64,000 nt of DNA from Candidatus Omnitrophota bacterium (GTDB lineage: Bacteria; Omnitrophota; Omnitrophia; Omnitrophales; Aquincolibacteriaceae), in contig JBAYVF010000007.1 of NCBI GenBank assembly GCA_041674705.1, positions 1,322 to 65,321 of the forward strand, in the 5' to 3' direction. The notes beneath the pieces were generated by a model. The model was not told the origin of the DNA, made no database searches, and worked only from the letters and a program-made list of their open reading frames with translations. Shown here in pieces: positions 1-64,000 of this stretch. Numbering within the stretch: the stretch's first letter is position 1; the number at the start of each line of letters is the position of its first letter. The position numbers were made by a program, and so were the translations under genes.

Positions 1-2
1 AT

Positions 3-401
3 GATGTTCCCCCGCCGCCGCTTGAGGAAAATGATCCGAGAAATCCGGCCAAGGATCCGCGCTATCAGAGTTTTAGAAAAAGTGATCTTCCGCTCACCGA
101 ATGTCTTAAAGACACGGTCGCACGCGTCCTTCCCTTCTGGCATGACGTCGTCTCGCCGATGATTCGCAACGGAAAGAAAGTTCTCATCGCGGCGCACGGC
201 AACAGCCTCCGCGCGCTCGTGAAATATTTGGACAATATCTCGGAGCAAGAGATCCTCGGTATGAACATTCCGACCGGCATTCCGCTGGTTTACGAGCTCG
301 ACAAGGACCTCAAGCCCATCAAGCATTATTATCTGGGCGATCCTGAAAAGATCAAAGCCGCGATGGATGCGGTGGCAAATCAGGGGAAAGCGAAGAAATA
401 A
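3..401 (+). CDS. gpmA: 2,3-bisphosphoglycerate-dependent phosphoglycerate mutase, C-terminal part (5' end off-window)
   Basis: The frame is open from the window edge. The translation [12 protein letters not shown]...[35 protein letters not shown]...GIPLVYELD matches the conserved C-terminal half of dPGM enzymes. Stop codon at 399-401. Confidence 0.9.
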
Positions 402-426
402 GGGTGACAACGATCACCCCATATCC

Positions 427-460
427 AAGACCCGGTCTTCGAAATTGAAGACCGGGTCTT
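427..460 (+). terminator. Perfect 13-bp-stem hairpin downstream of gpmA
   Basis: AAGACCCGGTCTT (427-439) and AAGACCGGGTCTT (448-460) are exact reverse complements with an 8-nt loop, followed by AAATTTT. Confidence 0.5.
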
Positions 461-473
461 AAATTTTGGGGTA

Positions 474-515
474 TAAAAAAGGCGAGGCTGGAAATCCGGT
501 CTCGCCTTTTTTTTT
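474..515. terminator. Bidirectional rho-independent terminator between convergent gpmA and rubrerythrin genes
   Basis: An A-run at 474-480 precedes a GGCGAG (481-486) / CTCGCC (501-506) stem, followed by a T9 run at 507-515. Confidence 0.7.
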
Positions 516-528
516 AAGCAGAATTCTT

Positions 529-1221
529 CTAGCGAACGACTACGTAGAGCTCTTTCCCCTTGCCGCAAATGGGACAGAGCTTGAAATTGACCTTCTCCAC
601 CACGTTACCGCAGAAGGTGCAGACTTCGAATTTCTTGCCTTTTCCCTTCCATGCCGCTAAATTTTCGAGAGCTTTTTTATACAGGCTGGCATGAACAGCT
701 TCGGCGGCGCCGGCATCTTCAAAGGCATCGATCGCGCCTTTGATCTGATTTTTTTCCGCTTTGGCCAGAAATTCCGGGTACATGACCGTGCTTTCATAGA
801 TCTCGCCATCCATCGCGGCCTTGAGATTGTCCGCGGTACTCTTTACGACCGGCTTTTCGATCTTGGCCGTGGGAACGCCGCCGAGTTCCTTGATCACTTT
901 GGCGTGACGCTCAAAGTGGACCCGTTCGGCACGGGCAGCAGCCCTAAAAAGGCTCCCGGCTTTGCCGTACCCTTCCGCATCCGCTTTCTTGGCAAACGCC
1001 AGGTAGCGGGCATGAGCATTGCTTTCACCGTTGAACGCGGCCTGGAGATTATCGAGCGTTGTTTTTTCAACCGGTGTCGGAGCCGCGGGGGCCATCGACA
1101 CAGCCTCAGAAACTTCGGCCGGAACTTTTCCTGCCGTCTTCATTTCTTCGGCATAAGCACAAAAGGCTATTGCTAAAGAAAAGAAAGCGGCCGCGATGAG
1201 GATCTTATTGAGATTCTTCAT
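529..1221 (-). CDS. Rubrerythrin-family protein with N-terminal Sec-type signal peptide
   Basis: 230-aa ORF with ferritin-like diiron motifs (FNGESNAHARY, AERVHFERH, GEIYES, AEAVH) and a C-terminal rubredoxin-like CTFCG...CPICG. The N-terminus MKNLNKILIAAAFFSLAIAFCAYA/EE has an n-h-c signal-peptide layout. Confidence 0.85.
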   Translation of the reverse strand: MKNLNKILIAAAFFSLAIAFCAYAEEMKTAGKVPAEVSEAVSMAPAAPTPVEKTTLDNLQAAFNGESNAHARYLAFAKKADAEGYGKAGSLFRAAARAERVHFERHAKVIKELGGVPTAKIEKPVVKSTADNLKAAMDGEIYESTVMYPEFLAKAEKNQIKGAIDAFEDAGAAEAVHASLYKKALENLAAWKGKGKKFEVCTFCGNVVEKVNFKLCPICGKGKELYVVVR

Positions 1222-1414
1222 GGATCACCCGTTAGAGATAGGAAGCGTTTTCTCAGAAATGAGTTTGAGCCACGCTTCGGTTTATTGTGATGTCGCTTGT
1301 TCTATTTTAGAAACAAAAAACGCTTCCGTTAATACCCTGAAAACCTTGCTTGATCCTTTCCCCTTCCAGTTCCAAAGGGAACTTCGCTCCCCGTTCTCAT
1401 CATCTCTAACGGGG
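1222..1414 (-). promoter_or_regulatory. Leader element copy A: long-range stem covering the ribosome-binding region of the rubrerythrin gene
   Basis: CCCGTTAGAGAT (1228-1239), which abuts the start codon at 1219-1221, is the reverse complement of ATCTCTAACGGG (1402-1413). An inner GGAAGCG (1244-1250) / CGCTTCC (1320-1326) stem is present. A local alternative CCCCGTT (1389-1395) / AACGGGG (1408-1414) pairing also exists. The element shares a 20-nt core with copy B at 34887-34906. Confidence 0.5.
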
Positions 1415-1567
1415 CTGGCTCCTTCTTTGTCGGGTTTCCAAAAATCATAAATCCAGGCGCCAGTATAACACAGAAGAACGACAGGAGAAAAACCCGGCTC
1501 TTTTTTTTCTCCGCCTTTCGCAAAGGCGAAGAACGGATCCGTCCTCGTAAGGGACGAGGCGGAAAAG

Positions 1568-2704
1568 CTAGGTTTTGACAGAGGTCTTTTCGAGTAAAAA
1601 AGCAAAAACATCTTCGGAAAGGAATTTCCCACGGGTTGTCAGACGGATTTTTTCGTTCACTTTTTCAATCAGCCCATCCTCACAAAGCGTTTTTATCCGC
1701 TCCCGCAGCGCAGGATAGATCCTCGAAAATGAAGCCGGCGTGACGCCTTCACAAAGCCTGAGGCCTGTCACAAGAGTTTCCGTTTCTTTCTCCTCTTCCG
1801 ACAGTTTATCTCCCGCATCATTCTCCCAATCCATTGCTTCACATTTCTCAAGATAGCGCATAAGGCCCGGAGCAAATTGTGAACGAACTCCGTTCAAATA
1901 AGTAAAAGCCCCGGGACCTAGCCCGAGGTATTCCTGATTGTGCCAATAGATGAGATTGTGCCGCGACGCGAGGCCCGGCTTCGCGAAGTTCGAGATCTCG
2001 TAGTGTTCATATTTCGCGCCCGTGAGCATTTCAATCGCGCTTTCGTACATCCGGGCGTGATCTTCTTCTCCCGGGAGATCCAGCTTTCCTTCTTTTTGAA
2101 GTTTCCCGAAAGGAGTCTCTCCGTGAACCTCAAGATCGTAAAGCGAGACCTGGGAAGCATTGAGCTCGATGCATCGCCGCACGGAATCGCGGAAATCCTC
2201 GACCGTCTGTCCCGGCAAGCGCAACATCAGATCAAAACTGATGTTCGAAATACCGGCCGCATGAATCTTCGCGACCGTTTCTTCGATATCCCGCGCCGCG
2301 TGCCGCCGGCCCAGCCTTTGAAGGATCTCATCCCGGAACGACTGACAGCCAAGGCTGATACGATTCACTCCGATATCATGAAGAGCTTTGAGTTTCGCGT
2401 GATCGCCATCTCCTGGATTGAATTCGCAGGTGAATTCATATCCTTTCTTGAACTGGAACGCCTTATGGACTTCGTCGGCCAGCCGCTGGAGTTCCGGAAT
2501 GCTCAAGGACGAGGGTGTCCCTCCGCCAAGATAGAACGTATCAAGGGAAAGTTTCCCATGGAACTCACGGACATGCTTTATTTCTGCGGAGAGCGCTCTA
2601 AAGAACCGTTCCTGCAAGGCTGGCGTCTGCTGCGCCGTAGTTACAAAATTGCAGTAATCGCATCGCGTACGACAAAAAGGTATGTGGAGGTAGAGGCCGC
2701 GCAT
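1568..2704 (-). CDS. hemW: Radical SAM family heme chaperone HemW / oxygen-independent coproporphyrinogen-III oxidase-like protein
   Basis: 378 aa. The N-terminal LYLHIPFCRTRCDYCNF carries the CxxxCxxC radical SAM motif, and GGGTPS and a HemN_C-like C-terminus follow. Confidence 0.85.
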   Translation of the reverse strand: MRGLYLHIPFCRTRCDYCNFVTTAQQTPALQERFFRALSAEIKHVREFHGKLSLDTFYLGGGTPSSLSIPELQRLADEVHKAFQFKKGYEFTCEFNPGDGDHAKLKALHDIGVNRISLGCQSFRDEILQRLGRRHAARDIEETVAKIHAAGISNISFDLMLRLPGQTVEDFRDSVRRCIELNASQVSLYDLEVHGETPFGKLQKEGKLDLPGEEDHARMYESAIEMLTGAKYEHYEISNFAKPGLASRHNLIYWHNQEYLGLGPGAFTYLNGVRSQFAPGLMRYLEKCEAMDWENDAGDKLSEEEKETETLVTGLRLCEGVTPASFSRIYPALRERIKTLCEDGLIEKVNEKIRLTTRGKFLSEDVFAFLLEKTSVKT

Positions 2705-2716
2705 GGCGGTATTATA

Positions 2717-2750
2717 GAGACTGGGGACTGCAGACTAAAGACCAAAGTCT
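2717..2750. repeat. AGAC(T)-unit low-complexity tract (same unit family as 15306-15388 and 28829-28904)
   Basis: The sequence is gagactggggactgcagactaaagaccaaagtct, in the divergent intergenic region. Confidence 0.4.
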
Positions 2751-2761
2751 TCCCACTTAGC

Positions 2762-2833
2762 AAGGCGTACGGAGTACGGTGTACGGCGCAACAGCGCGAA
2801 AGCAATACCCCGTACGCCTTCCGCCGTACGGGG
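2762..2833. repeat. GTACGG-rich palindromic element, copy 1
   Basis: Left arm AAGGCGTACGGAGTACGGTGTACGGCG and right arm CCCCGTACGCCTTCCGCCGTACGGGG form an imperfect inverted repeat built from GTACGG/CCGTAC units. The element contains the complement of the GGCGGAAGGCG core. Confidence 0.8.
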
Positions 2834-2874
2834 AAGTTGGCACGACTCTTGCATCTCTTAAGCTAGAATTAAGG

Positions 2875-2880
2875 TATAAT
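2875..2880 (+). promoter_or_regulatory. Candidate -10 box (TATAAT) for the PNPOx-family gene
   Basis: A perfect TATAAT lies 22 nt upstream of the ATG at 2902, with a GAGAGG RBS between them. No well-spaced -35 was found. Confidence 0.35.
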
Positions 2881-2901
2881 GAGCACAATGTGAGAGGTTT
2901 T

Positions 2902-3372
2902 ATGCCCAAGATCACCGAAAAACTTAAAGAGCTTCTTGAAAAACGGCAATTTGTCTCCGTTGCCACGGCGACTCCGGACGGAGAGCCGAACACTGCCCCA
3001 AAATTTTTCTTTCGCGCCAAGGGAAATTTCATTTATCTCCTCGATTACGTCGTGGGACGAACGGTCATCAACCTCGAAAAAAATCCGCGGGTTTCAGTTT
3101 CTTTTATGGATATAGACAGTCTGGAAGCCTACCGCTTGAATGGCACGGCAAAAATGATCGGCGAGGGCAAGGTTTTCAAAACGATCCTTAAGGAATGGGA
3201 CAAGAAATTGATCAAGATGGCCACGGCCCGGGTTATCGCAGGTGTCCAAACCGGGAAGACCCACGGCCATTACGAGCTGGAAATGGGCGAGAAGTTCATT
3301 GTTCTCAAAATCAAGATCCATCACGTCATCAAGATCGGCCGCAAAGGCGACATCTGGCAGGAGACCGGCTAA
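2902..3372 (+). CDS. Pyridoxamine 5'-phosphate oxidase-family (FMN-binding split-barrel) protein
   Basis: MPKITEKLKELLEKRQFVSVATATPDGEPNTAPKFF...NLEKNPRVSVSF is typical of the PNPOx-like family. The upstream part of ORF 2779.. is repeat-derived, and the ATG at 2902 has an RBS. Confidence 0.7.
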   Translation: MPKITEKLKELLEKRQFVSVATATPDGEPNTAPKFFFRAKGNFIYLLDYVVGRTVINLEKNPRVSVSFMDIDSLEAYRLNGTAKMIGEGKVFKTILKEWDKKLIKMATARVIAGVQTGKTHGHYELEMGEKFIVLKIKIHHVIKIGRKGDIWQETG

Positions 3373-3529
3373 AGCCTTTTTTTTCAGCCGTTGTCCACGC
3401 ACTCACCTGCAATCCGGAACCTGGCTTCGAAACCGGGTTCCAAGCCGGTAACACTGATGAAGTTTCCCGCGCTTTTTGTCGATAAAAAGGTGTCTGTTTT
3501 CCTAAATTGTTTTTACTGGAGGTCCCCTA

Positions 3530-5248
3530 ATGTTGAAACCGAAATTATTCACCACTTTAAAGAACTATTCCTGGGCACAATTCCGCGCGGACGGTGTCGC
3601 CGGGGTTATCGTCGGCGTCGTCGCCTTCCCGCTCGCGATCGCTTTTGCCATTGCCTCCGGCGTCTCCCCGGACAAGGGCCTCGTCACCGCCGTGATCGCC
3701 GGCCTCATCATCTCAGCCCTCGGCGGCAGCCGGGTCCAGATCGGCGGACCCACGGGCGCTTTTGTGGTTATTGTTTACAGCGTGCTCCAGAAATTCGGCA
3801 TGGACGGCCTCCTGGTCGCCACCATCATGGGCGGTTTGATCCTGGTCGCCATGGGACTTTTCCGTTTCGGCTCCATCATCAAATTCATTCCCTACCCTGT
3901 GATCGTGGGTTTCACGAGCGGTATCGCGGTCATTATTTTTTCGTCTCAGGTCCGGGACTTTTTCGGGCTCACCATGTACACCGTCCCCGCGCCTTTTGTG
4001 GAAAAATGGGGCGCCTACGCAAACGCATTCCATACGCTGGACTACTTCGCGCTCGGGATCGGCCTTTTTTCGCTCGGGATCCTGATCCTGTGGAAAAAGA
4101 TCTCGAATCGCATTCCTGCGGCCCTGGTCGCGATCGTCGCCGCGACGCTCATCGCCCACTATTTGAAAATCCCGGTGGAGACGATCGGCACCCGTTTCGG
4201 AGAGATCCCGAATTCCCTGCCGCATCCTGCGCTCCCGGCCATCCATTGGGACACCTTGGGAATGCTTTTACCGAGCGCCATCACGATCGCGGTGCTTGCC
4301 GGCATGGAATCACTTCTTTCCGCGGTTGTGGCGGATGGCATGATCGGCGGTAAACACCGGCCGAACATGGAACTCGTGGCCCAAGGGATCGCCAATATCG
4401 CTTCCCCTCTTTTCGGAGGCATCCCGGCCACCGGCGCCATCGCGCGCACGGCAACCAATGTCCATAACGGAGGCCGCACGCCGGTCGCAGGACTCGTTCA
4501 CGCCCTCGTCATTTTCATTATCATGTTCTTTCTTGGAAAATGGATCGCGTGGGTGCCGCTTTCCTGCCTCGCGGCGATCCTGATCGTGGTGGCCTACAAC
4601 ATGAGCGAGCGCAAATCCTTCGCGATGATCCTGAGAAGCCCCAAAAGCGATGTCGCGGTGCTCCTGGCCACTTTCCTTCTGACGGTTTTTGTGGATCTTA
4701 CGGTCGCCATTCAAGCGGGGCTTTTCCTGGCAATGCTTCTTTTCATGCGCCGCATGGCCATGGTAACCAATGTAGGGAATGTCACGGACGAGTTGAATGA
4801 TACGGATGAGCCCGAAGACCCAAATGCTCTCAGCCAGCGCAAGGTCCCGGCCAAGACCGAAGTGTATGAGATCAACGGGCCTTTCTTTTTCGGAGCGTCT
4901 TATAAATTCATGGAAGCCATGAACGAGATCGGGGTGAAATCCAAGGTGCGTATCATCCGCATGCGGCATGTGCATGTGCTCGACGCCACGGGGCTCCACA
5001 CCCTGACCGAGGCCTATAAAAACCTGAAGAAAAGCGGCATCGTGTTCATTATCTCAGACCTCCACGCGCAACCCTTGGTGGCCATGGAAAGGTCGGGGCT
5101 TTTGTATGAGATCGGCGAGGACAATATCTTCGGAAATATTGATGAGGCCCTGAACCGCGCCCGCGAGATCCTCGGATTGCCGCAGGTTCCGCGCCCGGGT
5201 CCGTTCGTCCCCACCGTCGCAAGGGAAAAAGAGCTTCCCGCCTCTTAA
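3530..5248 (+). CDS. SulP-family anion transporter with C-terminal STAS domain
   Basis: 572 aa and polytopic. It contains the conserved AFPLAIAFAIASGVSP and GGSRVQIGGPTGAF segments and a STAS-like C-terminus (VYEINGPFFFGA...RMRHVHVLDATG). Confidence 0.9.
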   Translation: MLKPKLFTTLKNYSWAQFRADGVAGVIVGVVAFPLAIAFAIASGVSPDKGLVTAVIAGLIISALGGSRVQIGGPTGAFVVIVYSVLQKFGMDGLLVATIMGGLILVAMGLFRFGSIIKFIPYPVIVGFTSGIAVIIFSSQVRDFFGLTMYTVPAPFVEKWGAYANAFHTLDYFALGIGLFSLGILILWKKISNRIPAALVAIVAATLIAHYLKIPVETIGTRFGEIPNSLPHPALPAIHWDTLGMLLPSAITIAVLAGMESLLSAVVADGMIGGKHRPNMELVAQGIANIASPLFGGIPATGAIARTATNVHNGGRTPVAGLVHALVIFIIMFFLGKWIAWVPLSCLAAILIVVAYNMSERKSFAMILRSPKSDVAVLLATFLLTVFVDLTVAIQAGLFLAMLLFMRRMAMVTNVGNVTDELNDTDEPEDPNALSQRKVPAKTEVYEINGPFFFGASYKFMEAMNEIGVKSKVRIIRMRHVHVLDATGLHTLTEAYKNLKKSGIVFIISDLHAQPLVAMERSGLLYEIGEDNIFGNIDEALNRAREILGLPQVPRPGPFVPTVAREKELPAS

Positions 5249-5271
5249 AAAAATTATTTTTTGCATCGCCG

Positions 5272-5301
5272 CATCCCTTCCGCGTGTCTTCCGGAAGGAT
5301 G
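5272..5301 (+). terminator. Hairpin terminator after the SulP gene
   Basis: CATCCCTTCCG ... CGGAAGGATG forms a stem of about 10 bp with one bulge, followed by the T-rich TTGATTTTC. Confidence 0.5.
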
Positions 5302-5329
5302 TTGATTTTCAAAAAAAAGAGCGTATATT
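5302..5329 (+). promoter_or_regulatory. Candidate sigma70-type promoter for the kdp leader
   Basis: TTGATT (5302-5307), a 16-nt spacer, then TATATT (5324-5329), placed just upstream of the riboswitch. Confidence 0.4.
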
Positions 5330-5340
5330 AACCAGCTTAT

Positions 5341-5470
5341 ATGCCGAGTCCGCAGCCCCATCGCGGAACGGGGGACCCAAGAACCATAAGGGGCGAATTG
5401 GCTGCCTGAAATCAGGCGCCGAGAGGTCTGATCCTCGACCTTAGCCCGTCAGCTAACCCCGTAGGCGAAA
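5341..5470 (+). promoter_or_regulatory. c-di-AMP riboswitch (ydaO/yuaA class) in the kdp leader
   Basis: The class signature strings appear in the correct order: AACGGGGGACCCAAGAACC, GGGGCGAAUUG, CCGAGAGG and CCCGUCAGCUAACCCCGUAGGCG. The corresponding B. subtilis ydaO strings, from memory, are GCGGGGGACCCAAUAGAAC, GGGGUGAAUC and CCGUCAGCUAACCUCGUAAGCG. Confidence 0.85.
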
Positions 5471-5553
5471 GAGAGGTTTTTATGTCCCATGAAGCTTGGT
5501 CTGTGAAATTCTTTTCCTTTTATTCCCCTCTTCACAATCATTAGAACTCCGCC

Positions 5554-5634
5554 ATGGACCTATCTATTGTTTTCATCCTCGTAGGACTTATTGGAATTAC
5601 TTTTTTGCTGATCCATGGGATCGATCAGCTTTAG
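5554..5634 (+). CDS. Candidate 26-aa hydrophobic peptide upstream of kdpF
   Basis: The ORF encodes MDLSIVFILVGLIGITFLLIHGIDQL, a single predicted TM helix. It lies between the riboswitch and kdpF. No homology evidence is available. Confidence 0.3.
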   Translation: MDLSIVFILVGLIGITFLLIHGIDQL

Positions 5635-5647
5635 AAAGGGGCTTCTT

Positions 5648-5740
5648 ATGACACTTATTTATTGGATCGGCGGAATCGTCTTCCTCTTGCTTTTTGTTTA
5701 TCTTGTGGCCGCTCTTCTGAAACCGGAACTGTTCTCATGA
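5648..5740 (+). CDS. kdpF: K+-transporting ATPase subunit F
   Basis: The 30-aa product [30 protein letters not shown] has the KdpF-type YLxxALLxPExF ending. An AAAGGGG RBS is present, and the stop overlaps the kdpA ATG (ATGA at 5737-5740). Confidence 0.8.
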   Translation: MTLIYWIGGIVFLLLFVYLVAALLKPELFS

Positions 5741-7479
5741 CCGCAAATAACCTCATTCAATGTTTTGTTTTTCTGGCTTTGCTCCTTTTGTGCGTTAAGC
5801 CGCTCGGCGCCTACATGGCGCGTATCTATTCCGGAGAGCCCGCCTGGTTAAACAAGTGGCTGGAACCCTTGGAGAATGGATTTTACAAGCTTTGCGGCGT
5901 TAAGCCTGAAGAGGAAATGGGCTGGAAGACCTATACGGTCGCGATGATGCTCTTCAACATTCTTGGAATCCTCGCGGTTTATGCGCTCCAACGTTTCCAG
6001 GCCATGCTTCCTTTTAACCCGACGCACATGCCGGCAGTCCCGGCAGATCTTGCTTTCAATACCGCTGTCAGTTTTGCTACAAATACGAACTGGCAAAGCT
6101 ACGGCGGCGAAACCACGTTGAGTTATTTGACGCAGATGCTGGCGTTGACCGTTCAGAATTTCGTCTCGGCAGCCTGCGGCATGGCCGTTCTTGTGGCGCT
6201 GATCCGTGGATTTATCCGTAAACAGGCGCAAACGATCGGGAATTTTTGGGTCGACCTTGTCCGCTCTGTTCTCTATATCCTACTTCCACTCGCCTTTGTT
6301 TTTTCCATTGTTTTGGTTTCTCAGGGCGTTGTTCAAACCCTCCGTCCTTCTCAAAAAATCGTCCTCCTTCAGCCGATCAAAGATCCGTCCGGAAAGACCA
6401 TCGTCGGCCAAGAACTAGCTCTCGGCCCCGCCGCGTCACAAGTGGCAATCAAACAGCTCGGGACCAATGGCGGCGGCTTTTTTAATGTTAATTCCGCGCA
6501 TCCGTTCGAGAATCCCACGCCGCTTTCTAATTTACTGGAAGTCCTTGCGATCCTGCTGATCCCCGCGGCGCTGTGTTATACCTTTGGCTCCATGGTCAAA
6601 GACAAGCGGCAGGGATGGGCGTTGCTTATCGCCATGCTGATCATTTTCATTCCTTGTCTTCTGACCTGCGTACGTGCCGAACAATCCGGAAATCCCCTTC
6701 TGACGAAACTGGGGATCGATCAGTCCGCCAGCGCGCTTCAGGCCGGTGGAAATATGGAAGGCAAGGAAGCCCGTTTCGGGATCGTGAATTCCGCGATCTG
6801 GGCCACGGCAACGACCGCCGCATCGAACGGCTCGGTCAATGCCATGCACGATTCTTTTATGCCACTCGGCGGACTGATCCCTCTCTGGCTGATACAACTT
6901 GGAGAAGTCGTCTTCGGCGGGGTCGGGTCCGGTCTCTACGGCATGATCGCCTTCGCCATTGTTGCGGTTTTTGTCGCGGGGCTCATGGTCGGACGGACGC
7001 CTGAATATCTCGGGAAAAAGATCGAATCTTATGAAATGAAAATGGCCTCAATCATGATCCTGATCCCGACGATCGTGGTGCTTATGGGAACTGCGATCGC
7101 GGTCGTGCTTCCGGCCGGAAAAGGAGCGATCTCTAATCCCGGGCCGCACGGGTTCAGTGAAATCCTTTATGCTTTTTCTTCGGCCGGCAACAATAACGGC
7201 AGCGCCTTTGCCGGACTCTCCACGAATAACTTTTTTTATAATATCGCCCTGGGATTCGCCATGTTCCTTGCAAGATATTGGCTGGCAATCCCGGCGCTGG
7301 CGATCGCAGGATCTTTAGCAAAAAAGAAAATCGTCCCTACAAGCCCGGGGACTTTGCCGACTCATACGCCGCTTTTCATCCTGTTCCTGGTTGCCGTCAT
7401 CCTGATTGTCGGCGCTTTGACATTTTTCCCGGCGCTCGCCCTCGGTCCTATTGTGGAACATCTGATGATCGCCGGTTAA
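5737..7479 (+). CDS. kdpA: K+-transporting ATPase subunit A
   Basis: [31 protein letters not shown]... is a polytopic protein with KdpA selectivity-filter-like segments ([27 protein letters not shown]). The start was chosen at the ATG overlapping the kdpF stop. Confidence 0.95.
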
Positions 7480-7490
7480 AGGAGCTTTGC

Positions 7491-9572
7491 ATGAGCACGA
7501 CCTATAAACACAAATCACATTCTTTATTCGATCCGAAGATCGTTCTGCCGGCCATCTTTGATTCTTTCAAAAAACTCGATCCTCGTGAACAGATCAAAAA
7601 CCCGGTCATGTTCGTGGTGCTGATCGGAAGCATTCTGGCCACAGGACTTTATTTCCAGGCCGTGCTTGGAAAAGGAGAAGCTCCGGCGAGCTTCATCCTG
7701 GCGATCACACTTTGGCTCTGGTTCACGCTTATTTTTGCGAATTTTTCAACGGCCATGGCCGAAGGCCGCGGAAAGGCGCAAGCAGCAAGTCTTAAAAAGG
7801 CCAAACAAGACACCCCCGCAAAGAAACTCGCTAAAGCGCAATATGGCTCTGCTTTCGAAACTGTTTCCGCAACCGCGCTCAAGTTGGGGGATCTCGTTTT
7901 GGTAGAAGCCGGAGATATGATCCCCATGGATGGTGAAGCTATCGAAGGCGTAGCCTCGGTCGATGAAAGCGCGATCACGGGTGAAAGCGCCCCGGTCATT
8001 CGTGAAAGCGGCGGCGACCGCAACGCTGTGACGGGCGGAACCCGGGTCCTTTCCGATTGGTTGATCCTCCGGATCACTTCGAACCCCGGTGAAACGTTTC
8101 TGGACCGGATGATCGCGATGGTCGAAGGGGCCAAACGCCAAAAAACGCCGAATGAGATCGCTCTCAGCATTTTGTTGGCCGGTTTTACGCTCATTTTTCT
8201 TTTGGCGACCGCAACGTTGCTTCCCTTTTCGATCTATAGTGTGGCTTCCGCAGGACACGGCGCCGTGATCACGGTCACTGTGTTGGTCGCTCTTTTGGTC
8301 TGTTTGATCCCCACCACGATCGGCGGGCTTCTCCCCGCGATCGGAATTGCCGGGATGGATCGAATGATCCAGGCGAATGTAATTGCCATGTCCGGCCGTG
8401 CGGTCGAGGCGGCCGGCGATGTAGACATTCTTTTGTTGGATAAAACCGGCACTATCACGCTCGGGAACCGGCAAGCCGTGGCCTTCATTCCAGCTCAAGG
8501 CATCACGAAGGAAGAACTCGCCGATGCCGCGCAACTCGCTTCCCTTTCGGATGAAACTCCGGAAGGCCGGAGCATCGTGGTCCTTGCTAAAGAAAAATAC
8601 GGAATCCGGGAACGCCAGATCCATGAGCTCGGCGCTCATTTTATTCCTTTCACGGCGCAAACCCGCATGAGCGGCGTAACCCTCGGCGATGGCCGCGAGA
8701 TCCGCAAAGGATCTTCGGATGCGATCGAGACTTATGTCAAAAAGCTGGGCGGTACTTTTCCAGACGCTCTTCGCTCCAGCATCGATTTGATCTCCAGGGA
8801 CGGCGGGACACCGCTTGTCGTAGCGGAACATGGACGCGTCCTCGGCACGATCCAGCTCAAGGACATTGTCAAAGGCGGTATCAAAGAACGTTTCGCGGAA
8901 CTCCGAAAAATGGGGATCAAAACCATCATGATCACGGGAGACAATCCCCTGACCGCCGCCGCGATCGCGGCCGAGGCGGGTATGGATGATTTCCTGGCGC
9001 AAGCGACACCCGAAACAAAATTGAAATTGATACGGGATATGCAGTCCGGCGGGCGCCTGGTGGCCATGACCGGCGATGGAACAAACGACGCTCCTGCTCT
9101 AGCCCAAGCAGACGTGGCCGTGGCTATGAATACCGGCACCCAGGCCGCGAAAGAGGCCGGAAATATGGTGGACCTCGACTCTAACCCCACAAAACTGATC
9201 GAGATCGTGGAGATCGGGAAGCAACTTTTGATGACACGTGGCGCTTTGACCACTTTTAGTATCGCCAATGACGCGTCAAAATATTTTGCGATCATTCCTG
9301 CGGCGTTCGTCGGCACCTATCCAGCGCTCGCGAAACTGAACATCATGCATTTGGCGACGCCTTCAAGTGCGGTCCTTTCTGCGGTCATTTTTAACGCGCT
9401 CATTATCATCGCGCTCATTCCTTTGGCGCTACGCGGCGTTCGCTACCGGGCAGTAGCTGCCAACCGTCTCCTCCGAGACAACATTTTGATCTACGGAGCC
9501 GGCGGCATTATTACGCCGTTCATCGGGATCAAGTTAATCGACTTATTGCTTGTCGCGCTTCATTTGACGTAA
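7491..9572 (+). CDS. kdpB: K+-transporting ATPase subunit B (P-type ATPase)
   Basis: P-type ATPase motifs are present: [17 protein letters not shown] and [20 protein letters not shown] lies 6 nt upstream of the ATG at 7491. Confidence 0.95.
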
Positions 9573-9573
9573 T

Positions 9574-9626
9574 CCTGAGACTAATGTCTCAGGACAATAA
9601 GCAGATCGAAACTTGACGTTTCGATC
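9574..9626 (+). promoter_or_regulatory. Two perfect intercistronic hairpins between kdpB and kdpC
   Basis: CCTGAGAC-TAAT-GTCTCAGG (9574-9593) and GATCGAAAC-TTGAC-GTTTCGATC (9604-9626). Neither is followed by a T-run. Confidence 0.5.
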
Positions 9627-9641
9627 CATTGGGGAAAACTT

Positions 9642-10223
9642 ATGATACGAGAACAATTAAGACCGGCTGTAACTTCTTTTTTTCTGCTAACATTGATCAC
9701 AGGAATTCTTTATCCTTTATCTGTTACAGGGATCTCCCAGATCTTTTTCAAAGATCAAGCAAATGGAAGTCTGATTTTCAGAAACGGACAACCTTCGGGT
9801 TCTTTGTTGATCGGACAACCTTTTGATGATCCTAAGTATCTTTGGGGACGTTTGTCCTCCACAGCTCCTGTTTCTTTCAATGCCGCTGCTTCGTCAGGAT
9901 CCAACTTCGGTCCCACGAACCCGAATTTGCTGAGTGCTGTCCAAACGAGAATCAAAAGCCTGCGGGACGCAGATCCGAAAAATAAAAACCGTATCCCTGT
10001 GGATCTTGTCACCGGCTCTGCCAGCGGCCTCGATCCTCATATCAGTCCGGCGGCAGCCGAATACCAGGCCTCCCGGATCGCAAGAATAAGAAAAATATCC
10101 AGGGAAATAATCCGGTCGATTATTCGCCAACATACACAAGAACGCTTGTTTGGTATAATCGGCGAGCCTATCGTGAACGTCCTGGAAGTCAACCTGCAGT
10201 TGGATGCAAGCGTGAAGGAATAA
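9642..10223 (+). CDS. kdpC: K+-transporting ATPase subunit C
   Basis: 193 aa with an N-terminal TM anchor and KdpC-conserved SGSNFGPTNP and SASGLDPHISP segments. Confidence 0.9.
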   Translation: MIREQLRPAVTSFFLLTLITGILYPLSVTGISQIFFKDQANGSLIFRNGQPSGSLLIGQPFDDPKYLWGRLSSTAPVSFNAAASSGSNFGPTNPNLLSAVQTRIKSLRDADPKNKNRIPVDLVTGSASGLDPHISPAAAEYQASRIARIRKISREIIRSIIRQHTQERLFGIIGEPIVNVLEVNLQLDASVKE

Positions 10224-12416
10224 ATGATGGAAAACAGACCGGATCCGGATCAACTTTTAAAGCAAGTACAAGCGGAAGAAGCCCGGCGCGGAAAACTCAA
10301 GATCTTTTTCGGTGCCATGGCTGGCGTTGGCAAAACTTATTCTATGCTGGAAACCGCCCGGCACCGTAAAAAAGATGGTGTGGATGTTGTCGTCGGCTAT
10401 GTCGAAACCCACAAACGGACCGAAACCGAAGCTCTTCTTGAAGGTTTGGAGATCCTCCCCCGAAAAACGGTTTCTTATAAGAACGTGGACCTCCCGGAAT
10501 TCGACATCGACGCCGCTCTCAAAAGAAATCCTTCCCTCATCCTGGTCGATGAATTGGCCCACACGAACGCTCCGGGGTCCCGCCATTTGAAACGGTGGCA
10601 GGATGTCGAGGAATTGCTTGCCGCCGGGATCGATGTTTATACCACCTTGAATGTCCAGCATTGCGAAAGCGTCAACGATGTCATCACCCGGGTCACCGGT
10701 GTGGTCGTCCGGGAAACAGTCCCGGATACGTTCATTGAAAAGGCGGCCGAGATCGAACTCGTCGACCTTCCCTCCGAAGACCTTCTCAAACGTTTGAAAG
10801 AAGGCAAGGTCTATCTGGGCCCTCAAGCCGAACACGCCGCTCAGAATTTCTTCCAGCCCGGAAATCTCATCGCTTTGCGGCAGTTAGCGCTCCGTTACAC
10901 GGCAAAAAACGTAGACGCTCAAATGCGCAGCTTCAAAGGATTGCATTCTATTTCAAAGATCTGGAATGTCGGAGAACGATTCCTGGTTTGCATCAGCGAA
11001 AGCCCGTCCGCGATGAACCTGATCCGGGCCGCCAAACGCATTGCTTCCGAGATCGGGGCGCCCTGGACCGTTGCCTACGTTGAATCGGTCTCCTTAAGGC
11101 AGACGGAAGTAGGAAAAAAACGAGCTTTTGAAATGCTTCGCTTTGCAGAAAAACTGGGCGCCGAGGTCGTAACTCTAAATGGACAAGACATCGGAGATGA
11201 ATTAATCGCCTACGCTCGCTCTAATAACATCACGAAACTGATCGTTGGAAAACCGCAGAGAAACCGTTGGCAAGAATTTGTCTCAGGATCGATCGTCAAT
11301 AACCTTGCCCGCAAATGCGGAGAGATCGACCTTTATGTCATCAGCGGGGATCGACAAGCAGCCATTGCTCAGCTTAGAGCCGCTGAACCCCCGAAATCAT
11401 TTTCATGGAAAAATGCCTGCATCGCCCTCGGGATCGTTGCCCTCTGCTCCATGGTTAACGCCCCTCTCTCCCGCTATCTGGCACCCGCTAATCTTGTCTT
11501 AATCTATTTGCTGGGCGTCATCTGGATCTCTTTCCGCTACGGGAAGCGCGTCTCCTTCCTAGCCTCCTTACTCAGCGCGCTTTCCTTCGACTATTTCTTT
11601 ACGCAGCCCTATTTTTCCTTCACGATCTCTAACGGGCAGAATGTTTTTATATTTGTCGCCATGGCCCTCATAGGGTTCTTAATCAGTAGCTTGACGGACC
11701 GTCTAAAACAACAAACAGCTGCAACACGCATGCGTGAAAATCGCAACCGCATCCTCTATGAGCTGATGCAGGATCTTGCTAAAACGTCGACTCCGAACGG
11801 TCTTTTCCAGGCGCTCCTCCATCACGTTCGGAATTACTTCCAATTACCGGTTGTCATCTTTACTCCCAACTCCCGAAAAGAATTATCGGTGCATATTGAA
11901 AGTTTGGCAGGACATGAATTGCTCCCCAACGAAAAGGCTGTCGCTCAATGGACCTACGAACACAAACAAATAGCAGGACAAGGGAGTGACACACTCCCGG
12001 CGGCACAGGGGCTCTATCTCCCACTGGTCGGATTGGAAGTGACCCCCGGGGTACTTGGGATATTTCCTAAAGAAAAAAATCCATTCACAAATCCGGAGCA
12101 GTTACATCTGCTCCAGATGCTTGTGAACCAGACAGCATTAGCCGTGGAGGGAGCTGAGCTTGCCTTCGCGGCGCTTCGGGCTGAGGACGCGATTGAAAAA
12201 GAGCGTATCCACAACCTTCTCTTAAGTTCTTTCTCCTATGAGCTTCCGGGCCCACTTTCCGAGATCTCACAGGCAGCGGCTGAATTGCTCAAGCCAGAAA
12301 TCTTTAATGACACGGCAAAAAAGGACGCCCTTATAAAACTGATCCAGACAAAGGCTCAAGCGTTGAACAAATTAACTGCGGAGCTCCCCAAGATTCTTGA
12401 ATCCGACAATCCGTAA
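10224..12416 (+). CDS. kdpD: KdpD-like sensor lacking a kinase catalytic domain (degenerate H-box)
   Basis: The N-terminal KdpD domain (GAMAGVGKTYSML) is followed by a Usp-like region, four TM segments and a GAF-like region. Then comes ERIHNLLLSSFSYELPGPLSEI, where the canonical SHDLRTPL His is Tyr (codon 12237-12239). The ORF ends about 60 aa later with no HATPase_c N/G boxes. Confidence 0.8.
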   Translation: MMENRPDPDQLLKQVQAEEARRGKLKIFFGAMAGVGKTYSMLETARHRKKDGVDVVVGYVETHKRTETEALLEGLEILPRKTVSYKNVDLPEFDIDAALKRNPSLILVDELAHTNAPGSRHLKRWQDVEELLAAGIDVYTTLNVQHCESVNDVITRVTGVVVRETVPDTFIEKAAEIELVDLPSEDLLKRLKEGKVYLGPQAEHAAQNFFQPGNLIALRQLALRYTAKNVDAQMRSFKGLHSISKIWNVGERFLVCISESPSAMNLIRAAKRIASEIGAPWTVAYVESVSLRQTEVGKKRAFEMLRFAEKLGAEVVTLNGQDIGDELIAYARSNNITKLIVGKPQRNRWQEFVSGSIVNNLARKCGEIDLYVISGDRQAAIAQLRAAEPPKSFSWKNACIALGIVALCSMVNAPLSRYLAPANLVLIYLLGVIWISFRYGKRVSFLASLLSALSFDYFFTQPYFSFTISNGQNVFIFVAMALIGFLISSLTDRLKQQTAATRMRENRNRILYELMQDLAKTSTPNGLFQALLHHVRNYFQLPVVIFTPNSRKELSVHIESLAGHELLPNEKAVAQWTYEHKQIAGQGSDTLPAAQGLYLPLVGLEVTPGVLGIFPKEKNPFTNPEQLHLLQMLVNQTALAVEGAELAFAALRAEDAIEKERIHNLLLSSFSYELPGPLSEISQAAAELLKPEIFNDTAKKDALIKLIQTKAQALNKLTAELPKILESDNP

Positions 12417-12425
12417 GAAATCTTT

Positions 12426-13661
12426 TTATGGATTTTGGGATTGGGCTAACCATTTCCTGCCGCCGAGAATGCGGGAAAGCAGCATCGAGACCACGGAATC
12501 GCCGGTGGAATTGACCATGGTGGCGGGCGGGTCCACCAAGGTGCCGACCATGGAAATAAGCGGCAGGGCTTCCACAGGAAAACCATAAAGCGTGACGATC
12601 AAAAGTTCGCCCAAAAATCCTCCGCCCGGAATCCCGCTCATCACCATGCCGCTCAAAATCGCGATGCCGATCGCCGTCACGATCGTGCCCACCCCCGCAA
12701 AAGGCATCCCGAAAAAAGCAAAAAGAAGCGCGATCTTCAAGATCGCGGACATGCAGGTGCCATCCATGTGGATCGTAGCGCCGATCGAGATCACAATGCG
12801 GCTGATGTCCTTGGGAACACCGATCTTGTCCGCCGCCTCAAGATTCGCCGGGATCGTCGCCAGACTGCTCCCCGTGCCCCATGCGGTAAGCGCCGGCGTC
12901 AGAATGTTCCCCCAGAAGCGTTTGAAACCTTCCCGGCCACCCGCCAGGAAGACATAAATTGAAAACCCGATAAAAAAATAAAGGATCGCGAGCGGATAAT
13001 AAACTGCCACCACGCGCAGGTAGGAGCCCAGCAACTCGGCTCCGAGCGTCCCCACAAGATACGCGAAGTACGCCCCTAAACCCACCGGCGCCAAAAACAT
13101 GATGAGATGGATCACTTTCATCATGACCTTATTCGCGGATACAAGAAATTTTACAAACGGTTTTCCGTCTTCTTTCGCTAGTGAGGCTGCAAGCCCGATG
13201 AGGACGGCGAACACGATCAGGGCCAGCATGTTTTGTTTCGAAAGAAGCTGCACAAAATCCGGCACGGTAAAGGCTTTGAGAATATCACTAAAAGTTTTGG
13301 TTTGCGCCACCTCCGCAGGAAGGCTGAGCATGGGATGGTTTCCCAGGACGGGCGGAAACGCCATGACGCCCAGCACCATCAAAAGCGAAGAGAGAATGCC
13401 GGTCGCGATAAAGATGAGGACCATCCAGCCCATGATCTTCCCGAGACGATGAAGATCGGACATTTCCGCGATCGCGGACGAGATCGAAAAAAAGACGAGC
13501 GGCACCACTGCCGTGAAAAGCAGGTTCAGAAAAATATCGCCGAGCGGTTTTACGAACGCGATCTTTTCCTTGAAGAGGATACCCAACCCTGCTCCAAGAG
13601 CAACGGAAAGGAGCAGGAGTATTGAAAAAGAATAGCTTTTAAAGAAGTATGCCCGTTTCAT
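12426..13661 (-). CDS. Dicarboxylate/amino acid:cation symporter (DAACS) family transporter
   Basis: The protein is polytopic, with family-typical segments TGSSLATIPA, ISIGATIHMDGT and GIPGGGF. The start was chosen at MKRAYFF (ATG 13659-13661, preceded by AGAGGA). Confidence 0.85.
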   Translation of the reverse strand: MKRAYFFKSYSFSILLLLSVALGAGLGILFKEKIAFVKPLGDIFLNLLFTAVVPLVFFSISSAIAEMSDLHRLGKIMGWMVLIFIATGILSSLLMVLGVMAFPPVLGNHPMLSLPAEVAQTKTFSDILKAFTVPDFVQLLSKQNMLALIVFAVLIGLAASLAKEDGKPFVKFLVSANKVMMKVIHLIMFLAPVGLGAYFAYLVGTLGAELLGSYLRVVAVYYPLAILYFFIGFSIYVFLAGGREGFKRFWGNILTPALTAWGTGSSLATIPANLEAADKIGVPKDISRIVISIGATIHMDGTCMSAILKIALLFAFFGMPFAGVGTIVTAIGIAILSGMVMSGIPGGGFLGELLIVTLYGFPVEALPLISMVGTLVDPPATMVNSTGDSVVSMLLSRILGGRKWLAQSQNP

Positions 13662-13683
13662 TCCGGTCCTCTTGATTTCATTT

Positions 13684-14025
13684 TTAATTTGAAAACCCTT
13701 TGAAAATAAAACGATGCGCCACATAAGCGATCGTCAGGCAGGCGAGTCCTAAAATATAAGTGCTGAAAAAATTCATTTTGAGCCATCGGTTGAGAAGAAA
13801 AGGAACAAAAAAAGTCAGGGATAACGGAACGGCCAGGAGGATCGATCCCGCGAACTGGTTGACTTTGCCCATATCGTGCGTTTCCCAGTAAGCAAATAAA
13901 ATACTGAGCATGGAAACAAGCGGGAGTGCCACTAAAAAACCGGCGAGCGCTGAATCCTTGCTCGCCAACCTTGATGCAAGAGCAATAATGCATCCCGACA
14001 AGATGATCTTGAATAAAAAAAACAT
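13684..14025 (-). CDS. Small four-TM membrane protein, DUF3147-like
   Basis: 113 aa: MFFLFKIILSGCIIALASRLASKDSALAGFLVALPLVSMLSILFAYWETHD... The length and layout resemble DUF3147, judged from memory only. Confidence 0.55.
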   Translation of the reverse strand: MFFLFKIILSGCIIALASRLASKDSALAGFLVALPLVSMLSILFAYWETHDMGKVNQFAGSILLAVPLSLTFFVPFLLNRWLKMNFFSTYILGLACLTIAYVAHRFIFKGFSN

Positions 14026-14093
14026 GCGCGCCCCCCTTTCCTGAATAAGTGGCTGATATTGTGTTTGATTTTTTAATTGAAAACAAGTAACTT

Positions 14094-15335
14094 GTGAACA
14101 TGGATCAAAATAAAAGAAAAGCTATCCAGCTCATCCTACTCTTTGGCCTCGTAAGTCTTTTTGGGGACATCATTTACGAAGGGGCGCGAAGCGTCAATGG
14201 TCCGTATCTCAAAGTTCTCGGGGCCAACGCCCTCGCCGTTGGATTTATCGCGGGCTTGGGCGAGTTCATGGGTTATGGGATCCGCCTCTTGTCGGGGTAT
14301 TTTTCGGACAAAACCAAGTCTTACTGGTTCTTCACGATCACGGGTTATGCCCTGCTGATCAGTGTCCCGCTCCTGGCGCTCACAGGCTTTTGGAAGATCG
14401 CGGCGCTTCTGATCGTGATGGAACGTATCGGGAAAGCGATCCGAAGCCCTGCTAAAGACACGATCCTTTCCCAAGCCACCAAGCAGGTCGGCACGGGATT
14501 TGGATTTGGCCTGAATGAAGCGATGGACCAGGTCGGCGCGATCATCGGCCCGCTTCTTTTTACCGTCGCGTTCCTGGGAACCACCCAGGCTGAAAAAGGC
14601 CTCCGGGATTATCAGGCGGGCTATCATCTGCTTTGGCTCCCATTCTTTTTTCTGATGGCCTGCGTTCTTTTCGCTTACTGGAAAACACCGAATCCCGAAA
14701 CGCTCGAAACGTCAGTCATAAAAGACGAGTCCGAGAAACTTCCGAAGATTTTCTGGCTTTATACCGCCTTTAGTTTCTTTGCCACCGCGGGTTTCGTGAG
14801 TTTTGTCCTGATGGCCTATCATTTTAAATCCCAGCACGTGCTTTCCGACGCGCAGATCCCTCTTTTTTATGCGGTGGCTATGGGCGTCGACGGCGGCGCG
14901 GCGCTTGTGATCGGCAAGATCTACGACCGGATGAAAGAAAAACAAAAACACGAGTGGGCCGGCATCGGAACGCTTCTCATGATCCCCGTTCTCTCGGCTG
15001 TGATCCCGTTCCTTTGCTTCACCACGGTTCCGTGGATCGTTATTGTGAGCATTATTCTCTGGGGGGTTGTGATGGCCGGGCATGAGACCATCATGAAGTC
15101 CGCTATTGCAGACATTACGCCTCTCAGAAAGAGAGGCACGGGATATGGCATTTTGAATGTGGCTTATGGTCTTGCGATGCTTGCCGGCGGTGTCGTGATG
15201 GGATTTCTCTACGACCGTTCGCTTCCTACGCTCATGTTTGGCGTCGCGGCGCTCGAATTGATTTCACTTCCCTTTTTCTTCGCCATGAAGCGGGAAGTCT
15301 CAAGATCAGACCAGAGACTGCAGACTACAGACTGA
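14094..15335 (+). CDS. MFS transporter
   Basis: 413 aa with about 12 TM segments and an MFS loop motif, MERIGKAIRSPAKD. The start is ambiguous between GTG 14094 and ATG 14100. Confidence 0.8.
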   Translation: MNMDQNKRKAIQLILLFGLVSLFGDIIYEGARSVNGPYLKVLGANALAVGFIAGLGEFMGYGIRLLSGYFSDKTKSYWFFTITGYALLISVPLLALTGFWKIAALLIVMERIGKAIRSPAKDTILSQATKQVGTGFGFGLNEAMDQVGAIIGPLLFTVAFLGTTQAEKGLRDYQAGYHLLWLPFFFLMACVLFAYWKTPNPETLETSVIKDESEKLPKIFWLYTAFSFFATAGFVSFVLMAYHFKSQHVLSDAQIPLFYAVAMGVDGGAALVIGKIYDRMKEKQKHEWAGIGTLLMIPVLSAVIPFLCFTTVPWIVIVSIILWGVVMAGHETIMKSAIADITPLRKRGTGYGILNVAYGLAMLAGGVVMGFLYDRSLPTLMFGVAALELISLPFFFAMKREVSRSDQRLQTTD

Positions 15336-15388
15336 GGCAAAAACAAAACATCTAAAAGGGTTCTGGGGTCTGTTTTCAGTCGTTCTGG
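15306..15388. repeat. AGACTG-unit imperfect hairpin between convergent MFS and GGDEF genes
   Basis: Left arm CAGACCAGAGACTGCAGACTACAGACTGAGG and a partially complementary right arm GGGGTCTGTTTTCAGTCGTTCTGG. The arms overlap the 3' ends of both genes. Confidence 0.4.
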
Positions 15389-17115
15389 ATGCAGGTCTGG
15401 TTCTTGCCGGCAGCTTTGGCTTTAAGAAGACCCTCTTGAGCGCGCTCAACAACTTTCTGAGGATTCTTTTCATCAAGGCTGAGCGCTGAAACACCGCTGC
15501 TGGCCGTTACTTTGAAGGCTTGCCCGCCGGTGGTGCGGAAATCAAAGCGTTCGATCGCTTTACGGATCCTCTCCGCCACTCCAAAGGTCGCAGTCGCAAG
15601 GTTATACCCCGAAAGAAGGATAATGAACTCCTCTTCCCCGTAACGGCCTGCGATGTCAGGCATTGCCCGGCCTTTGGTGCGAATGGAAACCTGAATGATC
15701 TCTGCGACTTTTTTGAGCACCTCATCGCCGGTCCTGTGCCCGTACGCCTCATTGATTTTGCGGAAATCATCGATGTCCAGGAGAACCACGGCAAAAGGTT
15801 TGCGAAAAGTCCGCGAATAGTTGAGGGCCTGCGACAGGAAGGTATTTACATAGCGCATGACAAAAAGCCCCGTCAATTCATCCCGCACCGCCAGGCTCAG
15901 GAAATAAAGCCGTTCTTTGTGCTCCTGGATCTTTACGACCACAAAAGAGATCAGAAAATAGGCTGCCAGTAAAAAGAGTGGCGCCGCGACCCCCGTCCAG
16001 ATCCCGGCCCAAGCGAAAAGCGTGAAGGAAGCCAGGATCCAAAGACCCGCGATCACCAACACCGCAAGAGTCGAGAACACGGCACGGAAAGGGATCAGAA
16101 CAAGTCCGGCCAAAAGTGCGATCCCTAAAAGAAGTCCGGCGAAAACCCTGGGCGCGACAACGCGAATGTACTGCCCGGTCAGAATGGTATTGATGATATT
16201 CCCAAGCGCTCCGATGCCCGGGCTTGCAGACTCCAGTGGCGTGATCTTGTAATCGGAAGCCGTCATTCCAACAAGACAAATCTTCCCCTGAAAATCCTTA
16301 GCGGAGATCGGCGCCGTCTTGCCCTTGGAGGCCAGGGCGTAACTGTTCAGCACATCCACGAACGGATAATACCCGGAGGAGGCATTCCAGCGTTTGGCCC
16401 AGTGGATAAGAAGATTATTCTGGTCATCACGCGGAAAATCACACTTTTCCATCGTCGGTACGGGCTTGCCAAGAAAGTCATACGCGACCCGGATCCCGAG
16501 ATGCGGCACAAGCTCTTTATTGAACTTCACAAAAGGATACACGCGACGGACCACGTTGTCGGGATCCTGGCTGTAATTGATATGCCCGATCCCCCGGGCC
16601 GCTGCGCTATAAGGCTGTGCGGACTGGTTGATGTAATAGTAGTTCTTGAACCCTTCAGACTCAAAAGAGATCGGAAGATAAAAATTGGGCGTTTTTTTGA
16701 ATTCTTCAAGAAGCGCTTGGTCGTCTTCCGGCGTGCTTGCGTCCTGCGCAAAGAAAAGATTGAACACAACGGCCTTCGCGCCCCATTCTCTTAAAATGCG
16801 CGTGATCGCCGCATAATACCGCTTGGGCCAAGGAAAAGGCCGTATGGACTGCAAGCTGTTTTTATCGATCCCGATATATACAACCGCCGGATCGACCTTG
16901 GGGGCAGGCTGATACTTGAGAAACTGATCGTAGAAATGGTTATCGAGCGACCGAAAGACCGCTGTCCCCGAAAAACTGAGCGAAAGAACGAAGACCAGTA
17001 CAAATCCCAAAATCTGGATCGTACGAAGCGGGGTAAAAAAAAGCACCATTCTTCTTAGAGGTTCGGTGATATATCCCTGGCGTTTCTGAACAAGTCCTGC
17101 AGGCACTTTTTCCAT
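15376..17115 (-). CDS. CHASE2-domain membrane protein with C-terminal GGDEF domain (non-canonical GEEEF site)
   Basis: The layout is an N-terminal TM segment, a long periplasmic-type region, three TM helices, then a GGDEF fold (LDIDDFRKINEAYGHRTGDEVL...RYGEEEFIILL). The signature motif reads G-E-E-E-F (15625-15639) instead of GG[DE]EF. Confidence 0.8.
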   Translation of the reverse strand: MEKVPAGLVQKRQGYITEPLRRMVLFFTPLRTIQILGFVLVFVLSLSFSGTAVFRSLDNHFYDQFLKYQPAPKVDPAVVYIGIDKNSLQSIRPFPWPKRYYAAITRILREWGAKAVVFNLFFAQDASTPEDDQALLEEFKKTPNFYLPISFESEGFKNYYYINQSAQPYSAAARGIGHINYSQDPDNVVRRVYPFVKFNKELVPHLGIRVAYDFLGKPVPTMEKCDFPRDDQNNLLIHWAKRWNASSGYYPFVDVLNSYALASKGKTAPISAKDFQGKICLVGMTASDYKITPLESASPGIGALGNIINTILTGQYIRVVAPRVFAGLLLGIALLAGLVLIPFRAVFSTLAVLVIAGLWILASFTLFAWAGIWTGVAAPLFLLAAYFLISFVVVKIQEHKERLYFLSLAVRDELTGLFVMRYVNTFLSQALNYSRTFRKPFAVVLLDIDDFRKINEAYGHRTGDEVLKKVAEIIQVSIRTKGRAMPDIAGRYGEEEFIILLSGYNLATATFGVAERIRKAIERFDFRTTGGQAFKVTASSGVSALSLDEKNPQKVVERAQEGLLKAKAAGKNQTCIQND

Positions 17116-17325
17116 GGTTCCCTCATCGTAAAATGGGTTAGAAAGAAGTTCGGACTAATTAACGGCCATAACTCTCTTTTTATTAATAAATAAACGGGTA
17201 GTTATGACCGCCCCAATTTCCGCTTCGCTTCAATTGATAGGTATTGGGACGGCTATATTGAAGCAAAACTTACTCTTTTCCAAGATTTTTTTAAAAAACA
17301 CTGCACCTCTTGGGATAAGCTGCTG

Positions 17326-17331
17326 TATAAT
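17326..17331 (+). promoter_or_regulatory. Candidate -10 box (TATAAT) upstream of the methyltransferase gene
   Basis: A perfect TATAAT lies 25 nt upstream of the ATG at 17356, with an AAAGGGAG RBS at 17344-17351. Confidence 0.35.
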
Positions 17332-17355
17332 CTCCCCCAACATAAAGGGAGAATC

Positions 17356-18060
17356 ATGGCATTGCGTGGATGGTTCAAATTCAAGAAAATAAGACTGCTG
17401 CTGGCTTGGGGCTCGATCCCCATCCTGCTTCTTTGCTCCAACATGAACGATCATACCTTCCGCTGGGGCATCGTCCTGATTATTATCGGTGAATTGATAC
17501 GTTTTTGGGCACTCGGGTTCGTGGAAAAAAAAGGGCAGAAGCTCGCCATGAGCGGTCCGTATGCTTTCGTGCGCAACCCTCTTTATGTCGGCAATTTCTT
17601 CCTCGGCCTCGGCGTCGCTGTGATCGTCTGGAACTGGATCATCCTGGTTATTTTTCTCGTCGGCTTTCTAGGAATTTATACGGGAACTATCCGCGGCGAA
17701 GAAAAACACTTGAAAGAGATGTTCGGAAAGCCTTACGAGGATTATTGCCGGAATGTTCCTTCTTGCTTCCCGCGACTTACACCCTATGCGGCGCCTGAAA
17801 AGGAATCCTTTCTCTGGAGCCGCATTATCAAGCATCACGAGTACATCACGGTGGCCGGCATTTTTCTTATGCTCATGCTGATCCACCTTTACGATGAGCT
17901 TTTCCTCGCCAAAGAACCGTTGTCCCAGGAAATACCCCTGATCGGCCTCACAGGAGTCGTGGTGCTTGCGCTGGTATTGGAACGGGTTTTTGTCAGCCGC
18001 CTTCATATCACGTTCTTTGAGCGCCTTCGCGAAAAACACGCCCCAAAAAAGAATCCGTAA
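17356..18060 (+). CDS. Isoprenylcysteine carboxyl methyltransferase (ICMT)/phospholipid methyltransferase-family membrane protein
   Basis: Multi-TM protein with the family motif SGPYAFVRNPLYVGNFF...EEKHL. Confidence 0.75.
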   Translation: MALRGWFKFKKIRLLLAWGSIPILLLCSNMNDHTFRWGIVLIIIGELIRFWALGFVEKKGQKLAMSGPYAFVRNPLYVGNFFLGLGVAVIVWNWIILVIFLVGFLGIYTGTIRGEEKHLKEMFGKPYEDYCRNVPSCFPRLTPYAAPEKESFLWSRIIKHHEYITVAGIFLMLMLIHLYDELFLAKEPLSQEIPLIGLTGVVVLALVLERVFVSRLHITFFERLREKHAPKKNP

Positions 18061-18092
18061 TATTTTTCTTTTTTAAAAAGCTCAAGAAAAAG

Positions 18093-18122
18093 TTGACCCG
18101 GACAAGCCGGAGTCTCTATAAT
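18093..18122 (+). promoter_or_regulatory. Candidate sigma70-type promoter for hss
   Basis: TTGACC (18093-18098), an 18-nt spacer, then TATAAT (18117-18122). Confidence 0.5.
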
Positions 18123-18157
18123 CCCTCAAATCTTTTTCCTCACGGGAGACTGCGATC

Positions 18158-19609
18158 ATGATGGAATTCAAGCAAAAGGTTCTTTGCATCGGTTTTGGCT
18201 CCGTCGGCAAATGCGCCTTGCCAATTCTCCTCGAACATGTCCGCATTCCTTATAAGAACATCACGGTGCTCGACTTTGCTGACAAACGCAAAGAGCTCGC
18301 GCCCTGGATCAAAAAAGGGGTCCGCTACTCCCAGGAAAAACTTAGCCCCGTGAATGTCGCGCGCACGCTTTCAAAATACGTCTCCCGCGGCGGCATGATC
18401 ATCGATCTGTCCTGGAACATTGACTCGCTCGACATGCTTTCCTGGTGCCATGAGAACAAAGTGCTTTACGTGAATACCTCGGTCGAGGAGTGGGACCCAT
18501 ACGCCAATATCGAAAAAAAGACCCCGCTTGAGAAATCGCTTTATTTCAAGCAGATGGGCTTGCGCAAGATGACCGCGAAATGGGCAGATGATTCGACGAC
18601 CGCGGTGCTGGACCATGGCGCTAACCCCGGGCTCATCAGTCACTTCACAAAGCAGGGACTTCTCGATATCGCCGAAAAGGCGACGCGCGATAAAACCACC
18701 TCCAAAAGGGACCGGAAAACCCTGGAGCATCTGATCCGTGAAGAAAAATTCCATCGCCTGGCCATGAAGCTCGGTGTGAAAACGATCCATGTCAGTGAAC
18801 GCGATACCCAGATCACCGACCAGCCTAAAGAAGTGGATGAATTCGTCGGCACCTGGTCGATCGAGGGGCTCCGGGAAGAGGCGATCTCCCCCTCTGAAAT
18901 TGGATGGGGCACGCATGAAAAGGAATTGCCTCCTCTCACCACGATCCCGGACTACGGCCCCCAGAACCAGATCTTTCTTTCCCAGATGGGCATGAACACC
19001 TGGGTACGTTCCTGGGTCCCGAACTATGAGATCGTCGGGATGGTCATCCGCCACGGAGAAGCGTTCAGTATTTCTGAAAAACTCACGGTCTGGAAAAGCG
19101 GCAAGCCCGTCTACCGTCCGACGGTCCATTACGTTTATATGCCGTGCAATGAAACCCTGGCCTCGGTTCACGAGCTCCGCTGCCGCAATTATGAGCTTCA
19201 ACCCAAGTGCCGCATTATGTCCGACGAAATCGTCAAGGGCGCAGACATTCTGGGATCTCTCATCATGGGCCACAAATACAATTCCTGGTGGACCGGGAGC
19301 ATCCTTACGATCGATGAAGCGCGCAAGCTTGTCCCGCATCAGAATGCCACCACGATCCAGGTCGCGATCGGCGTGGTCGCTGCGGCCATGTGGATGATCG
19401 AACATCCCAATAAAGGCGTCTGCGTCCCGGATGATCTCCCTCATAAAGAAATCCTCGCGACCGCAAAACCTTATCTTGGCACGATGGTCTCGGAACCTTA
19501 CGACTGGACACCTTTCAAGAATTATCAGGTCTTCTTCCAGGAAAACCAGAGCTCCCATCTGGATAAAAAAAATCCATGGTGTTTTAAGAATTTCCTGTTT
19601 AAAGAATAA
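18158..19609 (+). CDS. hss: Homospermidine synthase (bacterial, saccharopine-dehydrogenase-like)
   Basis: 483 aa. IGFGSVGK is the Rossmann motif. HVSERDTQ, GTWSIEG, GWGTHE, VYRPTVHYVYMPCNE, QNATTIQVA and DWTP match my recollection of the Blastochloris/Legionella HSS sequences along the whole length. Confidence 0.85.
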   Translation: MMEFKQKVLCIGFGSVGKCALPILLEHVRIPYKNITVLDFADKRKELAPWIKKGVRYSQEKLSPVNVARTLSKYVSRGGMIIDLSWNIDSLDMLSWCHENKVLYVNTSVEEWDPYANIEKKTPLEKSLYFKQMGLRKMTAKWADDSTTAVLDHGANPGLISHFTKQGLLDIAEKATRDKTTSKRDRKTLEHLIREEKFHRLAMKLGVKTIHVSERDTQITDQPKEVDEFVGTWSIEGLREEAISPSEIGWGTHEKELPPLTTIPDYGPQNQIFLSQMGMNTWVRSWVPNYEIVGMVIRHGEAFSISEKLTVWKSGKPVYRPTVHYVYMPCNETLASVHELRCRNYELQPKCRIMSDEIVKGADILGSLIMGHKYNSWWTGSILTIDEARKLVPHQNATTIQVAIGVVAAAMWMIEHPNKGVCVPDDLPHKEILATAKPYLGTMVSEPYDWTPFKNYQVFFQENQSSHLDKKNPWCFKNFLFKE

Positions 19610-19621
19610 CGCGGCAATCCC

Positions 19622-19969
19622 ATGATCAAAAAAAAGGGCGCTCAAGAGATCGAGAAGCGCGCGGGCATGCGCGGCGGTACGGGCGAGATCACGATCCGTC
19701 ATTATTTAAAGCCCGATGAGATCAAAGCCCGCACGCGTCTTTGCTCGGAACTCACCCTTCCTCCCGGCGCAAGCATCGGCCCACATGACCATGTGGAAGA
19801 AGATGAGATCTATATCATCCAGAAAGGCCAGGGACTTATGACCGATGGCGGCAAAGAATTCCAGGTCACGGCCGGTGACGCCATCCTCACGGGCCAAGGC
19901 GCTTCTCATTCCATCAAAAACACCGGCGCGGGCGACCTTGTCGTCACGGCTATTATTATTAAGTACTAA
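19622..19969 (+). CDS. Cupin-domain protein
   Basis: 115 aa with the cupin motifs GASIGPHDHVEEDEIYIIQKGQG and GASHSIKNTG. Confidence 0.75.
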   Translation: MIKKKGAQEIEKRAGMRGGTGEITIRHYLKPDEIKARTRLCSELTLPPGASIGPHDHVEEDEIYIIQKGQGLMTDGGKEFQVTAGDAILTGQGASHSIKNTGAGDLVVTAIIIKY

Positions 19970-20037
19970 AATTTAAAAATTTTCCCGCCTTTGGACGGGA
20001 CCCCGCCGCAGGCGGTGGCAAATTTGAGATCTTAGGC

Positions 20038-21153
20038 ATGCATCCCACTTTTCCCCAGGAAACTTTCTTTCCAGCCAAGGTCCTTTTTAAACAGGGCGGC
20101 CTTGCGAACCTCGCCCGGGAGACCGCGGACTTTGGAACGCGCGGCATGATCGTTCACGGCGCCTCGTTTCTAAAAAGCGGCTTGAAAGAAAAAATCTCGG
20201 AAGATTTTAAAAAAGCGGGACTTTCGGCCGAATTTTCCTGCCGCCCGCAAGGAGAACCGACCCTGGACGAGATCGACGCGGTAATAACTCAAGGCCATCA
20301 TTTAAAAGCAGGGTGGATCATCGGGATCGGTGGCGGGAGCGTGCTGGACCTCGCCAAAGCCTCCGCCGGGCTTTTCCACGCCAAAGAAAAGCCGTCCTAT
20401 TATCAGGAAGGAGGCGCCCTTGAAAAACCGGGGATCCCCTTTCTCGCAGTCCCGACAACTGCCGGAAGCGGTTCGGAGGCGTCACCGAATGCTGTGATCA
20501 TCAATCCTGAAAAAAAAGTGAAGCTTTCCATTCGTCACCAGGATTTCCTCGCGCGTAAGATCCTCCTCGACCCGGATCTTCTGAAGGGCCTTCCCTTCGC
20601 CGTAATGTGCCACTCGGGGATGGATGCCTGGGTCCAGGCTTATGAGTCCTTCATCTCGAAACACGCGACCTGGTTCAGCGAAAACTTCGCGCTTAAAGCC
20701 ATTCAACTGATCAGCCGTCACCTGGTGCCGGCCCTAAACGCAGGCCGTGATGAAGACTTAAGCGGGCTCATGCTCGGAAGCTTTTTTTCCGGAGTCGCTT
20801 TTTCCCATTCGCGCCTCGGCGTGATCCACGGCCTCGCGCATCCTTTGGGCGTGCTTTATAACGTCCCGCACGGACTGATCTGCTCGCTTTGTTTCGCGCC
20901 CTCCATCAAACTCAATCTCGAAGCCATGGGCAATCAGAAATATTCCATTATGAGCCAGGCCGTCGGCATGGACCTCCTCCAGAAAGTCCACGAACTTCAG
21001 AAAACACTCAAGATCATTTCCCCTTTCAAGGGAAAGCCTCTGATCGAAAAGGAAAAGATCATCGCGGAAACGCTCCGGTCCGGCTCCACCGCCGCGAACC
21101 CCAAGCCGATTACCCGTGAAGACGTGGAATATCTTTTGAAAGAGCTCTTTTAA
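20038..21153 (+). CDS. Iron-containing (group III) alcohol dehydrogenase-family protein
   Basis: 371 aa with GIGGGSVLDLAKA, PTTAGSGSE and His-rich metal-site segments (HGLAHPLG). Confidence 0.8.
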   Translation: MHPTFPQETFFPAKVLFKQGGLANLARETADFGTRGMIVHGASFLKSGLKEKISEDFKKAGLSAEFSCRPQGEPTLDEIDAVITQGHHLKAGWIIGIGGGSVLDLAKASAGLFHAKEKPSYYQEGGALEKPGIPFLAVPTTAGSGSEASPNAVIINPEKKVKLSIRHQDFLARKILLDPDLLKGLPFAVMCHSGMDAWVQAYESFISKHATWFSENFALKAIQLISRHLVPALNAGRDEDLSGLMLGSFFSGVAFSHSRLGVIHGLAHPLGVLYNVPHGLICSLCFAPSIKLNLEAMGNQKYSIMSQAVGMDLLQKVHELQKTLKIISPFKGKPLIEKEKIIAETLRSGSTAANPKPITREDVEYLLKELF

Positions 21154-21183
21154 AAAAGGACTCCGTTCCTTTTTTAAAATTTT

Positions 21184-22101
21184 ATGTTAGCATGCCGTAT
21201 GCGTGAAAAATTCGCCTTCAATTACTGGTTTCAATATCTCATTGTCCGCTTTTTGGCCTTTCTCGCGACCGTGCTCCCCGTAGAAGTTTCCCACAGGGTC
21301 GCCTGCGGGTTCGGGACCCTGACCTACTGGATCCTCGGAAAACGCCGCAAGATCGCGCTTGAGAACATCGCCAGCGCCCTGGGGGATTCCCTTCCGGATC
21401 GAAGAAAGCGTGAGATCGCGCACTCTGCCTTCCAAAGCGCCGCGCTTTCCATGATGGAGCTTTTCACGGTCGAAAAGATCAAAAAAGAGGCTCAGACCCG
21501 TTTCAAGCTTTTCGGGAATGAATTTCTGGAAGAAGCCTTTCTGAAAAAACAGGGTGTCGTGCTGGTCATCTCTCACCTGGGTTCCTGGGAATATCTTTCT
21601 TTCCTTCCCTACTTCACAAATCGGCCATGGTCGGTCGTGGTCAAAAACATCAAAAACCCCCTCATTGACGAAGCCATCAATTCCATGCGCCGCATCATGA
21701 CTGTCCATCCGGTCTCGAAAGACGGCTCGGTCAGAACTATTTTCCAGGAGCTCAAGGCCGGACATGGGGTGGCCATTTTAGTCGACCAATGGGCGGGCGA
21801 TGAAGGCCTCTGGGTTGATTTTTTTGATACGAAAACTTCAACCACATCGATCCCCGCGCGACTCTCCGAAAAGACGGGCTGCGCGCTTGTCTCCGCCTAT
21901 TGCCTCCGGACAGCTCCCGGACATTACGAGATCCACATCGAAAAACCAATCGTCCATGACATGGACCAACCAGGTTGGGAAAGCACGGTCACCCGGGACC
22001 TTAATGAAGTTCTCGAGGGGCAGATCCTGAGACATCCCGAGCAGTGGCTCTGGGGTCACCGCCGTTGGAAAAACAAACCTGATAACCTGCGGACAGCCTG
22101 A
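21184..22101 (+). CDS. Lysophospholipid/lipid A acyltransferase (LpxL/HtrB family)
   Basis: The protein has an N-terminal TM anchor, an HLGSWE motif (the HxxxxE-type acyltransferase motif) and a family-typical C-terminal ILRHPEQWLWGHRRWK. The true start may be the ATG at 21199. Confidence 0.75.
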   Translation: MLACRMREKFAFNYWFQYLIVRFLAFLATVLPVEVSHRVACGFGTLTYWILGKRRKIALENIASALGDSLPDRRKREIAHSAFQSAALSMMELFTVEKIKKEAQTRFKLFGNEFLEEAFLKKQGVVLVISHLGSWEYLSFLPYFTNRPWSVVVKNIKNPLIDEAINSMRRIMTVHPVSKDGSVRTIFQELKAGHGVAILVDQWAGDEGLWVDFFDTKTSTTSIPARLSEKTGCALVSAYCLRTAPGHYEIHIEKPIVHDMDQPGWESTVTRDLNEVLEGQILRHPEQWLWGHRRWKNKPDNLRTA

Positions 22102-23267
22102 TGGATATTGAACTTAAGATTGAAAAATTGGTCTTTGGCGGCGATGGTTTAGGATTCGTCGAAGGAAAAGCGTGTTTTGTGGCAAGCACTCTGCCGGGCG
22201 AGAAAGTTCTCGCGCGGATCTTAAGCGACAAGCCCAACTTCATGAGGGCCAGCCTCCTCCGCGTGCTGGAACCTTCCCCGCATCGCATTCACCCGCCCTG
22301 TCCTTATATCGAACGCTGCGGCGGCTGCCAGTACCAGCACCTCCCCTACGCGCAAGAATTGAATTGCAAGGAACAGCAGGTGCGCGAAAGTTTCGCCCAG
22401 GTGTTTAAAGGAGAGGAGATCGCCATTCTCCCGATCCAATCCGGAGCCAAAGACTACGGTTATCGCAAAAGCATCACGATCCATCGCACAACGGAAAAGA
22501 ACAACAAGCCCCAACGACTCGGTTTCATCGGCCGTGACAATCACTCCAAGGTCCTGATCGACTATTGCATGCTTGCTGACGAACGCCTTAAGGAGGTCTT
22601 TACCGCTGAGCACAAGCTCAACCGCCGCGAGGAAAAAAGAGCCTTCAAGCTGGACGAAAAAGGGCGGATCTTCACAAGCGATGAAGAAAGGCTTTATCGC
22701 GTCAGCGTCGACGGCCGTTCGTTTTGGACAAGCTCTCTGGGATTCTTCCAGAATAATATTGAAGTGACGGAACTCATCGCAAAAAAATTGGCGGGATACA
22801 TCGCTGCGGTCAAGCCCTCCCGGTTCTTGGATCTTTATGCCGGCGTCGGAACTTTTCCCCTCCTGACGGCTCGCGATGTTCCGGAGATCCATTGTTTTGA
22901 GGATAATCCCTACAGCACAGGCTGTCTCCGGAGAAATGTCCAGGAATTCGACTTCCCCTTGGCGGGAATTTTTGCGGGCAAAGTCGAAAAAACCTTCCCT
23001 CGTTTTATGGTCCGCAGCCCCAAGCCTGGGACGCTGGTCTTTATGGATCCGCCGCGCCAAGGGATCGCCTCATCCCTTGCGGACTTTTTTGCGAAAGAAG
23101 AAGCTGGAGAGAATATCTTTTATCTTTCTTGCGACCTGCAGATCCTTTTGCGGGATTTAAAACAGATCCTCGCCACCGGCCGTTATAAGGTCCGGGAGGT
23201 CACGCCCTTCGACATGTTCCCGCGCACGAAGCACATTGAGGTGCTTGTCTGGCTGGCTAAGTTCTAG
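22101..23267 (+). CDS. 23S rRNA (uracil-5-)-methyltransferase RlmD/RumA-family (TRAM + Fe-S + SAM-MTase)
   Basis: A TRAM-like N-terminus is followed by the Cys cluster CPYIERCGGCQYQH and a SAM motif LDLYAGVGTF, ending FDMFPRTKHIE. The ATG overlaps the upstream stop by 1 nt. Confidence 0.8.
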   Translation: MDIELKIEKLVFGGDGLGFVEGKACFVASTLPGEKVLARILSDKPNFMRASLLRVLEPSPHRIHPPCPYIERCGGCQYQHLPYAQELNCKEQQVRESFAQVFKGEEIAILPIQSGAKDYGYRKSITIHRTTEKNNKPQRLGFIGRDNHSKVLIDYCMLADERLKEVFTAEHKLNRREEKRAFKLDEKGRIFTSDEERLYRVSVDGRSFWTSSLGFFQNNIEVTELIAKKLAGYIAAVKPSRFLDLYAGVGTFPLLTARDVPEIHCFEDNPYSTGCLRRNVQEFDFPLAGIFAGKVEKTFPRFMVRSPKPGTLVFMDPPRQGIASSLADFFAKEEAGENIFYLSCDLQILLRDLKQILATGRYKVREVTPFDMFPRTKHIEVLVWLAKF

Positions 23268-24454
23268 ACGGCTTTTCCCGCGACCGCACCGCTGGCCCAG
23301 GCCCAGGCGAGATTGTAACCTCCCCGTCGGCCTTGCACGTCGAGGATCTCTCCCGCGAAATACAGTCCTTTCTGGAGTTTGGACTCCAGGGTCAACGGAT
23401 CCACTTCGCCCGCCGGGATCCCTCCGGCCGTGAATTCAGCTTCATTCCACCCGCGTGTGCCGATCACCTTGAATTCTTTATGTTTGAGCAGATGGGCAAG
23501 GGTAGAAGCGTCCGCATTTTGGAGGGCGGCTCGGAAAGCGAGGAAAAACTTGTGGATCAAAAGACCCTCCAGAAAATTCTCACGCGTCACGCCCTTTTCA
23601 AAACGACGGGAGAGCTCTTCGGTTAAAGCGCCCTCACTCATGAACGGGATCAGATCGACGCTCACGGTAACCTCTTGAACATGTCTGCGATTCATGGCGA
23701 TCGAAATCTCGTCGCTCACGTCCAAGATCGCGGTCCCGGAAAGTCCGTACTGCGTAAAAAGAAGTTCTCCGGACTCTGTCCGGATTTTCTTGCCTCCAAT
23801 GAAACTCGTGACGGTCGCGCGAACTTTCTGTCCTTGAAGAAAATGACAGCATGGATCCTTCGCGACAAGCGCCACGGTGCTCGGCACCGGTTCGAGGATC
23901 CCGTGCCCCAATGAGGCGGCGAGCGTATAGCCGTTCCCGTCCGCGCCAAGCGCCGGGTAGGATTTACCTCCGGCGCATAAAATAACCTTTCGCCCTGTTT
24001 CTTTTTCTCCGGTCCGGGCGCAGACTTCAAATCCGTTTTTTACGGCGTGGATGTTTTTTATTTCACAGCCAAGATCAAGCGTCACTTTGAGCCGCTCAAG
24101 CTCCATTTCCAGCACCTTGAGGACGGAGGCGGCCTGATTGGTCACCGGAAAGATCCGGCCTGTTTCATCCGCATAAGTCGCAAGACCCAGCTCTTTGAAA
24201 AATTCGAGCATGGCGTCTTTTCCGAACTGACCCAGGACCGAACGGACAAGCGTCTGGCTTCCGGGATTATAAAAAGAAGCCCCGAGGGTTTCGTTCAGGA
24301 GATTGCAGCGGCCGGCGCCTGTGATGAGCAGTTTTTTCCCGAGCTTCGGCATTTTTTCACACACCAGAACGGACCGGCCTTCACGCTTCTCCATGATCGC
24401 CGCCATGATTCCCGCCGCGCCACCTCCGATGACGATCACATCATACTGAGCCAT
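23264..24454 (-). CDS. NAD(P)/FAD-dependent oxidoreductase, HI0933/BaiN-like family
   Basis: YDVIVIGGGAAGIMAA is the dinucleotide motif, and TGAGRCNL is family-typical. Confidence 0.8.
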   Translation of the reverse strand: MAQYDVIVIGGGAAGIMAAIMEKREGRSVLVCEKMPKLGKKLLITGAGRCNLLNETLGASFYNPGSQTLVRSVLGQFGKDAMLEFFKELGLATYADETGRIFPVTNQAASVLKVLEMELERLKVTLDLGCEIKNIHAVKNGFEVCARTGEKETGRKVILCAGGKSYPALGADGNGYTLAASLGHGILEPVPSTVALVAKDPCCHFLQGQKVRATVTSFIGGKKIRTESGELLFTQYGLSGTAILDVSDEISIAMNRRHVQEVTVSVDLIPFMSEGALTEELSRRFEKGVTRENFLEGLLIHKFFLAFRAALQNADASTLAHLLKHKEFKVIGTRGWNEAEFTAGGIPAGEVDPLTLESKLQKGLYFAGEILDVQGRRGGYNLAWAWASGAVAGKAV

Positions 24455-26243
24455 GCTCTCTCCTTGGAAAACGGTTTGTATCCCGTGTTTGCCGTTCCCC
24501 TATAATCATTCCCGTTCTTTTGGGTTGAACTAATTCGCGTTGATATTGCCGCTCTTTGTGGGTTTTGGCGGTCATGACCGGCTCGCCGGTCATGGGGTGC
24601 TTCCCCGTATAATACATGCACGTTGATAAAGTCATCGGTAAGGGCATAAAATCCTGCACCTGTTCCGGGTGCATGTGTTTTGAGGATAAATACGCGGCAA
24701 GCTCTCTGGCATCTCCATCCGTGCACCCCGGATGCGCGCTGACAAAATAATTCACCAGATATTGTTTCTTGCCAACCTTCTGGTTCATCGCCTGAAACCG
24801 CTCGGCAAACCGCTCATAGACCTTAAGCGGCGGTTTATTCATCTTCTTGAGAACCGCATCAGAGGCATGTTCCGGAGCCACCTTCAGCTGACCGCTTACA
24901 TGGTTTTTGCAAAGCGTCTCGAGGTACGCATCCGACTCTTTATCCACAAGCAGGTCATACCGGAGACCGCTTTGGATAAAAAGGTGTTTTACTTTCGGAA
25001 TAGCCAGAACTTCCCGCCAGAGTTCCATGGATTTTTCGTAGCCAAGCTTCAGGTTTTTGCATTTCACGGGCATCATGCATTGCTTGTCCCTGCAGGTCCC
25101 GGCTGTGTCCCACTGATCGCACATCGCGCCGTAGAGATTCGCGGTGGGGCCTCCGATATCGGTAAGGGTCCCTTTGAATTCTTTCCGCGCCGCCAGAATC
25201 CGCACCTCATTTAAAACAGACTCCTTGCTGCGGCTCTGGATCATCCTCCCTTGATGCGCAAAAAGAGAACAGAAATTGCATTCCCCGGCACAACCACGGT
25301 GCGCCGTGATGGAAAATCGCGTGGTCTCGAATCCCGGCACTCCCTGCCTGCCGGCAGGCAGGCGCCGATCGTCATAAATCGGGTGCCAATCGCGTGCAAA
25401 AGGCAGCTCGTAGCAATGATCGAGTTCCGAGGTTGTAAGCGGCAATGCGGGCGGTTCCTGGATCACGAACCGAGTGCCGTGCGGCTGGATCACCGGTCTT
25501 CCTCGGATCGGATCCCCTTCCAGATAAGCAAGCTTGAACGCCTCGTTAAACTTGTCCTTATTCGTACTCGCTTCTTCATAGGAGGGCAGGAGGACCGCCT
25601 GTTCAAACCCTTCGCTGTTATTCCGAAGGATCGCCGTACCCCGGATATTTTTCAGTTTCTTAACCTCTTCCCCATCGCGAAGGCGTCGCGCGATCTCGAG
25701 GATCGGGCTCTCCCCCATACCATAAACAAGTATATCCGCTTTCGCGTCCACCAAAATGGAACGACGGACTGTCTCCTCCCAATAATCAAAATGCGCGAAA
25801 CGCCGCAAACTCGCCTCAACACCACCGAGGACGACCGGAATGCCCGGGAAAAGCCCTTTGATCTTACTGGTGTAAACGATCGTCGCGCGGTTGGGCCTCA
25901 GACCCGACCGCCCCCCCGGCGAATAATCATCGGTACGCCGCGGTTTTTTGCTCGCGGTGTAATTGCTTACCATGGAATCCAGATTGCCGGCCGTCACCCC
26001 GAAAAAAAGACGCGGCCGCCCGAGCGCAAGAAAATCCTGAGTGGTTTTCCAGTCCGGTTGCGCGATGATACCGACCTTGTAACCCGCATCCTCCAGAACT
26101 CGCCCGATCAGCGCCGTGCCATAGGAAGGATGGTCCACGTAGGCGTCGCCCGTAATAAGAATAATGTCACACGCATCCCAGCCTCGCTCCGCGAGGTCTT
26201 GTTTTGAGATGGGAAGGAATTTTTTCCGGTCCGTTTTTTGCAT
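24441..26243 (-). CDS. ygiQ: YgiQ-family radical SAM protein
   Basis: FLPISKQDLAERGWDACDIILITGDAYVDHPSYG is the N-terminal domain, followed by a radical SAM core, HRGCAGECNFCS. The start was chosen at the ATG 26241-26243, downstream of GGGAGG. Confidence 0.85.
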   Translation of the reverse strand: MQKTDRKKFLPISKQDLAERGWDACDIILITGDAYVDHPSYGTALIGRVLEDAGYKVGIIAQPDWKTTQDFLALGRPRLFFGVTAGNLDSMVSNYTASKKPRRTDDYSPGGRSGLRPNRATIVYTSKIKGLFPGIPVVLGGVEASLRRFAHFDYWEETVRRSILVDAKADILVYGMGESPILEIARRLRDGEEVKKLKNIRGTAILRNNSEGFEQAVLLPSYEEASTNKDKFNEAFKLAYLEGDPIRGRPVIQPHGTRFVIQEPPALPLTTSELDHCYELPFARDWHPIYDDRRLPAGRQGVPGFETTRFSITAHRGCAGECNFCSLFAHQGRMIQSRSKESVLNEVRILAARKEFKGTLTDIGGPTANLYGAMCDQWDTAGTCRDKQCMMPVKCKNLKLGYEKSMELWREVLAIPKVKHLFIQSGLRYDLLVDKESDAYLETLCKNHVSGQLKVAPEHASDAVLKKMNKPPLKVYERFAERFQAMNQKVGKKQYLVNYFVSAHPGCTDGDARELAAYLSSKHMHPEQVQDFMPLPMTLSTCMYYTGKHPMTGEPVMTAKTHKERQYQRELVQPKRTGMIIGERQTRDTNRFPRREHGSV

Positions 26244-26326
26244 GCCAGGATTATAACCTCCCGGAACCAAAGGCCAAAGTCTAAAGGTTCTGCGCAGCGA
26301 AGCGGATTTCGTTGCGAAACGACTCG

Positions 26327-26494
26327 TGATATAATGCCCGAGATCATCACTTAGCGACCCACGGGAAGCTAAGCGATAAGATCGAGGTCACCCCGCCTCT
26401 TGCATTCTGCAAGAATGCGGCGGGGTTTAATTCGCGCTCATAACTTATGTCGCTTCGCTCCGCAAGTTATGCGCTCATTAAAGGAGGATTTATC
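26327..26494 (+). promoter_or_regulatory. Structured leader or candidate small RNA upstream of sodB
   Basis: An extended -10 TGaTATAAT (26327-26335) is followed by three hairpins. The first is CTTAGC/GCTAAG (26350-26373). The second is a 14-bp two-part stem CCCCGCCTCTTGCA/TGCAAGA..GGCGGGG (26391-26425) followed by TTTAATT. The third is CATAACTT/AAGTTATG (26439-26470). Confidence 0.4.
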
Positions 26495-27079
26495 ATGCCA
26501 TTCACACTTCCCGAACTGCCTTATGCTTTAGACGCCCTCGCACCCCAGATCAGCAAAGAAACGCTCGAGTATCATTACGGCAAGCACCATCAAGCCTATG
26601 TCACGAACCTCAACAAACTCACGGACGGAAAACCCGAGGCCTCAAAAAGTCTGGAAGAATTGATCAAGAAAGCCAAAGGGCCTGTGTTCAACAATGCCGC
26701 ACAAGTCTGGAACCACACCTTTTACTGGAATTGCCTGAAGCCCCAAGGCGGCGGGCTTCCGACCGGCGCTTTACTCGAGGCGATCAATACTTCTTTTGGA
26801 AGCTTTGAGGAGTTTAAAACACTTTTCACGAGTATGGCCGTCGGGCTCTTTGGGTCCGGTTGGGCGTGGCTGGTCAAGGACGATGATGGTTCTTTCGGAG
26901 TCGAAGCGATGTCGAATGCCGGAAATCCCCTAACGAACGGCCAAACACCGCTTCTCACCTGCGATGTATGGGAACACGCCTATTACATTGATTACCGGAA
27001 TGCCCGTGCGAAATACGTGGAGACGTTCTGGAATCTGGTGAATTGGGAGTTTGTGGCGAAAAATCTGAACATCGGATGA
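26495..27079 (+). CDS. sodB: Fe/Mn superoxide dismutase
   Basis: MPFTLPELPYALDALAPQISKETLEYHYGKHHQAYV...DVWEHAYYIDYRN. An AAAGGAGG RBS lies upstream of the ATG at 26495. Confidence 0.95.
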   Translation: MPFTLPELPYALDALAPQISKETLEYHYGKHHQAYVTNLNKLTDGKPEASKSLEELIKKAKGPVFNNAAQVWNHTFYWNCLKPQGGGLPTGALLEAINTSFGSFEEFKTLFTSMAVGLFGSGWAWLVKDDDGSFGVEAMSNAGNPLTNGQTPLLTCDVWEHAYYIDYRNARAKYVETFWNLVNWEFVAKNLNIG

Positions 27080-27140
27080 TGGATGGAGGAGGGAGGATGG
27101 CGAAAAACACTGCTGGACGCCTTCCACCATCCGCCATCCG
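27074..27140. repeat. GGATG-unit composition-skewed hairpin between convergent sodB and TPR genes
   Basis: The purine-rich arm GGATGATGGATGGAGGAGGGAGGATGGCG faces the pyrimidine-rich arm CGCCTTCCACCATCCGCCATCCG, forming an imperfect inverted repeat. Confidence 0.6.
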
Positions 27141-27150
27141 TTTTCCTGTT

Positions 27151-27642
27151 TTAATTCAACATCGCCTGCATTCTTGAGATCGCTTTTGCAGTGAGCGAGT
27201 ACTCAGGATTTTGCTCGAGGGCATGGCGATAGGCCTCTAGCGCTTGGGTCCAATCTCCCATGTGCTCCCAAACCCGACCCAAGTTATACCAGGCATAAAA
27301 CCTTCCGTCATAGCGCTCAGCCGTGGTCGCCTTCTCAAGCCAAGGAATGGCTTCTTCCCAACGTCCCGTCTCGATCATGTACGCCCCGATATCATTGTAG
27401 GGATTTCCATAGTCCGGATCCAAGCGAACCGCTTTTTCACATTCCCGGATCGCGTCCCCATAACGGCCCTTAACGCTATAGGCCCACCCTAAACAGGTGT
27501 GCGCCTCCGGCGTGGGCTGGGACGCAAGGGACTTGAGATAAAGCTCGATGGCCAGATCCACCTTCCCGGCCATCTGTTGATGGTAGGCGTCTTGAAGAAG
27601 TTTCGCAGCGTCTTCGTCTTTATTCGGATTAAACTCATTCAT
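27151..27642 (-). CDS. TPR-repeat protein
   Basis: There are about four TPR units (AIELYLKSLASQP, GDAIRECEKAVRLDPDY, EEAIPWLEKA, ALEAYRHALEQNPEY). The start is uncertain: ATG 27642 was chosen, and the alternative ATG 27690 would translate part of a GTACGG element (FAVLRTPYE). Confidence 0.75.
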   Translation of the reverse strand: MNEFNPNKDEDAAKLLQDAYHQQMAGKVDLAIELYLKSLASQPTPEAHTCLGWAYSVKGRYGDAIRECEKAVRLDPDYGNPYNDIGAYMIETGRWEEAIPWLEKATTAERYDGRFYAWYNLGRVWEHMGDWTQALEAYRHALEQNPEYSLTAKAISRMQAMLN

Positions 27643-27662
27643 TTTTATACCCAGGATTTCGT

Positions 27663-27722
27663 AAGGCGTACGGAGTACGGCGAAAAACATTACGCAATAC
27701 GCCGTACACCTTCCGCCGTACG
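27663..27722. repeat. GTACGG-rich palindromic element, copy 2
   Basis: AAGGCGTACGGAGTACGGCG ... GCCGTACACCTTCCGCCGTACG. Confidence 0.8.
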
Positions 27723-27724
27723 AG

Positions 27725-28330
27725 TTAGAATCTCATGAACGGGTTCGTGCGCTGCTCGTTGCCGATCGTCGAGGAATCCGCATCGCCGTAAGCGTGCCCC
27801 GGAAAAACCTGGAGCGATCCGTCCAGTCCGGCAAGACGCTTCAGGCTTTGCATCATTTTCTTTTCATCGCCGCCCGGAAGATCGCAACGGCCGCAAGCCC
27901 CCACAAAAAGCGTATCGCCGGTGATGATCCTGTCGCCCGCCAGAACGCACTGCGCCCCTTCGGTGTGGCCCGGCGTGTGAAGAAAGGTCATTTCCAGATC
28001 TCCGATCCGGAGTTTGGAACCTTCCCGGGTTTCCACAAGATGCTCTTTGAACTCTTTCAGGAATTTCGCCTCGTTTTCATGGACATAAATTTTGCACTTT
28101 GTTTTTTTGATCAAGCCTTCAACACCATTCGCATGATCAAAGTGCGTATGCGTGAGGACCCCCGCCACAACCTTCATGTCGTCTTTTTCGGCTTCCTTTA
28201 AAACGGCGTCCACGTCCCAGGCCGGATCCACCATGGCGCATTCTTTTTTCTTTTTATCGCCGATGAGATAAACAAAATTCCCCATATAGCCCACAGGGAT
28301 CTGTCTGAAATAAAGATTCTTGCTATCCAC
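27725..28330 (-). CDS. MBL-fold metallo-hydrolase (glyoxalase II-like)
   Basis: The THTHFDHANG metal motif, HTPGHTEG and a GDTLF...GRCDLPGG segment are present. Confidence 0.85.
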   Translation of the reverse strand: MDSKNLYFRQIPVGYMGNFVYLIGDKKKKECAMVDPAWDVDAVLKEAEKDDMKVVAGVLTHTHFDHANGVEGLIKKTKCKIYVHENEAKFLKEFKEHLVETREGSKLRIGDLEMTFLHTPGHTEGAQCVLAGDRIITGDTLFVGACGRCDLPGGDEKKMMQSLKRLAGLDGSLQVFPGHAYGDADSSTIGNEQRTNPFMRF

Positions 28331-28817
28331 AGCAACAGCAGCTCTTATTCTTCACTTTCTCGTAATAAATCACTTCGAGGGTGGGATCATCTTGAATTTT
28401 GAGCCGCTTTTTTTCTACAAAGGACGGCGGGATCTCCGGGTAAAGAACATCCCCTTCGTAATCGGCGTGGATGCGGGTCAGGTAGATCGCGTCGACGCGA
28501 TCGATCGTGGTCCGGTAGAGCTCGGCCCCTCCGATGATAAAGGCGTGCTCGGTCTTGACGTTCTTTAAAGCCTCATCCAAGGAAGCGAAAAATGTTTGCC
28601 CCGGGTAGGGCTTCGCGCCACTCCGGTCCAGGATGATATTCGTGCGCCCCGGCAAGGCTTTGCATCCAAGGCTTTCGAACGTTTTGAGACCCATGATCAC
28701 CGTCTGTCCGAGGGTCGTCGCTTTGAAATGTTGCAAATCTTTAGAAAAATGCCAGGGAAGCTGATTCCCTTTTCCAATCACCCGTTTATTAGCGACTGCG
28801 ACAATATGATAAAGCAT
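28323..28817 (-). CDS. folA: Dihydrofolate reductase
   Basis: IVAVANKRVIGKGNQLPWHFSKDLQHFKATTLGQTVIMGLKTFESLG...LPGRTNIIL...IIGGAELY. The C-terminal ...KSCCCCG tail overlaps the next gene by 8 nt. Confidence 0.9.
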   Translation of the reverse strand: MLYHIVAVANKRVIGKGNQLPWHFSKDLQHFKATTLGQTVIMGLKTFESLGCKALPGRTNIILDRSGAKPYPGQTFFASLDEALKNVKTEHAFIIGGAELYRTTIDRVDAIYLTRIHADYEGDVLYPEIPPSFVEKKRLKIQDDPTLEVIYYEKVKNKSCCCCG

Positions 28818-28828
28818 GATAAACCTCC

Positions 28829-28904
28829 GAGACTAGAGACCGGAGACTGAAGACTGGAGACCCAAGCTTTTAGCTTTAGTCTGTGGTCTGTAGTCTGTGG
28901 TCTG
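28829..28904. repeat. AGACTG-unit hairpin between thyA and folA
   Basis: GAGACTAGAGACCGGAGACTGAAGACTGGAGACCC faces TAGTCTGTGGTCTGTAGTCTGTGGTCTG, forming an imperfect inverted repeat. Confidence 0.6.
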
Positions 28905-28906
28905 AT

Positions 28907-29701
28907 TTATACCGCCACCGGCGCTTTGATCGCAGGCCACGGATCATAATGTTCGAGCGTAAAGTCTTCGTACTTAAAATCGAAAATATTTTGGACTTTG
29001 GGGTTCAAGATCATGCGGGGCTGCGAACGCGGTTCGCGCGAAAGCTGAAGCTTCACTTGTTCCATGTGATTTGAATAAATATGAACATCTCCAAAAGTGT
29101 GGACGAACTCTCCGGGCTGAAGACCCGTGACCTGCGCCATCATGAGCGTCAGAAGCGCGTAAGAAGCGATATTAAAAGGCACGCCCAGAAAGACATCGGC
29201 GCTTCGCTGATAAAGCTGGCAGGAAAGTTTTCCGTTCAACACATAGAACTGAAAGAAGGCGTGACAAGGCGGTAGCGCCATCTTGTCGATCTCCCCGACA
29301 TTCCAGGCGCTCACGATGATCCGGCGGCTGTCCGGGGTTTTCCGGATCATCTCCACCGCTTGCGTGATCTGGTCCACGACGGTGCCGTCCATGCGTTTCC
29401 ACGCGCGCCATTGGGCGCCGTAGACCGGTCCGAGATCCCCGTTTTGATCCGCCCACTCATCCCAAATGGTCACACCGTTATCTTTCAGAAACTTAATATT
29501 CGTATCGCCACGAAGCAGCCACAGAAGCTCGTAAACCACGGCCTTGGTGTAGATCTTCTTGGTGGTAAGGAGCGGAAATCCCTTGGAAAGATCAAATCGC
29601 ATTTGATAACCGAACGTGCTGATCGTGCCCGTGCCGGTGCGATCTTTTTTCTCAGTCCCATGATCAAGAATATGCCTTAAAAGATCCAGATATTGTTTCA
29701 T
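28907..29701 (-). CDS. thyA: Thymidylate synthase (ThyA)
   Basis: [31 protein letters not shown]...[11 protein letters not shown]...[16 protein letters not shown]. Confidence 0.95.
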
Positions 29702-30810
29702 GTCACTTGCCCGCCAGCGCTTGGTGGCGCGGCTTGTTCCTGCTCTTCCTGTAGGGCGGTCGAGATGTCTTGCGATATGTCTTTCTTGGTTTCCGCGACG
29801 GGCGGAGCATCTTTTAAAAAATGCGTGTCATCGACATTCAGGTCGTCAAAAAAAGAAGCTTGAAGCCCGAAAACCGTAGAATTTCCCGAGCGAGCCACAT
29901 AAAGAAGCTCTGCTTTTTCGTCCTTGGATCCCGCATTGAGAAATGTTTTCTTGCTCTCCTCGATCACGGCCAACTGCCACACGGGCTTCTCTAAACCATA
30001 CCCCGGCCCGCCAGGGTCCACGACCTTTTGCGCCTGAATACTGTTCATCGCCGCAATAAATTTCAGAACTTTGTCAGGGTCAGGTAAGGAAGAGACATCC
30101 TGACGCAGGAATTTCCAGGAAATTTTGAGCGGGTCTTTGGGATCGGTCTCACGCTTGAGACCTGCTACCCTCGTTTTTTCCTCACCCTGGATCCTGAAAA
30201 CGGCAACCTCGGTCACCTTCTCAGTATCCAGATTGAAAAGACGAAGATCGGCCCAAGGAGCGCTCGCCGGAACCGCCTCCTTGAAATTTTCAAAGATCCC
30301 CAAGAGCTCTTCCATGTTTGCGTCTACAAGATAAACGTTTTCACTTTTAGCCTGACGCATAAAATAGCCGTTTTCACCCGCCTTTTGGGTCCCAAGCCGA
30401 AGATCCAGAAGCAAAACGTTTCCGGCCCCAAAAAGTTGCATCGAAAAAGCCTCGGCGTCCTGAATGCCAAAATCCGTGAAGAGCTTTTTCCCGGAACCGC
30501 GTAGCTCGCCTTGAGCTGATCGAAGTTTTTCAATAAGCGCTTCCACTTTCACGGGATCTGCTTGGGCGCCCCAAAGACTTTTCACTTTCCAAATACCATT
30601 CTCGTTGGCGAGTTCTACAACCGGAGATTGATTGCCGTGACGGATCGTGATCCTTTCAAGTTTCGCCGGATCGAATCTTGCAAAAGCAACACGGCCTCCC
30701 TGCGCTGCCCCCGCGTTATCGCCCGCGGAACGCGCCAAGGACTTCAAAAGGATCCCCGCTGCGAGGATGCCGAAAATAATACTTAAGACAATGATCTGTT
30801 TTGGTTTCAT
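29698..30810 (-). CDS. DUF4340-like exported protein associated with the GldG-type ABC system
   Basis: 370 aa with an N-terminal TM anchor or signal sequence. It sits directly downstream of the ABC-2/GldG fusion, as is typical for DUF4340. The family call is from context and memory. Its stop overlaps the thyA ATG (4 nt). Confidence 0.5.
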
Positions 30811-30841
30811 AGATTTTTACTGTTTCAAAACCAGGCCTTGT

Positions 30842-33346
30842 TTAGGCGGTTAGGCTTTTCAGATAAAGTTGTTTGGTGCGGCGACGCATATACGCCCGGC
30901 CAAACCCCAAAAGAGCGATGAGGACCGGCACCAGGAACATCACGAAGAGCCGCCAAGCCACTTTCGCCGGGGCCGAAACTTTTGGAAGCGCGCGTCCCAC
31001 CTGCCCTTTGGAGCGGATACCAATCAGCGCATCACCGAGCGTCAGGACATCCATAGCGTTTAGGAAAAAATTAAGATGCCCGCCATTCTGCATAAGCTGT
31101 TTTTGGAAAGGCGTCGCGGCGCCGATCAGCAGAAGTTTTCCTGGCTTGGGCAGGAGAGTCTTTGGCGTTTTTTCTTTTTTGATTTCTCCCACGGGAACGG
31201 GCAATGCCGCATCGGTCGAGACCTCCGGAGCCCATTCCGGCATGGCCTTGCCTTTGAATGCATCTGCAAATTGTCCTTCGGCCAGCACCGCTAGCAGAAA
31301 GGGCCCTCGCGCGCTTGTCCCAACACGCGCAAGCGCCTGAGGCGTCAGGTCTCCCGACTTGAACGGTACGGTCCAGGAACGCTTGCTGGAATGAAGCAAC
31401 GTCTGTACTTTGAGTCCCTGAGCTTTGATCTTATCCTGATCTATTTTCAGCGCGCTGCCCCAGAGATAAAAGAATGCTGAAAGACGCGCGGTGATGGAAG
31501 TTTGAGCATTCATTTCGGAATCTGTCAGCAGGATCTGGATCGGTAATTTGACGGGGATGGACATGCCCAAAAGCCCTTCGCGCCCGCCGCCCGAAAGCGT
31601 GATCGCTTCGCTTTGTTCATCCGCCAAGATGCTTGTTTCCACCTGGAATCCCCAGACCGAAAGCAGGTCATTCACGGCGGGGTTCTTCTCACTCGGCACA
31701 AGTGCGATTGACCCCATGCCTTCGGGCTTGTAATTGAATTCGTAATTCTGCACGGCCATAAAAACGGAACCACCCTGACAAAGGAATCTATCAATTTCAT
31801 ATTTCTGCCGCTCGTTCAAGTTCCCCGGTTGGGCCACCACCAGCGTCTTCGTCCCCGCGGGAATTCCGGATTTTTCATTTAAAGAAATGCGTGACACGGG
31901 ATAACCTTCGGACTCTAACCCTACCTGCAAATATTCGTAAGGATCATCACGGTAGCTTGCCGGCACTTGCCCGCCGAGCTGCTGGAGAAGCATCATCAGA
32001 TTGGGATCGACCGACTTCTCGGTATAAGGCGCCATCAGCGCGACTTTCGGGATCCCGGGAAGGGTCATGCGATAAAGCTTTGAAATAATGGCATACTCCA
32101 GATCATCGAGATTCCCGGGATGGATCTGCGGCAGGACCTCCTCGGGTTTTTCCTTGTAAGAGATCGTCAGTCCGGAATAAATAAGACGGACGCCCACTTC
32201 ATCGGACTGGATGGACTGGACCTGGAACGGCTGGACTCCTTTTTTGGAAAGCTTTTCCTCCATCGTGTCTTCTTTTTTGGTTCCTTCAACCGCGGTCGCG
32301 GCATCCATATGGAAGACCTGGTATTGAAAGTGGCCTCCGGATACAACGCGTAATTCCTCGAGCTTGTCGCGCGCGTCCTGCTCGAGCGTTTTCATGGAAG
32401 TTGGCATTTTGTCCGCGGAAGAAATGTAGAATTTCACCATGACGGGTGATGGAAGGCTCCTCAGGATCTTCCGGGTCGCCGAAGAGATCGTATAGGACCG
32501 GCCTTCACTCATATCGAAGCGGCCGAGCGGGACTCCGGCCACAAGCCAATTGCTCAAGAGGAAGATCCCTGCCGAGATCAGGGCTGCGGTCGTAAAGATC
32601 GAGGCGGCTTTCGGCCGCATCCGTCCTTCGATCCAAAACCCGTTTAGCACAAGCGCCACGGCGCTGCCGACAAGAAAATAAAGCGCGTCGCGGTTATCGA
32701 TCACGCCCTTGGCAAACGTGCTGTAATGATCCGCGCTTCCGAGAAAATGCCGGAGAAAGGTCCCAAGCCCACCCACCCATCCATCGATGGAAGAAGCCAC
32801 AAATTCCGTGCCCGTGAGATAAAGGCCGAAGCAGATCATCATGGAAAGAATGAACGCGACGATCTGATCACGATAAAAACCTGAAACCAACATCCCGATC
32901 GCAAGAAAGAAACCTCCCAGGAGCGCTGCGCCCACATAACCGCTCAGGATCGCGCCGAGATCCGGCCTCCCGAGTACGGTGAGCATCACCGGGATCGGGA
33001 ACGTGCAGGCAAGCGTGATCAGATAAAAAAGAAAACTCGCAAAGAATTTCCCGAGTACCAGCTCGTGCGCCTGCATGGGAAAAGTCAGCAACAGCTCTTG
33101 CGTGTTCCCGCGCTTCTCTTCGGCCCAAAGACGCATGGAAATGGCCGGCAAAAGAACCGAAAGAAAGAACGGAAGCGTGTAGAAGAAAGCCCGCATATCC
33201 ACGCGCCCGACCAGAAAAAACTGCGTCATGAAAAGGCCGCCGTTCAAGAGCGTAAAGATGACCATGAAGATGTAAGCGATCGGGGAATTAAAATAAGCCG
33301 CAAGCTCCCTGTTCAGGATAGTAAGGAGATTCGAGCCTTTTTTCAT
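30842..33346 (-). CDS. ABC-2 permease fused to GldG-like auxiliary domain (gliding-motility-type ABC transporter component)
   Basis: 834 aa. The N-terminal ~240 aa are a six-TM ABC-2 permease, followed by a large extracytoplasmic region and a C-terminal TM anchor, as in GldF+GldG. Confidence 0.65.
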   Translation of the reverse strand: MKKGSNLLTILNRELAAYFNSPIAYIFMVIFTLLNGGLFMTQFFLVGRVDMRAFFYTLPFFLSVLLPAISMRLWAEEKRGNTQELLLTFPMQAHELVLGKFFASFLFYLITLACTFPIPVMLTVLGRPDLGAILSGYVGAALLGGFFLAIGMLVSGFYRDQIVAFILSMMICFGLYLTGTEFVASSIDGWVGGLGTFLRHFLGSADHYSTFAKGVIDNRDALYFLVGSAVALVLNGFWIEGRMRPKAASIFTTAALISAGIFLLSNWLVAGVPLGRFDMSEGRSYTISSATRKILRSLPSPVMVKFYISSADKMPTSMKTLEQDARDKLEELRVVSGGHFQYQVFHMDAATAVEGTKKEDTMEEKLSKKGVQPFQVQSIQSDEVGVRLIYSGLTISYKEKPEEVLPQIHPGNLDDLEYAIISKLYRMTLPGIPKVALMAPYTEKSVDPNLMMLLQQLGGQVPASYRDDPYEYLQVGLESEGYPVSRISLNEKSGIPAGTKTLVVAQPGNLNERQKYEIDRFLCQGGSVFMAVQNYEFNYKPEGMGSIALVPSEKNPAVNDLLSVWGFQVETSILADEQSEAITLSGGGREGLLGMSIPVKLPIQILLTDSEMNAQTSITARLSAFFYLWGSALKIDQDKIKAQGLKVQTLLHSSKRSWTVPFKSGDLTPQALARVGTSARGPFLLAVLAEGQFADAFKGKAMPEWAPEVSTDAALPVPVGEIKKEKTPKTLLPKPGKLLLIGAATPFQKQLMQNGGHLNFFLNAMDVLTLGDALIGIRSKGQVGRALPKVSAPAKVAWRLFVMFLVPVLIALLGFGRAYMRRRTKQLYLKSLTA

Positions 33347-34095
33347 GCGCTCACCTTCTGCGTGGGGATCAGCAACTGGATAAAGATCTCTTCCAGGCTT
33401 AGTTCCCGCGCGGCTTTCCCGGAACCTTGGACTTTCTCCGCCAGCTCTCGCTTCGTCCCTTGCGCCACAAGCTGGCCTTCATTGATGATCACGATGCGGT
33501 CGGCCAGGGCTTCGACCTCCGGCAGAATATGCGTGGAAAAAATAATGGTTTTTTCCTTGGCAAGACTTTTCACGAGGGAACGGATCTCGATGATCTGGAT
33601 CGGATCCAGCCCCGACGTAGGTTCATCCAGGATCAGCACCTTGGGGTCATGGATCAAAGCCTGCGCGAGTCCCACTCTCTGGCCGTACCCCTTGGAAAGT
33701 TCACACAAAAGATGTTTCCACACGCTCTTGAGATGGCAGGCACTTTTAACCCACTCAAGACGTTCCACGAGCCTGGACCCTTCAAGTGCGCGCGCTTTGC
33801 CGACGAACGTCAGATATTCATCCACCCGCATATCACCATAAAGCGGAACCGTTTCAGGCAAATAGCCGATGCGCTTACGGACTTCGATAGGATCTTCAAG
33901 GATGTCGAAGCCGTCAACTTTCGCGGTGCCGGAGGAGGGAAAAAGATAGGTCGTGAGGATCCGCATGGCGGTCGTTTTTCCGGCGCCGTTGGGGCCCAGG
34001 AGGCCCAACACTTCTCCGGGATTCGCCTGGAAGGAAACGTGGTCCAGCGCGATCGCCGGGCCGTAATGCATTGTGAGTTCTTTAACTTCAATCAT
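33343..34095 (-). CDS. ABC transporter ATP-binding protein (GldA-like)
   Basis: Walker A is GPNGAGKTT, the signature is LSKGYGQRV, and Walker B is LILDEPTSGLD. The gene overlaps the downstream permease gene by 4 nt. Confidence 0.9.
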   Translation of the reverse strand: MIEVKELTMHYGPAIALDHVSFQANPGEVLGLLGPNGAGKTTAMRILTTYLFPSSGTAKVDGFDILEDPIEVRKRIGYLPETVPLYGDMRVDEYLTFVGKARALEGSRLVERLEWVKSACHLKSVWKHLLCELSKGYGQRVGLAQALIHDPKVLILDEPTSGLDPIQIIEIRSLVKSLAKEKTIIFSTHILPEVEALADRIVIINEGQLVAQGTKRELAEKVQGSGKAARELSLEEIFIQLLIPTQKVSA

Positions 34096-34106
34096 TAAAA
34101 TCCCCT

Positions 34107-34188
34107 GTGATAAGTTATAAGTGGTAAGTGATAAGAAGAGTAAGCGCCAAGTATTTTTTACTTATCACTTACAGCTTACCACTTACAC
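34107..34188. repeat. GTAAGT/GATAAG-unit composition-skewed hairpin
   Basis: GTGATAAGTTATAAGTGGTAAGTGATAAGAAGAGTAAGCG faces CTTATCACTTACAGCTTACCACTTACAC. It lies between the BI-1 stop and the ABC ATPase start. Confidence 0.6.
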
Positions 34189-34192
34189 TGAT

Positions 34193-34879
34193 CTATCGGC
34201 GCCGGCCGAAGATCTGCAGCAAAAACAGGAACATATTAATGAAATCCAGATAAAGCATCAGAGCGCCGACGATCGCGAGTTGCTCGGGCGCGTTCGCCAT
34301 GCTCCGGTGAATGGCCTTGAGCCGTTGCGTGTCATACGCCGTAAGCCCGATAAAAACCGCGACGCCGCAATAAGAAACGATCCAGGTAAAAACAGGCGAG
34401 TGAAAAAATATATTCACGACGCTGGCAATGATCACGCCGATCAAGGCCATAAAACAGAAACTCCCGATCGAGGTCAGGTCTTGCTTCGTCACCCAGCCGT
34501 AAACGCTCACGCCCGCGAACGTCATGGCTGTAATAAAAAAAGTCGAGGAGATCGAGGCGGAAGTATAAACGAGAAAGATGCCCGACATCGTCATGCCATT
34601 CAGCGCCGAGTAGGCCAGAAAACCGATCGTCGCCGCCTGAGCTGAGATCTTCTGAAGGCTCCGGGTCAACCATATCACTAAAATAAACTCCGCGATGAAG
34701 CAAGCCCACATGCCTCCATGCAAAAGAAAGCTCAGGAGCGAGGTGTTAGTGATCGTGACAAAAGCGGCGAGCCCCGTGAGCGCGAGCCCCATGGCCATCC
34801 ATTGATACACGCGTTGCATAAAATTAGAGAAAACGTCTTCTTGAGAATACGCAAAAGGTTTATTTTCCTGCTCGTTCAT
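34193..34879 (-). CDS. Bax inhibitor-1/YccA-family membrane protein
   Basis: 228 aa with seven TM segments. The N-terminus is FMQRVYQWMAMGLALTG and the C-terminus GALMLYLDFINMFLFLLQIFG, both typical of the family. Confidence 0.85.
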   Translation of the reverse strand: MNEQENKPFAYSQEDVFSNFMQRVYQWMAMGLALTGLAAFVTITNTSLLSFLLHGGMWACFIAEFILVIWLTRSLQKISAQAATIGFLAYSALNGMTMSGIFLVYTSASISSTFFITAMTFAGVSVYGWVTKQDLTSIGSFCFMALIGVIIASVVNIFFHSPVFTWIVSYCGVAVFIGLTAYDTQRLKAIHRSMANAPEQLAIVGALMLYLDFINMFLFLLQIFGRRR

Positions 34880-35026
34880 GATTCACCCCGTTAGAGATAG
34901 GAAGCGCTACGAAAGCGCTTCCGTGCATTGCAACGATTCATTATCAAAACTGTCTTTACCCCATTCCACAAAATACCACCATCACCGCCGCTACAATCTC
35001 TAACGGGGCAAACCTCCGTTAGAGAA
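34880..35026 (-). promoter_or_regulatory. Leader element copy B: three-arm structure able to sequester or free the ribosome-binding site of the BI-1 gene
   Basis: The RBS-overlapping arm is CCCCGTTAGAGA (34886-34897, abutting the start codon at 34877-34879). It is complementary to TCTCTAACGGGG (34997-35008). That arm can instead pair with CCGTTAGAGA (35017-35026). An inner hairpin GGAAGCGC/GCGCTTCC lies at 34900-34922. Confidence 0.5.
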
Positions 35027-35064
35027 AGATTTGATGAAATATTTTATCCAAAGTTTTTGCTTAT

Positions 35065-35457
35065 TCAAGATAGAGGCGCCGGCGGTATCTCCACCGGAGC
35101 CAATGACGCTAAAAATTCTTTTATTTTCCTCGCGGGTCTGGCAACGATCGCTTTGTCGCCTTTTTCCACGATAGGGCGTTGAAGAAGATCGGGATAGATC
35201 GCCAGGAGGTCCAGCCACTGGCCTTCGGTAAGCTGCTTTTCGCCAAGCCGAAGGTCTCCAAAAAGCTGGTCCTTCTTGCGGATCAATTCCTCAACCGGAA
35301 GACCCAGCTTCTGGATGAGCTCTTTGAGCTTCGCCTTAGGGATCGGATCGGTGAAATAATCCACCGCATCAAAATCCACGTTCGCTTCTTTTAAGATCTG
35401 AGCGACCTCTTTACAGGTCGTACAAGTCGGTTTTTGATAGATCGTGATGTCAGCCAT
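35065..35457 (-). CDS. ArsC/Spx/YffB-family (glutaredoxin-fold) protein
   Basis: MADITIYQKPTCTTCKEVAQILKEANVDFDAVDY...LLQRPIV. GGAG lies 5 nt upstream of the ATG at 35455-35457. Confidence 0.75.
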   Translation of the reverse strand: MADITIYQKPTCTTCKEVAQILKEANVDFDAVDYFTDPIPKAKLKELIQKLGLPVEELIRKKDQLFGDLRLGEKQLTEGQWLDLLAIYPDLLQRPIVEKGDKAIVARPARKIKEFLASLAPVEIPPAPLS

Positions 35458-35466
35458 AAAGACTCC

Positions 35467-35530
35467 AAGGTACGGAGTGCAGCGCAAGGTGTACGGCGGA
35501 AAAGCTTACGCCGTACTCCGTACGCCGTAC
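35467..35530. repeat. GTACGG-rich palindromic element, copy 3
   Basis: AAGGTACGGAGTGCAGCGCAAGGTGTACGGCGG ... CGCCGTACTCCGTACGCCGTAC. Confidence 0.8.
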
Positions 35531-36036
35531 TAGGTTTTTAGGAAGTACAGCCCCACATAGACTTTCGGATCGACAAGGAATCCTTTTTTTTCCATCTCAT
35601 AAAGCCAAATATCCGCCTCTTTAAGCGGTATTTCATGGACCCGGATGGATTCTGAGGCATCGCCGCCCCCCGGACCTTTTTTCACTACGTCGAGAGCCTG
35701 AAAGAAGGCGATAGTTTCAGAACTCAGGCCGCTTGAAACTGGACCCTCCACCAAAAATGATAAATGCTCCGCTTCATAACCGGTTTCTTCGAAAAGTTCG
35801 CGCCGGGCAGCGGCCTCCATCGTCTCCGGGTCATGCAGCATCTGGTCATTCACAAGTCCTGCCGGCCATTCGATCACTTGGGCTTCCACCGGCCTTCGGA
35901 ACTGTTCGACAAAAATAACTTTTCCTTCTTTCGTCATCGGCACGATAACGACGATCCCGCTGCAATTAGTCCGTTTGACGTACTCCCAATTGTCTTCGGA
36001 GATCAGATGAAGATATTTTCCTTTGTGTAAGATCAT
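35530..36036 (-). CDS. NUDIX hydrolase (ADP-ribose pyrophosphatase-like)
   Basis: The Nudix box is GLVNDQMLHDPETMEAAARRELFEETGY. Confidence 0.85.
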   Translation of the reverse strand: MILHKGKYLHLISEDNWEYVKRTNCSGIVVIVPMTKEGKVIFVEQFRRPVEAQVIEWPAGLVNDQMLHDPETMEAAARRELFEETGYEAEHLSFLVEGPVSSGLSSETIAFFQALDVVKKGPGGGDASESIRVHEIPLKEADIWLYEMEKKGFLVDPKVYVGLYFLKT

Positions 36037-36053
36037 ATCTTAACGAGGGTCTC

Positions 36054-36127
36054 GGATGAAGGATGGCGGAAGGCGTCCAACCTTTGCTTTTCGCTTTGCT
36101 CCATCCACCATCCTCCTTCCATCATCC
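36054..36127. repeat. GGATG-unit composition-skewed hairpin carrying the GGCGGAAGGCG core
   Basis: GGATGAAGGATGGCGGAAGGCG faces CTCCATCCACCATCCTCCTTCCATCATCC. It lies between the ggt stop and the Nudix start. Confidence 0.6.
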
Positions 36128-36137
36128 CGTTTTTAAG

Positions 36138-37901
36138 TTAGAAACCAGCAGCTTCTCCGCTCGCGCGGGGGTCGCTTTCGCCCTCTATTCTACCAGAACC
36201 CTCTTCAAAACAAACCATTTGCGCAAGTCCGACCGGATCTTCTTTTTCGATATCATGCCCCAAAAGAGCGAGCTTCAAACGGATCATTTCCTGACCATAG
36301 AGCCCGGACTCCATGTGAAGCGCTGTGTCCCGGACCAAAAGCCTTGGAGATTCCACCGCTCCGGAGCAGGACGCGCCAAGATCAAGCTTCTGGACTATCA
36401 CATTAAGAAGCACCGCCGCCGCATCATCCGGACCATAAGCATTCAACAGAAGATCGGGCTTCCCATTTTTAAAAATGAATGTGGGAGCTTCGGATCCGCG
36501 GGGTCTTTGCCCTCCGGAGATAAGTTCCGCGGACCGGGGATCCTTCACAGACGATGGATCCGCGGCAAAATCAGTGAGCAGATCATTGAGAAAAAAACCG
36601 TAGCCCGGAACCTTCAGCGCCGAACCAAAGGCATCTCCCAATGTCGCGGTTAGGATCGCGATATTTCCCTGCGGGTCTACGATCATAATGGAAGATCCCG
36701 CGCGCTTCCTTCCTTTCTCGGCCCCAGCCACTTTCATCTCATCGGATTTTAAAACCCGATCAAACTGAATGGTATTCATCCGGTCTTGCGCCCATGTTTC
36801 CGAAAGGAGTTCGTTCAGCGGAATATCAAAAAGATCCGGGTCGGCAACCCCTGAGCGCTTCGAGAAGGCGACCTTCTGGATTTCTCCGAGGATATGGTAT
36901 GTCTCCGGCACCTGCCCAAATCCGGGGATGCCAAAACGGGAAAGAAGATTGAGCCCGCGAAAAAGCATCACGCCTCCGTCGGCCGGAGGTCCCGCGCTGA
37001 AGAGATCGTATCCCTGATAAGTGACATGAAGGGGATCCCGCGCCGCGATCGTATAACCCTCAAGGTCCTTTTCATCCAAGAGGCCTGCCCGATAAACATT
37101 CTTACGAACAGCGCGCGCTATCTCTTTCGCGACCACACCGCTATAAAAAGTCTTCGCCCCCTTCGTCTGGATCAGACGGAACGCCTTGGCAAGTTCGGGT
37201 TGAGAGAGTTTTTTCCCGGCTTCGAGAGGAATTCCATTCTCGAAAAAAACCGACTTCGCGGAGTCCAAAAGCGCCAATCTTTTCGAATTTTCACGAAGCG
37301 CTTCCGCAAGGGCCTGCGACACTTCGGCTCCTTCTTCCGTATAACGGATCGCCGGATCCATCAGTTTCGCAAAAGGAAATTTATGCGTTCCGTATTTAGC
37401 ATGAACCTCTTCGGTTAATTTTAAGAGTCCCGGAACACCGACCGAAAGCCCGCCTGTGTTTCTTTCCGGTTGATAAGGAAGTGGTTTGCCAGTCTCGCCC
37501 AGGAACATCTTCGGGAAGGCTTTGCCGGGGGCCTTAACACTTCCATCGAAAGAGAGAATGCGCCGGGTGCCCACATCATAAAAAAGAAAAAGGCCGCCGC
37601 CCCCGATCCCGGACGCCTGCGGCTCGACCACATTGAGCACCCATTGGGCTGTCACAGCCGCGTCGACTGCATTCCCGCCCTGTTTCAGCACTTCTAAGGC
37701 GGCTTGCGTCGCGCGTGGATCCGGAGTAATGACCATGGCTTTTTCGCCTGCGGCGGCATGCAGCTCCGGAAAGAAAAGGACGGTGAGGAGAAGAACAAGT
37801 AAGGCGGAAGGCGTACGGCGTACGGAGAAAATTTTTAAAAAAAAGCTCTTAAAAAACGCCGTACACCGTACTCCGTACGCCGTATCCAAGAGAATTTTCA
37901 T
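36138..37901 (-). CDS. ggt: Gamma-glutamyltransferase
   Basis: GGNAVDAAV, GIGGGGLFLFY and the autoprocessing site region ...SEAPTFIF(K) are present, and the family length fits. The N-terminal 30 codons are encoded by a GTACGG element, so the start is uncertain. Confidence 0.85.
   Translation of the reverse strand: MKILLDTAYGVRCTAFFKSFFLKIFSVRRTPSALLVLLLTVLFFPELHAAAGEKAMVITPDPRATQAALEVLKQGGNAVDAAVTAQWVLNVVEPQASGIGGGGLFLFYDVGTRRILSFDGSVKAPGKAFPKMFLGETGKPLPYQPERNTGGLSVGVPGLLKLTEEVHAKYGTHKFPFAKLMDPAIRYTEEGAEVSQALAEALRENSKRLALLDSAKSVFFENGIPLEAGKKLSQPELAKAFRLIQTKGAKTFYSGVVAKEIARAVRKNVYRAGLLDEKDLEGYTIAARDPLHVTYQGYDLFSAGPPADGGVMLFRGLNLLSRFGIPGFGQVPETYHILGEIQKVAFSKRSGVADPDLFDIPLNELLSETWAQDRMNTIQFDRVLKSDEMKVAGAEKGRKRAGSSIMIVDPQGNIAILTATLGDAFGSALKVPGYGFFLNDLLTDFAADPSSVKDPRSAELISGGQRPRGSEAPTFIFKNGKPDLLLNAYGPDDAAAVLLNVIVQKLDLGASCSGAVESPRLLVRDTALHMESGLYGQEMIRLKLALLGHDIEKEDPVGLAQMVCFEEGSGRIEGESDPRASGEAAGF
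37803..37884. repeat. GTACGG-rich palindromic element, copy 4 (inside the 5' end of the ggt ORF)
   Basis: GGCGGAAGGCGTACGGCGTACGGAG ... CGCCGTACACCGTACTCCGTACGCCGTA. It is translated as ...TAYGVRCTAFFKSFFLKIFSVRRTPSA... Confidence 0.8.
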
Positions 37902-37962
37902 TCGAAAGTTTTCTCCAAAGGAGACAAATAACCGTCACTAAAGCGGCAAGGAAAGTGCGGCG

Positions 37963-38904
37963 CTAGCGGCCCAGGATCTTTTTCGCGGCTTTGATAATAT
38001 GCGGATGGGTGAGGCCGTACTTTTCCAAAAGCTCTTCCGCTTTACCGGATTCCGCAAAGGTGTCTTGGATGGCCACAAAACCCATCTTGCAAGGATGTTT
38101 CTTCGCGAGGAAAGTCGCGATCGCGCTTCCGAGACCTCCCCAGATCTGATGTTCTTCCGCGACAAGAACGTGCCCGGTCCGCTTGGCCTCTTCCAGAATG
38201 AGCTCGGTATCCAGCGGCTTCACGGTGTGCATGTCGATCACGCTTGCGCTGATGCCTTCGTCGGCAAGCCGTTCTGCCGCCTCGAGCGCCTCGAAAACTT
38301 CCAAACCATTGGCGATGATCGTCAGGTCTTTCCCTTCGCGCAACCGGACGCCTTTGCCGATCTTAAAATCCGTGCCGGCTTTGTGGACGACCGGGGCTTT
38401 CGGCCTGCCCGTTCGAATATAAACGGGACCCACATATTTCGCGGTCTCAAGAACCAGCGCCCGCGCGGAAACTTCATCCGCAGGGATCATCACAACGAAC
38501 CCGGGAAGGCTCGTCATAAGAGCCACATCTTCGATCGACATTTGTGAAGCGCCATCTTCCCCGACCGTGATACCGCCGTGGGAACCGACGACTTTTACGT
38601 TGAGCTCCGAAAAGGCGACGCCCATGCGGAACTGATCGAAGCCTTTGCTGACCAGAAAAGACGCAAAGCTTGAGATAAAAGGGATCTTCCCGCAAGAAGC
38701 AAGCCCCGCGGCCACTCCGACAAGATTCGCTTCCTGGATCCCGACATTGAAGAACCGTTCCGGGAATTTTTCAGAGAAAAGAACCGATTTCGTGGACTTG
38801 GAAAGATCCGCATCAAGGACCACAACCTGCGGATTCATCTTGCCGATCTCGACAAGCGTCTCCCCGTAAGCATCTCGCGTAGCTTTGCCTAAGATTTTGT
38901 TCAC
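37963..38904 (-). CDS. Transketolase, C-terminal (pyrimidine-binding) subunit
   Basis: 313 aa with TRDAYGETLVEIG, FFNVGIQEANLVGVAAGLA and HGGITVGEDGASQ. The start is a GTG at 38902-38904. Confidence 0.9.
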   Translation of the reverse strand: MNKILGKATRDAYGETLVEIGKMNPQVVVLDADLSKSTKSVLFSEKFPERFFNVGIQEANLVGVAAGLASCGKIPFISSFASFLVSKGFDQFRMGVAFSELNVKVVGSHGGITVGEDGASQMSIEDVALMTSLPGFVVMIPADEVSARALVLETAKYVGPVYIRTGRPKAPVVHKAGTDFKIGKGVRLREGKDLTIIANGLEVFEALEAAERLADEGISASVIDMHTVKPLDTELILEEAKRTGHVLVAEEHQIWGGLGSAIATFLAKKHPCKMGFVAIQDTFAESGKAEELLEKYGLTHPHIIKAAKKILGR

Positions 38905-39008
38905 CCCGTTAGATCCTCTCTAAAATAGTAAAATTCGAAAACAATTTCTTCGCCTGAAAATCACCAAAAATTTCCACATCAGCTCCTTTGGTTAAGGATC
39001 TAACGGGG
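38904..39008 (-). promoter_or_regulatory. Leader element copy C between the two transketolase subunit genes (stem with compensatory change)
   Basis: CCCCGTTAGATCC (38904-38916, overlapping the GTG start) is the exact complement of GGATCTAACGGGG (38996-39008). The outer 10 bp match copies A and B. The inner 3 bp differ on both arms in a compensatory way. Confidence 0.5.
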
Positions 39009-39012
39009 CAGG

Positions 39013-39831
39013 TCAAGATAATTCCTTTAAAGCTTTTTCAACTTGTTCGCGCGTCGGAGCGACGCCGTGAAAAGCATTGTTCCCTTCCATGAAGGACACG
39101 CCTTTACCCTTGACGGTATGCGCGATGATCATGACCGGTTGATTTTTGATCTTTTTGGCTTTCTCGACGGCGCGCAGGATCTCTTTCACATTGTGCCCGT
39201 CGATTTCAAAGGTGTGCCAGCGGAACGCCTTCCATTTTGCGACCACAGGTTCCATGTCGCAGATATTTTTCGTGGAATCATCCAGCTGGAATTTGTTGTA
39301 ATCCAGGAATGCGATCAGATGATCGACCTTGTGATGCGCGGCCATCGCGGCCGCTTCCCAGGTCTGGCCTTCGTTCATTTCGCCGTCGCTTGTAATGACA
39401 TAGGTGTAATAATCTTTTTTATCCAGCCGCCGCGCCAGGGCCATGCCGATTCCCATGGAGAGACCCTGTCCCAGGGACCCTGTGGAAGCCTCCACCCCCG
39501 GTAGCTTGCGACGATCCGGATGCCCCTGGAGAGGACTGCCAAGTTTGCGAAAATCGGTCAAAGTTTTGGGATCAAAATAACCGGATTCGGCAAGGGCCGC
39601 ATAAAGCGCGGGGCAAGCATGCCCTTTACTCAGAATAAGACGGTCACGATCCGGCCACTGCGGGTCTTGGGGATTGTGATTCATGAGGTTGAAATAAAGA
39701 GCTACCGTCATTTCGGTAGCGGAGAGGGAACCGCCGGGATGCCCCGAAACCGCGGCTCCGGTCATCTCGACGATGTGTCGGCGAACAAGTTTTGCCTTCG
39801 CCTTAAGTTGCTCTACAGAAAGCTTTTCCAT
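39013..39831 (-). CDS. Transketolase, N-terminal (TPP-binding) subunit
   Basis: 272 aa with SGHPGGSLS, LSKGHACPALYA and GSLGQGLSMGIGMA...SDGEMNEGQ. Confidence 0.9.
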   Translation of the reverse strand: MEKLSVEQLKAKAKLVRRHIVEMTGAAVSGHPGGSLSATEMTVALYFNLMNHNPQDPQWPDRDRLILSKGHACPALYAALAESGYFDPKTLTDFRKLGSPLQGHPDRRKLPGVEASTGSLGQGLSMGIGMALARRLDKKDYYTYVITSDGEMNEGQTWEAAAMAAHHKVDHLIAFLDYNKFQLDDSTKNICDMEPVVAKWKAFRWHTFEIDGHNVKEILRAVEKAKKIKNQPVMIIAHTVKGKGVSFMEGNNAFHGVAPTREQVEKALKELS

Positions 39832-39923
39832 GAATTTATGAATGCCTTGGCTGATTTGTATAGAGGAAAAAGACAGCGAAGTCTAGCGGCTTTCTTGGGT
39901 GTCGTCAATGAATAAAAACGCTT

Positions 39924-39994
39924 CCGTACGGCGGAAGGCGTACGGCGTAACGCGTATTTAGTTTTCGCCGTACTCCGTACGCCCTACGCCGTAC
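39924..39994. repeat. GTACGG-rich palindromic element, copy 5
   Basis: CCGTACGGCGGAAGGCGTACGGCG ... CGCCGTACTCCGTACGCCCTACGCCGTAC, in a divergent intergenic region. Confidence 0.8.
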
Positions 39995-40048
39995 CCGCAT
40001 GTGTGTTTTGCGGATTGAAGCATGGGTCTCAGCGTGATATTCTTACTC

Positions 40049-41173
40049 ATGCCCAAAGAGAATCTTTTGATCATCGCTTCAAGCGAAAAAGACTCGGACC
40101 TTTACTACGCGACAAAATTCATCGCGCCCGACGCCTTCGTTTTCCTCCAATCCCACGGAAAGAAATACATCCTGGTGAGCGATCTTGAGATCGACCGCGC
40201 CAAAAAACAGGCCCGGGTCCACCAAGTTCTTTCAAGCTCCCGCCTCGCCTCGGAATACAAGCAAAAATACAAGAAGGCATGCTCCTTTATAGAGCTTGTT
40301 CTTTATTTTCTGGAAAAGTTGCGCGTCAAAAGCGTTTTCGTCCCCGGAAATTTCCCCGTCCAATATTATGCCCCGCTAAAACACGCCGGTCTCGGGATCC
40401 AGTATAAAAACGGGCTTTTTTTTGAAGACCGCCTGATCAAAGACCCCAGGGAAGTCGCGGCGATCACTCAAGCGCTGCGCGCCACTGAAAAAGCCGCGCG
40501 GGAAGCGATCAAGACCTTGAAAGGCTCGGCGATCCGGAAGAATAAACTTTATTTTAAAGGGAAGCTTCTCACCAGCGACATCCTGAAAAAAGTTATCCAC
40601 AGGTCGCTCCTGGAAAGTGGCTGCGCGGGCGAACACACGATCGTTTCCTGCGGCCATCATTCGATCGACCCTCACGATCAAGGCTCGGGTCCTCTTTACG
40701 CCCACCAGCCGATCATTATGGATATTTTCCCGCGTAGCGAGAAAACACTTTATCACGCGGATTTCACCCGGACCGTGGTCCGCGGCAAAGCATCGCCCGA
40801 ACTCAAGGAAATGTATGCGGCTGTGAAGGAAGGCCAGAACATCGCCTTCAAGATGATCCGTGGCGGGATCGCCACTAAAAAGGTCCATGGAGCTATTCAG
40901 GCGAGGTTTACGCAACTTGGCTTCAAAACAGAGGTTAAGCATGGTCGCATGCAGGGCTTTTTCCATAGCACCGGCCATGGTCTGGGCCTCGACATCCATG
41001 AGCCTCCCCGCATCAGCGTGGGAGAAGATATTTTGAAAGCGGGACAAGTTGTTACTGTCGAACCCGGACTTTATTACAAAAATGTCGGCGGCGTACGCCT
41101 CGAAGATGTCGTCGTGGTGACAAAAAAAGGCTGCAAGAACCTCACAAAATTCCCGAGACAACTCGAGATCTAG
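40049..41173 (+). CDS. M24-family Xaa-Pro aminopeptidase
   Basis: The pita-bread fold metal motifs are present: PIIMDIF...YHADFTRT and HSTGHGLGLDIHEPP...VVTVEPG...GGVRLED. The start was chosen at MPKENLLII. Confidence 0.85.
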   Translation: MPKENLLIIASSEKDSDLYYATKFIAPDAFVFLQSHGKKYILVSDLEIDRAKKQARVHQVLSSSRLASEYKQKYKKACSFIELVLYFLEKLRVKSVFVPGNFPVQYYAPLKHAGLGIQYKNGLFFEDRLIKDPREVAAITQALRATEKAAREAIKTLKGSAIRKNKLYFKGKLLTSDILKKVIHRSLLESGCAGEHTIVSCGHHSIDPHDQGSGPLYAHQPIIMDIFPRSEKTLYHADFTRTVVRGKASPELKEMYAAVKEGQNIAFKMIRGGIATKKVHGAIQARFTQLGFKTEVKHGRMQGFFHSTGHGLGLDIHEPPRISVGEDILKAGQVVTVEPGLYYKNVGGVRLEDVVVVTKKGCKNLTKFPRQLEI

Positions 41174-41177
41174 AAGG

Positions 41178-41302
41178 AATCAAACTCCAATAATCAAGAT
41201 ACAAGATCCAAACAAACCCCAATCACCAAAAACCAACGATTAAATAATTGGTTATTGGAGTTTGAATATTGCTTGGTTATTGTTTCTTGGTGCTTGGTTA
41301 TT
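41178..41302. repeat. CA-rich / TG-rich composition-skewed inverted repeat
   Basis: The C/A-only-like arm (AATCAAACTCCAATAATCAAGATACAAGATCCAAACAAACCCCAATCACCAAAAACCAAC) faces a T/G-rich arm (GTTATTGGAGTTTGAATATTGCTTGGTTATTGTTTCTTGGTGCTTGGTTATT). CAAACTCCAATAA / TTATTGGAGTTTG is an exact 13-bp match. Confidence 0.55.
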
Positions 41303-41317
41303 AAAGCGAAAGGCTTT

Positions 41318-41587
41318 ATGAAATTTTTAATACATCTTAGCGCGTGGGCAGGCGCCGTCCTTCCCCTTTTCAATATTCCGCTCATGATGCGGATCATCAA
41401 GCGGAAGTCTGCTGACGATATCAGTCTGGTCTGGCTTTTCGGAGTTTGGATCTGCATCCTTCTCATGTCTCCCGCGGCCCTCACTTCGCAGGATTTCGCA
41501 TTCCGCGCCTTCGGCTGGACCAACGTTATTTTTTTTACCGGGGTCGTCATCGTGACCGTGAAGTATCATCATAAATTCAAAAAATGA
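41318..41587 (+). CDS. Small three-TM membrane protein, PQ-loop/SemiSWEET-like
   Basis: 89 aa: MKFLIHLSAWAGAVLPLFNIPLMMRIIKRKSADDISLVWLFGVW... The layout resembles SemiSWEETs, with IPL in place of the PQ motif. The family call is tentative. Confidence 0.4.
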   Translation: MKFLIHLSAWAGAVLPLFNIPLMMRIIKRKSADDISLVWLFGVWICILLMSPAALTSQDFAFRAFGWTNVIFFTGVVIVTVKYHHKFKK

Positions 41588-41647
41588 GTACGGCGGAAGG
41601 CGTACGGTGTAAAAGCTTCTTTCGCCGTACTCCGTACGCCGTACCCC
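41588..41647. repeat. GTACGG-rich palindromic element, copy 6
   Basis: GTACGGCGGAAGGCGTACGGTG ... CGCCGTACTCCGTACGCCGTACCCC. Confidence 0.8.
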
Positions 41648-41661
41648 TTACGGTCTTTTAG

Positions 41662-42036
41662 ATGCATCCCACCTATAAAAGAATGCTCGCGGGGCTTGAG
41701 AAAAAAAAGAAGGCCTCGCGCCGTAAAAAAACGTCCTCCGGCAAGTGGTCCCTTTATATCCTGAAATGCGGCGACGGATCTTTTTACACGGGGATCACCA
41801 ACGACCTCGAACGACGCTTCAAAATGCATCAAGCCGGCAAGGCTTCCCGCTACACCCGCTCCCACGGCCCTGTGGAGATGCTTTATTCGGAGAAATGCGG
41901 CGACCGGTCCAGCGCTCTCATCCGGGAATGTGAAGTGAAGGAATGGCCGCGAACCAGGAAAGAGAAATTAATAAAATCGAGAGACGGAAAACGCGGGACG
42001 TTTTGCAAGGCGGAAGGCGCCGCGCGTGCGGCGTAA
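41662..42036 (+). CDS. GIY-YIG nuclease-family protein (UPF0213-like)
   Basis: WSLYILKCGDGSFYTGITNDLERRFKMHQAG...RYTRSHGPVEMLYSE...ALIRECEVKEW. The last ~10 codons (CKAEGAARAA) are encoded by a degenerate GTACGG-element arm. Confidence 0.8.
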   Translation: MHPTYKRMLAGLEKKKKASRRKKTSSGKWSLYILKCGDGSFYTGITNDLERRFKMHQAGKASRYTRSHGPVEMLYSEKCGDRSSALIRECEVKEWPRTRKEKLIKSRDGKRGTFCKAEGAARAA

Positions 42037-42072
42037 AAATTTTTCCATCGCCGTACGCCTTACTCCGTACGC
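42007..42072. repeat. GTACGG-rich palindromic element, copy 7 (degenerate left arm)
   Basis: AAGGCGGAAGGCGCCGCGCGTGCGGCG ... CGCCGTACGCCTTACTCCGTACGC, between convergent genes. Confidence 0.7.
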
Positions 42073-42074
42073 TT

Positions 42075-42674
42075 TTAATTCAATTGGTCTTCCAGCTTTG
42101 CGGTGAGGGCATCGATCTGCTTTAGAAGATAATCCGGAACAAGATCTTCCTCTTCAAGCTGGGTCTTCGCAGAATTCAAGAAACCAATGAGTCGCCTCAA
42201 AATGGAGCCTCGCTTTTGCTCCTTAAGTTCCGGCGTATCCTTCGGCGCGTGCGTCTCGAGGATCTTCTTCACCTGCGCCCGGACCTCCTTGACCTCCTTG
42301 CCTTCATTGAGGACGTCATTGCGGAGCTCGGCAAATTCGTTGGTGGGGATGTTCTTGTTGTTTTTGGCAAGCCGGAGCACGTTCACCGACTCATAATCCG
42401 GGATCTTCTTGGGCGTTTCTTCTTCCGTATAATCCGGCTTTACGATCCGAGGCTCTTCTTTTTCCAGGAAAGAATAGGACTTGATAAGCTTCGACGCCGT
42501 CGCCTCTTTAATGCTCAGTTCTTTATGACAATAAGTCTCGAACGCCTGATAACCCCATTCTTTGTAGAGCTTGTTCTTATAGATGGAGAAGAGGTGCTGA
42601 CCCAGCTGGATCCAGCTCGCTTTGTGATGCTTGGCGATCTCAACGGTTTTTATTCGCAATTCATCGTTACCCAT
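42075..42674 (-). CDS. Hypothetical protein (charged, helical)
   Basis: About 199 aa from MGNDELRIKTVEIAKHHKASWIQLGQHLF... I recognise no family. The longer ORF start at 42755 would translate hairpin sequence. Confidence 0.55.
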   Translation of the reverse strand: MGNDELRIKTVEIAKHHKASWIQLGQHLFSIYKNKLYKEWGYQAFETYCHKELSIKEATASKLIKSYSFLEKEEPRIVKPDYTEEETPKKIPDYESVNVLRLAKNNKNIPTNEFAELRNDVLNEGKEVKEVRAQVKKILETHAPKDTPELKEQKRGSILRRLIGFLNSAKTQLEEEDLVPDYLLKQIDALTAKLEDQLN

Positions 42675-42693
42675 GATTTTCACCCTATGAAAT

Positions 42694-42773
42694 AGTAAGT
42701 AGTAGGTGGTAAGTAGCATGTAGAAAAACCGTTTCGGTTCACGGCCACCTACCACATACTACCTACTACATAC
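42694..42773. repeat. GTAAGT/GTAGG-unit composition-skewed hairpin
   Basis: AGTAAGTAGTAGGTGGTAAGTAGCATGTAG faces CCACCTACCACATACTACCTACTACATAC. Confidence 0.6.
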
Positions 42774-42777
42774 TTTC

Positions 42778-43725
42778 TTAAATGAATTCCAGATTTACTT
42801 TCTTCGGAATAATTCCGTGCTGATATGCTTCATCAAGCAGCTTTCGAAAGCCGGCTTCCCCGTCTTGGCCGATGTCGAGCGTGCGCTTGTTCACATACAT
42901 GGCCACAAAGCGATCGTTCAAGTCCTCAGAGATCCCACGGCCGAATTGGCTCGCGTATTCTAAGGCATCCTTCCGGTGGTTCAAGGCATATTCGATGCTT
43001 TCTTTAAAGAGGCGGGAAAATCCTTTGATCGTTTCTTCTCCGAGATCGCGGCGGATCACATCGATCCCGAGCGGAAGCGGAAGCTTCGTTTTCTCGTGCC
43101 ACCATCCCCCGAGATCCAGAACTTTTTCCAGCCCATGCTCCGCGTGCGTGATCTGTCCTTCGTGGATCACAAGACCATAATCGGCCTCGCCGCTTTTCAC
43201 CGCGTCGAAAACTTTGTCGAAAGGAACAAAAACAACTTCGTACGGTGTACGGAGTACGGCGGAAGGCGACCTGGATTCTGACTTTGCATACAGCTGGAGA
43301 GCCAGATAAGCAGTAGTGAGCTTGCCGGGAATAGCTATTTTTTGCACGGAGTGCGGAGTGCGGGGCACGGCGTTCGTTTTATGCGTCTCGCCGTACGCCT
43401 CACGCCGTACGAGAATCGGTCCATAATTGTCCCCCACGCTCGCTCCCGACCGCATGACGAGATATCGGTCTGCCAGATAAGCATACGCGTGACAAGAAAC
43501 GGCCGTGACCTCGAGGGAAACCTCCGAGGTTGCGTGCATTCCAACCTCGGAGGTTGGAGAGGTAGAAAGCGCGCGCTGATTGAGGGATTCGATGTCTTCG
43601 ATCACATGTTCGACTTTGAAGCCACGCATATCGATTTTCTCATGCGCCAGGGCATAGAACATGAACGCGTCGTCGGGGTCCGGGCTGTGGCCGACTCGGA
43701 TGAGCTTAGTATCGGGAGTCTTCAT
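42778..43725 (-). CDS. Menaquinone (futalosine-pathway) biosynthesis protein, MqnA/MqnD family, carrying three in-frame repeat insertions
   Basis: IRVGHSPDPDDAFMFYALAHEKID...IEDIESLNQRAL...GPILV...IAIPGKLTTAYLALQLY...DYGLVIHEGQ...LDLGGWWHEKTKLPLPLG matches PF02621-type proteins. The extra segments coincide with palindromic DNA elements. Confidence 0.75.
   Translation of the reverse strand: MKTPDTKLIRVGHSPDPDDAFMFYALAHEKIDMRGFKVEHVIEDIESLNQRALSTSPTSEVGMHATSEVSLEVTAVSCHAYAYLADRYLVMRSGASVGDNYGPILVRREAYGETHKTNAVPRTPHSVQKIAIPGKLTTAYLALQLYAKSESRSPSAVLRTPYEVVFVPFDKVFDAVKSGEADYGLVIHEGQITHAEHGLEKVLDLGGWWHEKTKLPLPLGIDVIRRDLGEETIKGFSRLFKESIEYALNHRKDALEYASQFGRGISEDLNDRFVAMYVNKRTLDIGQDGEAGFRKLLDEAYQHGIIPKKVNLEFI
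43239..43268. repeat. GTACGG-rich element, copy 8a (intragenic, half-element)
   Basis: CGTACGGTGTACGGAGTACGGCGGAAGGCG lies inside the mqn ORF and is translated ...SPSAVLRTPYEVV... Confidence 0.75.
43344..43411. repeat. GTACGG-type palindromic element, copy 8b (intragenic, GCACGG/GTGCGG variant)
   Basis: GCACGGAGTGCGGAGTGCGGGGCACGGCG ... CGCCGTACGCCTCACGCCGTACG lies inside the mqn ORF and is translated ...AYGETHKTNAVPRTPHSVQ... Confidence 0.75.
43521..43553. repeat. Perfect 12-bp inverted repeat inside the mqn ORF
   Basis: CCTCCGAGGTTG (43521-43532), a 9-nt loop, then CAACCTCGGAGG (43542-43553). It is translated ...PTSEVGMHATSEV... Confidence 0.8.
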
Positions 43726-43774
43726 GGGAGAGGAATATAGGGGAAGTTCAAGGATTGGTCAATCTATCAACCAT

Positions 43775-43812
43775 GTACGGTGTAAAAACTTTTTCGCCGT
43801 ATTCCGTACGCC
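43775..43812. repeat. GTACGG-rich palindromic element, copy 9 (short)
   Basis: GTACGGTG ... CGCCGTATTCCGTACGCC, immediately downstream of the giant-ORF stop. Confidence 0.65.
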
Positions 43813-46800
43813 TTACGCAGAACGTAAGAGGGCAAACTGCGCCTGAACCTCGGAAACGAGGAAATGAATACGCTCACCGGCAAGACTGAGGAAGTTCTGG
43901 AACATTCTCGGGGTGATGCGTTGAACTGTAATATCCGAAAGCTGGTCTTTTAAAATTTCTGCGCCATAGAGAAGAGCTTTGAGGGCCATACGTTCTGTTT
44001 TAACTTGTTTTCTAAGAGCCGTTCTGGCGACCGAAAGGTTCTTTTCTGAGGCGACAATGATGCGCCGGTCCGGCGCAAGCCCGGCATTGAATTGTTCTAT
44101 AAAGGCGCGGTCTGTGACATCCCCCGCGATCACGGCCACGGGCGCATCCCCCAGGATCGTTCTGACCGCCGCTAAAAAGCCCTGGCCCAGCGCAAATTCG
44201 CGGCCGAGAATGAACGCATCCCCGGACTGAACTGTTTTGATGCCAAGCGCCTTCTTTGCTGCGTCAAAACGTGCCCGCATGAGAGTCTCCTGCGCTTTCT
44301 TGGCAAACGAGACCGGCAAGCGAGCAATGGCTGCCTCGGCTGCATTCAGCGTATAAGCAAAGAGAGAAATGATCCCGTCCATGATCTTTTCCGTCACGCC
44401 GCGGAGACCTTGTTCCGTGCCGCCGCCAAGACGCGCGTTCTCCTGAACAAACTTCTCCATGGTAAAAGCCTGCAACTTCGCCGGCAGTGGCAGATCCGAA
44501 ACCTTAGTGCGCATTTCGGAGCGGGGTTTTTCACTTTCTTTAAGAAAATCTTTTGCTTCAAGCGCTTCCCCAAAGAGCTTTGTCAAGAAAAGCAGGTTCC
44601 CCATCTCTTTTCCGTTTATCGTCTCAAGAGCAAGGATGATTTCCACCCGACCATCCAATCGGCCGATGGTTAATTCTTTATAAAATGCTTCCATCGCAGG
44701 ACGGTTCTCATTTAAGGTGTTTTGCAGCCGGCCAATAGCTTCACGAATTTCTGGTTTTGTTCTCTCAAGACCTTCTTTTTTATATTGACCGAACCACGCA
44801 AGATCCCAAAGGATCCGTGATTTCTCTTTTTCAGAGAATTGCCGCGTTTCCGAGCGGGGTTTTGTGGAAGTTAAAGCTTCGGTCTCTCGCAATGCGCCAA
44901 TGAGCTTTTCAATATCTTTGGCTTGAATCTTTATATTCCCGCCATGCTCTCCAAGAGCCGCAACCGCCGCCTCGGGAATACGCGACTGCACGATCACGGG
45001 CATGGTCAATCCGAGTTGCTTGATCTCATCAAGAACTGCCGCGGCTGAATTTGCGTGCTGCGCCTTCAGACTCATTTTTTGAAACTTTTCGACCAAGACC
45101 AAATGATAATCCAAAACAACCACGTTAATCTCGCTTCCCCTTTTTCTTAAGAGCAATTTCGCCTCTTTTACGTTGGAGGCCTCTAACACAAGCGTCGCAG
45201 GGAACAGTTGCTTTATTGCGGACGAATAAAAGCGCATCTCTCCATGATGATCTTCCACCAACAAAACGACTTTCCCGGCATTCTTGGTGTTTTGCGCTTC
45301 GTTTGTTGCGCCGAGTTCCTGGCGCGCCTGCCCGTCCGGTAGGCGGGCTTCGGAGCGGGGTGTGGCGTAGAGTTTCTCAACCTCCGCCAAGATGGTTTCG
45401 ACCACCTCCGGCGATAGTTCCTGACCGTTCATTTTTCGTAAATAATGCTGAAAAACCCGGAGTCTTTCGTCGCGAGGATGAGTCGAGCTAAGAAGTTCAC
45501 CGGAGATCGTCGGCAGAGCCCCTGCGGTAAGCCCGTAGGTCACAGCAGCCCAAAGCGCGGCCAGAACGGCCTTGGCGGAATCAAAGTCCTGAATCGAGGG
45601 GCTTTGGGACAGCGTCGTCGCCAAATCATTGATCGTAGGGCTTCCGAAAGAAAGAAAGCTGACCATCTGCACGACCGTTGTTTTCTGATCAAGCGCCGTG
45701 AAATAACCCAAAGCGGTTTCTTCAATAAGTTCGGACGCTTTAGCAACGTCGGATTTTTTCTGATCTTCTTCCCTCGTCTTTTCGGGAAGAGCGGCTTTGA
45801 TCCGAACCAAAAGAGGCGGCAATTCTTCAAAGGCTTTTATTTTTTCTAAAAGACGGATCGTGGCGGAGCCTTCCACGCCTAACGCCTTTGCCATCTTCCG
45901 AGCATCGGTTTCGTCAAAAGCGCTCAGAAGGACCATTCTCGGAGTATCAAATTTTTCAAGCATGAGACGGATCCATTCGGATCCTCTGACAAGCGGCATA
46001 GAATTATCGGTGACGATCAAGGGCCGCCCTTGCTTTGCTGCGATCTTGTCTTTGATCTTTTTTAAAGCCGAAACAACGTCCCCGGCTTCAACGACCGAAT
46101 ACCTTTCCCCACGGACAAGATCAACAACAGCCTCTCGGAACACACCCGAGTCGTCGACCACAAGGACCCATTCCCCTTGCGATGCCGCGTTCCATTTTTC
46201 GGCCAAGGCCGTAACATCGATCCCGTGGGAAAAAAGAGTTTTTTCAGTCTCTTCCGTACCGCGCGCTTCAGAGCGGGAATCGGCATTAGGCCACAGGGTC
46301 ACACGCGCTCCGAACTCAGTCCCGGTGGTGCGGTTTACTATCGGTATGCGCTGATATAAAAGACCGGCTTCTTCAATAATGTGAAGCCCCTCTCCGGCGC
46401 CCCCCAGGAGGTACTTCCCGGCTTTTTTCTTCGCCTCTACCCATTCGGCACTTTTTCCATCCTCCTTTTTGACCAGATTATAGGCTTCTATTTTCGAGCC
46501 TGTCAGATCCGCCCAAAGAAAGATCGGGAGTTGAAAGTCCAGTTTGCTGCCATGCCTAAAGGAGTTTTTCAATAATTCTCCGGTGGCCGTGAGGTGAAGG
46601 CCCATGGCCCTAAATCCGATCTTAGAAGCAACTTCTTTTTCGAAAAGATGAGCAAATCGATCGAGGCGAGCGGCGAAAACGCCGAAACGGTCGGTGTTCT
46701 CTGCGTCTTTTTCGGGAATATTCCGTAGATCCAGCTTGAGCATCTTTCCGCTGCGGATGCTTTCGACGATCAGCGCCTCATCAAGATCCGCAAAATCAAT

Positions 46801-49800
46801 TTCCACGACCTCATAGGCCCTGTTTAAATAAAGTTCTAGCGCAGAAGTTTCCGCCCACATTTTCGGGCTATCCGTGCGATAGAGTTTCTCTGCCTGGTCC
46901 AGAACGGTTTCGACCACTTCCGCCGAAAGCTTCTGCCCCGTCGATTTATTAAGCAAATACTCCTGAAAAATCCGCAGCCTTTCGTCGCGAGAATTAGATC
47001 TGAGAAGTTCGCCTGCGATCGTTGGCAGGGCGCCTTCGGTAAGCCCGTAGGTCACTGCAGCCCAAAGCGCGGTCAGCATGGCCTTGGCAGAATCAAAATC
47101 CTGGGGAGCGGGACTTCGGGACAAAACTGTCGCCAACTCATTGATCGTTGGTTTTCCGGCAAAAATAAAACCCGCCATTTGTCCGCTCATCGTTTTCGGG
47201 TCAGAATCCGGAAAATAACTCAAAACAGCCTCAGCAATAAGCTCCGCGGCCTGGGTATTGACAGGCTTTTTCGCCCCTTCTTCCCGCGCTTCGGAACGAA
47301 GCTTGAGAGAATTTGAAAGACGTTCCATAGCTTCGTTGAATCCGGTCGGAAGCTTAGGCCCCACATGTATTTTTGCTTTAAAGCTTAATTCGTTCATTTC
47401 CCCGAGCAGCGCATGACCTGCGGTCACAACGCTTTTGAGACGTTCTTCTTTTGCGGGATTGTAATCGTGCTGACGCATGTAACCGGAAATGGTGACCCCC
47501 AGCGTGTTCGCCCGCTGGATCATACTTTCCGGAGATTCAGTGGAGACTGCCTGTTGGGGGCGGGCTCCATTTTGATCATTCAAAATCGCATAGGCACCCG
47601 GCTTTTTTAGCGTTTCAGAAACAGCTGCTGCCTGCTGTACCGGAGGTGTAGCGGATGAAACAGGATAAAGAGCACTTAAGAGTTTTTGCGCGTATGCCCG
47701 GCCCATTAAACCGTTGAGTTTTTCTTCCAGCGCCGCGCGATTCTCAGGGGCAACGATCCGGTCTTCCGGCTCTGTTTTGGCTACGTCTTCAAATTCTCCA
47801 AGCTTCTGCGAAATATCCTTCCATTCCGCATATTCCATTTCCCATTTCTCAAATTCCTGACGATTGCCGGCAAACCGGGCGGAAGCATGTCGGGCTGCGT
47901 TACGCTCCGCAATGGCACGCGCCATGGCATGAGCAATCCATCTGAGCGCTTTTTGCCGCCTTTCCCCCTGGGCTTGCGGCGCCGGAGAAACAGTTTTGTG
48001 TTGTTCCGGTTGTTGTGTGAGCTTTTCGGCTTCCTTGCTTTTTAATGCTTCCCTACGCAACAAGCTTCTTAGTTGCTCGAGCGTCTCGTCTCGCGGTTGA
48101 ACGACCGCTGAGCCTCTTGATAGGCTCGCCATAAGCTCTTCGACGTCAGACTGCTCCATGTAGACGCGAAGGACCATTTTCCACAACTCAACATCTCCCG
48201 GATCAGCGACCTTTTTCTGCGGCATAGTCTCAAGATCCGCCTTGAACCGCTTGAGAGCCTGTAAAATGCCCTGCAGTTTCTTGTAATCAATGTCCCGGAT
48301 CGTAAGGTCCTCGTTGGCTTCGTTTTCAACGAATGGAATAGCCCTGTTAATCCAGGCTAATGCTTTTGCGTGATTGTCCGCTTGTGATTTTTCGATCTTT
48401 GCTTTCTGATCTCGAGGCTCCCGTGCCGGCGCCTGGAGTCCAAACACCTTCATGATCACCTGAGCTTCAATGGCCGGACGCCCGTGCGTAACCCAAAGCT
48501 CAGCCTCCCCGCCCCATTCCTTCACATGAACCGCTGCGGGAAAAGACATCTCTTCCCCGATCTCTGGGGATGAAGGAATCTTTTCGGCGAGGATCTTGCG
48601 AAAATCATTCCCGTTAGCGATCATACCGCCGCCTAAGCCGGCATGGCTTATCCCGTACTTTCGATTCATCGTGAAAGTGGTCCAGCGAACCGGCCCTCCC
48701 GTTTCTCTGTTAATCCGTTCATAAATGAATGGCGCGATCGCGAGAAGCTCGTCCCACGAATTGATCTGGATCTTGTCCTCAGATATAAGCTTGAGATTCT
48801 GCAAACGCATTTCGGAGCGAACATCCTTCTTTTCCGATTCGGAGCGTAAACTGCGGAGCGAAGACCGGATTTCACCAAGGTCGCTCGCCGGCTTTGCCGT
48901 TTCTTTTATCTTCTTGGAAATTTTCATCTCCCACAACGCCGGCGATCCGTTGAATCGCTCTTTCGCTTTAACAAACCCTGTTTTCTCTAAAAAAGAATCC
49001 GAGACCCGGTGTTGAAATATTCGTATTTTTTCAAAGCCATAAGCGTGGGCAAATCGCACAAGATGGTTTTCGATCCAATATTTCAAGACGCGCTCAGCAA
49101 CTTCGGTCGTTACATCTATGTGATTGCCTGGGATCTGCTCATACCTTCCAAAGCCCACTCCGAGCACCAGATCATTGCGATCGACGGAAAGCGGAATATG
49201 CAAAAAAGCATGGTAACCCGCCAACTGTTCCTTAGAAACCTCCTGCTGGATCACCTCACACGGCAAAGCGGCCACCGTAATAAAAAGGCGCCCGCCACCT
49301 TTATTGACCATGGCATAAAATCCTGTCTGGTCATAACTCCGGGGGGCTTTCTCTCTTGGGAAATAACCGCTTCCCGGGGACCAGAACACAATGTCTTCTG
49401 CGCCTTTTTTGAACAATCCGAGAAATTCCTCCGGGATCAACCCGGAAATGGTTTCACGGTCCTTAGAAGACATCGCATAATCATAAAAAAGCGACTGTTT
49501 CGTTGAGGGCATCCCACCTTCCAGCTCGACCGCAGCCCGGGTAATCTTCAAAACCTGAACATGCGTTTCTGCAGGAAGCTTCAAGTAAAGCCCTCTAGTT
49601 TTTAACTCCTGGAGCGTCAAGGTATTGTAAACTTCCCCTGTCATGGCATTTCGAATCTGGATACGCTCTTCATCCTGAAGGCCCAATTTTTCAGAGATCC
49701 ATTGAGAAATCTTTAAACCATCAAGCCAGGTTTCTCCGGAGCTTCTTGTCACTTCACGAATGCCTGTTTCCACCGCCACAATATTATGGTCATTAATCGC

Positions 49801-52800
49801 GCTGATACTTTGCATGGCAAATGCTCGTAAATGAGCATTGGTAGAACCCACAGACTCGGCTTCTTTGGAAGTCTCAATCGCGCGGACAAGCGAGCTTCTC
49901 AACCACTCGCTTCTGAAGAATTGCCCTTCCCCTTCGTTTCCGGAAACATAATCTATCAGGGAGCCAAGGGGATCTTCCTTTCTTGCAAAGCTCCGGCTGA
50001 ATTCCGTCAAGTAAGCAGCCGCGGTTAATCGGGAATTCAATACTTGGCTCAATAGTTTCGAAGCCGCCTGAAAGGATGCGAATTCTTTGACATTGCTTTT
50101 GTATTTACGGATGACGCGCTCAAAAGCCTTGCGATAACCCAACGCGCTTTCTTCGGTCGCTAAAACTGTATTTCCAGAAGCCGGCTTTTCAAAATCAAGG
50201 ATCTCCCCCTGCTGCTGATAAATGCCTTCAGGCGTCGGAAGCGTGATCTCAAGAGCGCCGTTTGCAGCGCCGTCCGTTTCGGAAAATCCGGCCGCTTCCG
50301 TCACGGGATCAGAATCGTTCACTTGCACGTCTTCAGCCGCCAAAACAACCCTTTGTTCCGGAATGCCCCACCCTGTGGCCACAAACAAACGCCCCGGCCC
50401 CATCAGGTTGACCTTTTTCTGCAAGCCTTTCAAATGGTCATACATCGCCCGGGACTCATATCCCGCCTGAATATTTCCAAAAATGATGACTTGGACGCCT
50501 TGGAGCACAAGATATTCGATGTTTTCATCCGTAAACGCACGATTCAGTCCCGTCTTTTCCTGGACAAGACGTCCTGAGGTTGCGATCACAATTTTTTCGG
50601 GATCAAGGTTTTCAAATTCAGGATCGAGCTCTTTAAACCGCGGATCATTTTTTAAGATCGTTTTGGCGATCTTTTTCGCTTCTACGATTTCTTCCGGTTT
50701 CGGATTCCACGGATCAGCCCCGGGGAATTTCTTTTGAAAGGATTCTTCTTTGAAGATCTCCTGGAAAACCCTGCTGGAAGACTCAAGATCATCGCCATTG
50801 GTAATGGCCAAGATCCTTGTTTCGGGATCAAGGTGTTCGATCCCCTGAACATGCATGGCCGCCACGCCGTTCACGCTGTCCGCGGATCTGATCAAACCAC
50901 TCGTCGGATCGGTTTTATAAAAACGCCTGAAAAGATATTTCCATTTCGGATCGATCCGCATACCATCAATCTTGTCTTCACCGATATTAGGCGGCCTGTT
51001 CCGGAACGTATGCGTCGTGCCGTGAACCAGCGCGGCTTCCAGGGAGATCCCTTCGTCGAGAGCCTTGAGCAGATCCTTGAGTTCAAACCCGGAGTCGCCC
51101 AGGAGTCGTTTTATTTCATCCGAGGGCATTCGCGCCATATCGTCCAAAACCCGTTTAAATACCGCGATGAAAGCGGACTGGCCATCATTGGGCCATATCA
51201 CCGGATATTTATACTCCGCCCCCAACTTTTTTTTAATGGGAGTTTCCGTTCTAATAAGATCAATGAGCGAAGCTTTGGCCAAAAACTCCGCAAATTCCCA
51301 CCATTCCGCGGTGCCATACTCCGCTCCATACCGGTAAAGAAGCTTTGTGTAATAAGGATCTCCCCCGTCCTGAGCGGGAAGATCTTCCGCGAGATGCACT
51401 TGAATGCCGTAACGATTGTATCCCCGATAAACAGCCACAGGCACGTCCCGCCGATCATGAATAGATCCTTTGCGCAATCTGAGGTTTAAAATATCATCAG
51501 GTTTTTCGCTGATCCCTTCCACAGGCACCGGTAATTTCCCATAATCCACATCGCGCCGGAGCTGTCCCTGCGCATCGAACCGGTAACGATACCGCGGCTC
51601 GAAAGCGATCAGTTCCGCCTGATCCCCGATTAATTCTTTGACGCCCAATGTATGGAACTGCCCGACGCGCCCCAAACCGCCTGCCGCGAGCCACGTTTCG
51701 GGAGAAATGTACCAAATAGAACGACCTATGAGGTTGGGGGCGTTTTCCGAAAGCCAGTTTTTCACCGGTTCCGGTTTTAGCATCAAGAGAACTTTCCCGG
51801 CAAGCGGAACGTGGGTCAAACGCGATTTGTTGTCTTCAATGAATTTGACCAAGAGCGCTTTTTCATCCGTCGTTAAAAGCGCAACGGCTTTAAGGAAGGG
51901 CCAGCTTGCTTCGACGGGAAAGCGCGGCCATTGAGTTACCGCATTGCCATAAGAACTTATGAGCTGAAAAAGATACCGCGAGCCGGCATGACTTTGCCCT
52001 TGAAGCGCGGCCAGATGCGCTTCCAGACGTTCCTTGATAAAGCGAATCTGGTTCGTTTTGATCTCAAAAACTTCTCGCGGCACCGCCAGCGCATAAGCAT
52101 TCGCTTCCTGCTGCAAAAGCCCCATTTTTACCAGCCGCCTCAACAACTCTTTTATGTTGATCCCGGGACCTGAGATCCCTAATGTTTCAAATTTGCCCGG
52201 AGCAATATCCAGAATTATCGTTTCGCTGACAGCCGTCGGCCGCCTATCAATTTCATCGAGAATAATGCCCGCGATAACGTTCATCCGGTGCCAATCCGGC
52301 GTGGTCTCGCGAACATAACCATCAGTATCATATTTTCCGACCCCTTCGAGCAATCGATCCGACCAGTTGTCTTCCCGCAGCTCAGAACGCTTCGTTGGGT
52401 CTTGGGTTTCAGATTCTTCGCGCTCGTTCAGGAGCGCTCTGCTGACCGATTCGCCGATCCCAAGAAATCCGAATTGCGGGCCCGGAAGCCGCATATCGGG
52501 TTTCCCGCCCGGCAATCCTTTCGCCGGAGGAGCGGTATAATGCTCGAGCTGTTTTTTAAGTTTCGTGATCGCTTCCTGGATCGCGATAGAAACCAGGACC
52601 TCTTCCCCGCCGTGTTCCAGAACGCTGATGTCCTCTCCGATGATGTCTCTCATCCGCTCGAGGAGCTTCAGGGATTGTTCGCTTTCGCGCTGGTTGAGTT
52701 TTTCCGCGATCTTATTGATGCGTTTGGCAAAATAGTAGGAAAGAACCGCAATTTGTCTGGGAACATGGATCCCGGAAACATCTTTAAGAACATTGGTCGT

Positions 52801-55800
52801 CACCCGCGGGGCTTGTTCAAGATAGACGCGCATCGCTCCCAAAATCGTCCAGGCCCCAAGCGCCAATTCTTTTTGTTCCTCTTTGCTGGACGGATCTCGT
52901 TCCCTTTTCCAGTCAAGGACCCACGGAATAAAGATCTGCTCATGCGCCAGATTTCCGATAAAACGCTTCATATCCGTTACAACCGCCGGATTCCTGAAAA
53001 GATCCATCGCATAGTTGAGCACCGCATCATTCGTCCCGGAATCCCAACCATGCCCTTCCTCGGCTTCCAGGAGCTTCTTCTGGGTTTCATAGACCTTCTC
53101 TTTGAGCTCCTGGATCGCGAAATAATAAGGACGGTACCATTTTTCCACGAGCTGGGCCCGGGTCATGGGCTTTTCGTACACTTCCTCCTCGGGCCTGATA
53201 AAATTCATTCCGATCTCTCCGGAAAGACGGGCAAAGATCGCCTCGATCGCAGCCTCGGGCCCGAATTCTTGCTCGATCATGGCGAAAATACAGAGGAGCC
53301 GCCCGACCGTTTTCGTGTCACCCTTGAATTTCATCATCAAGAACTCTTCCATATAATCGCCGAGTGCATCCGCTACGCCCGCGGCCCGGCGCACATTCTC
53401 GAAGGAACGCTCTTTGGTCTTCCTGGTTTTCTGACGAAGCATCTCGAGTTCGTTGGCGATCTTGGCAACCGCCGCTGTCTGATCCAGCAGGTACTTCCGC
53501 TTTTGGAGATTTTCGATCAGCGTCTTGAACATAACGGCTTCCGGAGAAACGGGCAGCATCAGACCCTGCGCGGAGATCTCTGAGAATAAAGCAACCTCTT
53601 CCTGCAGTTCCTCTTTAAAGATACCGTGCTCAGCCTGGAACGCCACTCTCTTCGCGAACGCCTCTTCGATCTCCTGGAGCGGTACGGCGGTTGAAAGCCG
53701 TTCCCGCGTGGAGAGCGGCAGGAACGTCAGAAGAAATTCCCCGTCATCAGCCCGAAGCGCGCGATACGAAGATTCCACGGTATTCGCATCGATCGAAGGC
53801 CCCCGGAAAAAGAGACGCAGAACGCCGAAAAGGTCCCGGGTAACCCTGAAGGTTTTTTGTTTATTCTCTTCGACCCTCTTCTTTCCATCACCTTCCATGA
53901 ATTCGAGGTTTTGGGTCAACTTTTTGAATTGATCCGAGATCGTAACAAAATCGTCCGCGATCGCGACCTGCTGGGCGATGGCTTCGTCCAGTTCGGGCCG
54001 GAGATCCATCAAGCGTTTGCGGTTGGCGATCATTTCCCCCGCCACGCCGTTAAGTCTGGCGCTCATCTCGGCCAATGCCCCCCGGCATTTTTTAAGGTTC
54101 TCGAGCGTTTGCCAAACGGAAAATTCACCCTTGAAATCCGCAAGCGTAATTTTTTCTTTTTTACTGTTTTCTTTGTCCGCCGGTTTTCCGGAAACCTTTA
54201 TGGCGATTTTTTTGGCCAGCGACTGTTCAACCTCCTCAGACCGTTCGCCCACAAAACGCTTGGCTTGTTCCAGGAACGTATCTTCATCCGCAAAAATATC
54301 GGGCGTCCCGATCTGGCGGGCTGGACGAGAGAAAAAGCGGCGGATATCTTTAGCGATCTGGCGCATCACTTGACGCCAGGTTACTTGCCTTTCCATGGCT
54401 TCGATAAGGGATTGGCCGGCTGCCACGTGATCCGCAAGCGCTTTCCGCTGCGACTCCAGATATTTATTCTTCTTTTCGGCCTGGTCTTGCTCCTCGGACA
54501 ACTTGTTGACCTCGTAGGTCACGTTCTTATTGTTCTCAGTCGCCGTCTTGACTTGTCCTTCAAGGCCTTCGAGATCGCGGTAGGTTTCGCTGATCTTTTT
54601 TCGAAGTTTGTAGTAATCCTCGATGGCCGCTTCCTTGGCCTGAAGAGCTTCGAGCGTGTGCCGTGTGACCGTCGCGACCATGCGGTGAAACGCCTTTCGG
54701 TCGGCTTCGGTGGTGGCCTGATAGATGCTTGCGGCGCTGGCGCCGAGCGTCAGCACGCCCATCGCCATGTCATAATCCAGCTCGATCCTTTGGCGGAAGA
54801 ACTCGTAGCATTCCTCGATCGCTTTCATCCCGAAAGCCGCCATGATCCGCTGGCAATTTTTCACAAGGAGATCGTTCTTCCGGAAAATCGCATAGCCTTC
54901 AATGATGGCCTTGCGGACAGCTTTTCCCTGTTCTTCCGCAAGCGTCCCGATAAAATCGTTCGTAAAATAATCCGCGAAAAGGATCTTCTGCTGGATCACC
55001 TCGTTCTTTTCGCGGGACATTTCATCAAGGATAAAAGGCAGGACTTTCTGCTTCCCGTCCGGAATAAGCCCGCCCGCCGCAAGTTCCAGAAGTATTTCGA
55101 CGAGCAAACTGCGCTGGTTATCGCTATAAGCCGCATAACGATTTCCCTGGCCGATATAAGCGATGAAGGCTTCGCCGAACCCGCCGAGAACCATCTTGAC
55201 CCTTCTCTGAACGAGCGGTCCCGTTTCTTCCGCAAGAATGATCGCATTTTCCAGAACGAACAAGAGCCGTTCGGGAACGATCTCGCGTTGAGTCCCCCGC
55301 GCCGCCCCATCCGCTCCTTCGGTTTTAACGCCGGACGCGACGCCATATCGCATCGCGGCCAAATAGGACGCCTTGATCTGGACCGGAGCGTGGGGATAAC
55401 GCGTTTTTAGATAATCAAAAAAGCTATCGGGCCACGCCATGCAGGCGAAAGAAAGCAGGGTCTCGATCGCCTGGGAGAAGTTCTCGAACCCGCCGTATTG
55501 TGCCAGAAGCGATTCGATATCTTTATTTTCAAGAACTTCCGAAAGCTGGGCAAAATTCGTGTCGACCGAAAGAAAGAAATCGCGGGCCGTATCCGGATAA
55601 AGCGCAAGGAAAACCGACATAAGCAGTTTGTCATCACGGCGCGCTTCGGCGCTCAGTCGTTCCGCGAAACGCACTAAAATATGCAGCCGGAGAGCTGTCC
55701 AATCCTTCTTGTCGAGGGCAGAGACAACGCGGTTGATCTGTTTCAGGATGATCCGCGCGCCAAGGAGATGCTGGGTGCCATTTTCCGGATCGCGCAAAGC

Positions 55801-58800
55801 TTCTTCGGCTTCCTTCAGTATCCGGTCAAAAAGCCACTGGAAACTCTGGAACTGGACCTGCCGGCTTCCTTTAAGAAGGCTTTCGAGATTCTCCGCAAGG
55901 TCCGGATCTGTTCGCCGCAGAAGCTCGTCGGCGATCTCCATAAATCTCGGAGCATCGATCCGGCGGTCCATAAGGACATTGGCCACAACCTTCGCGGCTT
56001 TGGAGTTCGGATTCCGGGAAGCGATCACGGCCACGAGCTGTCGCGCCGCCTTGATCGTCTCATCATTCGGTTGCCCGAAAGACACATTGGTCACGGTCGC
56101 GCGAAGATCATTCTTATCATTCCAGATCTGCGTTCCAAGAAGGGCTGCAACCGACGCTTCGTCGCTCAAGACCATGGTAACAAGATTTTCCGGTCCACCT
56201 ATGGCTGCGGCCATGAGAGCCATATTAATTGTCGCGGGAAGAGCTGTTGCTTTTTCCGGAAGCGGCACAACCGCGGGAGCCTGACCGACCACCGGAAGAA
56301 GAGAAATTGTATTTTTTTGTTTTTGGCCTGTCTTACGTGCGGCTCTCAGATCCTTCGCGGTTGTTAAAAATACGTCGCGGCCGGCATCTGTAAAGAAATA
56401 GCAGATTTCGGCCCTGCCAGCCATGATCGGAGCCTGGCGAAGATACCCCATCCCGCGCTTTCCATCGGCCTGCTGGGCCAGTAACCCGTCGATCGCTTCT
56501 TTAAGCTCCGGCTCCGAAAGATCGGCCTTTATTCCCAAAATAGCCGCGAATTCCTTCAACCCGTATTGAAGCTCTCTCAGAGTTACATAACCGTGGAACC
56601 TTAACGCATTTTCAGCGCCGGTCATGTTGCAAAGAATTTTCCAGGCCATCCCGGCATTTAAAGAAGCTTTCTCTTGATCCCCTCTCGCCTCCGAACGCAA
56701 GGCGTTGACGTGGTCGATCGTTTCTTCCACGATCGGCGCGCCGGTTCGTCTAAAAAGTTCGAGTTTTTCCACCAGATCCGCAGCCGCCTGGGGCAGCCCG
56801 TTATGGAGGGCGATCTCGAGTCTTGAAAAATTGTGCGGCCAATGGGATTTTTCGATCTCCCGGATCTTTTCGGTCAGATCTTGCGCTGCCGGTGCTGCTT
56901 TCGATGTCCCGGCATCCTCACGCGCTTCAGAACGGGAAACACGGTCAATGGCAACGACACGATAGAAACGTTTTGCGGGAAGCACGCCGCCGGTGAAACT
57001 CCCGTCATCGATCCAGCTCGTTTGATCCCCGTCTGCGACGATCCCCCGCTGAGCGAGCTGCCAGGAACCGGTTTTCAGATCATCGCGATATTCGATCCGA
57101 TAAACAAAAGCGTCCTGGCTTGCGAATTCGACTTTAAAAGTTCCGTTCGTCAGCTTCAGCCCCTCGACCTCGGGGGCTTCCGTCGGCACAAATCCCGGCC
57201 GCCTTGTAGCGTTTGGCTCGATATTCAGCGTTGTTGTTGCCGTAATAGGGCTCGTGGTCGAGGTCTCAGCCAGTCTGCCCGTGCCCTTTTTTGCAATCAT
57301 AGCCCAGGGGCTTGTGACGCCAACATTTTGGATCTCCTGGCTGCCCCAATCGGAAGTCCGAAGCAGGTTGCGGGTTGCGCTCGCAACGCCTCTCCACATG
57401 CCGGCGTCATCCGATATTGCGAATAAAACAATAGCCCCTGCAGGTAACTCGCTTAAATAGCTTTGGAATTCCGTGTGCTCTGCATCGCTGTACGAAGTAT
57501 CAAAATGTTTGAAATCTTTTATCCTGATACCTGTCGTTTCATCTAAAATCGCGACGTTGAATCCCCGGGCTCCCTTATCGCCGCCAGCTCTCGAGTAGAC
57601 TGTTTTTCCGCCAATTTTAAAAACCGCGCTTCCGAACTCCCCCCCGGCTGAGGAGACCGAGAGCTCAGCATTGGTCACCAGAGGAATTGCCTCGTGACCG
57701 TTCAGCGCAAATCGCTGTTGAAACGCGGGAACAACCAGTTTGGGCTGGCGCGAAATGGTAAACCAACCAAACCACTTTTCATCGTTATACCCGGGATTGC
57801 CGTCAGGCTGGGCGTAGTTGTACTCGGTTGAATAGTTATGAACTCCGGGGTTCCCGCCTTTATGCCATTCATCTTGGAATTCAAACCCAAGCACGCCGGA
57901 GACGATACCGTTCGTTCTTTCAGCCGCAAGATTGAAAAAGATTTCATCCCAAAGACCGATATTGAAATCCCTCTGCATCTCCTGATTTTCCGCCAAGATC
58001 CGGTGATCAAAGGAGTCGGCCCCGAATTCGCTGACAAACACGGGCTTGGTTGAGATCCTGGCCCATTGGGAGAAAGCATCGGTAAAACTGGCGTTCCGAT
58101 AAAGCTGAAGTCCCCAAATGTCGACGCTTGGCGTCCAAGAATTAATGATGGTGCTTGAAAAATAATACCCTGCCGGCACGCCCCAGGCTGCGATATCAGG
58201 ATCCAGAAAGTGATAAGTTCCCCATGCCTTGGTTGTTTCTGACTTGGGTATATGCGGGTCACCAAAAAAACTAACGGCCGGATGATTCGTATCAAGGGAT
58301 TTAATGGTTTGAGCTGTCTCCTCCGTAAATTGAGCTGCGGCATCTAGGGTTGGAAATTTTCCGTAATAGCGATTGATATCCCATTCGTTTCCGATGCCCC
58401 AACCAAAAACCGCCGGATGATTTTTAAAAGCGTTCACGATCACGGGAATATTGCTCGAATTGGTCGTGTCATTAAAAAAGGGTGCGGTGACGGGAAGAAT
58501 GACCTTGATCCCGTATTTATAGAACATATCCAGAACAGCCTTCGCTTGGGCATTTGTCCCCATGTCATAATAAAGCCGCGCCACATTCACGCCCATGTCC
58601 GCCATTTTTGGGATATCGTTCGTGTACCATTTAAAAAATTCCTGGCGGAATCCGGCCGCATCGCCGTCGGGGTTGGAATTTGTGGAAGAGGGACTCCAAT
58701 TCACCCCTTTAAGGGTAAAAGCGTAGTTCGTTCCAAGGGTCCCATCCTGATTCCGCTCCTTTACAAAAATCCTCCGGTCGCCGGGCTGGGTGGAAACAAT

Positions 58801-61800
58801 GGCGGGTTTGTCAGGGACGCCGAATGTGCCCGCATAAATTTCGCGCACCAAGGAAAAAAGCATGATAAGCCCCGCGATCAACAGCCTGGTCCAGTTCGCG
58901 GTGCGCAATTCGGCCCGGGTTTTTGTGTGGCGGTTCAGGAAATCGAACCCTGCGAGTTTTCCGTTGGGAATCCCTTCGGGGGAAATCTCCAAAGGATCGC
59001 TTGTCGGAATCTCCTGGCCAAAACTCAAGGCGGTTACGACTGGCTTTGCTTCTTCTAGGGAAGATTTCGGGACAATAATGGCGCCGGCGAGTCCGGGAGC
59101 AAATACGATTTTATCCACAAACCCGAAATAAGGCTTCCATGAGTGCATCTCATCGCCTTGAACTTCCGCCGTGGTGTCCCAAGGATCGCTTTGTGCGATT
59201 TTCTGTTGAACCTCGGGTAGCGTTTCAGAGGTCGCCTGCAATAACGCTTCGACTTTGGCTTTTACTTCCTGGGTTCTGATATCGGAATCATAAAGCAGCT
59301 TCTTGGCTCCGGCGTGAGCCGTTTGGTAGCCCGGGTACAAAGGAGAATTTTTCGCTGTCCGGCCAAGAACCTCGCCGGCCTTATCAAGGGCCCTCTTGTC
59401 ATCCCTTCGGATCTGCATCCACGCATCAAGCTCTTCCAACGCTTCACGAAGCGCGACGTTCATCGCGGCCTGAGCGGTTTCTCCCCCGCGAACCTCGGAG
59501 CGCACCGCTTTTTCCGGCAACTGCGCCGTCAACGGTTGGATTTCTTCCGTGCCGGGACTCCAGATCTTGGCCTCTCTCCCTCGAGAAAGAACGATCAAGG
59601 GAACTCGTTCTTCATGGGAAAGCTCCCCGCTACTCTTGAAGGGATAATAGTGAACGATCAGAACAAGCTTCTTTCCCTTTTCCGAGACATTCTCAAGCAT
59701 CGGGAGTTTGCCGGCAGGGGGAATCCACTCTCCTTGGGCATTAAAGCGGAGCTTATCTTCGAGCAGCTTTGGGTTGACCACTCGCGTTGCCATTTCGATC
59801 GTTGAACTAGTTTCATCATAAAAGAAATACGTTTCAAGAATGAATGGCAATCCCTCGGAAACGATTTCCCCAAAACCTTCCTTGGTTAAAAGGTCTCCGA
59901 CTGTGGCAACTCCCTTGGCTCTGGCCTCATGGCCGGGATAAGCTTTCAAGGCGAGGCCGAAAAATTCTTCCTGAGAAAGAAAAGGTTTGGGCACGCCATT
60001 GGCAAGATAATAGCTCGTCACGCCGGATTCACCCGTGTCCCTTTTCAGGGTGGGCGCGTCAAAGAAAGTAGCGTTTAGTTTGTGGAAACTTAAATCCAAA
60101 GCCATGTTTCCAGCTCTTAAAAAAGACAGGAAGCCTTCCGCCCGGATAACCGTATTTTCCCTGGAAATTCGCGGGATCGTTTTCAAGATCTCCGGTTCGG
60201 TTTTCATCCATTGCTTCAACCACATGCCTGCCTCCGAAGCCGCCGCCTCTAAAAAACTCCTGGCCACGTCGCTGACCGGGATATCTCTTCTATCAAGCCA
60301 GGCTGGATCCACGGGATGAAAATCATGGTCCTGCCTCTCAAGGGCGTCAAAGCCTCGCTTCGCTTTTTCCAAAAGGTCCGCCTCTTCCCGCATGGCTCTT
60401 TCGACGCGGGAAATTGCGCGAACAATCTCCTCTTTCTGTCTGGCAGCATCTATTCTCCGGCCGTGATCCAAATAGTGTTCGTGCTTGGCCAAGGTATCTG
60501 CAGTGTGCTCCCCGAGATTGAGGAGATATTTGAGATCCTTTTCTATGTCGGGGAACGGTTCGTCGTTTCTCGTTTCTGATCTTTGCCTCTGCCACTCTCG
60601 CGCAACGCTTAAGACAACGCCAAAGTCGGTTTTTTGCTTGAGGATGGTTTCGGTCAGAATGCCGCCGGAGGTTCCAAATCCAAAAGGATTGTGATTATTT
60701 TTTAGATTTTTTTCAGCCACTTTCACTTTAACAAAAAACGACTGTTCTCCGGATCCCAAAAGGATGGGGTCTTTGACCGCAGCGAGTTCTTTTTCGTGGC
60801 CTTCCACAGGGAAGATCTGGACCGTATTGCCTTGCACGCTCTTCTGGAAAACAGGCTGCTGCGATCCGAAAATCTTGGGAGTTTGAGGGGCCGCCGGCGG
60901 GGCCATTCTTTCCTGGTCCCTCTTTTCCTTCATAATCCCGATGATCCAGCTCACAAGCTTGCTCTGATCATTCCATAAGAGCACCTCGCCATCGCTTTCT
61001 GCCCCCCCGTTGTGCTTGACCACGAGAAATTGATCCGGACCAACTTTAACGCCGTACTTGGCAGCCACATCGATCTCCAGTTCTGTTTCCGGAGGTAAAA
61101 TGCCGAGTTTCTGCCATTCTTTGAGCCCTTGGGTCAGATCATCCTTGGTCCACGCTTCGATCCGGTGCTCCCCGACCTGCAACTTGACCGCCGGTTCGCC
61201 GTTCACCTCCTCTTCGCGCGCTTCTGACCTTTTTCTTGACGTATCCGTCGCTAATCGCCCGATCTCAGCTTTCCATGTTTTGAAAGCCTCCTGTTTTTCC
61301 TTAAAGGTTTTATTTCTTAATGCTTCTAATCCGTTAACAAGACGCCCTAAAGCTTCTTCGGTCGCCGCCGGGCCTTTCCCAAACCAGATGGCTCCCCGAG
61401 CCCTTTCTCCCCCGCCCCTTTCATCCACGGAAAAAACAACAAGCTGTCCCCTGTCTGATTCTTGCTGTTTCTTTTTTCTGGAAAACTGGATTATCGGATA
61501 ATCGCTTTCGTCTTTTTTAAACTCGTCGCCAAAATAAACAGCGTCATTCAGATCCATCAGTCCGTCCTGAAACAGATCCTCGATGGGGGCGGCCTTACTA
61601 ACTCCTTCCGGCGTAATCTCAATCCCATTCAGATCGAAGGCGAGGACGCCCAGGCCGGAAATGCCGAGCTTTTCAATCTCACGCGCAATGATCTCTTTTA
61701 TAAAGCTCAGGACCTCCTTAGGTCTGTCGCTTTTTTCCAACCCATTGATCCGGAACATGAGCTGAGTATCACGATCATGCTTCGTCGGAGGCGACAGCCG

Positions 61801-64000
61801 GACAAGCTTTACCAGTTCGTTCCAAGAACTCTTGGAAGCTTCCCCCTTGACCAAGTATCCCTCGGGCTTGTCACTCTCAAGCGCACGGAATAATTTAATG
61901 AGAACATCGTCATAGATCTTCCTTTTGTTGTCAGGATTCGCCAACGCCCCTTTGCGGTAATTCCCGACTTCCTGCAAGACGCCGTTCTTGAAAACATATT
62001 TTTGGAGTCCCCTCACAGCATAAATAACCAAATGATCGAGAGCGCTCCCCTTGAAACGGTGAGCGTTTCTGACGCGAACCGCTCCCTCCCCTTCCTGAAT
62101 GAGAATATCGCTGACAACGCGCGGATACTGGACCTTGACCGATTGACCGCTGTTGATCACGACCAAGAAGTTCTGCTCTAAAAGGTATTGGATTTTTTTG
62201 CGCATGGATTCGGAGAGAAGTTCTCCGTGCGGGGCGATCGTTTTGTCCACATCCAGAATAACGGCGCCAGGTATTTTTTCAAACGTCTTGGGTTGTATCA
62301 GGGTCGTAGCAATGCGGGGTATCGAAGATATGCGCAGTTTCGCAAAAGCCCGGCTTGCCTCTTCAAGTTCCCGGATATCCTCGGATGTCCCGAGCTTTTT
62401 GACCGCGGCAGTCATCATGACGCGCTCTAATATAGCTATGTTTTGAGGACTTCTAAAAAACTGGAGAGCCGTATTCTTATAAATAGCCAGGTGGCTGGCA
62501 AGCTCTTCACCTTCAAGGTCCTCCGCAAGAACGTCCCGATCCAATCCATCGGTTTTGTCCGTTGCGCGAAGATCCAAGAATTCCAGATTCGGAGCACCTC
62601 TCTTCCGTTGACGCGTGATCCTTTTGACAGCCTCTTCTTCTTCGGAAGAAAGGACATAGACAAAAAACCTGCTCGCCTCATGATCATAAACTTCGACCGA
62701 GTTTGCATAGAAAATTCCGTGCTTATCATCATAATAAGGGGGCCCTTCAAAATCAGAACGTGCGACTTTCCGTATTCCCTTGGTAATGTCCTTCAGTTCC
62801 AAAAGCCTTTTGTCATCCACCGCCACACCTGTTTCGCTATGAATCAAACGCTTAATGGCTTCCCGGAAAGAGGGATCGCCGACACGCAAATGGCCGGACG
62901 CGGAAAGATTCCTTTCGCTTTCAGAATCCCGCTGCATAAGAACTTTTCCGTCCAGTGTTGTAAGAATGGCATGAACCGTAGCGTGGAGCGTCCCTCTTTG
63001 GTGGGCATCAACATAAGGCACTGAGGTGTCACTCAGAATCAAAGACCCGTCTTCCCCCTCGTCAACGGTCCGGATCATAGCTTCCTCGGGAGACCGCATA
63101 TTATGGATCCACCCAATGCGTCTTTTTGTGTTCACAAAAAGCCTTTGGAGAGGCCTCGTCTTCTCTTCGATCTCCCTGGATGTCTTTTGTACACCCTCAA
63201 TATCAGACGGCCCCCGGATCTTCAATTTTTCTCTCAGACTGTTTTGTAGTTTGCGATACTCTAAGGCCGCCCTGGAATAAGCGGCGAGCGCTTCTCCGTA
63301 ATACTTGCCTTTTTCATACTTTTCCGCTTCTGCAAAGGCCTTTTGCATCGTCCGGAGACTCCCCTGAGACATCCGGTCTGTTTCGTCCTGGAAGTTCCTT
63401 GAAGGAGGTTTTGTCTCCGCGACAACCCTTGCTTCAGAACGTGAAGACGGAACGGCCACACGTCTCCGGACCCACGTTTCCAGCCAAGGCAGAAAAGCGG
63501 CGTCTTTTTCAGATTCCTTTGTTAAAAAATTCAAAAATTTATTGATGCGCGCCGCTCTCGGGGGACACGCCGGGCACATTCTAGAAGGGTCCATCCCATT
63601 GAGAGCGTCTTTCCTGCCTTGTCCCTCCCAGATTTCCTTAAAAGATTTTACGGTAAGGTTTCCAAAACTCGTGTTCGACAAGTGAGCAACGTGACAGCAA
63701 GGAAAGATATTTCCTTGAGGGCCAAGGATCGCCAAAAAGGCATGCGCGGGGCAAGATTTAAAGTTGGGTTTTTCGGTGCCGCTTTTTGTTTCATTGGTCA
63801 CGAGGATCCTGAAGTTGTCCCCTTCCAGAGATTTGAGCTCTTCCAAAAAGACGGCGATCTCACGCCCCTGGGCCTTTGTAATACTGTTCGCCGCGACACC
63901 CTCAGGAGCCCTAACCCTTACATAGTCAGCCCCGATGCCCTTTGCCATTTTGATAAAGGCCGGAAGTTCCCTGTAATTCGCGGGCCTCAACACAAATCCC
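43813..64000 (-). CDS. Giant multi-domain ORF (at least 6,729 codons; N-terminus off-window)
   Basis: The minus-strand frame has no stop from the window edge (64000) to the TAA at 43813-43815. Recognisable domains occur along its full length, which argues that it is real coding sequence. The ORF-track start at 63993 is only an internal GTG. Confidence 0.9.
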   Translation of the reverse strand, partial: GFVLRPANYRELPAFIKMAKGIGADYVRVRAPEGVAANSITKAQGREIAVFLEELKSLEGDNFRILVTNETKSGTEKPNFKSCPAHAFLAILGPQGNIFPCCHVAHLSNTSFGNLTVKSFKEIWEGQGRKDALNGMDPSRMCPACPPRAARINKFLNFLTKESEKDAAFLPWLETWVRRRVAVPSSRSEARVVAETKPPSRNFQDETDRMSQGSLRTMQKAFAEAEKYEKGKYYGEALAAYSRAALEYRKLQNSLREKLKIRGPSDIEGVQKTSREIEEKTRPLQRLFVNTKRRIGWIHNMRSPEEAMIRTVDEGEDGSLILSDTSVPYVDAHQRGTLHATVHAILTTLDGKVLMQRDSESERNLSASGHLRVGDPSFREAIKRLIHSETGVAVDDKRLLELKDITKGIRKVARSDFEGPPYYDDKHGIFYANSVEVYDHEASRFFVYVLSSEEEEAVKRITRQRKRGAPNLEFLDLRATDKTDGLDRDVLAEDLEGEELASHLAIYKNTALQFFRSPQNIAILERVMMTAAVKKLGTSEDIRELEEASRAFAKLRISSIPRIATTLIQPKTFEKIPGAVILDVDKTIAPHGELLSESMRKKIQYLLEQNFLVVINSGQSVKVQYPRVVSDILIQEGEGAVRVRNAHRFKGSALDHLVIYAVRGLQKYVFKNGVLQEVGNYRKGALANPDNKRKIYDDVLIKLFRALESDKPEGYLVKGEASKSSWNELVKLVRLSPPTKHDRDTQLMFRINGLEKSDRPKEVLSFIKEIIAREIEKLGISGLGVLAFDLNGIEITPEGVSKAAPIEDLFQDGLMDLNDAVYFGDEFKKDESDYPIIQFSRKKKQQESDRGQLVVFSVDERGGGERARGAIWFGKGPAATEEALGRLVNGLEALRNKTFKEKQEAFKTWKAEIGRLATDTSRKRSEAREEEVNGEPAVKLQVGEHRIEAWTKDDLTQGLKEWQKLGILPPETELEIDVAAKYGVKVGPDQFLVVKHNGGAESDGEVLLWNDQSKLVSWIIGIMKEKRDQERMAPPAAPQTPKIFGSQQPVFQKSVQGNTVQIFPVEGHEKELAAVKDPILLGSGEQSFFVKVKVAEKNLKNNHNPFGFGTSGGILTETILKQKTDFGVVLSVAREWQRQRSETRNDEPFPDIEKDLKYLLNLGEHTADTLAKHEHYLDHGRRIDAARQKEEIVRAISRVERAMREEADLLEKAKRGFDALERQDHDFHPVDPAWLDRRDIPVSDVARSFLEAAASEAGMWLKQWMKTEPEILKTIPRISRENTVIRAEGFLSFLRAGNMALDLSFHKLNATFFDAPTLKRDTGESGVTSYYLANGVPKPFLSQEEFFGLALKAYPGHEARAKGVATVGDLLTKEGFGEIVSEGLPFILETYFFYDETSSTIEMATRVVNPKLLEDKLRFNAQGEWIPPAGKLPMLENVSEKGKKLVLIVHYYPFKSSGELSHEERVPLIVLSRGREAKIWSPGTEEIQPLTAQLPEKAVRSEVRGGETAQAAMNVALREALEELDAWMQIRRDDKRALDKAGEVLGRTAKNSPLYPGYQTAHAGAKKLLYDSDIRTQEVKAKVEALLQATSETLPEVQQKIAQSDPWDTTAEVQGDEMHSWKPYFGFVDKIVFAPGLAGAIIVPKSSLEEAKPVVTALSFGQEIPTSDPLEISPEGIPNGKLAGFDFLNRHTKTRAELRTANWTRLLIAGLIMLFSLVREIYAGTFGVPDKPAIVSTQPGDRRIFVKERNQDGTLGTNYAFTLKGVNWSPSSTNSNPDGDAAGFRQEFFKWYTNDIPKMADMGVNVARLYYDMGTNAQAKAVLDMFYKYGIKVILPVTAPFFNDTTNSSNIPVIVNAFKNHPAVFGWGIGNEWDINRYYGKFPTLDAAAQFTEETAQTIKSLDTNHPAVSFFGDPHIPKSETTKAWGTYHFLDPDIAAWGVPAGYYFSSTIINSWTPSVDIWGLQLYRNASFTDAFSQWARISTKPVFVSEFGADSFDHRILAENQEMQRDFNIGLWDEIFFNLAAERTNGIVSGVLGFEFQDEWHKGGNPGVHNYSTEYNYAQPDGNPGYNDEKWFGWFTISRQPKLVVPAFQQRFALNGHEAIPLVTNAELSVSSAGGEFGSAVFKIGGKTVYSRAGGDKGARGFNVAILDETTGIRIKDFKHFDTSYSDAEHTEFQSYLSELPAGAIVLFAISDDAGMWRGVASATRNLLRTSDWGSQEIQNVGVTSPWAMIAKKGTGRLAETSTTSPITATTTLNIEPNATRRPGFVPTEAPEVEGLKLTNGTFKVEFASQDAFVYRIEYRDDLKTGSWQLAQRGIVADGDQTSWIDDGSFTGGVLPAKRFYRVVAIDRVSRSEAREDAGTSKAAPAAQDLTEKIREIEKSHWPHNFSRLEIALHNGLPQAAADLVEKLELFRRTGAPIVEETIDHVNALRSEARGDQEKASLNAGMAWKILCNMTGAENALRFHGYVTLRELQYGLKEFAAILGIKADLSEPELKEAIDGLLAQQADGKRGMGYLRQAPIMAGRAEICYFFTDAGRDVFLTTAKDLRAARKTGQKQKNTISLLPVVGQAPAVVPLPEKATALPATINMALMAAAIGGPENLVTMVLSDEASVAALLGTQIWNDKNDLRATVTNVSFGQPNDETIKAARQLVAVIASRNPNSKAAKVVANVLMDRRIDAPRFMEIADELLRRTDPDLAENLESLLKGSRQVQFQSFQWLFDRILKEAEEALRDPENGTQHLLGARIILKQINRVVSALDKKDWTALRLHILVRFAERLSAEARRDDKLLMSVFLALYPDTARDFFLSVDTNFAQLSEVLENKDIESLLAQYGGFENFSQAIETLLSFACMAWPDSFFDYLKTRYPHAPVQIKASYLAAMRYGVASGVKTEGADGAARGTQREIVPERLLFVLENAIILAEETGPLVQRRVKMVLGGFGEAFIAYIGQGNRYAAYSDNQRSLLVEILLELAAGGLIPDGKQKVLPFILDEMSREKNEVIQQKILFADYFTNDFIGTLAEEQGKAVRKAIIEGYAIFRKNDLLVKNCQRIMAAFGMKAIEECYEFFRQRIELDYDMAMGVLTLGASAASIYQATTEADRKAFHRMVATVTRHTLEALQAKEAAIEDYYKLRKKISETYRDLEGLEGQVKTATENNKNVTYEVNKLSEEQDQAEKKNKYLESQRKALADHVAAGQSLIEAMERQVTWRQVMRQIAKDIRRFFSRPARQIGTPDIFADEDTFLEQAKRFVGERSEEVEQSLAKKIAIKVSGKPADKENSKKEKITLADFKGEFSVWQTLENLKKCRGALAEMSARLNGVAGEMIANRKRLMDLRPELDEAIAQQVAIADDFVTISDQFKKLTQNLEFMEGDGKKRVEENKQKTFRVTRDLFGVLRLFFRGPSIDANTVESSYRALRADDGEFLLTFLPLSTRERLSTAVPLQEIEEAFAKRVAFQAEHGIFKEELQEEVALFSEISAQGLMLPVSPEAVMFKTLIENLQKRKYLLDQTAAVAKIANELEMLRQKTRKTKERSFENVRRAAGVADALGDYMEEFLMMKFKGDTKTVGRLLCIFAMIEQEFGPEAAIEAIFARLSGEIGMNFIRPEEEVYEKPMTRAQLVEKWYRPYYFAIQELKEKVYETQKKLLEAEEGHGWDSGTNDAVLNYAMDLFRNPAVVTDMKRFIGNLAHEQIFIPWVLDWKRERDPSSKEEQKELALGAWTILGAMRVYLEQAPRVTTNVLKDVSGIHVPRQIAVLSYYFAKRINKIAEKLNQRESEQSLKLLERMRDIIGEDISVLEHGGEEVLVSIAIQEAITKLKKQLEHYTAPPAKGLPGGKPDMRLPGPQFGFLGIGESVSRALLNEREESETQDPTKRSELREDNWSDRLLEGVGKYDTDGYVRETTPDWHRMNVIAGIILDEIDRRPTAVSETIILDIAPGKFETLGISGPGINIKELLRRLVKMGLLQQEANAYALAVPREVFEIKTNQIRFIKERLEAHLAALQGQSHAGSRYLFQLISSYGNAVTQWPRFPVEASWPFLKAVALLTTDEKALLVKFIEDNKSRLTHVPLAGKVLLMLKPEPVKNWLSENAPNLIGRSIWYISPETWLAAGGLGRVGQFHTLGVKELIGDQAELIAFEPRYRYRFDAQGQLRRDVDYGKLPVPVEGISEKPDDILNLRLRKGSIHDRRDVPVAVYRGYNRYGIQVHLAEDLPAQDGGDPYYTKLLYRYGAEYGTAEWWEFAEFLAKASLIDLIRTETPIKKKLGAEYKYPVIWPNDGQSAFIAVFKRVLDDMARMPSDEIKRLLGDSGFELKDLLKALDEGISLEAALVHGTTHTFRNRPPNIGEDKIDGMRIDPKWKYLFRRFYKTDPTSGLIRSADSVNGVAAMHVQGIEHLDPETRILAITNGDDLESSSRVFQEIFKEESFQKKFPGADPWNPKPEEIVEAKKIAKTILKNDPRFKELDPEFENLDPEKIVIATSGRLVQEKTGLNRAFTDENIEYLVLQGVQVIIFGNIQAGYESRAMYDHLKGLQKKVNLMGPGRLFVATGWGIPEQRVVLAAEDVQVNDSDPVTEAAGFSETDGAANGALEITLPTPEGIYQQQGEILDFEKPASGNTVLATEESALGYRKAFERVIRKYKSNVKEFASFQAASKLLSQVLNSRLTAAAYLTEFSRSFARKEDPLGSLIDYVSGNEGEGQFFRSEWLRSSLVRAIETSKEAESVGSTNAHLRAFAMQSISAINDHNIVAVETGIREVTRSSGETWLDGLKISQWISEKLGLQDEERIQIRNAMTGEVYNTLTLQELKTRGLYLKLPAETHVQVLKITRAAVELEGGMPSTKQSLFYDYAMSSKDRETISGLIPEEFLGLFKKGAEDIVFWSPGSGYFPREKAPRSYDQTGFYAMVNKGGGRLFITVAALPCEVIQQEVSKEQLAGYHAFLHIPLSVDRNDLVLGVGFGRYEQIPGNHIDVTTEVAERVLKYWIENHLVRFAHAYGFEKIRIFQHRVSDSFLEKTGFVKAKERFNGSPALWEMKISKKIKETAKPASDLGEIRSSLRSLRSESEKKDVRSEMRLQNLKLISEDKIQINSWDELLAIAPFIYERINRETGGPVRWTTFTMNRKYGISHAGLGGGMIANGNDFRKILAEKIPSSPEIGEEMSFPAAVHVKEWGGEAELWVTHGRPAIEAQVIMKVFGLQAPAREPRDQKAKIEKSQADNHAKALAWINRAIPFVENEANEDLTIRDIDYKKLQGILQALKRFKADLETMPQKKVADPGDVELWKMVLRVYMEQSDVEELMASLSRGSAVVQPRDETLEQLRSLLRREALKSKEAEKLTQQPEQHKTVSPAPQAQGERRQKALRWIAHAMARAIAERNAARHASARFAGNRQEFEKWEMEYAEWKDISQKLGEFEDVAKTEPEDRIVAPENRAALEEKLNGLMGRAYAQKLLSALYPVSSATPPVQQAAAVSETLKKPGAYAILNDQNGARPQQAVSTESPESMIQRANTLGVTISGYMRQHDYNPAKEERLKSVVTAGHALLGEMNELSFKAKIHVGPKLPTGFNEAMERLSNSLKLRSEAREEGAKKPVNTQAAELIAEAVLSYFPDSDPKTMSGQMAGFIFAGKPTINELATVLSRSPAPQDFDSAKAMLTALWAAVTYGLTEGALPTIAGELLRSNSRDERLRIFQEYLLNKSTGQKLSAEVVETVLDQAEKLYRTDSPKMWAETSALELYLNRAYEVVEIDFADLDEALIVESIRSGKMLKLDLRNIPEKDAENTDRFGVFAARLDRFAHLFEKEVASKIGFRAMGLHLTATGELLKNSFRHGSKLDFQLPIFLWADLTGSKIEAYNLVKKEDGKSAEWVEAKKKAGKYLLGGAGEGLHIIEEAGLLYQRIPIVNRTTGTEFGARVTLWPNADSRSEARGTEETEKTLFSHGIDVTALAEKWNAASQGEWVLVVDDSGVFREAVVDLVRGERYSVVEAGDVVSALKKIKDKIAAKQGRPLIVTDNSMPLVRGSEWIRLMLEKFDTPRMVLLSAFDETDARKMAKALGVEGSATIRLLEKIKAFEELPPLLVRIKAALPEKTREEDQKKSDVAKASELIEETALGYFTALDQKTTVVQMVSFLSFGSPTINDLATTLSQSPSIQDFDSAKAVLAALWAAVTYGLTAGALPTISGELLSSTHPRDERLRVFQHYLRKMNGQELSPEVVETILAEVEKLYATPRSEARLPDGQARQELGATNEAQNTKNAGKVVLLVEDHHGEMRFYSSAIKQLFPATLVLEASNVKEAKLLLRKRGSEINVVVLDYHLVLVEKFQKMSLKAQHANSAAAVLDEIKQLGLTMPVIVQSRIPEAAVAALGEHGGNIKIQAKDIEKLIGALRETEALTSTKPRSETRQFSEKEKSRILWDLAWFGQYKKEGLERTKPEIREAIGRLQNTLNENRPAMEAFYKELTIGRLDGRVEIILALETINGKEMGNLLFLTKLFGEALEAKDFLKESEKPRSEMRTKVSDLPLPAKLQAFTMEKFVQENARLGGGTEQGLRGVTEKIMDGIISLFAYTLNAAEAAIARLPVSFAKKAQETLMRARFDAAKKALGIKTVQSGDAFILGREFALGQGFLAAVRTILGDAPVAVIAGDVTDRAFIEQFNAGLAPDRRIIVASEKNLSVARTALRKQVKTERMALKALLYGAEILKDQLSDITVQRITPRMFQNFLSLAGERIHFLVSEVQAQFALLRSA
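44890..45273 (-). other. Giant ORF domain: receiver (REC)-like domain 2
   Basis: KVVLLVEDHHGE...NVVVLDYHL...MPVIVQSR... Confidence 0.5.
45367..45739 (-). repeat. Giant ORF internal duplication, copy 2
   Basis: ASELIEETALGYF...PTINDLATTLSQSPSIQDFDSAKAVLAALWAAVTYGLTAGALPTISGELL...RDERLRVFQHYL...EVVETILAEVEKLY. It lies about 1.5 kb from copy 1. Confidence 0.85.
45841..46170 (-). other. Giant ORF domain: receiver (REC) domain 1
   Basis: WVLVVDDSG...PLIVTDNSMP...MVLLSAF... Confidence 0.6.
46282..46630 (-). other. Giant ORF domain: GHKL/HATPase_c-like ATPase (SpoIIAB-type)
   Basis: The N-box-like segment is TGELLKNSFRHG, the G-box-like segment is LLGGAGEGLHII, and the domain ends FGARVTLW. Confidence 0.5.
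46879..47250 (-). repeat. Giant ORF internal duplication, copy 1 (~124 aa module)
   Basis: AAELIAEAVLSYF...PTINELATVLSRSPAPQDFDSAKAMLTALWAAVTYGLTEGALPTIAGELL...RDERLRIFQEYL...EVVETVLDQAEKLY. A DNA stretch such as GGTAAGCCCGTAGGTCAC.GCAGCCCAAAGCGCGG is shared with copy 2. Confidence 0.85.
48960..49330 (-). other. Giant ORF domain: GNAT-like fold (tentative)
   Basis: FYAMVNKGGGRLFITVAAL...VLGVGFGR...HAYGFEKIRIFQHRVSDSFLEKTGFVK. Confidence 0.3.
49985..51730 (-). other. Giant ORF domain: GT-B fold, GT35 (alpha-glucan phosphorylase)-like, lacking the PLP lysine
   Basis: IWYISPETWLAAGGLGRVGQ...WPNDGQSAF...SVNGVAAMHV...TSGRLVQEKTG...TEAAGFSETDGAANGAL (50255-50305) aligns with the GT35 EASGT(G/S)NMKxxxNGA motif, with Asp at the Lys position. 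Confidence 0.55.
52390..56682 (-). other. Giant ORF module: ~1,430-aa predominantly helical or coiled region with no domain I recognise
   Basis: The module is bounded by the RSEAR (56683-56697) and RSELR (52375-52389) motifs. It is rich in E/K/A/L heptad-like stretches, e.g. YYKLRKKISETYRDLEGLEGQVKTATENNKNVTYEVNKLSEEQDQAEKKNKYLESQRKAL. Confidence 0.4.
56940..57200 (-). other. Giant ORF domain: beta-sandwich module ending in RFYRVV
   Basis: LKLTNGTFKVEFASQDAFVYRIEYRDDLKTGSWQLAQRGIVADGDQTSWIDDG...AKRFYRVVAID. Confidence 0.4.
57270..57660 (-). other. Giant ORF domain: ILEI/PANDER (FAM3)-like carbohydrate-binding domain
   Basis: RGFNVAILDETTGIRIKDFKHFDTSYSDAEHTEFQSYLSELPAGAIVLFAISDDAG...DWGSQEI. 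Confidence 0.55.
57700..58740 (-). other. Giant ORF domain: clan GH-A (GH5/GH72-like) TIM-barrel glycoside hydrolase
   Basis: LKGVNWSP...MGVNVARLYY...WGIGNEW (58381-58398; candidate acid/base) ...VFVSEFGADS (about 58022-58042; candidate nucleophile). Confidence 0.55.
58846..58893 (-). other. Giant ORF: internal signal-peptide-like / single TM segment
   Basis: HTKTRAELRTANWTR-LLIAGLIMLFSLV-REIYAG has a basic n-region, a 13-aa hydrophobic core and a small-residue c-region. It is the only strongly hydrophobic stretch I found in the ORF. Confidence 0.6.
61489..62271 (-). other. Giant ORF domain: HAD-superfamily (type IIB-like) phosphatase
   Basis: Motif I is ILDVDKT (Asp codon at 62251-62253). 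A large cap region follows, then motif IV YFGDEFKKDESD. Confidence 0.6.
62629..63021 (-). other. Giant ORF domain: Nudix/IDI-like fold (degenerate)
   Basis: HQRGTLHATVHAILTTLDGKVLMQRDSESERNLSASGHLRVGDPSFREAIKRLIHSETGV resembles the IDI-type Nudix layout. Confidence 0.4.
63514..64000 (-). other. Giant ORF domain: C-terminal half of a radical SAM enzyme with SPASM/auxiliary-cluster-like Cys pattern
   Basis: ...GADYVRVRAP...KSCPAHAFLAILGPQGNIFPCCHV...FGNLTVKSFKEIWEG...RMCPACP. The radical SAM core itself would lie beyond the window. Confidence 0.55.

Follow-up and report, generated by a model that had tools for sequence, protein, structure and literature searches.

The leader of the BI-1 gene in the analysed window, a 64-kb stretch of a Candidatus Omnitrophota genome, raises the question of whether a long stem-loop placed directly in front of a start codon is a regulatory RNA or a sequence of entirely different origin. 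The initial annotation described three arms on the minus strand, the middle one of which could pair either with an upstream arm or with an arm overlapping a site similar to the Shine-Dalgarno (SD) sequence; it read this arrangement as the logic of a translational riboswitch, thermosensor or attenuator, and pointed to two further copies in the window (here copies A and C). Our analysis suggests that the sequence in the BI-1 leader (copy B) is very probably MITE-like, an internally deleted and non-autonomous representative of a widespread family of tiny mobile elements whose full-length form codes for a GIY-YIG nuclease.

The BI-1 leader and the three copies in the window

A check of the sequence found all the described arms, the hairpin and the SD-like site on the minus strand (Table 1), with the middle arm CCCCGTTAGAGA at 35008..34997 and the third arm TCTCTAACGGGG at 34897..34886. 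The upstream arm TCTCTAACGG is present as well, one base away from the position reported for it (35025..35016 instead of 35017-35026); it was, however, wrongly assigned to the element, as it is the SD region of the host and copies A and C have no such arm. The ends of copy B are perfect (CCCCGTTAGAGAT...ATCTCTAACGGGG), and an alignment over the full length of the copy includes about 50 members of the ~120-nt class (see below) from other genomes. The promoter and terminator scan of copy B revealed no terminator and, as the sole promoter-like site, the native one upstream of the element, which is expected therefore to be transcribed within the leader. The TTAAAATA box at the position of this promoter-like site is kept in all relatives examined, and the BI-1 start ATGAACGAGCAG is conserved among relatives.

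Table 1. Copies A, B and C and the host features next to them, in window coordinates
Feature	Position	Strand	Context
Copy A, 187-nt non-coding element, ~187-nt class	1228..1414	-	Between native SD and rubrerythrin-family ATG
Native SD AAGGAG	1424..1419	-	Ahead of copy A
Spacer TGAATC, then BI-1 start codon ATG (34879..34877)	34877..34885	-	
SD-like GGGGTGA	34889..34883	-	Copy B 3' repeat and the next three bases
Copy B, 123-nt non-coding element, ~120-nt class	34886..35008	-	BI-1 5'UTR, between native SD and ATG
Copy B 3' terminal inverted repeat ATCTCTAACGGGG	34886..34898	-	
Copy B subterminal hairpin GGAAGCGC-tttcgta-GCGCTTCC	34900..34922	-	
Copy B 5' terminal inverted repeat CCCCGTTAGAGAT	34996..35008	-	The "middle arm" of the initial annotation
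Host native leader TCTCTAAC-GGAGG-TTTG	35009..35025	-	Outside the element; homologous to relatives' leaders
Native SD GGAGG of BI-1 leader	35017..35013	-	
BI-1 promoter-like site TTGAAT, 16 nt, TAAAAT	35041..35068	-	Upstream of copy B; promoter scan
Copy C, 105-nt element, variant ends CCCCGTTAGATCC...GGATCTAACGGGG	38904..39008	-	Transketolase N/C stop/start junction

The two further copies exist and both adjoin start codons, as had been noted: copy A lies upstream of the ATG at 1221 of a gene whose product matches Pfam Rubrerythrin, and the final G of copy C is the first base of the GTG start (38904) of the transketolase C-subunit gene. It was also correctly observed that all three copies lie between co-directional minus-strand genes and that copies A and B have a common core, CCCGTTAGAGATAGGAAGCG. 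The end module of copy A is like that of copy B, with ~66 nt inserted into the GGAAGCGTTTT/AAAACGCTTCC hairpin. Terminal inverted repeats of 12-13 bp (CCCCGTTAGA...TCTAACGGGG) are perfect in copies A, B and C, the distance from the end of the copy to the start codon is 0-7 nt, and a long ORF is absent from all three (187, 123 and 105 nt). The boundaries of the elements are uncertain by ~5 nt because the subfamily has semi-conserved extensions, a 5' CTTGC and a 3' GTGAA. According to a relaxed search for paired ends, these three are the only complete elements in the 64-kb window; no protein-coding copy of the family was found within it, and no clear target duplication is seen at copies A, B and C. 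The 8-mer CCGTTAGA occurs 8 times in the window compared with 1.23 expected, a count reached in none of 100 shuffles.

A family of elements with a coding form

The copies belong to a real family of elements. The 18-mer CTTCCTATCTCTAACGGG, which corresponds to the hairpin-side end, was found at at least 114 loci in GTDB genomes (Patescibacteria, Omnitrophota and Elusimicrobia), 101 of which have also the 5' repeat, at discrete distances of ~112-125, 183-192 and 274-278 nt; the family sample is anchored on this single 18-mer and all counts refer to the matches listed, so the proportions of the classes and the counts of orientations are biased. The terminal inverted repeats of the family comprise 13-14 bp, (T/C)CCCGTTAGAGAT...ATCTCTAACGGG(A/G). 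Among the matches listed, several contigs of single genomes carry the 18-mer, and tandem copies with a 6-nt spacer are also seen. Genomes in which the family occurs include CP011215.1 and the MAGs GCA_964482725.1 and GCA_964585045.1. The 18-mer is read in two frames (...KRFLSLTG* and ...GASYL*), hence its conservation is at the nucleotide level.

The ~275-nt class is filled by one ORF of 77-91 aa (~84) encoding a GIY-YIG nuclease. These proteins are intact and match Pfam PF01541 (E ~1e-17) over nearly their whole length; among solved structures, the UPF0213 proteins 1zg2 and 1ywl come nearest in sequence, and no specific model was matched in NCBIfam. The two repeats enclose the nuclease ORF, which is found in multiple copies across genomes. 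The 275-bp units share their ends with the MITE-like copies and encode the GIY-YIG nuclease, which is not a recognised transposase.

The ~120-nt and ~187-nt classes are non-coding; they keep the repeats and have a GGAAG...CTTCC hairpin on the 3' side. The gene of the coding form is flanked by two inverted ends, and a separate hairpin is confined to the non-coding forms, where it stands on the 3' side. Together the 3' repeat and this hairpin make up the conserved end module (CCCGTTAGAGATAGGAAG-hairpin-CTTCC). Of 52 elements in the ~120-nt class, 48 have such a hairpin; its inner stem comes in at least 20 different versions, and compensatory changes are seen at three pairs. The covariation score is 0.246, compared with 0.101 in shuffles, 0/500 of which scored as high. 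The bases flanking the element (-1/+1) pair in 97 of 99 copies among the matches listed. The interior is unconserved: in the alignment of the ~120-nt class, conservation is limited to the ends and this one hairpin.

The statement that the element resembles no known RNA family agrees with the Rfam searches: at the gathering threshold no family overlaps the elements in the window and in 18 element-bearing loci, and a scan of 34800-35100 at permissive E-values returned only noise (BTnc049, E = 0.76). Two other candidate explanations were rejected. Translation through the element as an N-terminal extension of the host protein is at variance with the lack of a 3-nt periodicity in the lengths of the ~120-nt class and with stops in all frames of the interiors. 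Regarding integrons, the order of motifs on both strands is GTTAGAG...CTCTAAC, as opposed to R'' (RYYYAAC)...R' (GTTRRRY) within 57-141 nt in attC sites, and the neighbours of the window copies are conserved syntenic housekeeping genes rather than a cassette array beside an integrase.

Empty sites in relatives

Copy B, a recent insertion, is missing from the orthologous BI-1 leader in all seven syntenic Omnitrophota relatives (L116-L121 and L124); one of the relatives without it has a BI-1 protein 91% identical. The BI-1 leaders of relatives are normally short (GGAGG, 5-8 nt, ATG). At the place of the "upstream arm" they exhibit ATCTAACCCGGAGG or CCTAACAGGAGG, and the counterparts of the native leader read ATCTAACCCGGAGGGACAGT directly followed by ATG in L124 and CCTAACAGGAGGTTGTT directly followed by ATG in L116. 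Copy C is missing in six of the seven syntenic relatives (L116-L121), where the transketolase N and C genes overlap (TAATG or TGATG) or are 1-13 nt apart; in L124 the orthologous copy C is present, but decayed in the 3' repeat. Copy A is missing in both relatives examined at the rubrerythrin locus (L122 and L123), which exhibit AAGGAG(G), 5-8 nt and ATG. Judged by these sequence comparisons, we show here that copies A, B and C are lineage-specific insertions and not conserved leaders, that copy C, common to the closest relative, is older and copy B younger, and that the insertion of copy B separated the BI-1 ATG from the native GGAGG, at a point downstream of the native promoter-like site. A genome that is empty at both B and C (L119) has copies elsewhere, one of them full-length (L024, L050 and L066).

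Docking at start codons and a short direct duplication

The association with start codons extends beyond the window. If a start codon is counted only where it opens an ORF of 60 aa or more (starts being called from ORF length alone), it is at distance 0 from the 3' end in 57 of the 114 copies listed, compared with 0.9% of random positions; 94 of the 114 have a start codon within 30 nt, compared with 23% of random positions. In 7 further copies, out of 101 two-ended ones among the matches listed, it is the 5' end that adjoins a gene start, on the other strand. The docked genes are unrelated to one another and come from distant phyla; they include recognisable housekeeping genes such as topA, rpsS, rpmJ, dnaJ, map and pgk (assigned from N-terminal sequences).

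A second ATG is found 5-7 nt ahead of the 5' repeat in 41 of 55 ATG-docked copies among the matches listed. The signal is significant at the family level: the post-ATG match to codon 2 of the host gene has a mean of 1.8 nt versus 0.91 in shuffled pairs (maximum 1.27 in 1000 shuffles), and the register-6 matches amount to 3.34 versus 2.54. The duplication comprises the host ATG and about two bases, with the length varying between 4 and 6 bp. Element ends that are followed by G are located 6-7 nt from the ATG, or else at 12-19 nt, in which case a canonical AAGGAGG occupies the gap; CCUCC is missing from the one Patescibacteria 16S rRNA 3' end captured. In the full-length form two frames stop at most 7 nt from the host ATG and the third continues in frame into the host gene.

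Alternative explanations

The original proposal was that of a cis-regulatory RNA switch, in which the middle arm alternates between its partners, so that a ligand, temperature or the position of the ribosome would decide whether BI-1 is translated. The three arms do exist, the copies stand beside start codons, the internal hairpin covaries, and the local hairpin of arms 1 and 2 would form first during transcription. As claimed, in the predicted fold the long-range stem of copy B (up to 19 bp, G-U pairs included) sequesters the SD-like GGGGUGA, the 3' repeat being fully paired; the folding z-scores are -3.99 for copy B, -2.19 for copy A and -3.58 for copy C. The alternative pairings are, however, far from balanced: the structures with the two arm pairings are predicted at -62.1 and -53.4 kcal/mol, a gap of 8.7, the probability of pairing is 0.9986 for arms 2 and 3 versus 1.5e-7 for arms 1 and 2, and the minimum fold is the same from 10 to 50 C. 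The predicted folding of the BI-1 leader is that of one dominant state and not of a switch. Further evidence against regulation of this type is provided by the lack of the element in the same leader of seven relatives, by the nature of arm 1, which belongs to the native SD region and is lacking from copies A and C as well as from the majority of the family, by the unconserved interior without a match in Rfam, and by the family as a whole, with its unrelated downstream genes, some reversed copies and a protein-coding version. We find it very improbable that copy B is an RNA switch.

Or perhaps the element is mobile by origin, and the copies at start sites have been kept for their action on the host mRNA? 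They might provide a replacement ribosome-binding site, insulation from upstream cistrons (copy C), a stabilising hairpin at the 5' end or, in the repeat stem, a processing site for RNase III. Precedents are known for such effects: the Correia elements of Neisseria are cut by RNase III, and in genes 25 and 38 of phage T4 a hairpin brings the SD and the AUG together. Exaptation of this sort is consistent with the canonical spacing of the SD mimic that comes after the 3' end in hosts using SD sites, with the predicted closing stem that brings the native SD beside the AUG in copies A and B, and with copy C, which breaks the overlap of the transketolase genes, gives the first base of the GTG start, and has been retained in two lineages despite the decayed 3' repeat in one of them. 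Yet the relatives do without the element, its predicted structure would inhibit initiation rather than aid it, and selection removing harmful insertions explains the pattern equally well. Conservation between phyla extends to the end sequences, beyond pairing alone, as would be expected if a protein recognises them. We regard exaptation as rather unlikely. A different possibility is that the copies are non-transposable, dispersed targets of a chromosomal single-strand-specific GIY-YIG nuclease, like the NTS of SsnA in Neisseria, that the nuclease modulates recombination or transformation near particular genes, and that the repeats spread by recombination, not transposition. A single-domain GIY-YIG gene flanked by its own repeats, together with many intergenic copies, is indeed what is seen in the Ssn systems, and a conserved flank with a hairpin and a variable distal stem resembles the design of the NTS. 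We consider this possibility distinctly improbable, given the discrete units with two inverted ends and fixed size classes, the duplications of start codons, the tandem arrays with 6-nt spacers, the clean empty sites, the unmatched SRM consensus (see below) and the position of the nuclease ORF between the repeats, together with its own multiple copies across genomes.

Proposed mechanism

For the mobile element as which we interpret copy B, we infer both the mechanism of mobility and the effect on BI-1 expression. The GIY-YIG nuclease of the family would act in trans on the end module (repeat and hairpin), probably recognised as single-stranded DNA by analogy to the Ssn nucleases, and would drive the spread to ATGAA-like or RTGAA-like targets. 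Insertions at start sites may survive because the end of the element is compatible with translation. In SD-using hosts this end reads GGGGTGA and could act as an SD mimic 5-6 nt from the ATG, while on the mRNA the repeats are predicted to close the insert into a stem-loop, which would bring the displaced native SD back beside the AUG. The apparent "three-arm switch" would be a by-product of the resemblance of the host leader to the end of the element. The best reading of these features is that the end of the element tolerates or replaces the ribosome-binding site; against this reading, the SD mimic of BI-1 is wholly buried in the predicted fold. To our knowledge, GIY-YIG enzymes are hydrolytic nucleases, and we know of no strand-transfer activity among them.

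Comparison with known systems

The closest published analogue are the Ssn nucleases with the NTS/SRM hairpin repeats (Chenal et al., Nat Commun 2025, PMC11893778). The ssn genes are flanked by dispersed hairpin repeats in a layout that the authors call IS-like, although mobility of the unit is not demonstrated in the published work (PMC11893778). The family described here is similar in that the GIY-YIG protein has a single domain of ~85-95 residues, its gene stands between repeats (here the two inverted ends), many further intergenic copies of the repeat exist, and the repeat comprises a conserved oriented flank and a hairpin. It differs in that the ORF lies within true terminal inverted repeats in a 275-bp unit, and in the presence of non-coding deletion derivatives, short target duplications, empty sites and docking at start codons. 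The published SRM consensus HGTCWY...RNCYNB is matched by 0 of 101 elements; its one match in the window (0.5 expected) is located elsewhere.

Bacterial MITEs (Correia/NEMIS, RUP, ERIC, Nezha) resemble the non-coding copies as multi-copy, intergenic elements of 100-200 bp with terminal inverted repeats, whose insertions are polymorphic among related genomes; they are co-transcribed with their neighbours and fold as long stem-loops in the mRNA, as is predicted for the copies described here. They originate, however, from classical IS with DDE transposases and have fixed target duplications (TA for Correia), whereas the only coding relative found here is a GIY-YIG nuclease, and the family crosses phyla with nearly invariant ends. 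We know of no MITE reported to dock at start codons. The REP/BIME-RAYT systems and IS200/IS605 also combine small palindromic repeats with a small nuclease that recognises single-stranded hairpins, and their non-autonomous copies far outnumber the gene. However, RAYT and TnpA belong to the HUH (Y1) enzymes, a REP consists of a single hairpin of 20-40 nt that bears a GTAG head, and IS200/IS605 have neither inverted ends nor a duplication; a relationship to these systems was rejected, as the present family has inverted ends and lacks both a GTAG head and an HUH gene.

The RPE of Rickettsia are likewise palindromic selfish elements (100-150 bp) that persist where the function of the gene survives, but they lie in frame inside the coding sequence and are translated, unlike the copies described here, which are placed just outside the 5' edge of the ORF and have lengths without a 3-nt periodicity. 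Finally, free-standing GIY-YIG homing endonucleases (seg of T4, fungal mitochondrial ORFs that duplicate gene ends) are selfish genes between or at the ends of host genes, the function of which is preserved; in contrast to the present family they possess a DNA-binding domain, have neither inverted ends nor MITE derivatives, and move from allele to allele of a single site instead of reaching many different genes.

Implications

It is a tentative proposal, with the balance tilted slightly against it in our judgement, that the family represents an undescribed class of mobile DNA: autonomous elements of ~275 bp with an ORF of ~84 GIY-YIG residues and repeats of 13-14 bp, MITE-like offspring of 105-190 bp, start-site-specific insertion with duplication of the start codon and ~2 bases, a distribution over Patescibacteria, Omnitrophota and Elusimicrobia, and ends that would spare host translation, through stops in two frames at most 7 nt from the host ATG in the coding form and through an SD mimic at canonical spacing in SD-using hosts. 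No description of the family was found in the searchable literature, where words of the element sequence match unrelated primers only and the one relevant paper on GIY-YIG in connection with Patescibacteria, transposons, start codons or MITEs is that on Ssn (PMC11893778). If the proposal is true, these would be among the smallest self-encoded mobile DNA known and would provide the first evidence of truly mobile Ssn-like units of GIY-YIG gene and repeat. The family links the newly described single-domain GIY-YIG nucleases of the Ssn type to insertions that did take place, as seen from empty sites, duplications and deletion derivatives, and suggests a route to mobility that needs only a nuclease of ~84 residues. 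The nuclease and the end module could constitute a new site-specific enzyme-substrate pair acting on single-stranded DNA. The family also presents a selfish element placed exactly where ribosomes bind the mRNA of essential genes, and some of the genomes that carry it are among the smallest in bacteria. How a hydrolytic nuclease drives insertion, how start sites are found, and how translation proceeds with a structured insert of 120-275 nt between SD and AUG can now be tested. For annotation, the consequence is that such stem-loops in front of genes of Omnitrophota and Patescibacteria should not be called riboswitches.

Other candidates in the window and its relatives

Several similar sequences were considered and rejected as parts of the family. 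The match to TCTCTAACGG at 11626 is due to chance, as it lies inside the kdpD coding sequence and has no partner. The CCGTTAGA word upstream of the transketolase N gene of L124 belongs to a conserved promoter region and not to an element. The window has a GIY-YIG gene of its own (41662..42036), whose product exhibits only 34% identity over 62 residues to the nucleases of the family; its role as the cognate nuclease was rejected, and its synteny is kept in relatives, with a different repeat family on both sides of the gene.

Insertions upstream of three genes in the window

Copy B, which precedes the BI-1 gene, had been interpreted in the initial annotation as a translational switch, with a middle arm (arm2) pairing either with an upstream arm (arm1) or with an arm over the GGGGTGA Shine-Dalgarno (SD) sequence (arm3). 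The coordinates assigned to the arms were correct to within one base. The regulatory reading is not supported by the present analysis; the underlying object is nevertheless more interesting than a plain MITE. The window derives from a Candidatus Omnitrophota metagenome contig, and comparison with seven relatives of the same gene order (BI-1 proteins 79–91% identical to that of the window) revealed that the BI-1 leader lacks the element in all seven. It consists there of a promoter-like box TTAAAATA, GGAGG, 5–8 nt and ATG (ATCTAACCCGGAGGGACAGT-ATG in the closest relative, CCTAACAGGAGGTTGTT-ATG in another). The window leader shares this box, which scores as TTGAAT-16-TAAAAT (35068..35041), and the GGAGG, with the 123-nt copy B placed between GGAGG-TTTG and TGAATC-ATG. 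Because the relatives keep this leader without the element, the "upstream arm" is the host's own leader and not a part of the element.

The rubrerythrin leader of two relatives (AAGGAG(G), 5–8 nt, ATG) lacks copy A. At the transketolase junction, the genes of six relatives overlap by one base (TAATG/TGATG) or lie 1–13 nt apart; copy C is present in the window and in the closest relative (L124), where its 3' repeat has decayed to GGATCCAACAAG. Judged by these sequence comparisons, copies A, B and C are insertions. Copy C is older, being common to two lineages, and copy B younger, as it is missing from a relative with 91% identity in BI-1. One relative (L119, GCA_964482725.1) is empty at the B and C sites and carries family copies elsewhere in its genome (L024, L050, L066), one of them full-length. 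The native BI-1 leader of the clade already contains TCTAAC..GGAGG, resembling the element end TCTCTAACGGGG, which could be a coincidence, target mimicry or gene conversion.

The window contains 8 occurrences of the motif CCGTTAGA versus 1.23 expected, a count reached in 0 of 100 shuffles, and a relaxed paired-end search of the window found exactly three elements; a lone TCTCTAACGG at 11626, inside kdpD, is a chance match. Copy A belongs to a ~187-nt class and copy B to a ~120-nt class, while copy C lacks the hairpin and its ends are variant. Every copy folds better than shuffled sequence (z-scores: A -2.19, B -3.99, C -3.58). The 64-kb window holds no coding copy of the family.

Coordinates of the features discussed (window numbering unless another locus is named)
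Feature	Position	Strand	Remark
BI-1 start codon ATG	34879	minus	
Host arm TCTCTAACGG upstream of copy B	35025..35016	minus	then AGGTTTG
Copy B 5' repeat CCCCGTTAGAGAT	35008..34996	minus	then ~73 nt of unremarkable sequence
Copy B hairpin GGAAGCGC-tttcgta-GCGCTTCC	34922..34900	minus	
Copy B 3' end TATCTCTAACGGGG	last base 34886	minus	then TGAATC and ATG
Copy A	1414..1228	minus	3' end 6 nt from ATG of rubrerythrin-family gene
Copy C	39008..38904	minus	last G is first base of the GTG start of transketolase C subunit
TCTAAC..GGAGG leader sites	35016-35025; L124 about 5975-5990; L116 (a relative) about 9980-9995		
Heptamer hairpins	2752-2831, 27653-27722, 35465-35535, 37791-37897, 39918-39998, 41585-41655, 42007-42076, 43225-43290, 43379-43411, 43786-43828		
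GIY-YIG gene, 124 aa	41662..42036	plus	
AGACTGG/AGACTGC repeats	2718-2742, 15308-15332, 28830-28868		from repeat scan
c-di-AMP riboswitch	5332-5480	plus	Rfam RF00379, 69 bits; directly upstream of kdpA
kdpA	5662..7479		downstream of riboswitch
kdpB-like P-type ATPase ORF	7278..9572		downstream of riboswitch
kdpD	10224..12416		downstream of riboswitch
Giant ORF	43813-63993	minus	>6726 codons, leaves the window; 9439 residues on contig
Internal repeats of giant ORF, ~290 nt	45485-45776, 46997-47288		

Predicted RNA structure of the copy B leader

Folding of the leader between the likely transcription start and position +20 predicted a single dominant structure, in which the two repeats, together with G-U pairs reaching into the flanks (GGUUUG.../...UGAAUC), make up a 19-bp closing stem. 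The predicted pair probability is 0.9986 for arm2:arm3 versus 1.5e-7 for arm1:arm2, the best predicted structure with the latter pairing is 8.7 kcal/mol worse, and the same minimum fold is predicted at 10, 25, 37 and 50 C. So one-sided a fold, unchanged over this range, speaks against alternating arms, and the modelled energy landscape is not that of a switch. In the predicted fold GGGGUGA is fully paired, the native GGAGG has its first three bases mostly unpaired, and the closing stem sets the displaced native SD at its foot, beside AUG, which may help to explain why the insertion was tolerated. An SD placed beside AUG by a stem has a precedent in phage T4 genes 25 and 38.

The family in other genomes

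The external sample comprised GTDB species genomes with the 18-mer CTTCCTATCTCTAACGGG common to copies A and B, and is anchored on this one 18-mer, which was found in at least 114 stretches. The hosts among the matches listed are mostly Patescibacteria, with several Omnitrophota and Elusimicrobia, often with several contigs per genome. At 101 of the at least 114 loci, CCGTTAGAG, the 5' repeat, is found upstream, and its distances are discrete; the matches listed fall into three size classes. The ~275-nt class (31 copies) is filled by one ORF of 77–91 residues (e.g. MFYYTYILKSKKDGKLYTGSTKDLRKRL...GMGKRYLKNRL), whose product is a single-domain GIY-YIG nuclease (PF01541, E ~1e-17) with the UPF0213 proteins 1zg2 and 1ywl as the nearest solved proteins by sequence. 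The ~187-nt (about 16 copies) and ~120-nt (about 52 copies) classes are non-coding. The ~120-nt class retains the 5' repeat and ~25 nt including the position of the nuclease start codon (GTTATG), followed by an unconserved interior and ACGGAAG-stem-loop-CTTCC-TATCTCTAACGGG; the ~187-nt class differs from this design by a ~70-nt insert in the hairpin loop. The 18-mer is read in two different frames across subgroups, and is thus conserved as nucleic acid and not as protein. In 97 of 99 copies among the matches listed, the two bases that flank CCCG...CGGG form a pair (T-A in most Patescibacteria copies, C-G in others); boundaries in the Omnitrophota subfamily hold to about ±5 nt, given semi-conserved extensions CTTGC (5' side) and GTGAA (3' side).

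Among the matches listed, 48 of 52 ~120-nt copies have the hairpin, and their inner stems are of at least 20 different kinds. The MAFFT alignment revealed compensatory changes at three hairpin pairs (11–13 sequences each), and the covariation score of 0.246, versus 0.101 for shuffles, was equalled in 0 of 500 shuffles and fell to 0.074 or less with the partners slid. Covariation across further copies, as the switch proposal entailed, is seen for this internal hairpin; the interior of the ~120-nt class is unconserved.

The proposed association with start codons extends beyond the window. With starts called from ORFs alone (at least 60 residues), a start codon directly follows the last G of the element in 57 of the 114 matches listed, the 5' end adjoins an opposite-strand start codon in 7 more, and 94 have a start within 30 nt, versus 0.9% (directly at a start) and 23% (within 30 nt) for random positions in the same loci. 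From their N-termini, we take docked ORFs to encode topoisomerase I (three genomes), S19, L36, DnaJ, methionine aminopeptidase, Pgk, Ddl and RuvX. In three Patescibacteria genomes (loci L022, L112 and L074; two coding copies, one ~120-nt copy) the ORF whose start codon the element adjoins begins MKL(L/V)IVESP(A/S)KAK and is presumably topoisomerase I; this repeated docking may point to a hot spot or to an insertion that is old and has decayed.

Among the ATG-docked copies listed, 41 of 55 have a second ATG 5–7 nt before the 5' repeat (exactly 6 nt in 33). The bases after it repeat the host codon 2 over 1.8 nt on average, versus 0.91 when the pairs were shuffled (highest of 1000 shuffles, 1.27), as in ATGAGT/ATGAGT, ATGATT/ATGATT and ATGGAT/ATGGAT or, in reverse orientation, ATTCAT/ATTCAT and GTCCAC/GTCCAC. 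The second ATG with its matching bases resembles a short target duplication whose length varies. At several loci, copies in tandem are separated by a duplication-like spacer of exactly 6 nt. Tandem or nested copies were seen in the flanks (3' or 5') of L009, L082, L094, L036, L047 and L113, where 6 nt (e.g. ATGAAT) separate the 3' end of one element from the often degenerate 5' repeat of the next.

The element ends appear matched to host translation signals. When the end is followed by G (…CGGGG), the start lies either 6–7 nt away, with the terminal GGGG(TGA) at the expected SD position (GGGGTGAAC-ATG, GGGGTAAATC-ATG, and window copies A, GGGTGATCC-ATG, and B, GGGGTGAATC-ATG), or 12–19 nt away, with a canonical AAGGAGG in between. 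When it is followed by A, ATG comes directly next. The sole Patescibacteria 16S rRNA 3' end among the fetched loci (Paceibacterota, L030 5306-5360, minus strand, ...GTCGTGGAATAATTC) contains neither CCUCC nor the usual GGATCACCTCCTT, i.e. no canonical anti-SD; this single case fits SD-independent initiation in hosts whose element abuts ATG. In the coding form, the frames across ...TATCTCTAACGGGATGA, read directly from the sequences, give TAA 5 nt before the host ATG, TGA overlapping ATGA, and a third frame running into the host gene, an arrangement that would allow translational coupling.

Possible mechanism and relation to known systems

The sequence comparisons show that the elements are insertions, that they form a structured family, that copies dock at start codons with a duplication signal, and that the end module is conserved. 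We propose that the family nuclease recognizes the end module and so could mobilize coding and non-coding copies alike; cleavage by this hydrolytic enzyme would then have to lead to insertion with a 4–6-bp duplication. The near-invariant end sequence across phyla argues for recognition by a protein rather than for an RNA stem alone. The start-codon pattern might then result from choice of ATGAA-like targets together with selection against disruptive insertions. Such an element would work like a MITE, but with a partner protein that is not a known transposase. The coding partner looks like an Ssn unit. Ssn enzymes, which consist of a single GIY-YIG nuclease domain, are specific for single-stranded DNA and cleave it beside their repeat (Chenal et al., PMC11893778); copies of the repeat flank the Ssn genes, an organization called IS-like by the authors, who did not demonstrate mobility (PMC11893778). 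Like the end module, Ssn substrates combine an oriented conserved flank with a hairpin of conserved base and varying tip (PMC11893778). However, the published consensus of the Ssn repeats (SRM) matches 0 of the 101 elements among the matches listed. The searchable literature, whose coverage is incomplete and where an earlier description is possible, yielded no report of start-codon docking, a 275-bp coding unit or host-matched ends.

Other repeats and genes in the window

A second, more abundant intergenic repeat family forms long hairpins, with arms of 3–4 tandem heptamers, (GTACGGN)n ... (NCCGTAC)n. The 124-aa GIY-YIG gene of the window has one such hairpin on either side, an arrangement of repeat, gene and repeat that resembles Ssn genes; the SRM consensus has no match to the heptamer hairpins of the window. 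At the same intergenic sites L124 has hairpins with a different heptamer (GCGCAAC type), and AGACTGG/AGACTGC units make up a further heptamer-type repeat in the window. The association of the c-di-AMP riboswitch with kdp genes is of a known kind. The giant ORF contains internal repeats, and similarly huge genes occupy its place in relatives.

Follow-up and report, generated by a model that had tools for sequence, protein, structure and literature searches.

Hairpin repeats translated in frame at three loops of an MqnD-like gene in Omnitrophota

We find that an intact MqnD-like gene, carried on a 64,000-nucleotide stretch of Omnitrophota DNA (hereafter the window), holds three extra in-frame segments encoded by hairpin-type repeat DNA, and that orthologs carry other, lineage-specific repeat families at the same three loops. 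These features are probably best explained by REP-like hairpin repeats residing in permissive loops of a functional enzyme gene, with recurrent turnover at the same sites. Judged from the sequences of 120 orthologs, what appears to be new is the recurrent occupation of three particular loops of a small enzyme by repeat families that differ between lineages, out of step with divergence of the protein.

The MqnD-like gene and its three inserts

The 315-residue product matches PF02621 (VitK2_biosynth) with an E-value of 5e-65 (219.9 bits versus a curated cut-off of 26), and finds 1zbm (E 6e-65) and 2czl (MqnD; E 1e-49) in the PDB, in agreement with its preliminary assignment to the MqnA/MqnD family. 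An NCBIfam search of the product gives no equivalog match; 1,4-dihydroxy-6-naphthoate synthase (MqnD proper) is a putative label, a name that comes only from the JGI and NCBI source annotations. Residues 9–301 align with profile positions 1–251/252, leaving a surplus of about 42 residues, close to the roughly 40 inserted residues first proposed. Alignments with the solved homologs 1zbm_A and 2czl/3a3u confirm the insertion points given in the preliminary description, with gaps of 14 residues after NQRAL (site 1), 12 or 10 residues before KIAIPG (site 2), and 12 or 9 residues after LYAK (site 3). All three segments are also extra relative to baseline homologs from other phyla; the baseline at site 3 is two residues (NF, EF or DF).

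The reading frame is uninterrupted across the three segments, as had been claimed, and the non-insert core is under strong purifying selection (dN/dS of 0.04–0.09, at dS of 0.9–2.5, in ortholog comparisons). An AlphaFold2 model of the product (pLDDT 83.9, pTM 0.83) predicts two periplasmic-binding-protein-like lobes, as in MqnD (2czl/3a3u), with target-normalised Foldseek TM-scores of 0.91 to 1zbm (AF1704) and 0.90 to 2czl. The intact ORF, the constrained core and the predicted MqnD-like fold rule out a pseudogene. The lowest-confidence stretches of the model fall within inserts 1 and 2 (pLDDT below 50 at residues 57–67 and 117–119, respectively) and insert 3 lies in a block of reduced confidence; all three are modelled as coil, consistent with the surface loops expected for them.

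Table 1. The MqnD-like gene, its three inserts and the GTACGGN-type element copies of the window.
Position	Strand	Feature	Evidence
42778..43725	-	Intact MqnA/MqnD-family (MqnD-like) gene, 315 aa, host of the three inserts	ORF, PF02621, PDB, AF2/Foldseek, dN/dS
43516..43566	-	Site 1, translated insert S54-S70 (STSPTSEVGMHATSEVS), replaces baseline K/R-G-E	Perfect 14-bp inverted repeat
43343..43412	-	Site 2, full but diverged element copy, (GTACGGN)-type arm-loop-(NCCGTAC)-type arm; translated L105-V127 (..VRREAYGETHKTNAVPRTPHSV)	Pattern matches 43344-43410, alignment
43238..43281	-	Site 3, insert S149-Y162 (SESRSPSAVLRTPY); only the 3' (NCCGTAC)n arm, at 43238-43268	Pattern matches, shared 14-mer
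2761..2832	.	Intergenic copy, between divergent HemN-like and PNPOx genes	Pattern matches, alignment
27659..27723	.	Intergenic copy, MBL-fold gene stop to TPR gene start	Pattern matches
35470..35531	.	Intergenic copy, between NUDIX and glutaredoxin/ArsC genes	Pattern matches
37799..37885	-	Full copy inside the 5' end of the gamma-glutamyltranspeptidase (GGT) ORF 36138..37901	Pattern matches
39925..39994	.	Intergenic copy, between divergent transketolase-N and peptidase M24 genes	Pattern matches
41583..41651	.	Intergenic copy, upstream of the GIY-YIG gene	Pattern matches
42051..42070	.	Half-copy, consisting of the C-rich arm; lies between two convergent genes (GIY-YIG and 199 aa)	Pattern matches
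43770..43820	.	Partial copy, spacer from the giant gene's stop to the MqnD-like start	Pattern matches, inverted repeat

Sites 2 and 3 belong to an element family found throughout the window, in which three or four tandem heptamers are followed by a T-rich loop and inverted heptamers, (GTACGGN)n-loop-(NCCGTAC)n, over about 60–90 bp. The pattern GTACGGNGTACGG, with up to two mismatches, has 47 matches in the 64-kb window versus 1.76 expected, and none of 100 shuffles reaches this number. Seven copies, full or partial, are intergenic; three further hairpin families are also present in the window, and Rfam at its gathering threshold reports nothing at the elements. Another candidate for a translated DNA repeat, the RSExR motif in the giant ORF, was rejected, because its codons differ among copies. 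No transposase or RAYT is found among the ORFs of the 64 kb of genome covered by the window, which may count against a selfish reading.

Gene positions were checked in the window and in locus L163 (21 kb), and in both the copies that lie inside genes cluster in the 948-bp MqnD-like gene: L163 has none outside it, the 20-kb giant ORF of the window has none, and the sole other intragenic copy of the window lies at the GGT N-terminus. Concentration in one gene makes loop permissiveness alone insufficient as an explanation, and it too speaks against a selfish reading. The GGT copy would be read as residues ~6–33, before a hydrophobic signal segment, and no in-frame ATG, GTG or TTG lies between the copy and that segment; elements of this kind can mislead start-codon calls, as here.

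Site 2 aligns end to end with the intergenic copies and has diverged arms (GTGCGG versus GTACGG); what had been listed as copy 8b (43344–43411) is this full-length copy. The site 3 arm contains an exact 14-mer, GCCTTCCGCCGTAC, common to three intergenic copies (0.02 matches expected), and its complementarity to the arm of site 2 at 43389–43412 is 83% across 24 nt. Since it is the C-rich arm alone, it forms no palindrome by itself. The proposal that each segment coincides with a palindrome therefore stands for sites 1 and 2, while the former copy 8a (43239–43268) at site 3 is a repeat-encoded insert but a half-element. Site 1 had been described as a perfect 12-bp inverted repeat at 43521–43553; it is perfect, but its arms are 14 nt each (43519–43532 and 43542–43555), 100% complementary around a 9-nt loop, and it folds as a hairpin in the minimum-free-energy (MFE) structure of the mRNA. 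A rough hand estimate puts the expected number of such perfect hairpins in 64 kb at ~0.01. No second copy of the site 1 hairpin occurs elsewhere in the window or among the 164 loci retrieved, yet its arms are 100% identical, third codon positions included, in the non-sister ortholog L161 at a dS of 2.5, a combination that is difficult to square with selfish spread. P0008 may contain a diverged version of the same hairpin.

Ortholog variation at the three loops

The total length of 120 Omnitrophota orthologs ranges from 273 to 352 residues, and nearly all of this variation is found at the three loops. The non-insert core has a median length of 264 residues (IQR 263–264), the segments span 3–42 (site 1), 9–37 (site 2) and 2–28 residues (site 3), and the three sites together have a length variance of 236, versus 39 elsewhere; syntenic neighbour genes on the same contigs have near-constant lengths. 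The presence or absence of inserts, raised in the preliminary description as a question for related genomes, indeed varies, some sites being filled and others near-empty: 97 of the 120 orthologs have KGE or a similar 3–4-residue segment at site 1, and 20 are without the site 3 insert. A scan of metagenome contigs returns at least about five close relatives among the matches listed. In Omnitrophota MAGs, the elements make proteins longer and more varied in length.

At the same three sites, ortholog DNA carries other heptamer palindromes (GGATGG, GCAACG, GGAACG and GGAGTT) as well as non-heptamer palindromes. The loops are held by lineage-specific families, GTACGG among them, and the encoded peptides differ with reading phase and lineage. 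These families also form intergenic hairpins on the same contigs, with five GCAACG and two GGATGG intergenic copies in the 21 kb of L163, and in the window and in L001, L003, L006, L008, L009 and L163 the heptamer family of the inserts recurs, with the same arm-loop-arm layout, at scattered intergenic positions. A neighbour-joining tree of the 120 core sequences is star-like and therefore unusable for counting gains; a bootstrap nearest-neighbour test on 12 loci, used in its place, finds that the repeat family of a locus does not track core protein distance, a mismatch that points to turnover. In an 11-mer sharing test the control segments could overlap inserts, and only positive locations were used, with the sequences inspected.

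Hand-made peptide motifs were used to classify the content of site 3, which is the 3' arm alone in ~86 orthologs, a full element in three and the 5' arm alone in none; by the same motifs, the site 3 arm and the 5' arm of site 2 belong to one family in 69 cases and to different families in 6. Neither the 3'-arm bias nor the family match is predicted by independent whole-element insertions, and both count against a selfish reading. So does the lack of target-site duplications, none of which is visible when filled and empty sites are compared; an apparent AATCAG duplication in L163 was rejected, as it belongs to the first heptamer of the element.

Origin and retention of the inserts

We favor a model in which three surface loops of the MqnD-like enzyme are permissive and short REP-like hairpin repeats became fixed there without loss of the reading frame. 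Two of the three inserts, at sites 2 and 3, belong to the family that fills many of the intergenic spacers of this genome, and the repeats would be read as short loop extensions, probably disordered and tolerated by the fold, making them passengers rather than new functional domains. In most orthologs of the Omnitrophota clade the three loops similarly hold a lineage-specific hairpin family, one that in several genomes with informative flanks lies between genes as well. Because the loops are re-occupied by lineage families also found intergenically, the sites behave as landing pads, presumably long-lived ones in which resident copies may be repeatedly replaced or converted. We infer that the inserts are selfish or neutral in nature; they may have spread by hairpin-directed single-strand transposition, by re-insertion into existing hairpins, or by template-switch or gene-conversion correction between arms.

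The hairpins might instead be kept for a cis role in mRNA or single-stranded DNA, with the peptides as a by-product, which we consider unlikely. There are two candidate structures, the local hairpin at site 1 and a long-range stem in which the 5' arm of site 2 would pair with the 3' arm of site 3 around the conserved KIAIPGKLTTAYLALQLY codons; translation speed, RNase III processing or the stability of the transcript downstream of the giant gene could be affected. In the MFE structure of the window mRNA, the G-rich arm of site 2 pairs with the site 3 arm and not with its own partner (fold z of −2.7), consistent with such a role. The site 2 × site 3 duplex has an energy of −45.1 kcal/mol in the window (z of −3.9). 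Of the 12 loci with a site 3 insert, ten have duplex energies between −36 and −53 kcal/mol, and the duplexes are weaker in L002 (−24.3 kcal/mol) and L004 (−24.9 kcal/mol). Complementarity survives wholesale replacement of the arms between lineages, as in the agreement of site 2 and site 3 families above, and site 3 retains just the arm that this pairing needs; the identity of the site 1 stem in L161 and the excess of copies in the MqnD-like gene over its neighbours also fit. However, any two members of the same palindromic family necessarily complement each other, and the heptamer units are out of order between the arms (e.g., in L003), so the complementarity is family-level, not position-by-position compensatory. 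Moreover, the orthologs that are without a site 3 insert or have only 3–4 residues at site 1, together with the discordant site 2 and site 3 families of L004, indicate that neither structure is required. Stems inside an ORF would also be unwound by ribosomes, and the elements match no Rfam family.

A more elaborate proposal, which we regard as distinctly unlikely, is that the three loops constitute a conserved intragenic hairpin docking site, kept by selection or by a directed mechanism, whose stem brackets essential codons. The current heptamer family of a lineage would then be written into site 2 as the 5' arm and into site 3 as the 3' arm, giving a stem of about −45 kcal/mol always around the same 51–54 nt of essential codons. 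This stem could act as a cis-regulatory RNA, as a switch that works through RNase III or translation pausing on the gene following the giant ORF, or alternatively as an inverted-repeat pair for ON/OFF inversion. Inversion of 43238–43412 introduces a stop codon, so the inverted state could be OFF only.

We find it improbable that the arms arose and were homogenised in place, without transposition, through slippage, fold-back or template-switch inverted copying and quasi-palindrome correction. Several loci are suggestive of such events: site 2 of L008 consists of about six heptamers in one orientation, and heptamer arrays are also present in frame in distant homologs of other phyla, at site 2 in L116, L147 and L152 and at site 3 in L053, whose flanks of up to 20 kb contain no intergenic copies. 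The arms of the single-copy site 1 element (ACCTCNGAGGT) resemble the adjoining native codons CTCGAGGTC, and site 3 holds only the inverted arm of the site 2 content. However, the same family and layout are dispersed intergenically in the window and the six loci named above, which makes a purely local origin insufficient, and the outgroup flanks are short. Finally, that the segments are loops conserved across the family that have nothing to do with the repeats, that the gene is a decaying pseudogene or that the region is an assembly artefact is refuted by the alignments and the selection analysis, since the segments are hypervariable and match repeat DNA next to a constant core, the ORF is intact and constrained, the exact protein is on record in four sources and on two contigs, and insert-bearing orthologs are found in many independent assemblies; the sole point in favor is that sites 2 and 3 are length-variable in other phyla too.

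Relation to known repeat systems

Omnitrophota are an uncultured PVC-related phylum, and Opitutus terrae, discussed below, belongs to the PVC group. The STRR heptanucleotide repeats of cyanobacteria, reportedly described by Mazel et al. in 1990, are said to be species-specific tandem units dispersed in the genome, mainly as intergenic direct arrays and not as arm-loop-arm palindromes. The Omnitrophota elements resemble them in being tandem heptamers that are species-specific and dispersed, but differ in phylum, and we know of no in-frame occupation of enzyme loops by STRRs.

The behavioral parallel drawn in the preliminary description was with the Rickettsia palindromic elements (RPEs; Ogata et al. 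2000, 2002), which, in the accounts used here, are dispersed palindromes of ~100–150 bp, restricted to Rickettsia, that lie in frame in intact genes and encode a family-specific conserved peptide (PMC10969869, PMC3733652). The parallel holds for behavior: a dispersed family is translated in frame in conserved, intact ORFs, at fold-compatible loop positions of functional proteins, with several copies per ORF possible. Membership does not follow, since the Omnitrophota elements are shorter (~60–90 bp) and their arms are tandem heptamers; the peptide is not conserved, the loops are occupied by different families in different lineages, and one site is a half-element. Re-occupation of loops by different families is not described for the Rickettsia cases in the passages of these sources that we cite (PMC10969869, PMC3733652). 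In-frame insertions are known from Rickettsia, as had been stated, but the supposed rarity elsewhere is contradicted by in-frame REP insertions in Opitutus terrae and Thauera (Di Nocera et al. 2013, as excerpted in PMC3733652).

REP/REPIN-RAYT elements are short imperfect palindromes, mostly intergenic near ORF ends, present in many copies and in genome-specific families (as summarised in parts of PMC3733652 and of Bertels and Rainey 2011, PMC3116915); a subset is located entirely within ORFs, encoding 20–30 residues and sometimes occurring twice per ORF, as in Opitutus terrae (PMC3733652). The Omnitrophota copies are likewise short, imperfect, numerous and mostly intergenic near ORF ends, with some inside ORFs. 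However, in the REP superfamilies outlined there one end is marked by a conserved tetranucleotide, GTAG or CGTC (PMC3733652), whereas our copies, by inspection, start with GTAAGG or GTACGG, and GTAG appears in them only as an occasional heptamer variant. The portions of these papers that we draw on neither describe heptamer-periodic arms as a REP feature nor mention different families recurring at orthologous loops (PMC3733652, PMC3116915). MITEs, small non-autonomous repeats that can form in-frame fusions with host ORFs, have IS-derived terminal inverted repeats and target-site duplications (reviewed in PMC10969869); the Omnitrophota elements are also small repeats read through within a host ORF, but show neither feature, the whole element being a palindrome.

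Hairpin or heptamer repeats in Omnitrophota are not described in the literature that we found, nor did we find a counterpart there to tandem-heptamer-armed hairpins as a repeat type. The elements appear to belong neither to the RPEs nor to the intragenic REPs of other bacteria. In-frame palindromic repeats, best known in Rickettsia, are thereby extended to Omnitrophota, where the MqnD-like gene provides a compact natural system for studying target choice and re-use by REP-like elements, the tolerance of proteins to junk-encoded loops, and whether intragenic hairpins can gain a regulatory role.

Three inserts in the MqnD-like protein

We find that the product of the MqnD-like gene matches the MqnA/MqnD family profile PF02621 (VitK2_biosynth; Pfam, E 5e-65), and because its residues 9-301 span only profile positions 1-251 of 252, ~42 residues are without a counterpart there; an identical protein is on record on a 75.8-kb contig. 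Sequence alignment with the solved relatives AF1704 (1zbm; E 6e-65) and Thermus MqnD (2czl/3a3u; E 1e-49) leaves three gaps in their chains, of 14 residues after NQRAL (site 1), 12 or 10 residues before KIAIPG (site 2) and 12 or 9 residues after LYAK (site 3), which bear out the three extra segments reported in the preliminary description. The perfect inverted repeat described for site 1 is present, with arms of 14 bp and not 12 bp, and site 2 is a whole though diverged element, with which intergenic copies align from end to end; site 3, also first described as a palindrome, is not one on its own, since it holds only half an element. Over 24 nt the site 3 arm shows 83% complementarity to the G-rich arm of site 2, from which it is separated by 127 nt, and it has the exact 14-mer GCCTTCCGCCGTAC in common with three intergenic copies (0.02 expected by chance).

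An AlphaFold2 model computed with 38 orthologs (mean pLDDT 83.9, pTM 0.83) gives Foldseek target-normalised TM scores of 0.91 to 1zbm and 0.90 to 2czl, and places each insert in coil between regular secondary-structure elements, the loop location anticipated beforehand. The pLDDT drops below 50 only at residues 57-67 and 117-119, within inserts 1 and 2, and falls to ~72 in the insert 3 block. A pseudogene is ruled out by this fit to the MqnD fold and by strong constraint on the rest of the protein, the core (dN/dS 0.04-0.09, dS 0.9-2.5; 246 core codons against 11 orthologs), and conserved family loops, the other reading named in advance as fatal to translated palindromes, are excluded as well.

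Coordinates of inserts, hairpin elements and neighbouring features (window positions unless a locus is named)
Feature	Position	Strand	Detail
MqnD-like ORF	42778..43725	-	315 aa product
Site 1 arms	43519-43532 + 43542-43555		perfect 14-bp inverted repeat, 9-nt loop
Site 2	43343-43412		complete, diverged copy of GTACGGN element, commonest window repeat
Site 3 arm	43238-43268		C-rich 3' arm only
GTACGGN copy	2761-2832		intergenic, full or partial
GTACGGN copy	27659-27723		intergenic, full or partial
GTACGGN copy	35470-35531		intergenic, full or partial
GTACGGN copy	39925-39994		intergenic, full or partial
GTACGGN copy	41583-41651		intergenic, full or partial
GTACGGN copy	42051-42070		intergenic, full or partial
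GTACGGN copy	43770-43820		intergenic, full or partial
Eighth GTACGGN copy	37799-37885		full; inside 5' end of GGT ORF 36138..37901 (-), first ~33 codons
Further hairpin families	34111-34185; 42693-42768; 417-470		three families, in spacers
Heptamer array, L053	~9100-9160		in frame, site 2 or 3 loop
Heptamer array, L116	~2499-2540		in frame, site 2 or 3 loop
Heptamer array, L147	~10290-10350		in frame, site 2 or 3 loop
Heptamer array, L152	~487-525		in frame, site 2 or 3 loop
Giant ORF	43813-63993	-	directly upstream of MqnD-like gene; runs off window end
Conserved gene order	41662-43725		
c-di-AMP riboswitch (RF00379)	5332-5480	+	69.3 bits, E 5e-14
kdpA-kdpB-kdpC-kdpD	5662-12416		riboswitch upstream

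Hairpin families in the window and in orthologs

The GTACGGN element consists of 3-4 tandem GTACGGN heptamers (with GGAAGGC variants), a short loop and inverted NCCGTAC heptamers, and GTACGGNGTACGG with up to two mismatches has 47 matches in the window vs 1.76 expected. Seven mapped copies are intergenic; the only intragenic one outside the MqnD-like gene is at the N-terminus of the gamma-glutamyltranspeptidase (GGT) precursor, where no in-frame start codon was found between element and hydrophobic signal segment, so that it (..AYGVRCTAFFKSFFLKIFSVRRTPSA..) is probably translated and, read from sequence, probably forms the n-region of the signal peptide. GGT is 587 aa long in the window vs 573-580 aa in syntenic orthologs. 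Among the other spacer hairpins, one family is built on TAAGTGN-type heptamers and one on TAGTAGG/GTAGGTG-type heptamers, the latter just 3' of the MqnD-like stop codon.

Nearly all length variation among 120 aligned close orthologs (61-79% identity, 273-352 aa; all source-named ones from Omnitrophota) concentrates at the same three insertion points, in agreement with their earlier placement, with a length variance of 236 at the three sites vs 39 in the remainder (median 264 aa, IQR 263-264). At site 1, 97 of the 120 have K/R-G-E or a comparable segment of 3-4 aa, and the other 23 have a replacement of 13-42 aa from one of several unrelated sequence families; site 2 ranges over 9-37 aa, and site 3 has a 2-3 aa baseline (mostly NF, EF or DF) in 20 orthologs and at least 13 aa in 71. 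Ortholog DNA from GTDB genomes (L001-L018) and from contigs encoding chosen proteins (L161-L164) reveals that the inserts are palindromes of lineage-specific heptamers: GTACGGN in the window, L001 and L002; GGATGGN/GGAAGGC in L003, L009, L162 and site 1 of L163; GCAACGN in L008, L081 and sites 2 and 3 of L163; GGAACGN in L006 and site 3 of L004; and GGAGTTN in L007. The families have in common a layout of 3-4 heptamers, a loop ending TTTT(C/A) and inverted heptamers, and the GTACGG and GGATGG families both include GGAAGGC units; palindromes free of heptamers are found at L162 site 1 and L161 site 2, the latter with an in-frame AGACCCGGTCT palindrome core that recurs at window 417-470, outside the listed ORFs. 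The 21 kb of L163 hold five GCAACG and two GGATGG intergenic hairpins, all between called genes, and the contigs of L003, L006, L008 and L009 carry intergenic hairpins from their own insert families.

Several features of the neighbourhood are recorded here. The order giant gene, MqnD-like gene, 199-aa protein (no Pfam match) and stand-alone GIY-YIG nuclease is kept in the window, L162, L163 and L164, across diverged Omnitrophota contigs, with a GIY-YIG product of variable length (110-155 aa) flanked by hairpin elements. The giant ORF (6726 aa in the window, 9439 aa on the full contig) has 14 copies of R-[S/A]-E-x-R (RSEAR, RSETR, RSEMR, RSEVR, RSELR, RAELR) along its length, kept at the protein level and not as a DNA repeat, since codons vary between copies; the motif might act as a linker or as a signal for cleavage in a multi-enzyme polyprotein, and cleavage points of Omnitrophota giant genes have been noted as unknown (bioRxiv 10.1101/2023.11.21.568195).

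Turnover, arm arrangement and concentration

As judged by sequence comparison, hairpin family identity at the sites is out of step with protein relatedness. The window's nearest relatives by core distance (L162, L163, L003) bear GGATGG or GCAACG, L001 (GTACGG) is closest by core to L008 (GCAACG), and L162 and L163, mutual closest relatives, are unlike at sites 2 and 3. The window and L161 have a site 1 hairpin in common (arms 100% identical, insert 83% overall) with unlike flanking codons, a core third-position identity of 0.49, and L161 as nearest neighbour in only 3/500 bootstraps. Because the insert takes the place of KGE, simple loss from an insert-bearing ortholog cannot account for those with the short KGE segment. 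Intermediates of decay include L002, whose site 2 is the L001 element with an internal deletion, L008 and L081, which have lost a 3' arm that L163 keeps, and again L008, whose array is expanded with all units facing one way.

By hand-made peptide motifs, which make these counts softer than the DNA results, ~86 orthologs have nothing but the 3' arm at site 3, 3 have a full element there and none has just the 5' arm; at site 2, 43 have the 5' arm without its partner and 37 have both. The two outer arms (5' at site 2, 3' at site 3) agree in family in 69 cases and disagree in 6. This "outer arms only" layout is unexpected under independent whole-element insertions, and could have arisen by template-switch correction between the arms. 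A cis-regulatory or switch function could also account for its consistency, and the predicted site 2-site 3 duplex is -36 to -53 kcal/mol in 10/12 loci with a site 3 insert (weaker in L002, -24.3, and in L004, -24.9 kcal/mol, where the families are discordant), with the arms paired around the conserved KIAIPGKLTTAYLALQLY codons in the window mRNA minimum-free-energy structure. We consider such a function unlikely. Complementarity is automatic between any two copies of one palindromic family; nor is it position-by-position covariation, since the heptamer units of the two arms are out of matching order, L003 being an example.

Loop permissiveness contributes to insert location. Distant homologs from other phyla have a short baseline at site 1 and insertions at site 2 (L116, L147, L152) or site 3 (L043, L053), and four of them, at 43-45% identity (L053 from a Tepidisphaerales MAG; L116, L147 and L152 from unassigned metagenome contigs), carry in-frame tandem arrays of CCAACGN, CGCCGAA or GGCACGA/GCACTCA heptamers; their flanks, as far as available, show no intergenic copies. 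Permissiveness alone is insufficient for the concentration in the MqnD-like gene: no GTACGGN copy was found in the 20-kb giant ORF, every L163 copy that is not in the MqnD-like gene lies between genes, and syntenic neighbour genes have near-constant lengths across contigs. The simplest addition to permissiveness would be historical contingency, with hairpins already in place then serving again as targets. With no transposase or RAYT among the window's ORFs and no target-site duplication evident at the inserts, the mobilising mechanism is one that we infer.

Comparison with known systems

Our results support REP-like repeats translated in protein loops, and uphold both the original observation and its RPE-like interpretation, with dispersed palindromes in frame in an intact gene. 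Literature searches yielded no account of such elements in Omnitrophota, and no Rfam family matches them. They show neither the terminal inverted repeats nor the target-site duplication that characterise MITEs. Cyanobacterial STRRs resemble them in their heptamer-array arms and differ in palindromic layout and coding location. Earlier reports describe Rickettsia RPEs and the intragenic REPs of Opitutus terrae, Thauera and further species as dispersed palindromes that are translated in frame within genes that stay intact, in some cases as two copies in one ORF (PMC3733652; PMC10969869), a behaviour that the Omnitrophota elements share with both; they differ from RPEs in size and in lacking a family-specific peptide, and from the REP superfamilies in lacking the GTAG or CGTC tag. 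What sets this case apart is the heptamer-hairpin architecture and the way in which, throughout the clade, families switch as they re-occupy the same three loops, the outer arms keeping a conserved arrangement.

Follow-up and report, generated by a model that had tools for sequence, protein, structure and literature searches.

Does a bacterial gene that strings together many unrelated enzymes yield one enormous protein, or is its product taken apart into ordinary ones? The question is raised by a single open reading frame (ORF) in an Omnitrophota contig, of which we analyzed a stretch of 64,000 nucleotides (the window). Omnitrophota giant genes reach up to 147,155 aa. Post-translational cleavage of such products was already suspected by West-Roberts et al. 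2023 (bioRxiv 10.1101/2023.11.21.568195), for whom missing information on cleavage points prevented the proteins from being split. Nielsen & Lui 2026 (bioRxiv 10.64898/2026.06.07.730766) described the giants as single enormous membrane proteins, with a membrane-helix density equal to that of ordinary proteins. Unlike the gene reported here, the giants in these two studies are not described as carrying a junction motif, and a literature search on the motif strings and on Omnitrophota polyproteins found no published report of the motif.

A giant gene of unrelated modules

The ORF lies on the minus strand, as do all features described below, and extends from 43813 to beyond 64000. It is stop-free, comprises 6,728 codons inside the window and is open at the window's right edge; we number its residues from nt 63999. 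A first-pass annotation of the sequence had described a giant ORF of about 6,700 residues. The stop-free frame is as it described, but the window edge truncates the gene, which has a full length of 9,439 aa in the source contig. Extra motif copies may be present in the 2,711 aa that lie upstream, beyond this edge. The same 9,439-aa gene is present in two independent assemblies. It is chromosomal, with housekeeping genes on its flanks, and no rRNA or other marker genes were found in the window.

Pfam domains in the ORF include SPASM, NUDIX, HAD, a GH2-like TIM barrel, ILEI, and REC, and its GT module has a GT-B fold and is 34 to 40% identical to PF08323-carrying proteins. Many distinct enzyme domains tile the ORF with none dominating, which is the class 1 trait of Nielsen & Lui 2026, and at 9,439 aa the protein falls slightly below the arbitrary length threshold of their catalogue (≥10,000 aa). 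The domain repertoire is that of the Omnitrophota giants termed “multi-enzyme metabolic cluster” (starch synthase PF08323, REC, radical SAM, HAD, NUDIX, and HATPase), and the taxon appears to be the same, judging by the names of homologues. Source-named homologues of the GT and kinase-like modules were all labeled Candidatus Omnitrophica/Omnitrophota bacterium, while those of the hydrolase module also included Verrucomicrobiaceae.

Several modules have protein-level homologues. The giant protein itself was absent from both protein libraries searched, and an exact-DNA scan of JGI metagenomes for the upstream 8 kb gave no match. A genome-collection scan with the N-terminal 900 aa returned generic radical-SAM/SPASM matches and no close relative, a word-indexed search with the C-terminal 1,229 aa returned zero homologues, and PDB sequence searches with the whole protein gave only weak FAM3/ILEI and REC matches.

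The motif and the units that it bounds

The 13 copies of RSE.R and the single RAELR variant listed by the first-pass annotation are all present in the frame of the minus-strand ORF. Composition predicts 0.14 copies of RSE.R, in agreement with the earlier estimate of fewer than one, and 5,000 residue shuffles gave a mean of 0.14 and a maximum of 4; the motif is thus enriched. In its refined form, R-[SA]-E-[LAVMIT]-R, it occurs 14 times against an expectation of 0.15. Among all patterns of four fixed residues within 4 to 6 positions, RSE.R is the commonest in the giant protein (13 occurrences); the next has 8 and overlaps RSE.R, and the next unrelated one has 7.

Codons vary between copies at every position (Arg CGT/CGC/CGG/AGA/AGG, Ser TCT/TCC/TCA/TCG, and Glu GAA/GAG), so the motif is conserved as a peptide and not as a DNA repeat, as had been proposed; this scrambling rules out a DNA-level repeat or recombination core as its origin. 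The motif Ser codons in the window are all TCN (13/13, against a background of 69%), and those of a homologous ORF, L011, include AGC besides TCN. Elsewhere in the window, R[SA]E.R matched three times in stop-free stretches of at least 100 aa, never in the frame of a called gene, which bears out the earlier impression that the other proteins lack the motif. A reported bias in flanking residues proved to be real and weak. When sites from homologues are added, 22 of 36 have S, P, G, or K at position −1, and 20 have E, G, Q, or S at position +1. Alanine replaces the motif Ser in 8 of these 36 sites, and phosphorylation of the Ser therefore cannot be essential.

The claim that every copy falls between domains held for every domain that could be delimited. 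RSEAR at 63427-63441 (residue 187) follows the radical-SAM/SPASM part, and RSEAR at 61216-61230 (residue 924) follows a NUDIX plus HAD module. After RSETR at 60568-60582 (residue 1140) and RSEVR at 59488-59502 (residue 1500), the RAELR variant at 58903-58917 (residue 1695) directly precedes an embedded Sec-type signal peptide, TANWTRLLIAGLIMLFSLVREIYA|G (58831-58902, residues 1700-1723). The signal peptide opens a secreted module composed of a glycoside-hydrolase TIM barrel, ILEI, and a beta-sandwich (56935-58902, residues 1700-2355), with RSEAR at 56920-56934 (residue 2356) behind it, and a further RSEAR at 56683-56697 (residue 2435) closes a segment of 79 aa. RSELR at 52375-52389 (residue 3871) stands 7 residues ahead of the glucan synthase/phosphorylase-like GT-B module (starch synthase / glycogen phosphorylase-like; 48820-52374, residues 3876-5060), and RSEMR at 48805-48819 (residue 5061) comes after it.

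Toward the C terminus, RSEAR at 47284-47298 (residue 5568) lies on the N side of the first copy of a duplicated domain (46873-47301, residues 5567-5709). An anti-sigma-kinase (HATPase)-like domain (46276-46815, residues 5729-5908) is followed by RSEAR at 46261-46275 (residue 5909), the response-regulator receiver domain REC1 (45868-46167, residues 5945-6044), the second copy of the duplicated domain (45361-45789, residues 6071-6213), RSEAR at 45343-45357 (residue 6215), and RSETR at 44842-44856 (residue 6382). RSEMR at 44509-44523 (residue 6493) precedes the C-terminal module (43816-44508, residues 6498-6728). The second copy of the duplicated domain is 62% identical to the first, and the motif flanks copy 1 at its N side only and copy 2 at its C side only. 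Motifs bound multi-domain proteins rather than each domain, for example, copy 1 with the kinase-like domain and REC1 with copy 2, and the units between them measure 79 to 1,436 residues. The second receiver domain of the first-pass annotation corresponds to a sub-threshold Pfam match (E = 0.035). The anti-sigma-kinase label, given without a Pfam match, comes from the source-database names of two homologues only; the domain is common to many Omnitrophota multi-module proteins.

The same joints in homologues

At the module boundaries of seven homologous multi-module proteins (33 to 49% identity), R-[SA]-E-[LAVMIT]-R is found where the giant ORF has it, which bears out the earlier suggestion of a conserved inter-module junction. 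Just N-terminal of the GT module, the window has RSELR, P0001 RSELR, P0002 RAEVR, P0003 KSELR, L011 RAEVR, L012 RSEMR, and L014 RSELR. In the homologues the motif recurs after the C-terminal end of the GT module, and zero copies lie inside the module in any of them. It forms an island of identity in linkers that are otherwise unalignable, such as the “DVRSEMR” at residue 5061, shared with L011. The C-terminal modules of the window ORF and the L011 ORF are 39% identical, the motif is kept ahead of both (RSEIR in L011 at the place of RSEMR at residue 6493), and both ORFs end in RSA before the stop. The first-pass annotation had asked whether the motif lies in disordered linkers; RSELR at residue 3871 lies in coil with a pLDDT of <50, ahead of the first helix of an AF2 model, and this low score may merely reflect a shallow alignment there.

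The use of the motif varies between relatives. In L011, an insert of 9 aa with an extra RSEVR interrupts a module that has no such break in the window's protein. Linkers of P0002 contain several motifs in tandem, 20 to 35 aa apart, as expected of redundant cut sites. Within some lineages the variable residue is always the same (four RSEMR in L012, six R[SA]ELR in L014, and six RAEVR in P0002), and large ORFs adjacent to those of L011, L012, and L014 also carry the motif. In the long relatives L013, P0008, P0019, and P0021, no motif was detectable.

In each multi-module protein that has the kinase-like domain, the motif proper to the lineage comes behind the domain's C-terminal end. At the position of RSEAR at residue 5909, other Omnitrophota multi-module proteins have D-x-A-M, with PDKAM/PDEAM in P0015, DPAM in P0034, DGAM in P0006, DAAM in P0007, and SPAM in P0010 as the equivalents. 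A third class, A-S-S-P, was found in further Omnitrophota proteins and was not seen at this position. The three classes are nearly mutually exclusive between proteins. They are also chemically unrelated.

Motif boundaries fall within 0 to 9 residues of the true N and C termini of stand-alone homologues. P0004 and P0005 are stand-alone counterparts of the GT segment; the Met of P0004 is 14 residues before the start of its GT module (FLEGIG), and in the window the end of RSELR lies 7 residues ahead of the corresponding LLEGVG. Stand-alone homologues of the hydrolase (P0095 to P0101; 647 to 664 aa, up to 67% identity) cover residues about 1696 to 2357. Their Met and N-terminal signal peptides align with the embedded signal peptide right after RAELR, and their last residues (IDRVTRT, RM, or RS before the stop) align with the “RS” of RSEAR at residue 2356, so that their stop falls within RSEAR, at its first two residues. 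The ORF thus holds complete proteins in the GH/ILEI segment, from signal peptide to C terminus, and in the GT segment. The stand-alone hydrolases are encoded by separate genes with unrelated neighbors, and a synteny comparison found no homology between those neighbors and the modules beside the hydrolase in the giant, which is therefore not just that hydrolase operon in fused form.

No segment of the 6,728 residues is more membrane-like than the embedded Sec signal peptide, whose A-x-A site is retained. Behind it come 4,370 residues of cytoplasmic-type modules (GT-B fold, HATPase-like, and REC) without a further membrane segment. An uncut chain would therefore be topologically senseless, since all 4,370 residues would come to lie outside the cell. 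Of 10 membrane-like segments, 1 follows a motif site, against 0.6 expected; the segments are too few to show a general excess of signal peptides behind the motif.

A probable polyprotein and the alternatives

From these sequence comparisons we consider it fairly probable that the giant ORF encodes a bacterial polyprotein and that an endopeptidase co-evolving with the motif recognizes it. Translation of the ORF would then produce a single chain of otherwise ordinary proteins, each sufficient in itself: a radical-SAM/SPASM protein, NUDIX+HAD, the secreted glycoside hydrolase, the glucan synthase/phosphorylase-like enzyme, an anti-sigma-kinase-like protein, response regulators, and several more whose function is unknown. 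At the joints, in variable and probably unstructured linker, a site-specific endopeptidase would recognize R-[S/A]-E-[L/A/V/M/I/T]-R and divide the chain into the individual proteins. The hydrolase, for one, would be released with its Sec signal peptide at a free N terminus and could then be exported. This peptidase would probably work in trans, since the motif also occurs in other large ORFs nearby in the same genomes. Because other Omnitrophota lineages place the unrelated D-x-A-M at this site, the motif and its reader would co-evolve by lineage. The first-pass annotation had named a polyprotein cleavage site as one of its hypotheses, and the signal peptide after RAELR, the topology, and the motif classes favor it; we infer the cutting itself, its position within or beside the motif, and the cutting agent. 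The chemically unrelated classes count against this reading, which would need either a drastic change of specificity in one protease family or the recruitment of different proteases. The long relatives with no detectable motif and the extra RSEVR of L011 also speak against it.

Pfam searches detected no peptidase domain in the 6,728 window residues, in the L011, L012, and L014 ORFs, or in the window neighbors, and a simple catalytic-motif search found no HExxH. The sole peptidase near the giant gene is an M24 family enzyme, and that family is known as one of exopeptidases. A “GTSGG” in module m3, considered as a chymotrypsin-type catalytic serine, was rejected, as it aligns equally poorly with the Rossmann GxGxxG (E = 0.5); a single-sequence AF2 model of m3 (pLDDT 47.6) was unusable. 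We also set aside an N-terminal “HG...AC” pair in P0003, which by eye resembles a clan-CD peptidase and is without Pfam support.

An alternative hypothesis, which we regard as unlikely, is that the giant stays whole and that its junctions are bound by a scaffold, chaperone, or regulator or act as a hinge or helix cap. Conserved islands in variable linkers also typify binding motifs, no protease was found in the sequences scanned, and the published view is of single long membrane-anchored proteins (bioRxiv 10.64898/2026.06.07.730766). However, an uncleaved junction leaves unexplained why the motif matches exact stand-alone termini, including that of a Sec signal peptide with its A-x-A, and why the enzymes behind that peptide are of cytoplasmic type although no membrane segment leads back. 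A structural hinge would not predict unrelated motifs at the same position elsewhere, nor tandem arrays, and the replacement of Ser by Ala speaks against a regulatory role that depends on Ser phosphorylation. In D-x-A-M, the Met resembles the start of the signal peptide of the protein downstream, and this, together with conservation of the motif as a peptide, could suggest translational punctuation, in which the motif triggers “StopGo”/2A-like release or marks internal initiation and no protease is required. We judge this to be very improbable. Only five residues are conserved and their flanks vary, whereas known 2A and arrest peptides require a longer nascent-chain context, and 2A is not known to function on bacterial ribosomes. 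With internal initiation, ribosomes on the upstream module would still read through, and a Shine-Dalgarno-like sequence with a start codon follows 3 of 14 motif sites against 20% of random positions, which is not an enrichment.

Could the motif instead be a functionless scar of the recombination or cassette insertion that joined the modules? Module order differs between relatives, which indicates shuffling, and both the RSEVR-bearing insert of L011 and the uniform TCN Ser codons of the window would fit such an origin. A neutral scar would decay, however, and these residues are kept at 33 to 49% identity though synonymous sites are scrambled, which already points toward purifying selection on all five. 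The nucleotide-level core required of a recombination site is absent, L011 uses AGC as well, and the two copies of the duplicated domain have kept or lost the motif depending on context. We place this explanation slightly below translational punctuation in probability. Chance, composition bias, or an assembly or annotation artifact we regard as practically negligible: 14 sites stand against the 0.15 expected, two assemblies share the gene, the motif occupies homologous positions in independent metagenomes, and several modules have homologues at the protein level.

If the polyprotein reading is right, the motif provides the first candidate cut points for giant bacterial proteins. Its match to stand-alone termini suggests that polyproteins are the form in which a cellular lineage expresses many of its genes, so that an expression mode known before mainly from viruses would be used here at large scale. 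The reading would also account for the proteome-like membrane-helix density of the giants and their internal signal peptides. Motifs of this kind would allow any such giant ORF to be split computationally into its real products, a rule of practical use in annotation and structure prediction, and a gene family that co-varies with motif class would offer a handle on the protease. We speculate, with less confidence than for the present gene, that the “multi-enzyme” Omnitrophota giants may be operon-like polyproteins in which cytoplasmic, membrane, and secreted proteins are joined in frame and cut by co-evolving proteases at lineage-specific motifs such as R-[SA]-E-x-R, D-x-A-M, and A-S-S-P.

Close parallels are viral polyproteins with site-specific proteases, such as picornavirus 3C, potyvirus NIa, and flavivirus NS2B-NS3. 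Like the giant ORF, they hold many complete proteins per ORF, with a short motif at each flexible-linker joint and small spacer segments between sites, and the motif is lineage specific and co-varies with its reader (here a proposed one). The giant gene differs in being chromosomal and cellular, in its metabolic, signaling, and secreted products, and in that a protease domain has not been found so far. Among bacteria, MARTX toxins (with a cysteine protease domain) and the gingipain polyproteins RgpA/Kgp/HagA of Porphyromonas are precursors of several modules, between which they are cut. In gingipain precursors the cut follows Arg or Lys, and the Arg that ends R-S-E-x-R would fit this. The precursors of these secreted virulence factors contain a recognizable protease domain, and the cleavage specificity is simple, resting on one residue, whereas the giant ORF has mostly cytoplasmic-type enzymes, four fixed motif residues, and no detectable protease domain. 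Multi-cassette RiPP precursors such as the cyanobactin PatE are likewise punctuated repeatedly by a short sequence that dedicated proteases read; in PatE, conserved recognition sequences of 4 to 5 residues flank each core. RiPP cassettes are peptides of about 8 residues, whereas the units here are whole proteins of 79 to 1,436 residues. The adhesins of Mycoplasma hyopneumoniae also have a short degenerate processing-site motif (S/T-X-F|X-D/E) in large bacterial multi-domain proteins, but these surface adhesins are cut into fragments of one protein, whereas the giant ORF concatenates unrelated enzymes.

Modules of the giant ORF

The giant ORF is a single stop-free frame on the minus strand that runs from 43813 to beyond 64000 and is open at the window edge. 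Two public assemblies that are independent of each other (ENA ERZ27247358, Logan SRR6484325) contain the same gene at a called length of 9,439 aa, so that the final 6,728 codons fall within the window. With residues counted from nt 63999, Pfam identified SPASM (residues 86-146), NUDIX (338-401), HAD (about 765-826), GH2-like TIM barrel (1853-2010), ILEI (2145-2239), and REC (5945-6044) domains, while a second REC beyond residue 6215 was matched only below threshold. A glucan synthase/phosphorylase-like (GT) module of 1,185 aa (3876-5060) is 34 to 49% identical to proteins with a starch-synthase domain (PF08323), and its AF2 model matches the GT-B structures of glycogen phosphorylase and starch synthase. 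The domain at 5729-5908, common to many long proteins, is called anti-sigma-kinase (HATPase)-like from the source-database names of two homologs only. All source-named homologs of the GT and kinase-like modules belong to "Candidatus Omnitrophica/Omnitrophota bacterium," and those of the hydrolase module (a secreted GH TIM barrel, ILEI, and a beta-sandwich) include one Verrucomicrobiaceae protein. The domain repertoire agrees with that of a class of giant proteins in Omnitrophota termed "multi-enzyme metabolic cluster" (Nielsen & Lui 2026, bioRxiv 10.64898/2026.06.07.730766).

Cysteine is scarce, at 13 of 6,728 residues (0.2%; window 43816-63999, minus strand), and 5 of the 13 lie in the SPASM region (residues 83-145). 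Residues 929-1139 (60583-61215, minus strand) form a 211-aa module with GFGTSGGILTETILKQKTDFGVVLSVAREW near its end, 30 residues before an RSETR; this stretch resembles both the catalytic-serine region of chymotrypsin-type enzymes and the Rossmann GxGxxG motif, and Pfam, PDB, and AF2 favor neither.

A short motif at module junctions

The first-pass annotation had reported 13 copies of RSE.R in this ORF, and each was found where it had been placed, as was an RAELR variant (58903-58917). Only 0.14 copies are expected from composition (5,000 shuffles gave a mean of 0.14 and a maximum of 4), and no other pattern with four fixed residues is as frequent in the giant protein as RSE.R. Because the variable position holds only A, T, M, V, or L in the window, with I added in relatives, we write the motif as R-[SA]-E-[LAVMIT]-R, which has 14 sites in the giant protein versus 0.15 expected. 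As had been judged by eye, no real gene of the window outside the giant ORF carries a copy. Codon choice differs at every motif position (Arg, for instance, is encoded by both CGN and AGR), so conservation is indeed at the peptide level; the flanking-residue bias that had been described is real but weak.

Homologous ORFs bear the same punctuation: in seven multi-module proteins from independent metagenomes, the window's included, the same kind of motif marks equivalent boundaries and is thus a junction motif between modules. It stands 7 to 13 residues ahead of the LLEGVG start of the GT module, as RSELR in the window, protein P0001, and locus L014, RAEVR in P0002 and L011, KSELR in P0003, and RSEMR in L012. 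A second motif follows soon after the C-terminal end of the GT module in each homolog that reaches that far, and none lies within the roughly 1,150-aa module in any homolog. The linker around the motif is unalignable, yet DVRSEMR is identical in the window and L011. Counts again far exceed expectation (8 versus 0.05 in L011, 6 versus 0.05 in P0002, and 4 versus 0.06 in L014), codons vary here too (Ser, for one, is encoded by both AGC and TCN), and large ORFs adjoining the main ORF of L011, L012, and L014 also contain the motif. A C-terminal module common to the window's protein and the L011 ORF (39% identity) is preceded by RSEMR and RSEIR, respectively; within it, L011 has an extra RSEVR in a 9-aa insert, GRSEVRSGA (L011 ORF residues about 3222-3232), where the window's protein is continuous. 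Linkers of P0002 hold tandem copies 20 to 35 aa apart. Several lineages keep to one residue at the variable position (RSEMR four times, R[SA]ELR six times, RAEVR six times), which suggests that a reader acting in trans evolves together with its sites.

Both the window's protein (43816-43830, minus strand) and the L011 ORF terminate in ...RSA*, like a truncated motif. Motif Ser codons in the window are TCN in 13 of 13 cases, versus 31% AGY among the Ser codons of the ORF (about P = 0.008). The bias may be a clue to the origin of new copies, although the pattern is not general, as 3 of 7 are AGC in L011 (L011:6923-17230).

Other Omnitrophota proteins have unrelated short motifs at the exact site of RSEAR(5909) (residue position in parentheses), right past the last strand of the kinase-like domain: PDKAM and PDEAM in P0015 (L018:81-8039), DPAM in P0034, DGAM in P0006, DAAM in P0007, and SPAM in P0010. 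D-x-A-M recurs 8 to 9 times in P0015 (as P-D-x-A-M-L, eight copies) and P0034 (nine), and a third class, A-S-S-P-[VIL], has 3 to 6 copies in P0013 (L019:1981-10467; six copies), P0009, P0093, and P0016. For counts of 5 to 9, the expectation is 0.04 to 0.3. Codons vary in all classes, which are almost mutually exclusive, each protein having essentially one. At two D-x-A-M sites of P0015, apparent signal peptides start at the motif's Met. Some long relatives have no detectable motif; L013:2-21919, a stop-free frame of at least 7,306 aa that is open at both ends (386-kb JGI contig), includes the GT module and lacks the three junction motifs and other enriched short motifs. A GGID[FL][RK] stretch, which probably marks the start of a further small conserved module, recurs after the kinase-like domain or junction motif in many Omnitrophota proteins, namely P0006, P0012, P0013, P0014, P0016, P0020, P0029, P0038, and P0093.

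Segments between motifs

The closest homologs of the RAELR(1695)-RSEAR(2356) segment are stand-alone proteins of 647 to 664 aa (P0095-P0101), up to 67% identical to it, whose separate genes lie among unrelated neighbors. Their Met and Sec signal peptide (MKTHPRNLIALFIAGFSILFALTRNAYA|G in P0095) aligns with the giant's TANWTRLLIAGLIMLFSLVREIYA|G, which starts immediately past RAELR, and their C termini (...IDRVTRT*, ...RM*, ...RS*) align with ...IDRVS-RS of RSEAR. The motif thus replaces a gene boundary on both sides, within 0 to 9 residues. Stand-alone P0004 has its Met start 14 residues ahead of the FLEGIG start of the GT module. Directly downstream of the gene for P0096 lies an 839-aa subtilisin-family (Peptidase_S8) gene (L022:5389-7908).

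Residues 5567-5709 and 6071-6213 (46873-47301 and 45361-45789, minus strand) are an internal duplication (62% identity); one copy partners the kinase-like domain and the other REC1. Motifs flank each pair on the outside only and do not separate every domain, which indicates that the units are proteins rather than folds. Copy 1 has RSEAR on its N side; copy 2 has EKTREED there and RSEAR on its C side, so the motif was gained or lost after duplication, depending on the neighboring module.

No segment of the 6,728 residues is more strongly membrane-like than the embedded signal peptide, which keeps its n-, h-, and c-regions. Cytoplasmic-type enzymes precede this peptide, and 4,370 residues of cytoplasmic-type modules without a return membrane segment lie past the hydrolase, all of which an uncut chain would export. 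In the AF2 model, RSELR(3871) falls in coil (pLDDT below 50) that precedes the first helix; this is weak evidence because the alignment is shallow there.

Proposed polyprotein cleavage and its alternatives

Two readings had been offered, an inter-module junction and a polyprotein cleavage site. The former is established by the shared boundaries in relatives, and we favor the latter at somewhat better than even odds. The matching termini, the topology, the lineage-specific motif classes, and the tandem copies together make up the anatomy expected of a polyprotein whose cut sites are particular to each lineage. An uncleaved binding or hinge motif would account for the island of conservation but fits poorly with the stand-alone termini and topology, and we consider it unlikely. 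Ribosomal "StopGo" or internal initiation is improbable, given the shortness of the motif and the lack of support from start-site statistics, and a neutral fusion scar is less probable still, as amino acids are conserved over scrambled codons. Chance or artifact is excluded. We speculate that the terminal Arg would suit an Arg-directed endopeptidase. Pfam found no peptidase domain in the gene's last 6,728 codons, related ORFs, or neighboring genes; candidate catalytic motifs picked by eye did not hold up.

Full-text literature searches turned up neither these motifs nor any Omnitrophota polyproteins. West-Roberts et al. 2023 (bioRxiv 10.1101/2023.11.21.568195) suspected processing and stated that the cleavage points were not known. 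The text of Nielsen & Lui 2026, in which the words cleavage, motif, linker, and processing are absent, takes each giant to be one long membrane protein whose membrane-helix density is proteome-like; a polyprotein, if true, would directly explain that density. Polyprotein processing is itself known; its use on the chromosomal genes of cellular organisms in one lineage would be the new element.

Elsewhere, the window carries ordinary housekeeping genes (kdpABCD, SOD, ThyA, transketolase, GGT, and a MqnA-like gene). A c-di-AMP riboswitch (Rfam RF00379, 69 bits; 5332-5480, plus strand) lies directly upstream of the kdpA-kdpB-kdpC-kdpD operon (5662-12416), an arrangement already known.
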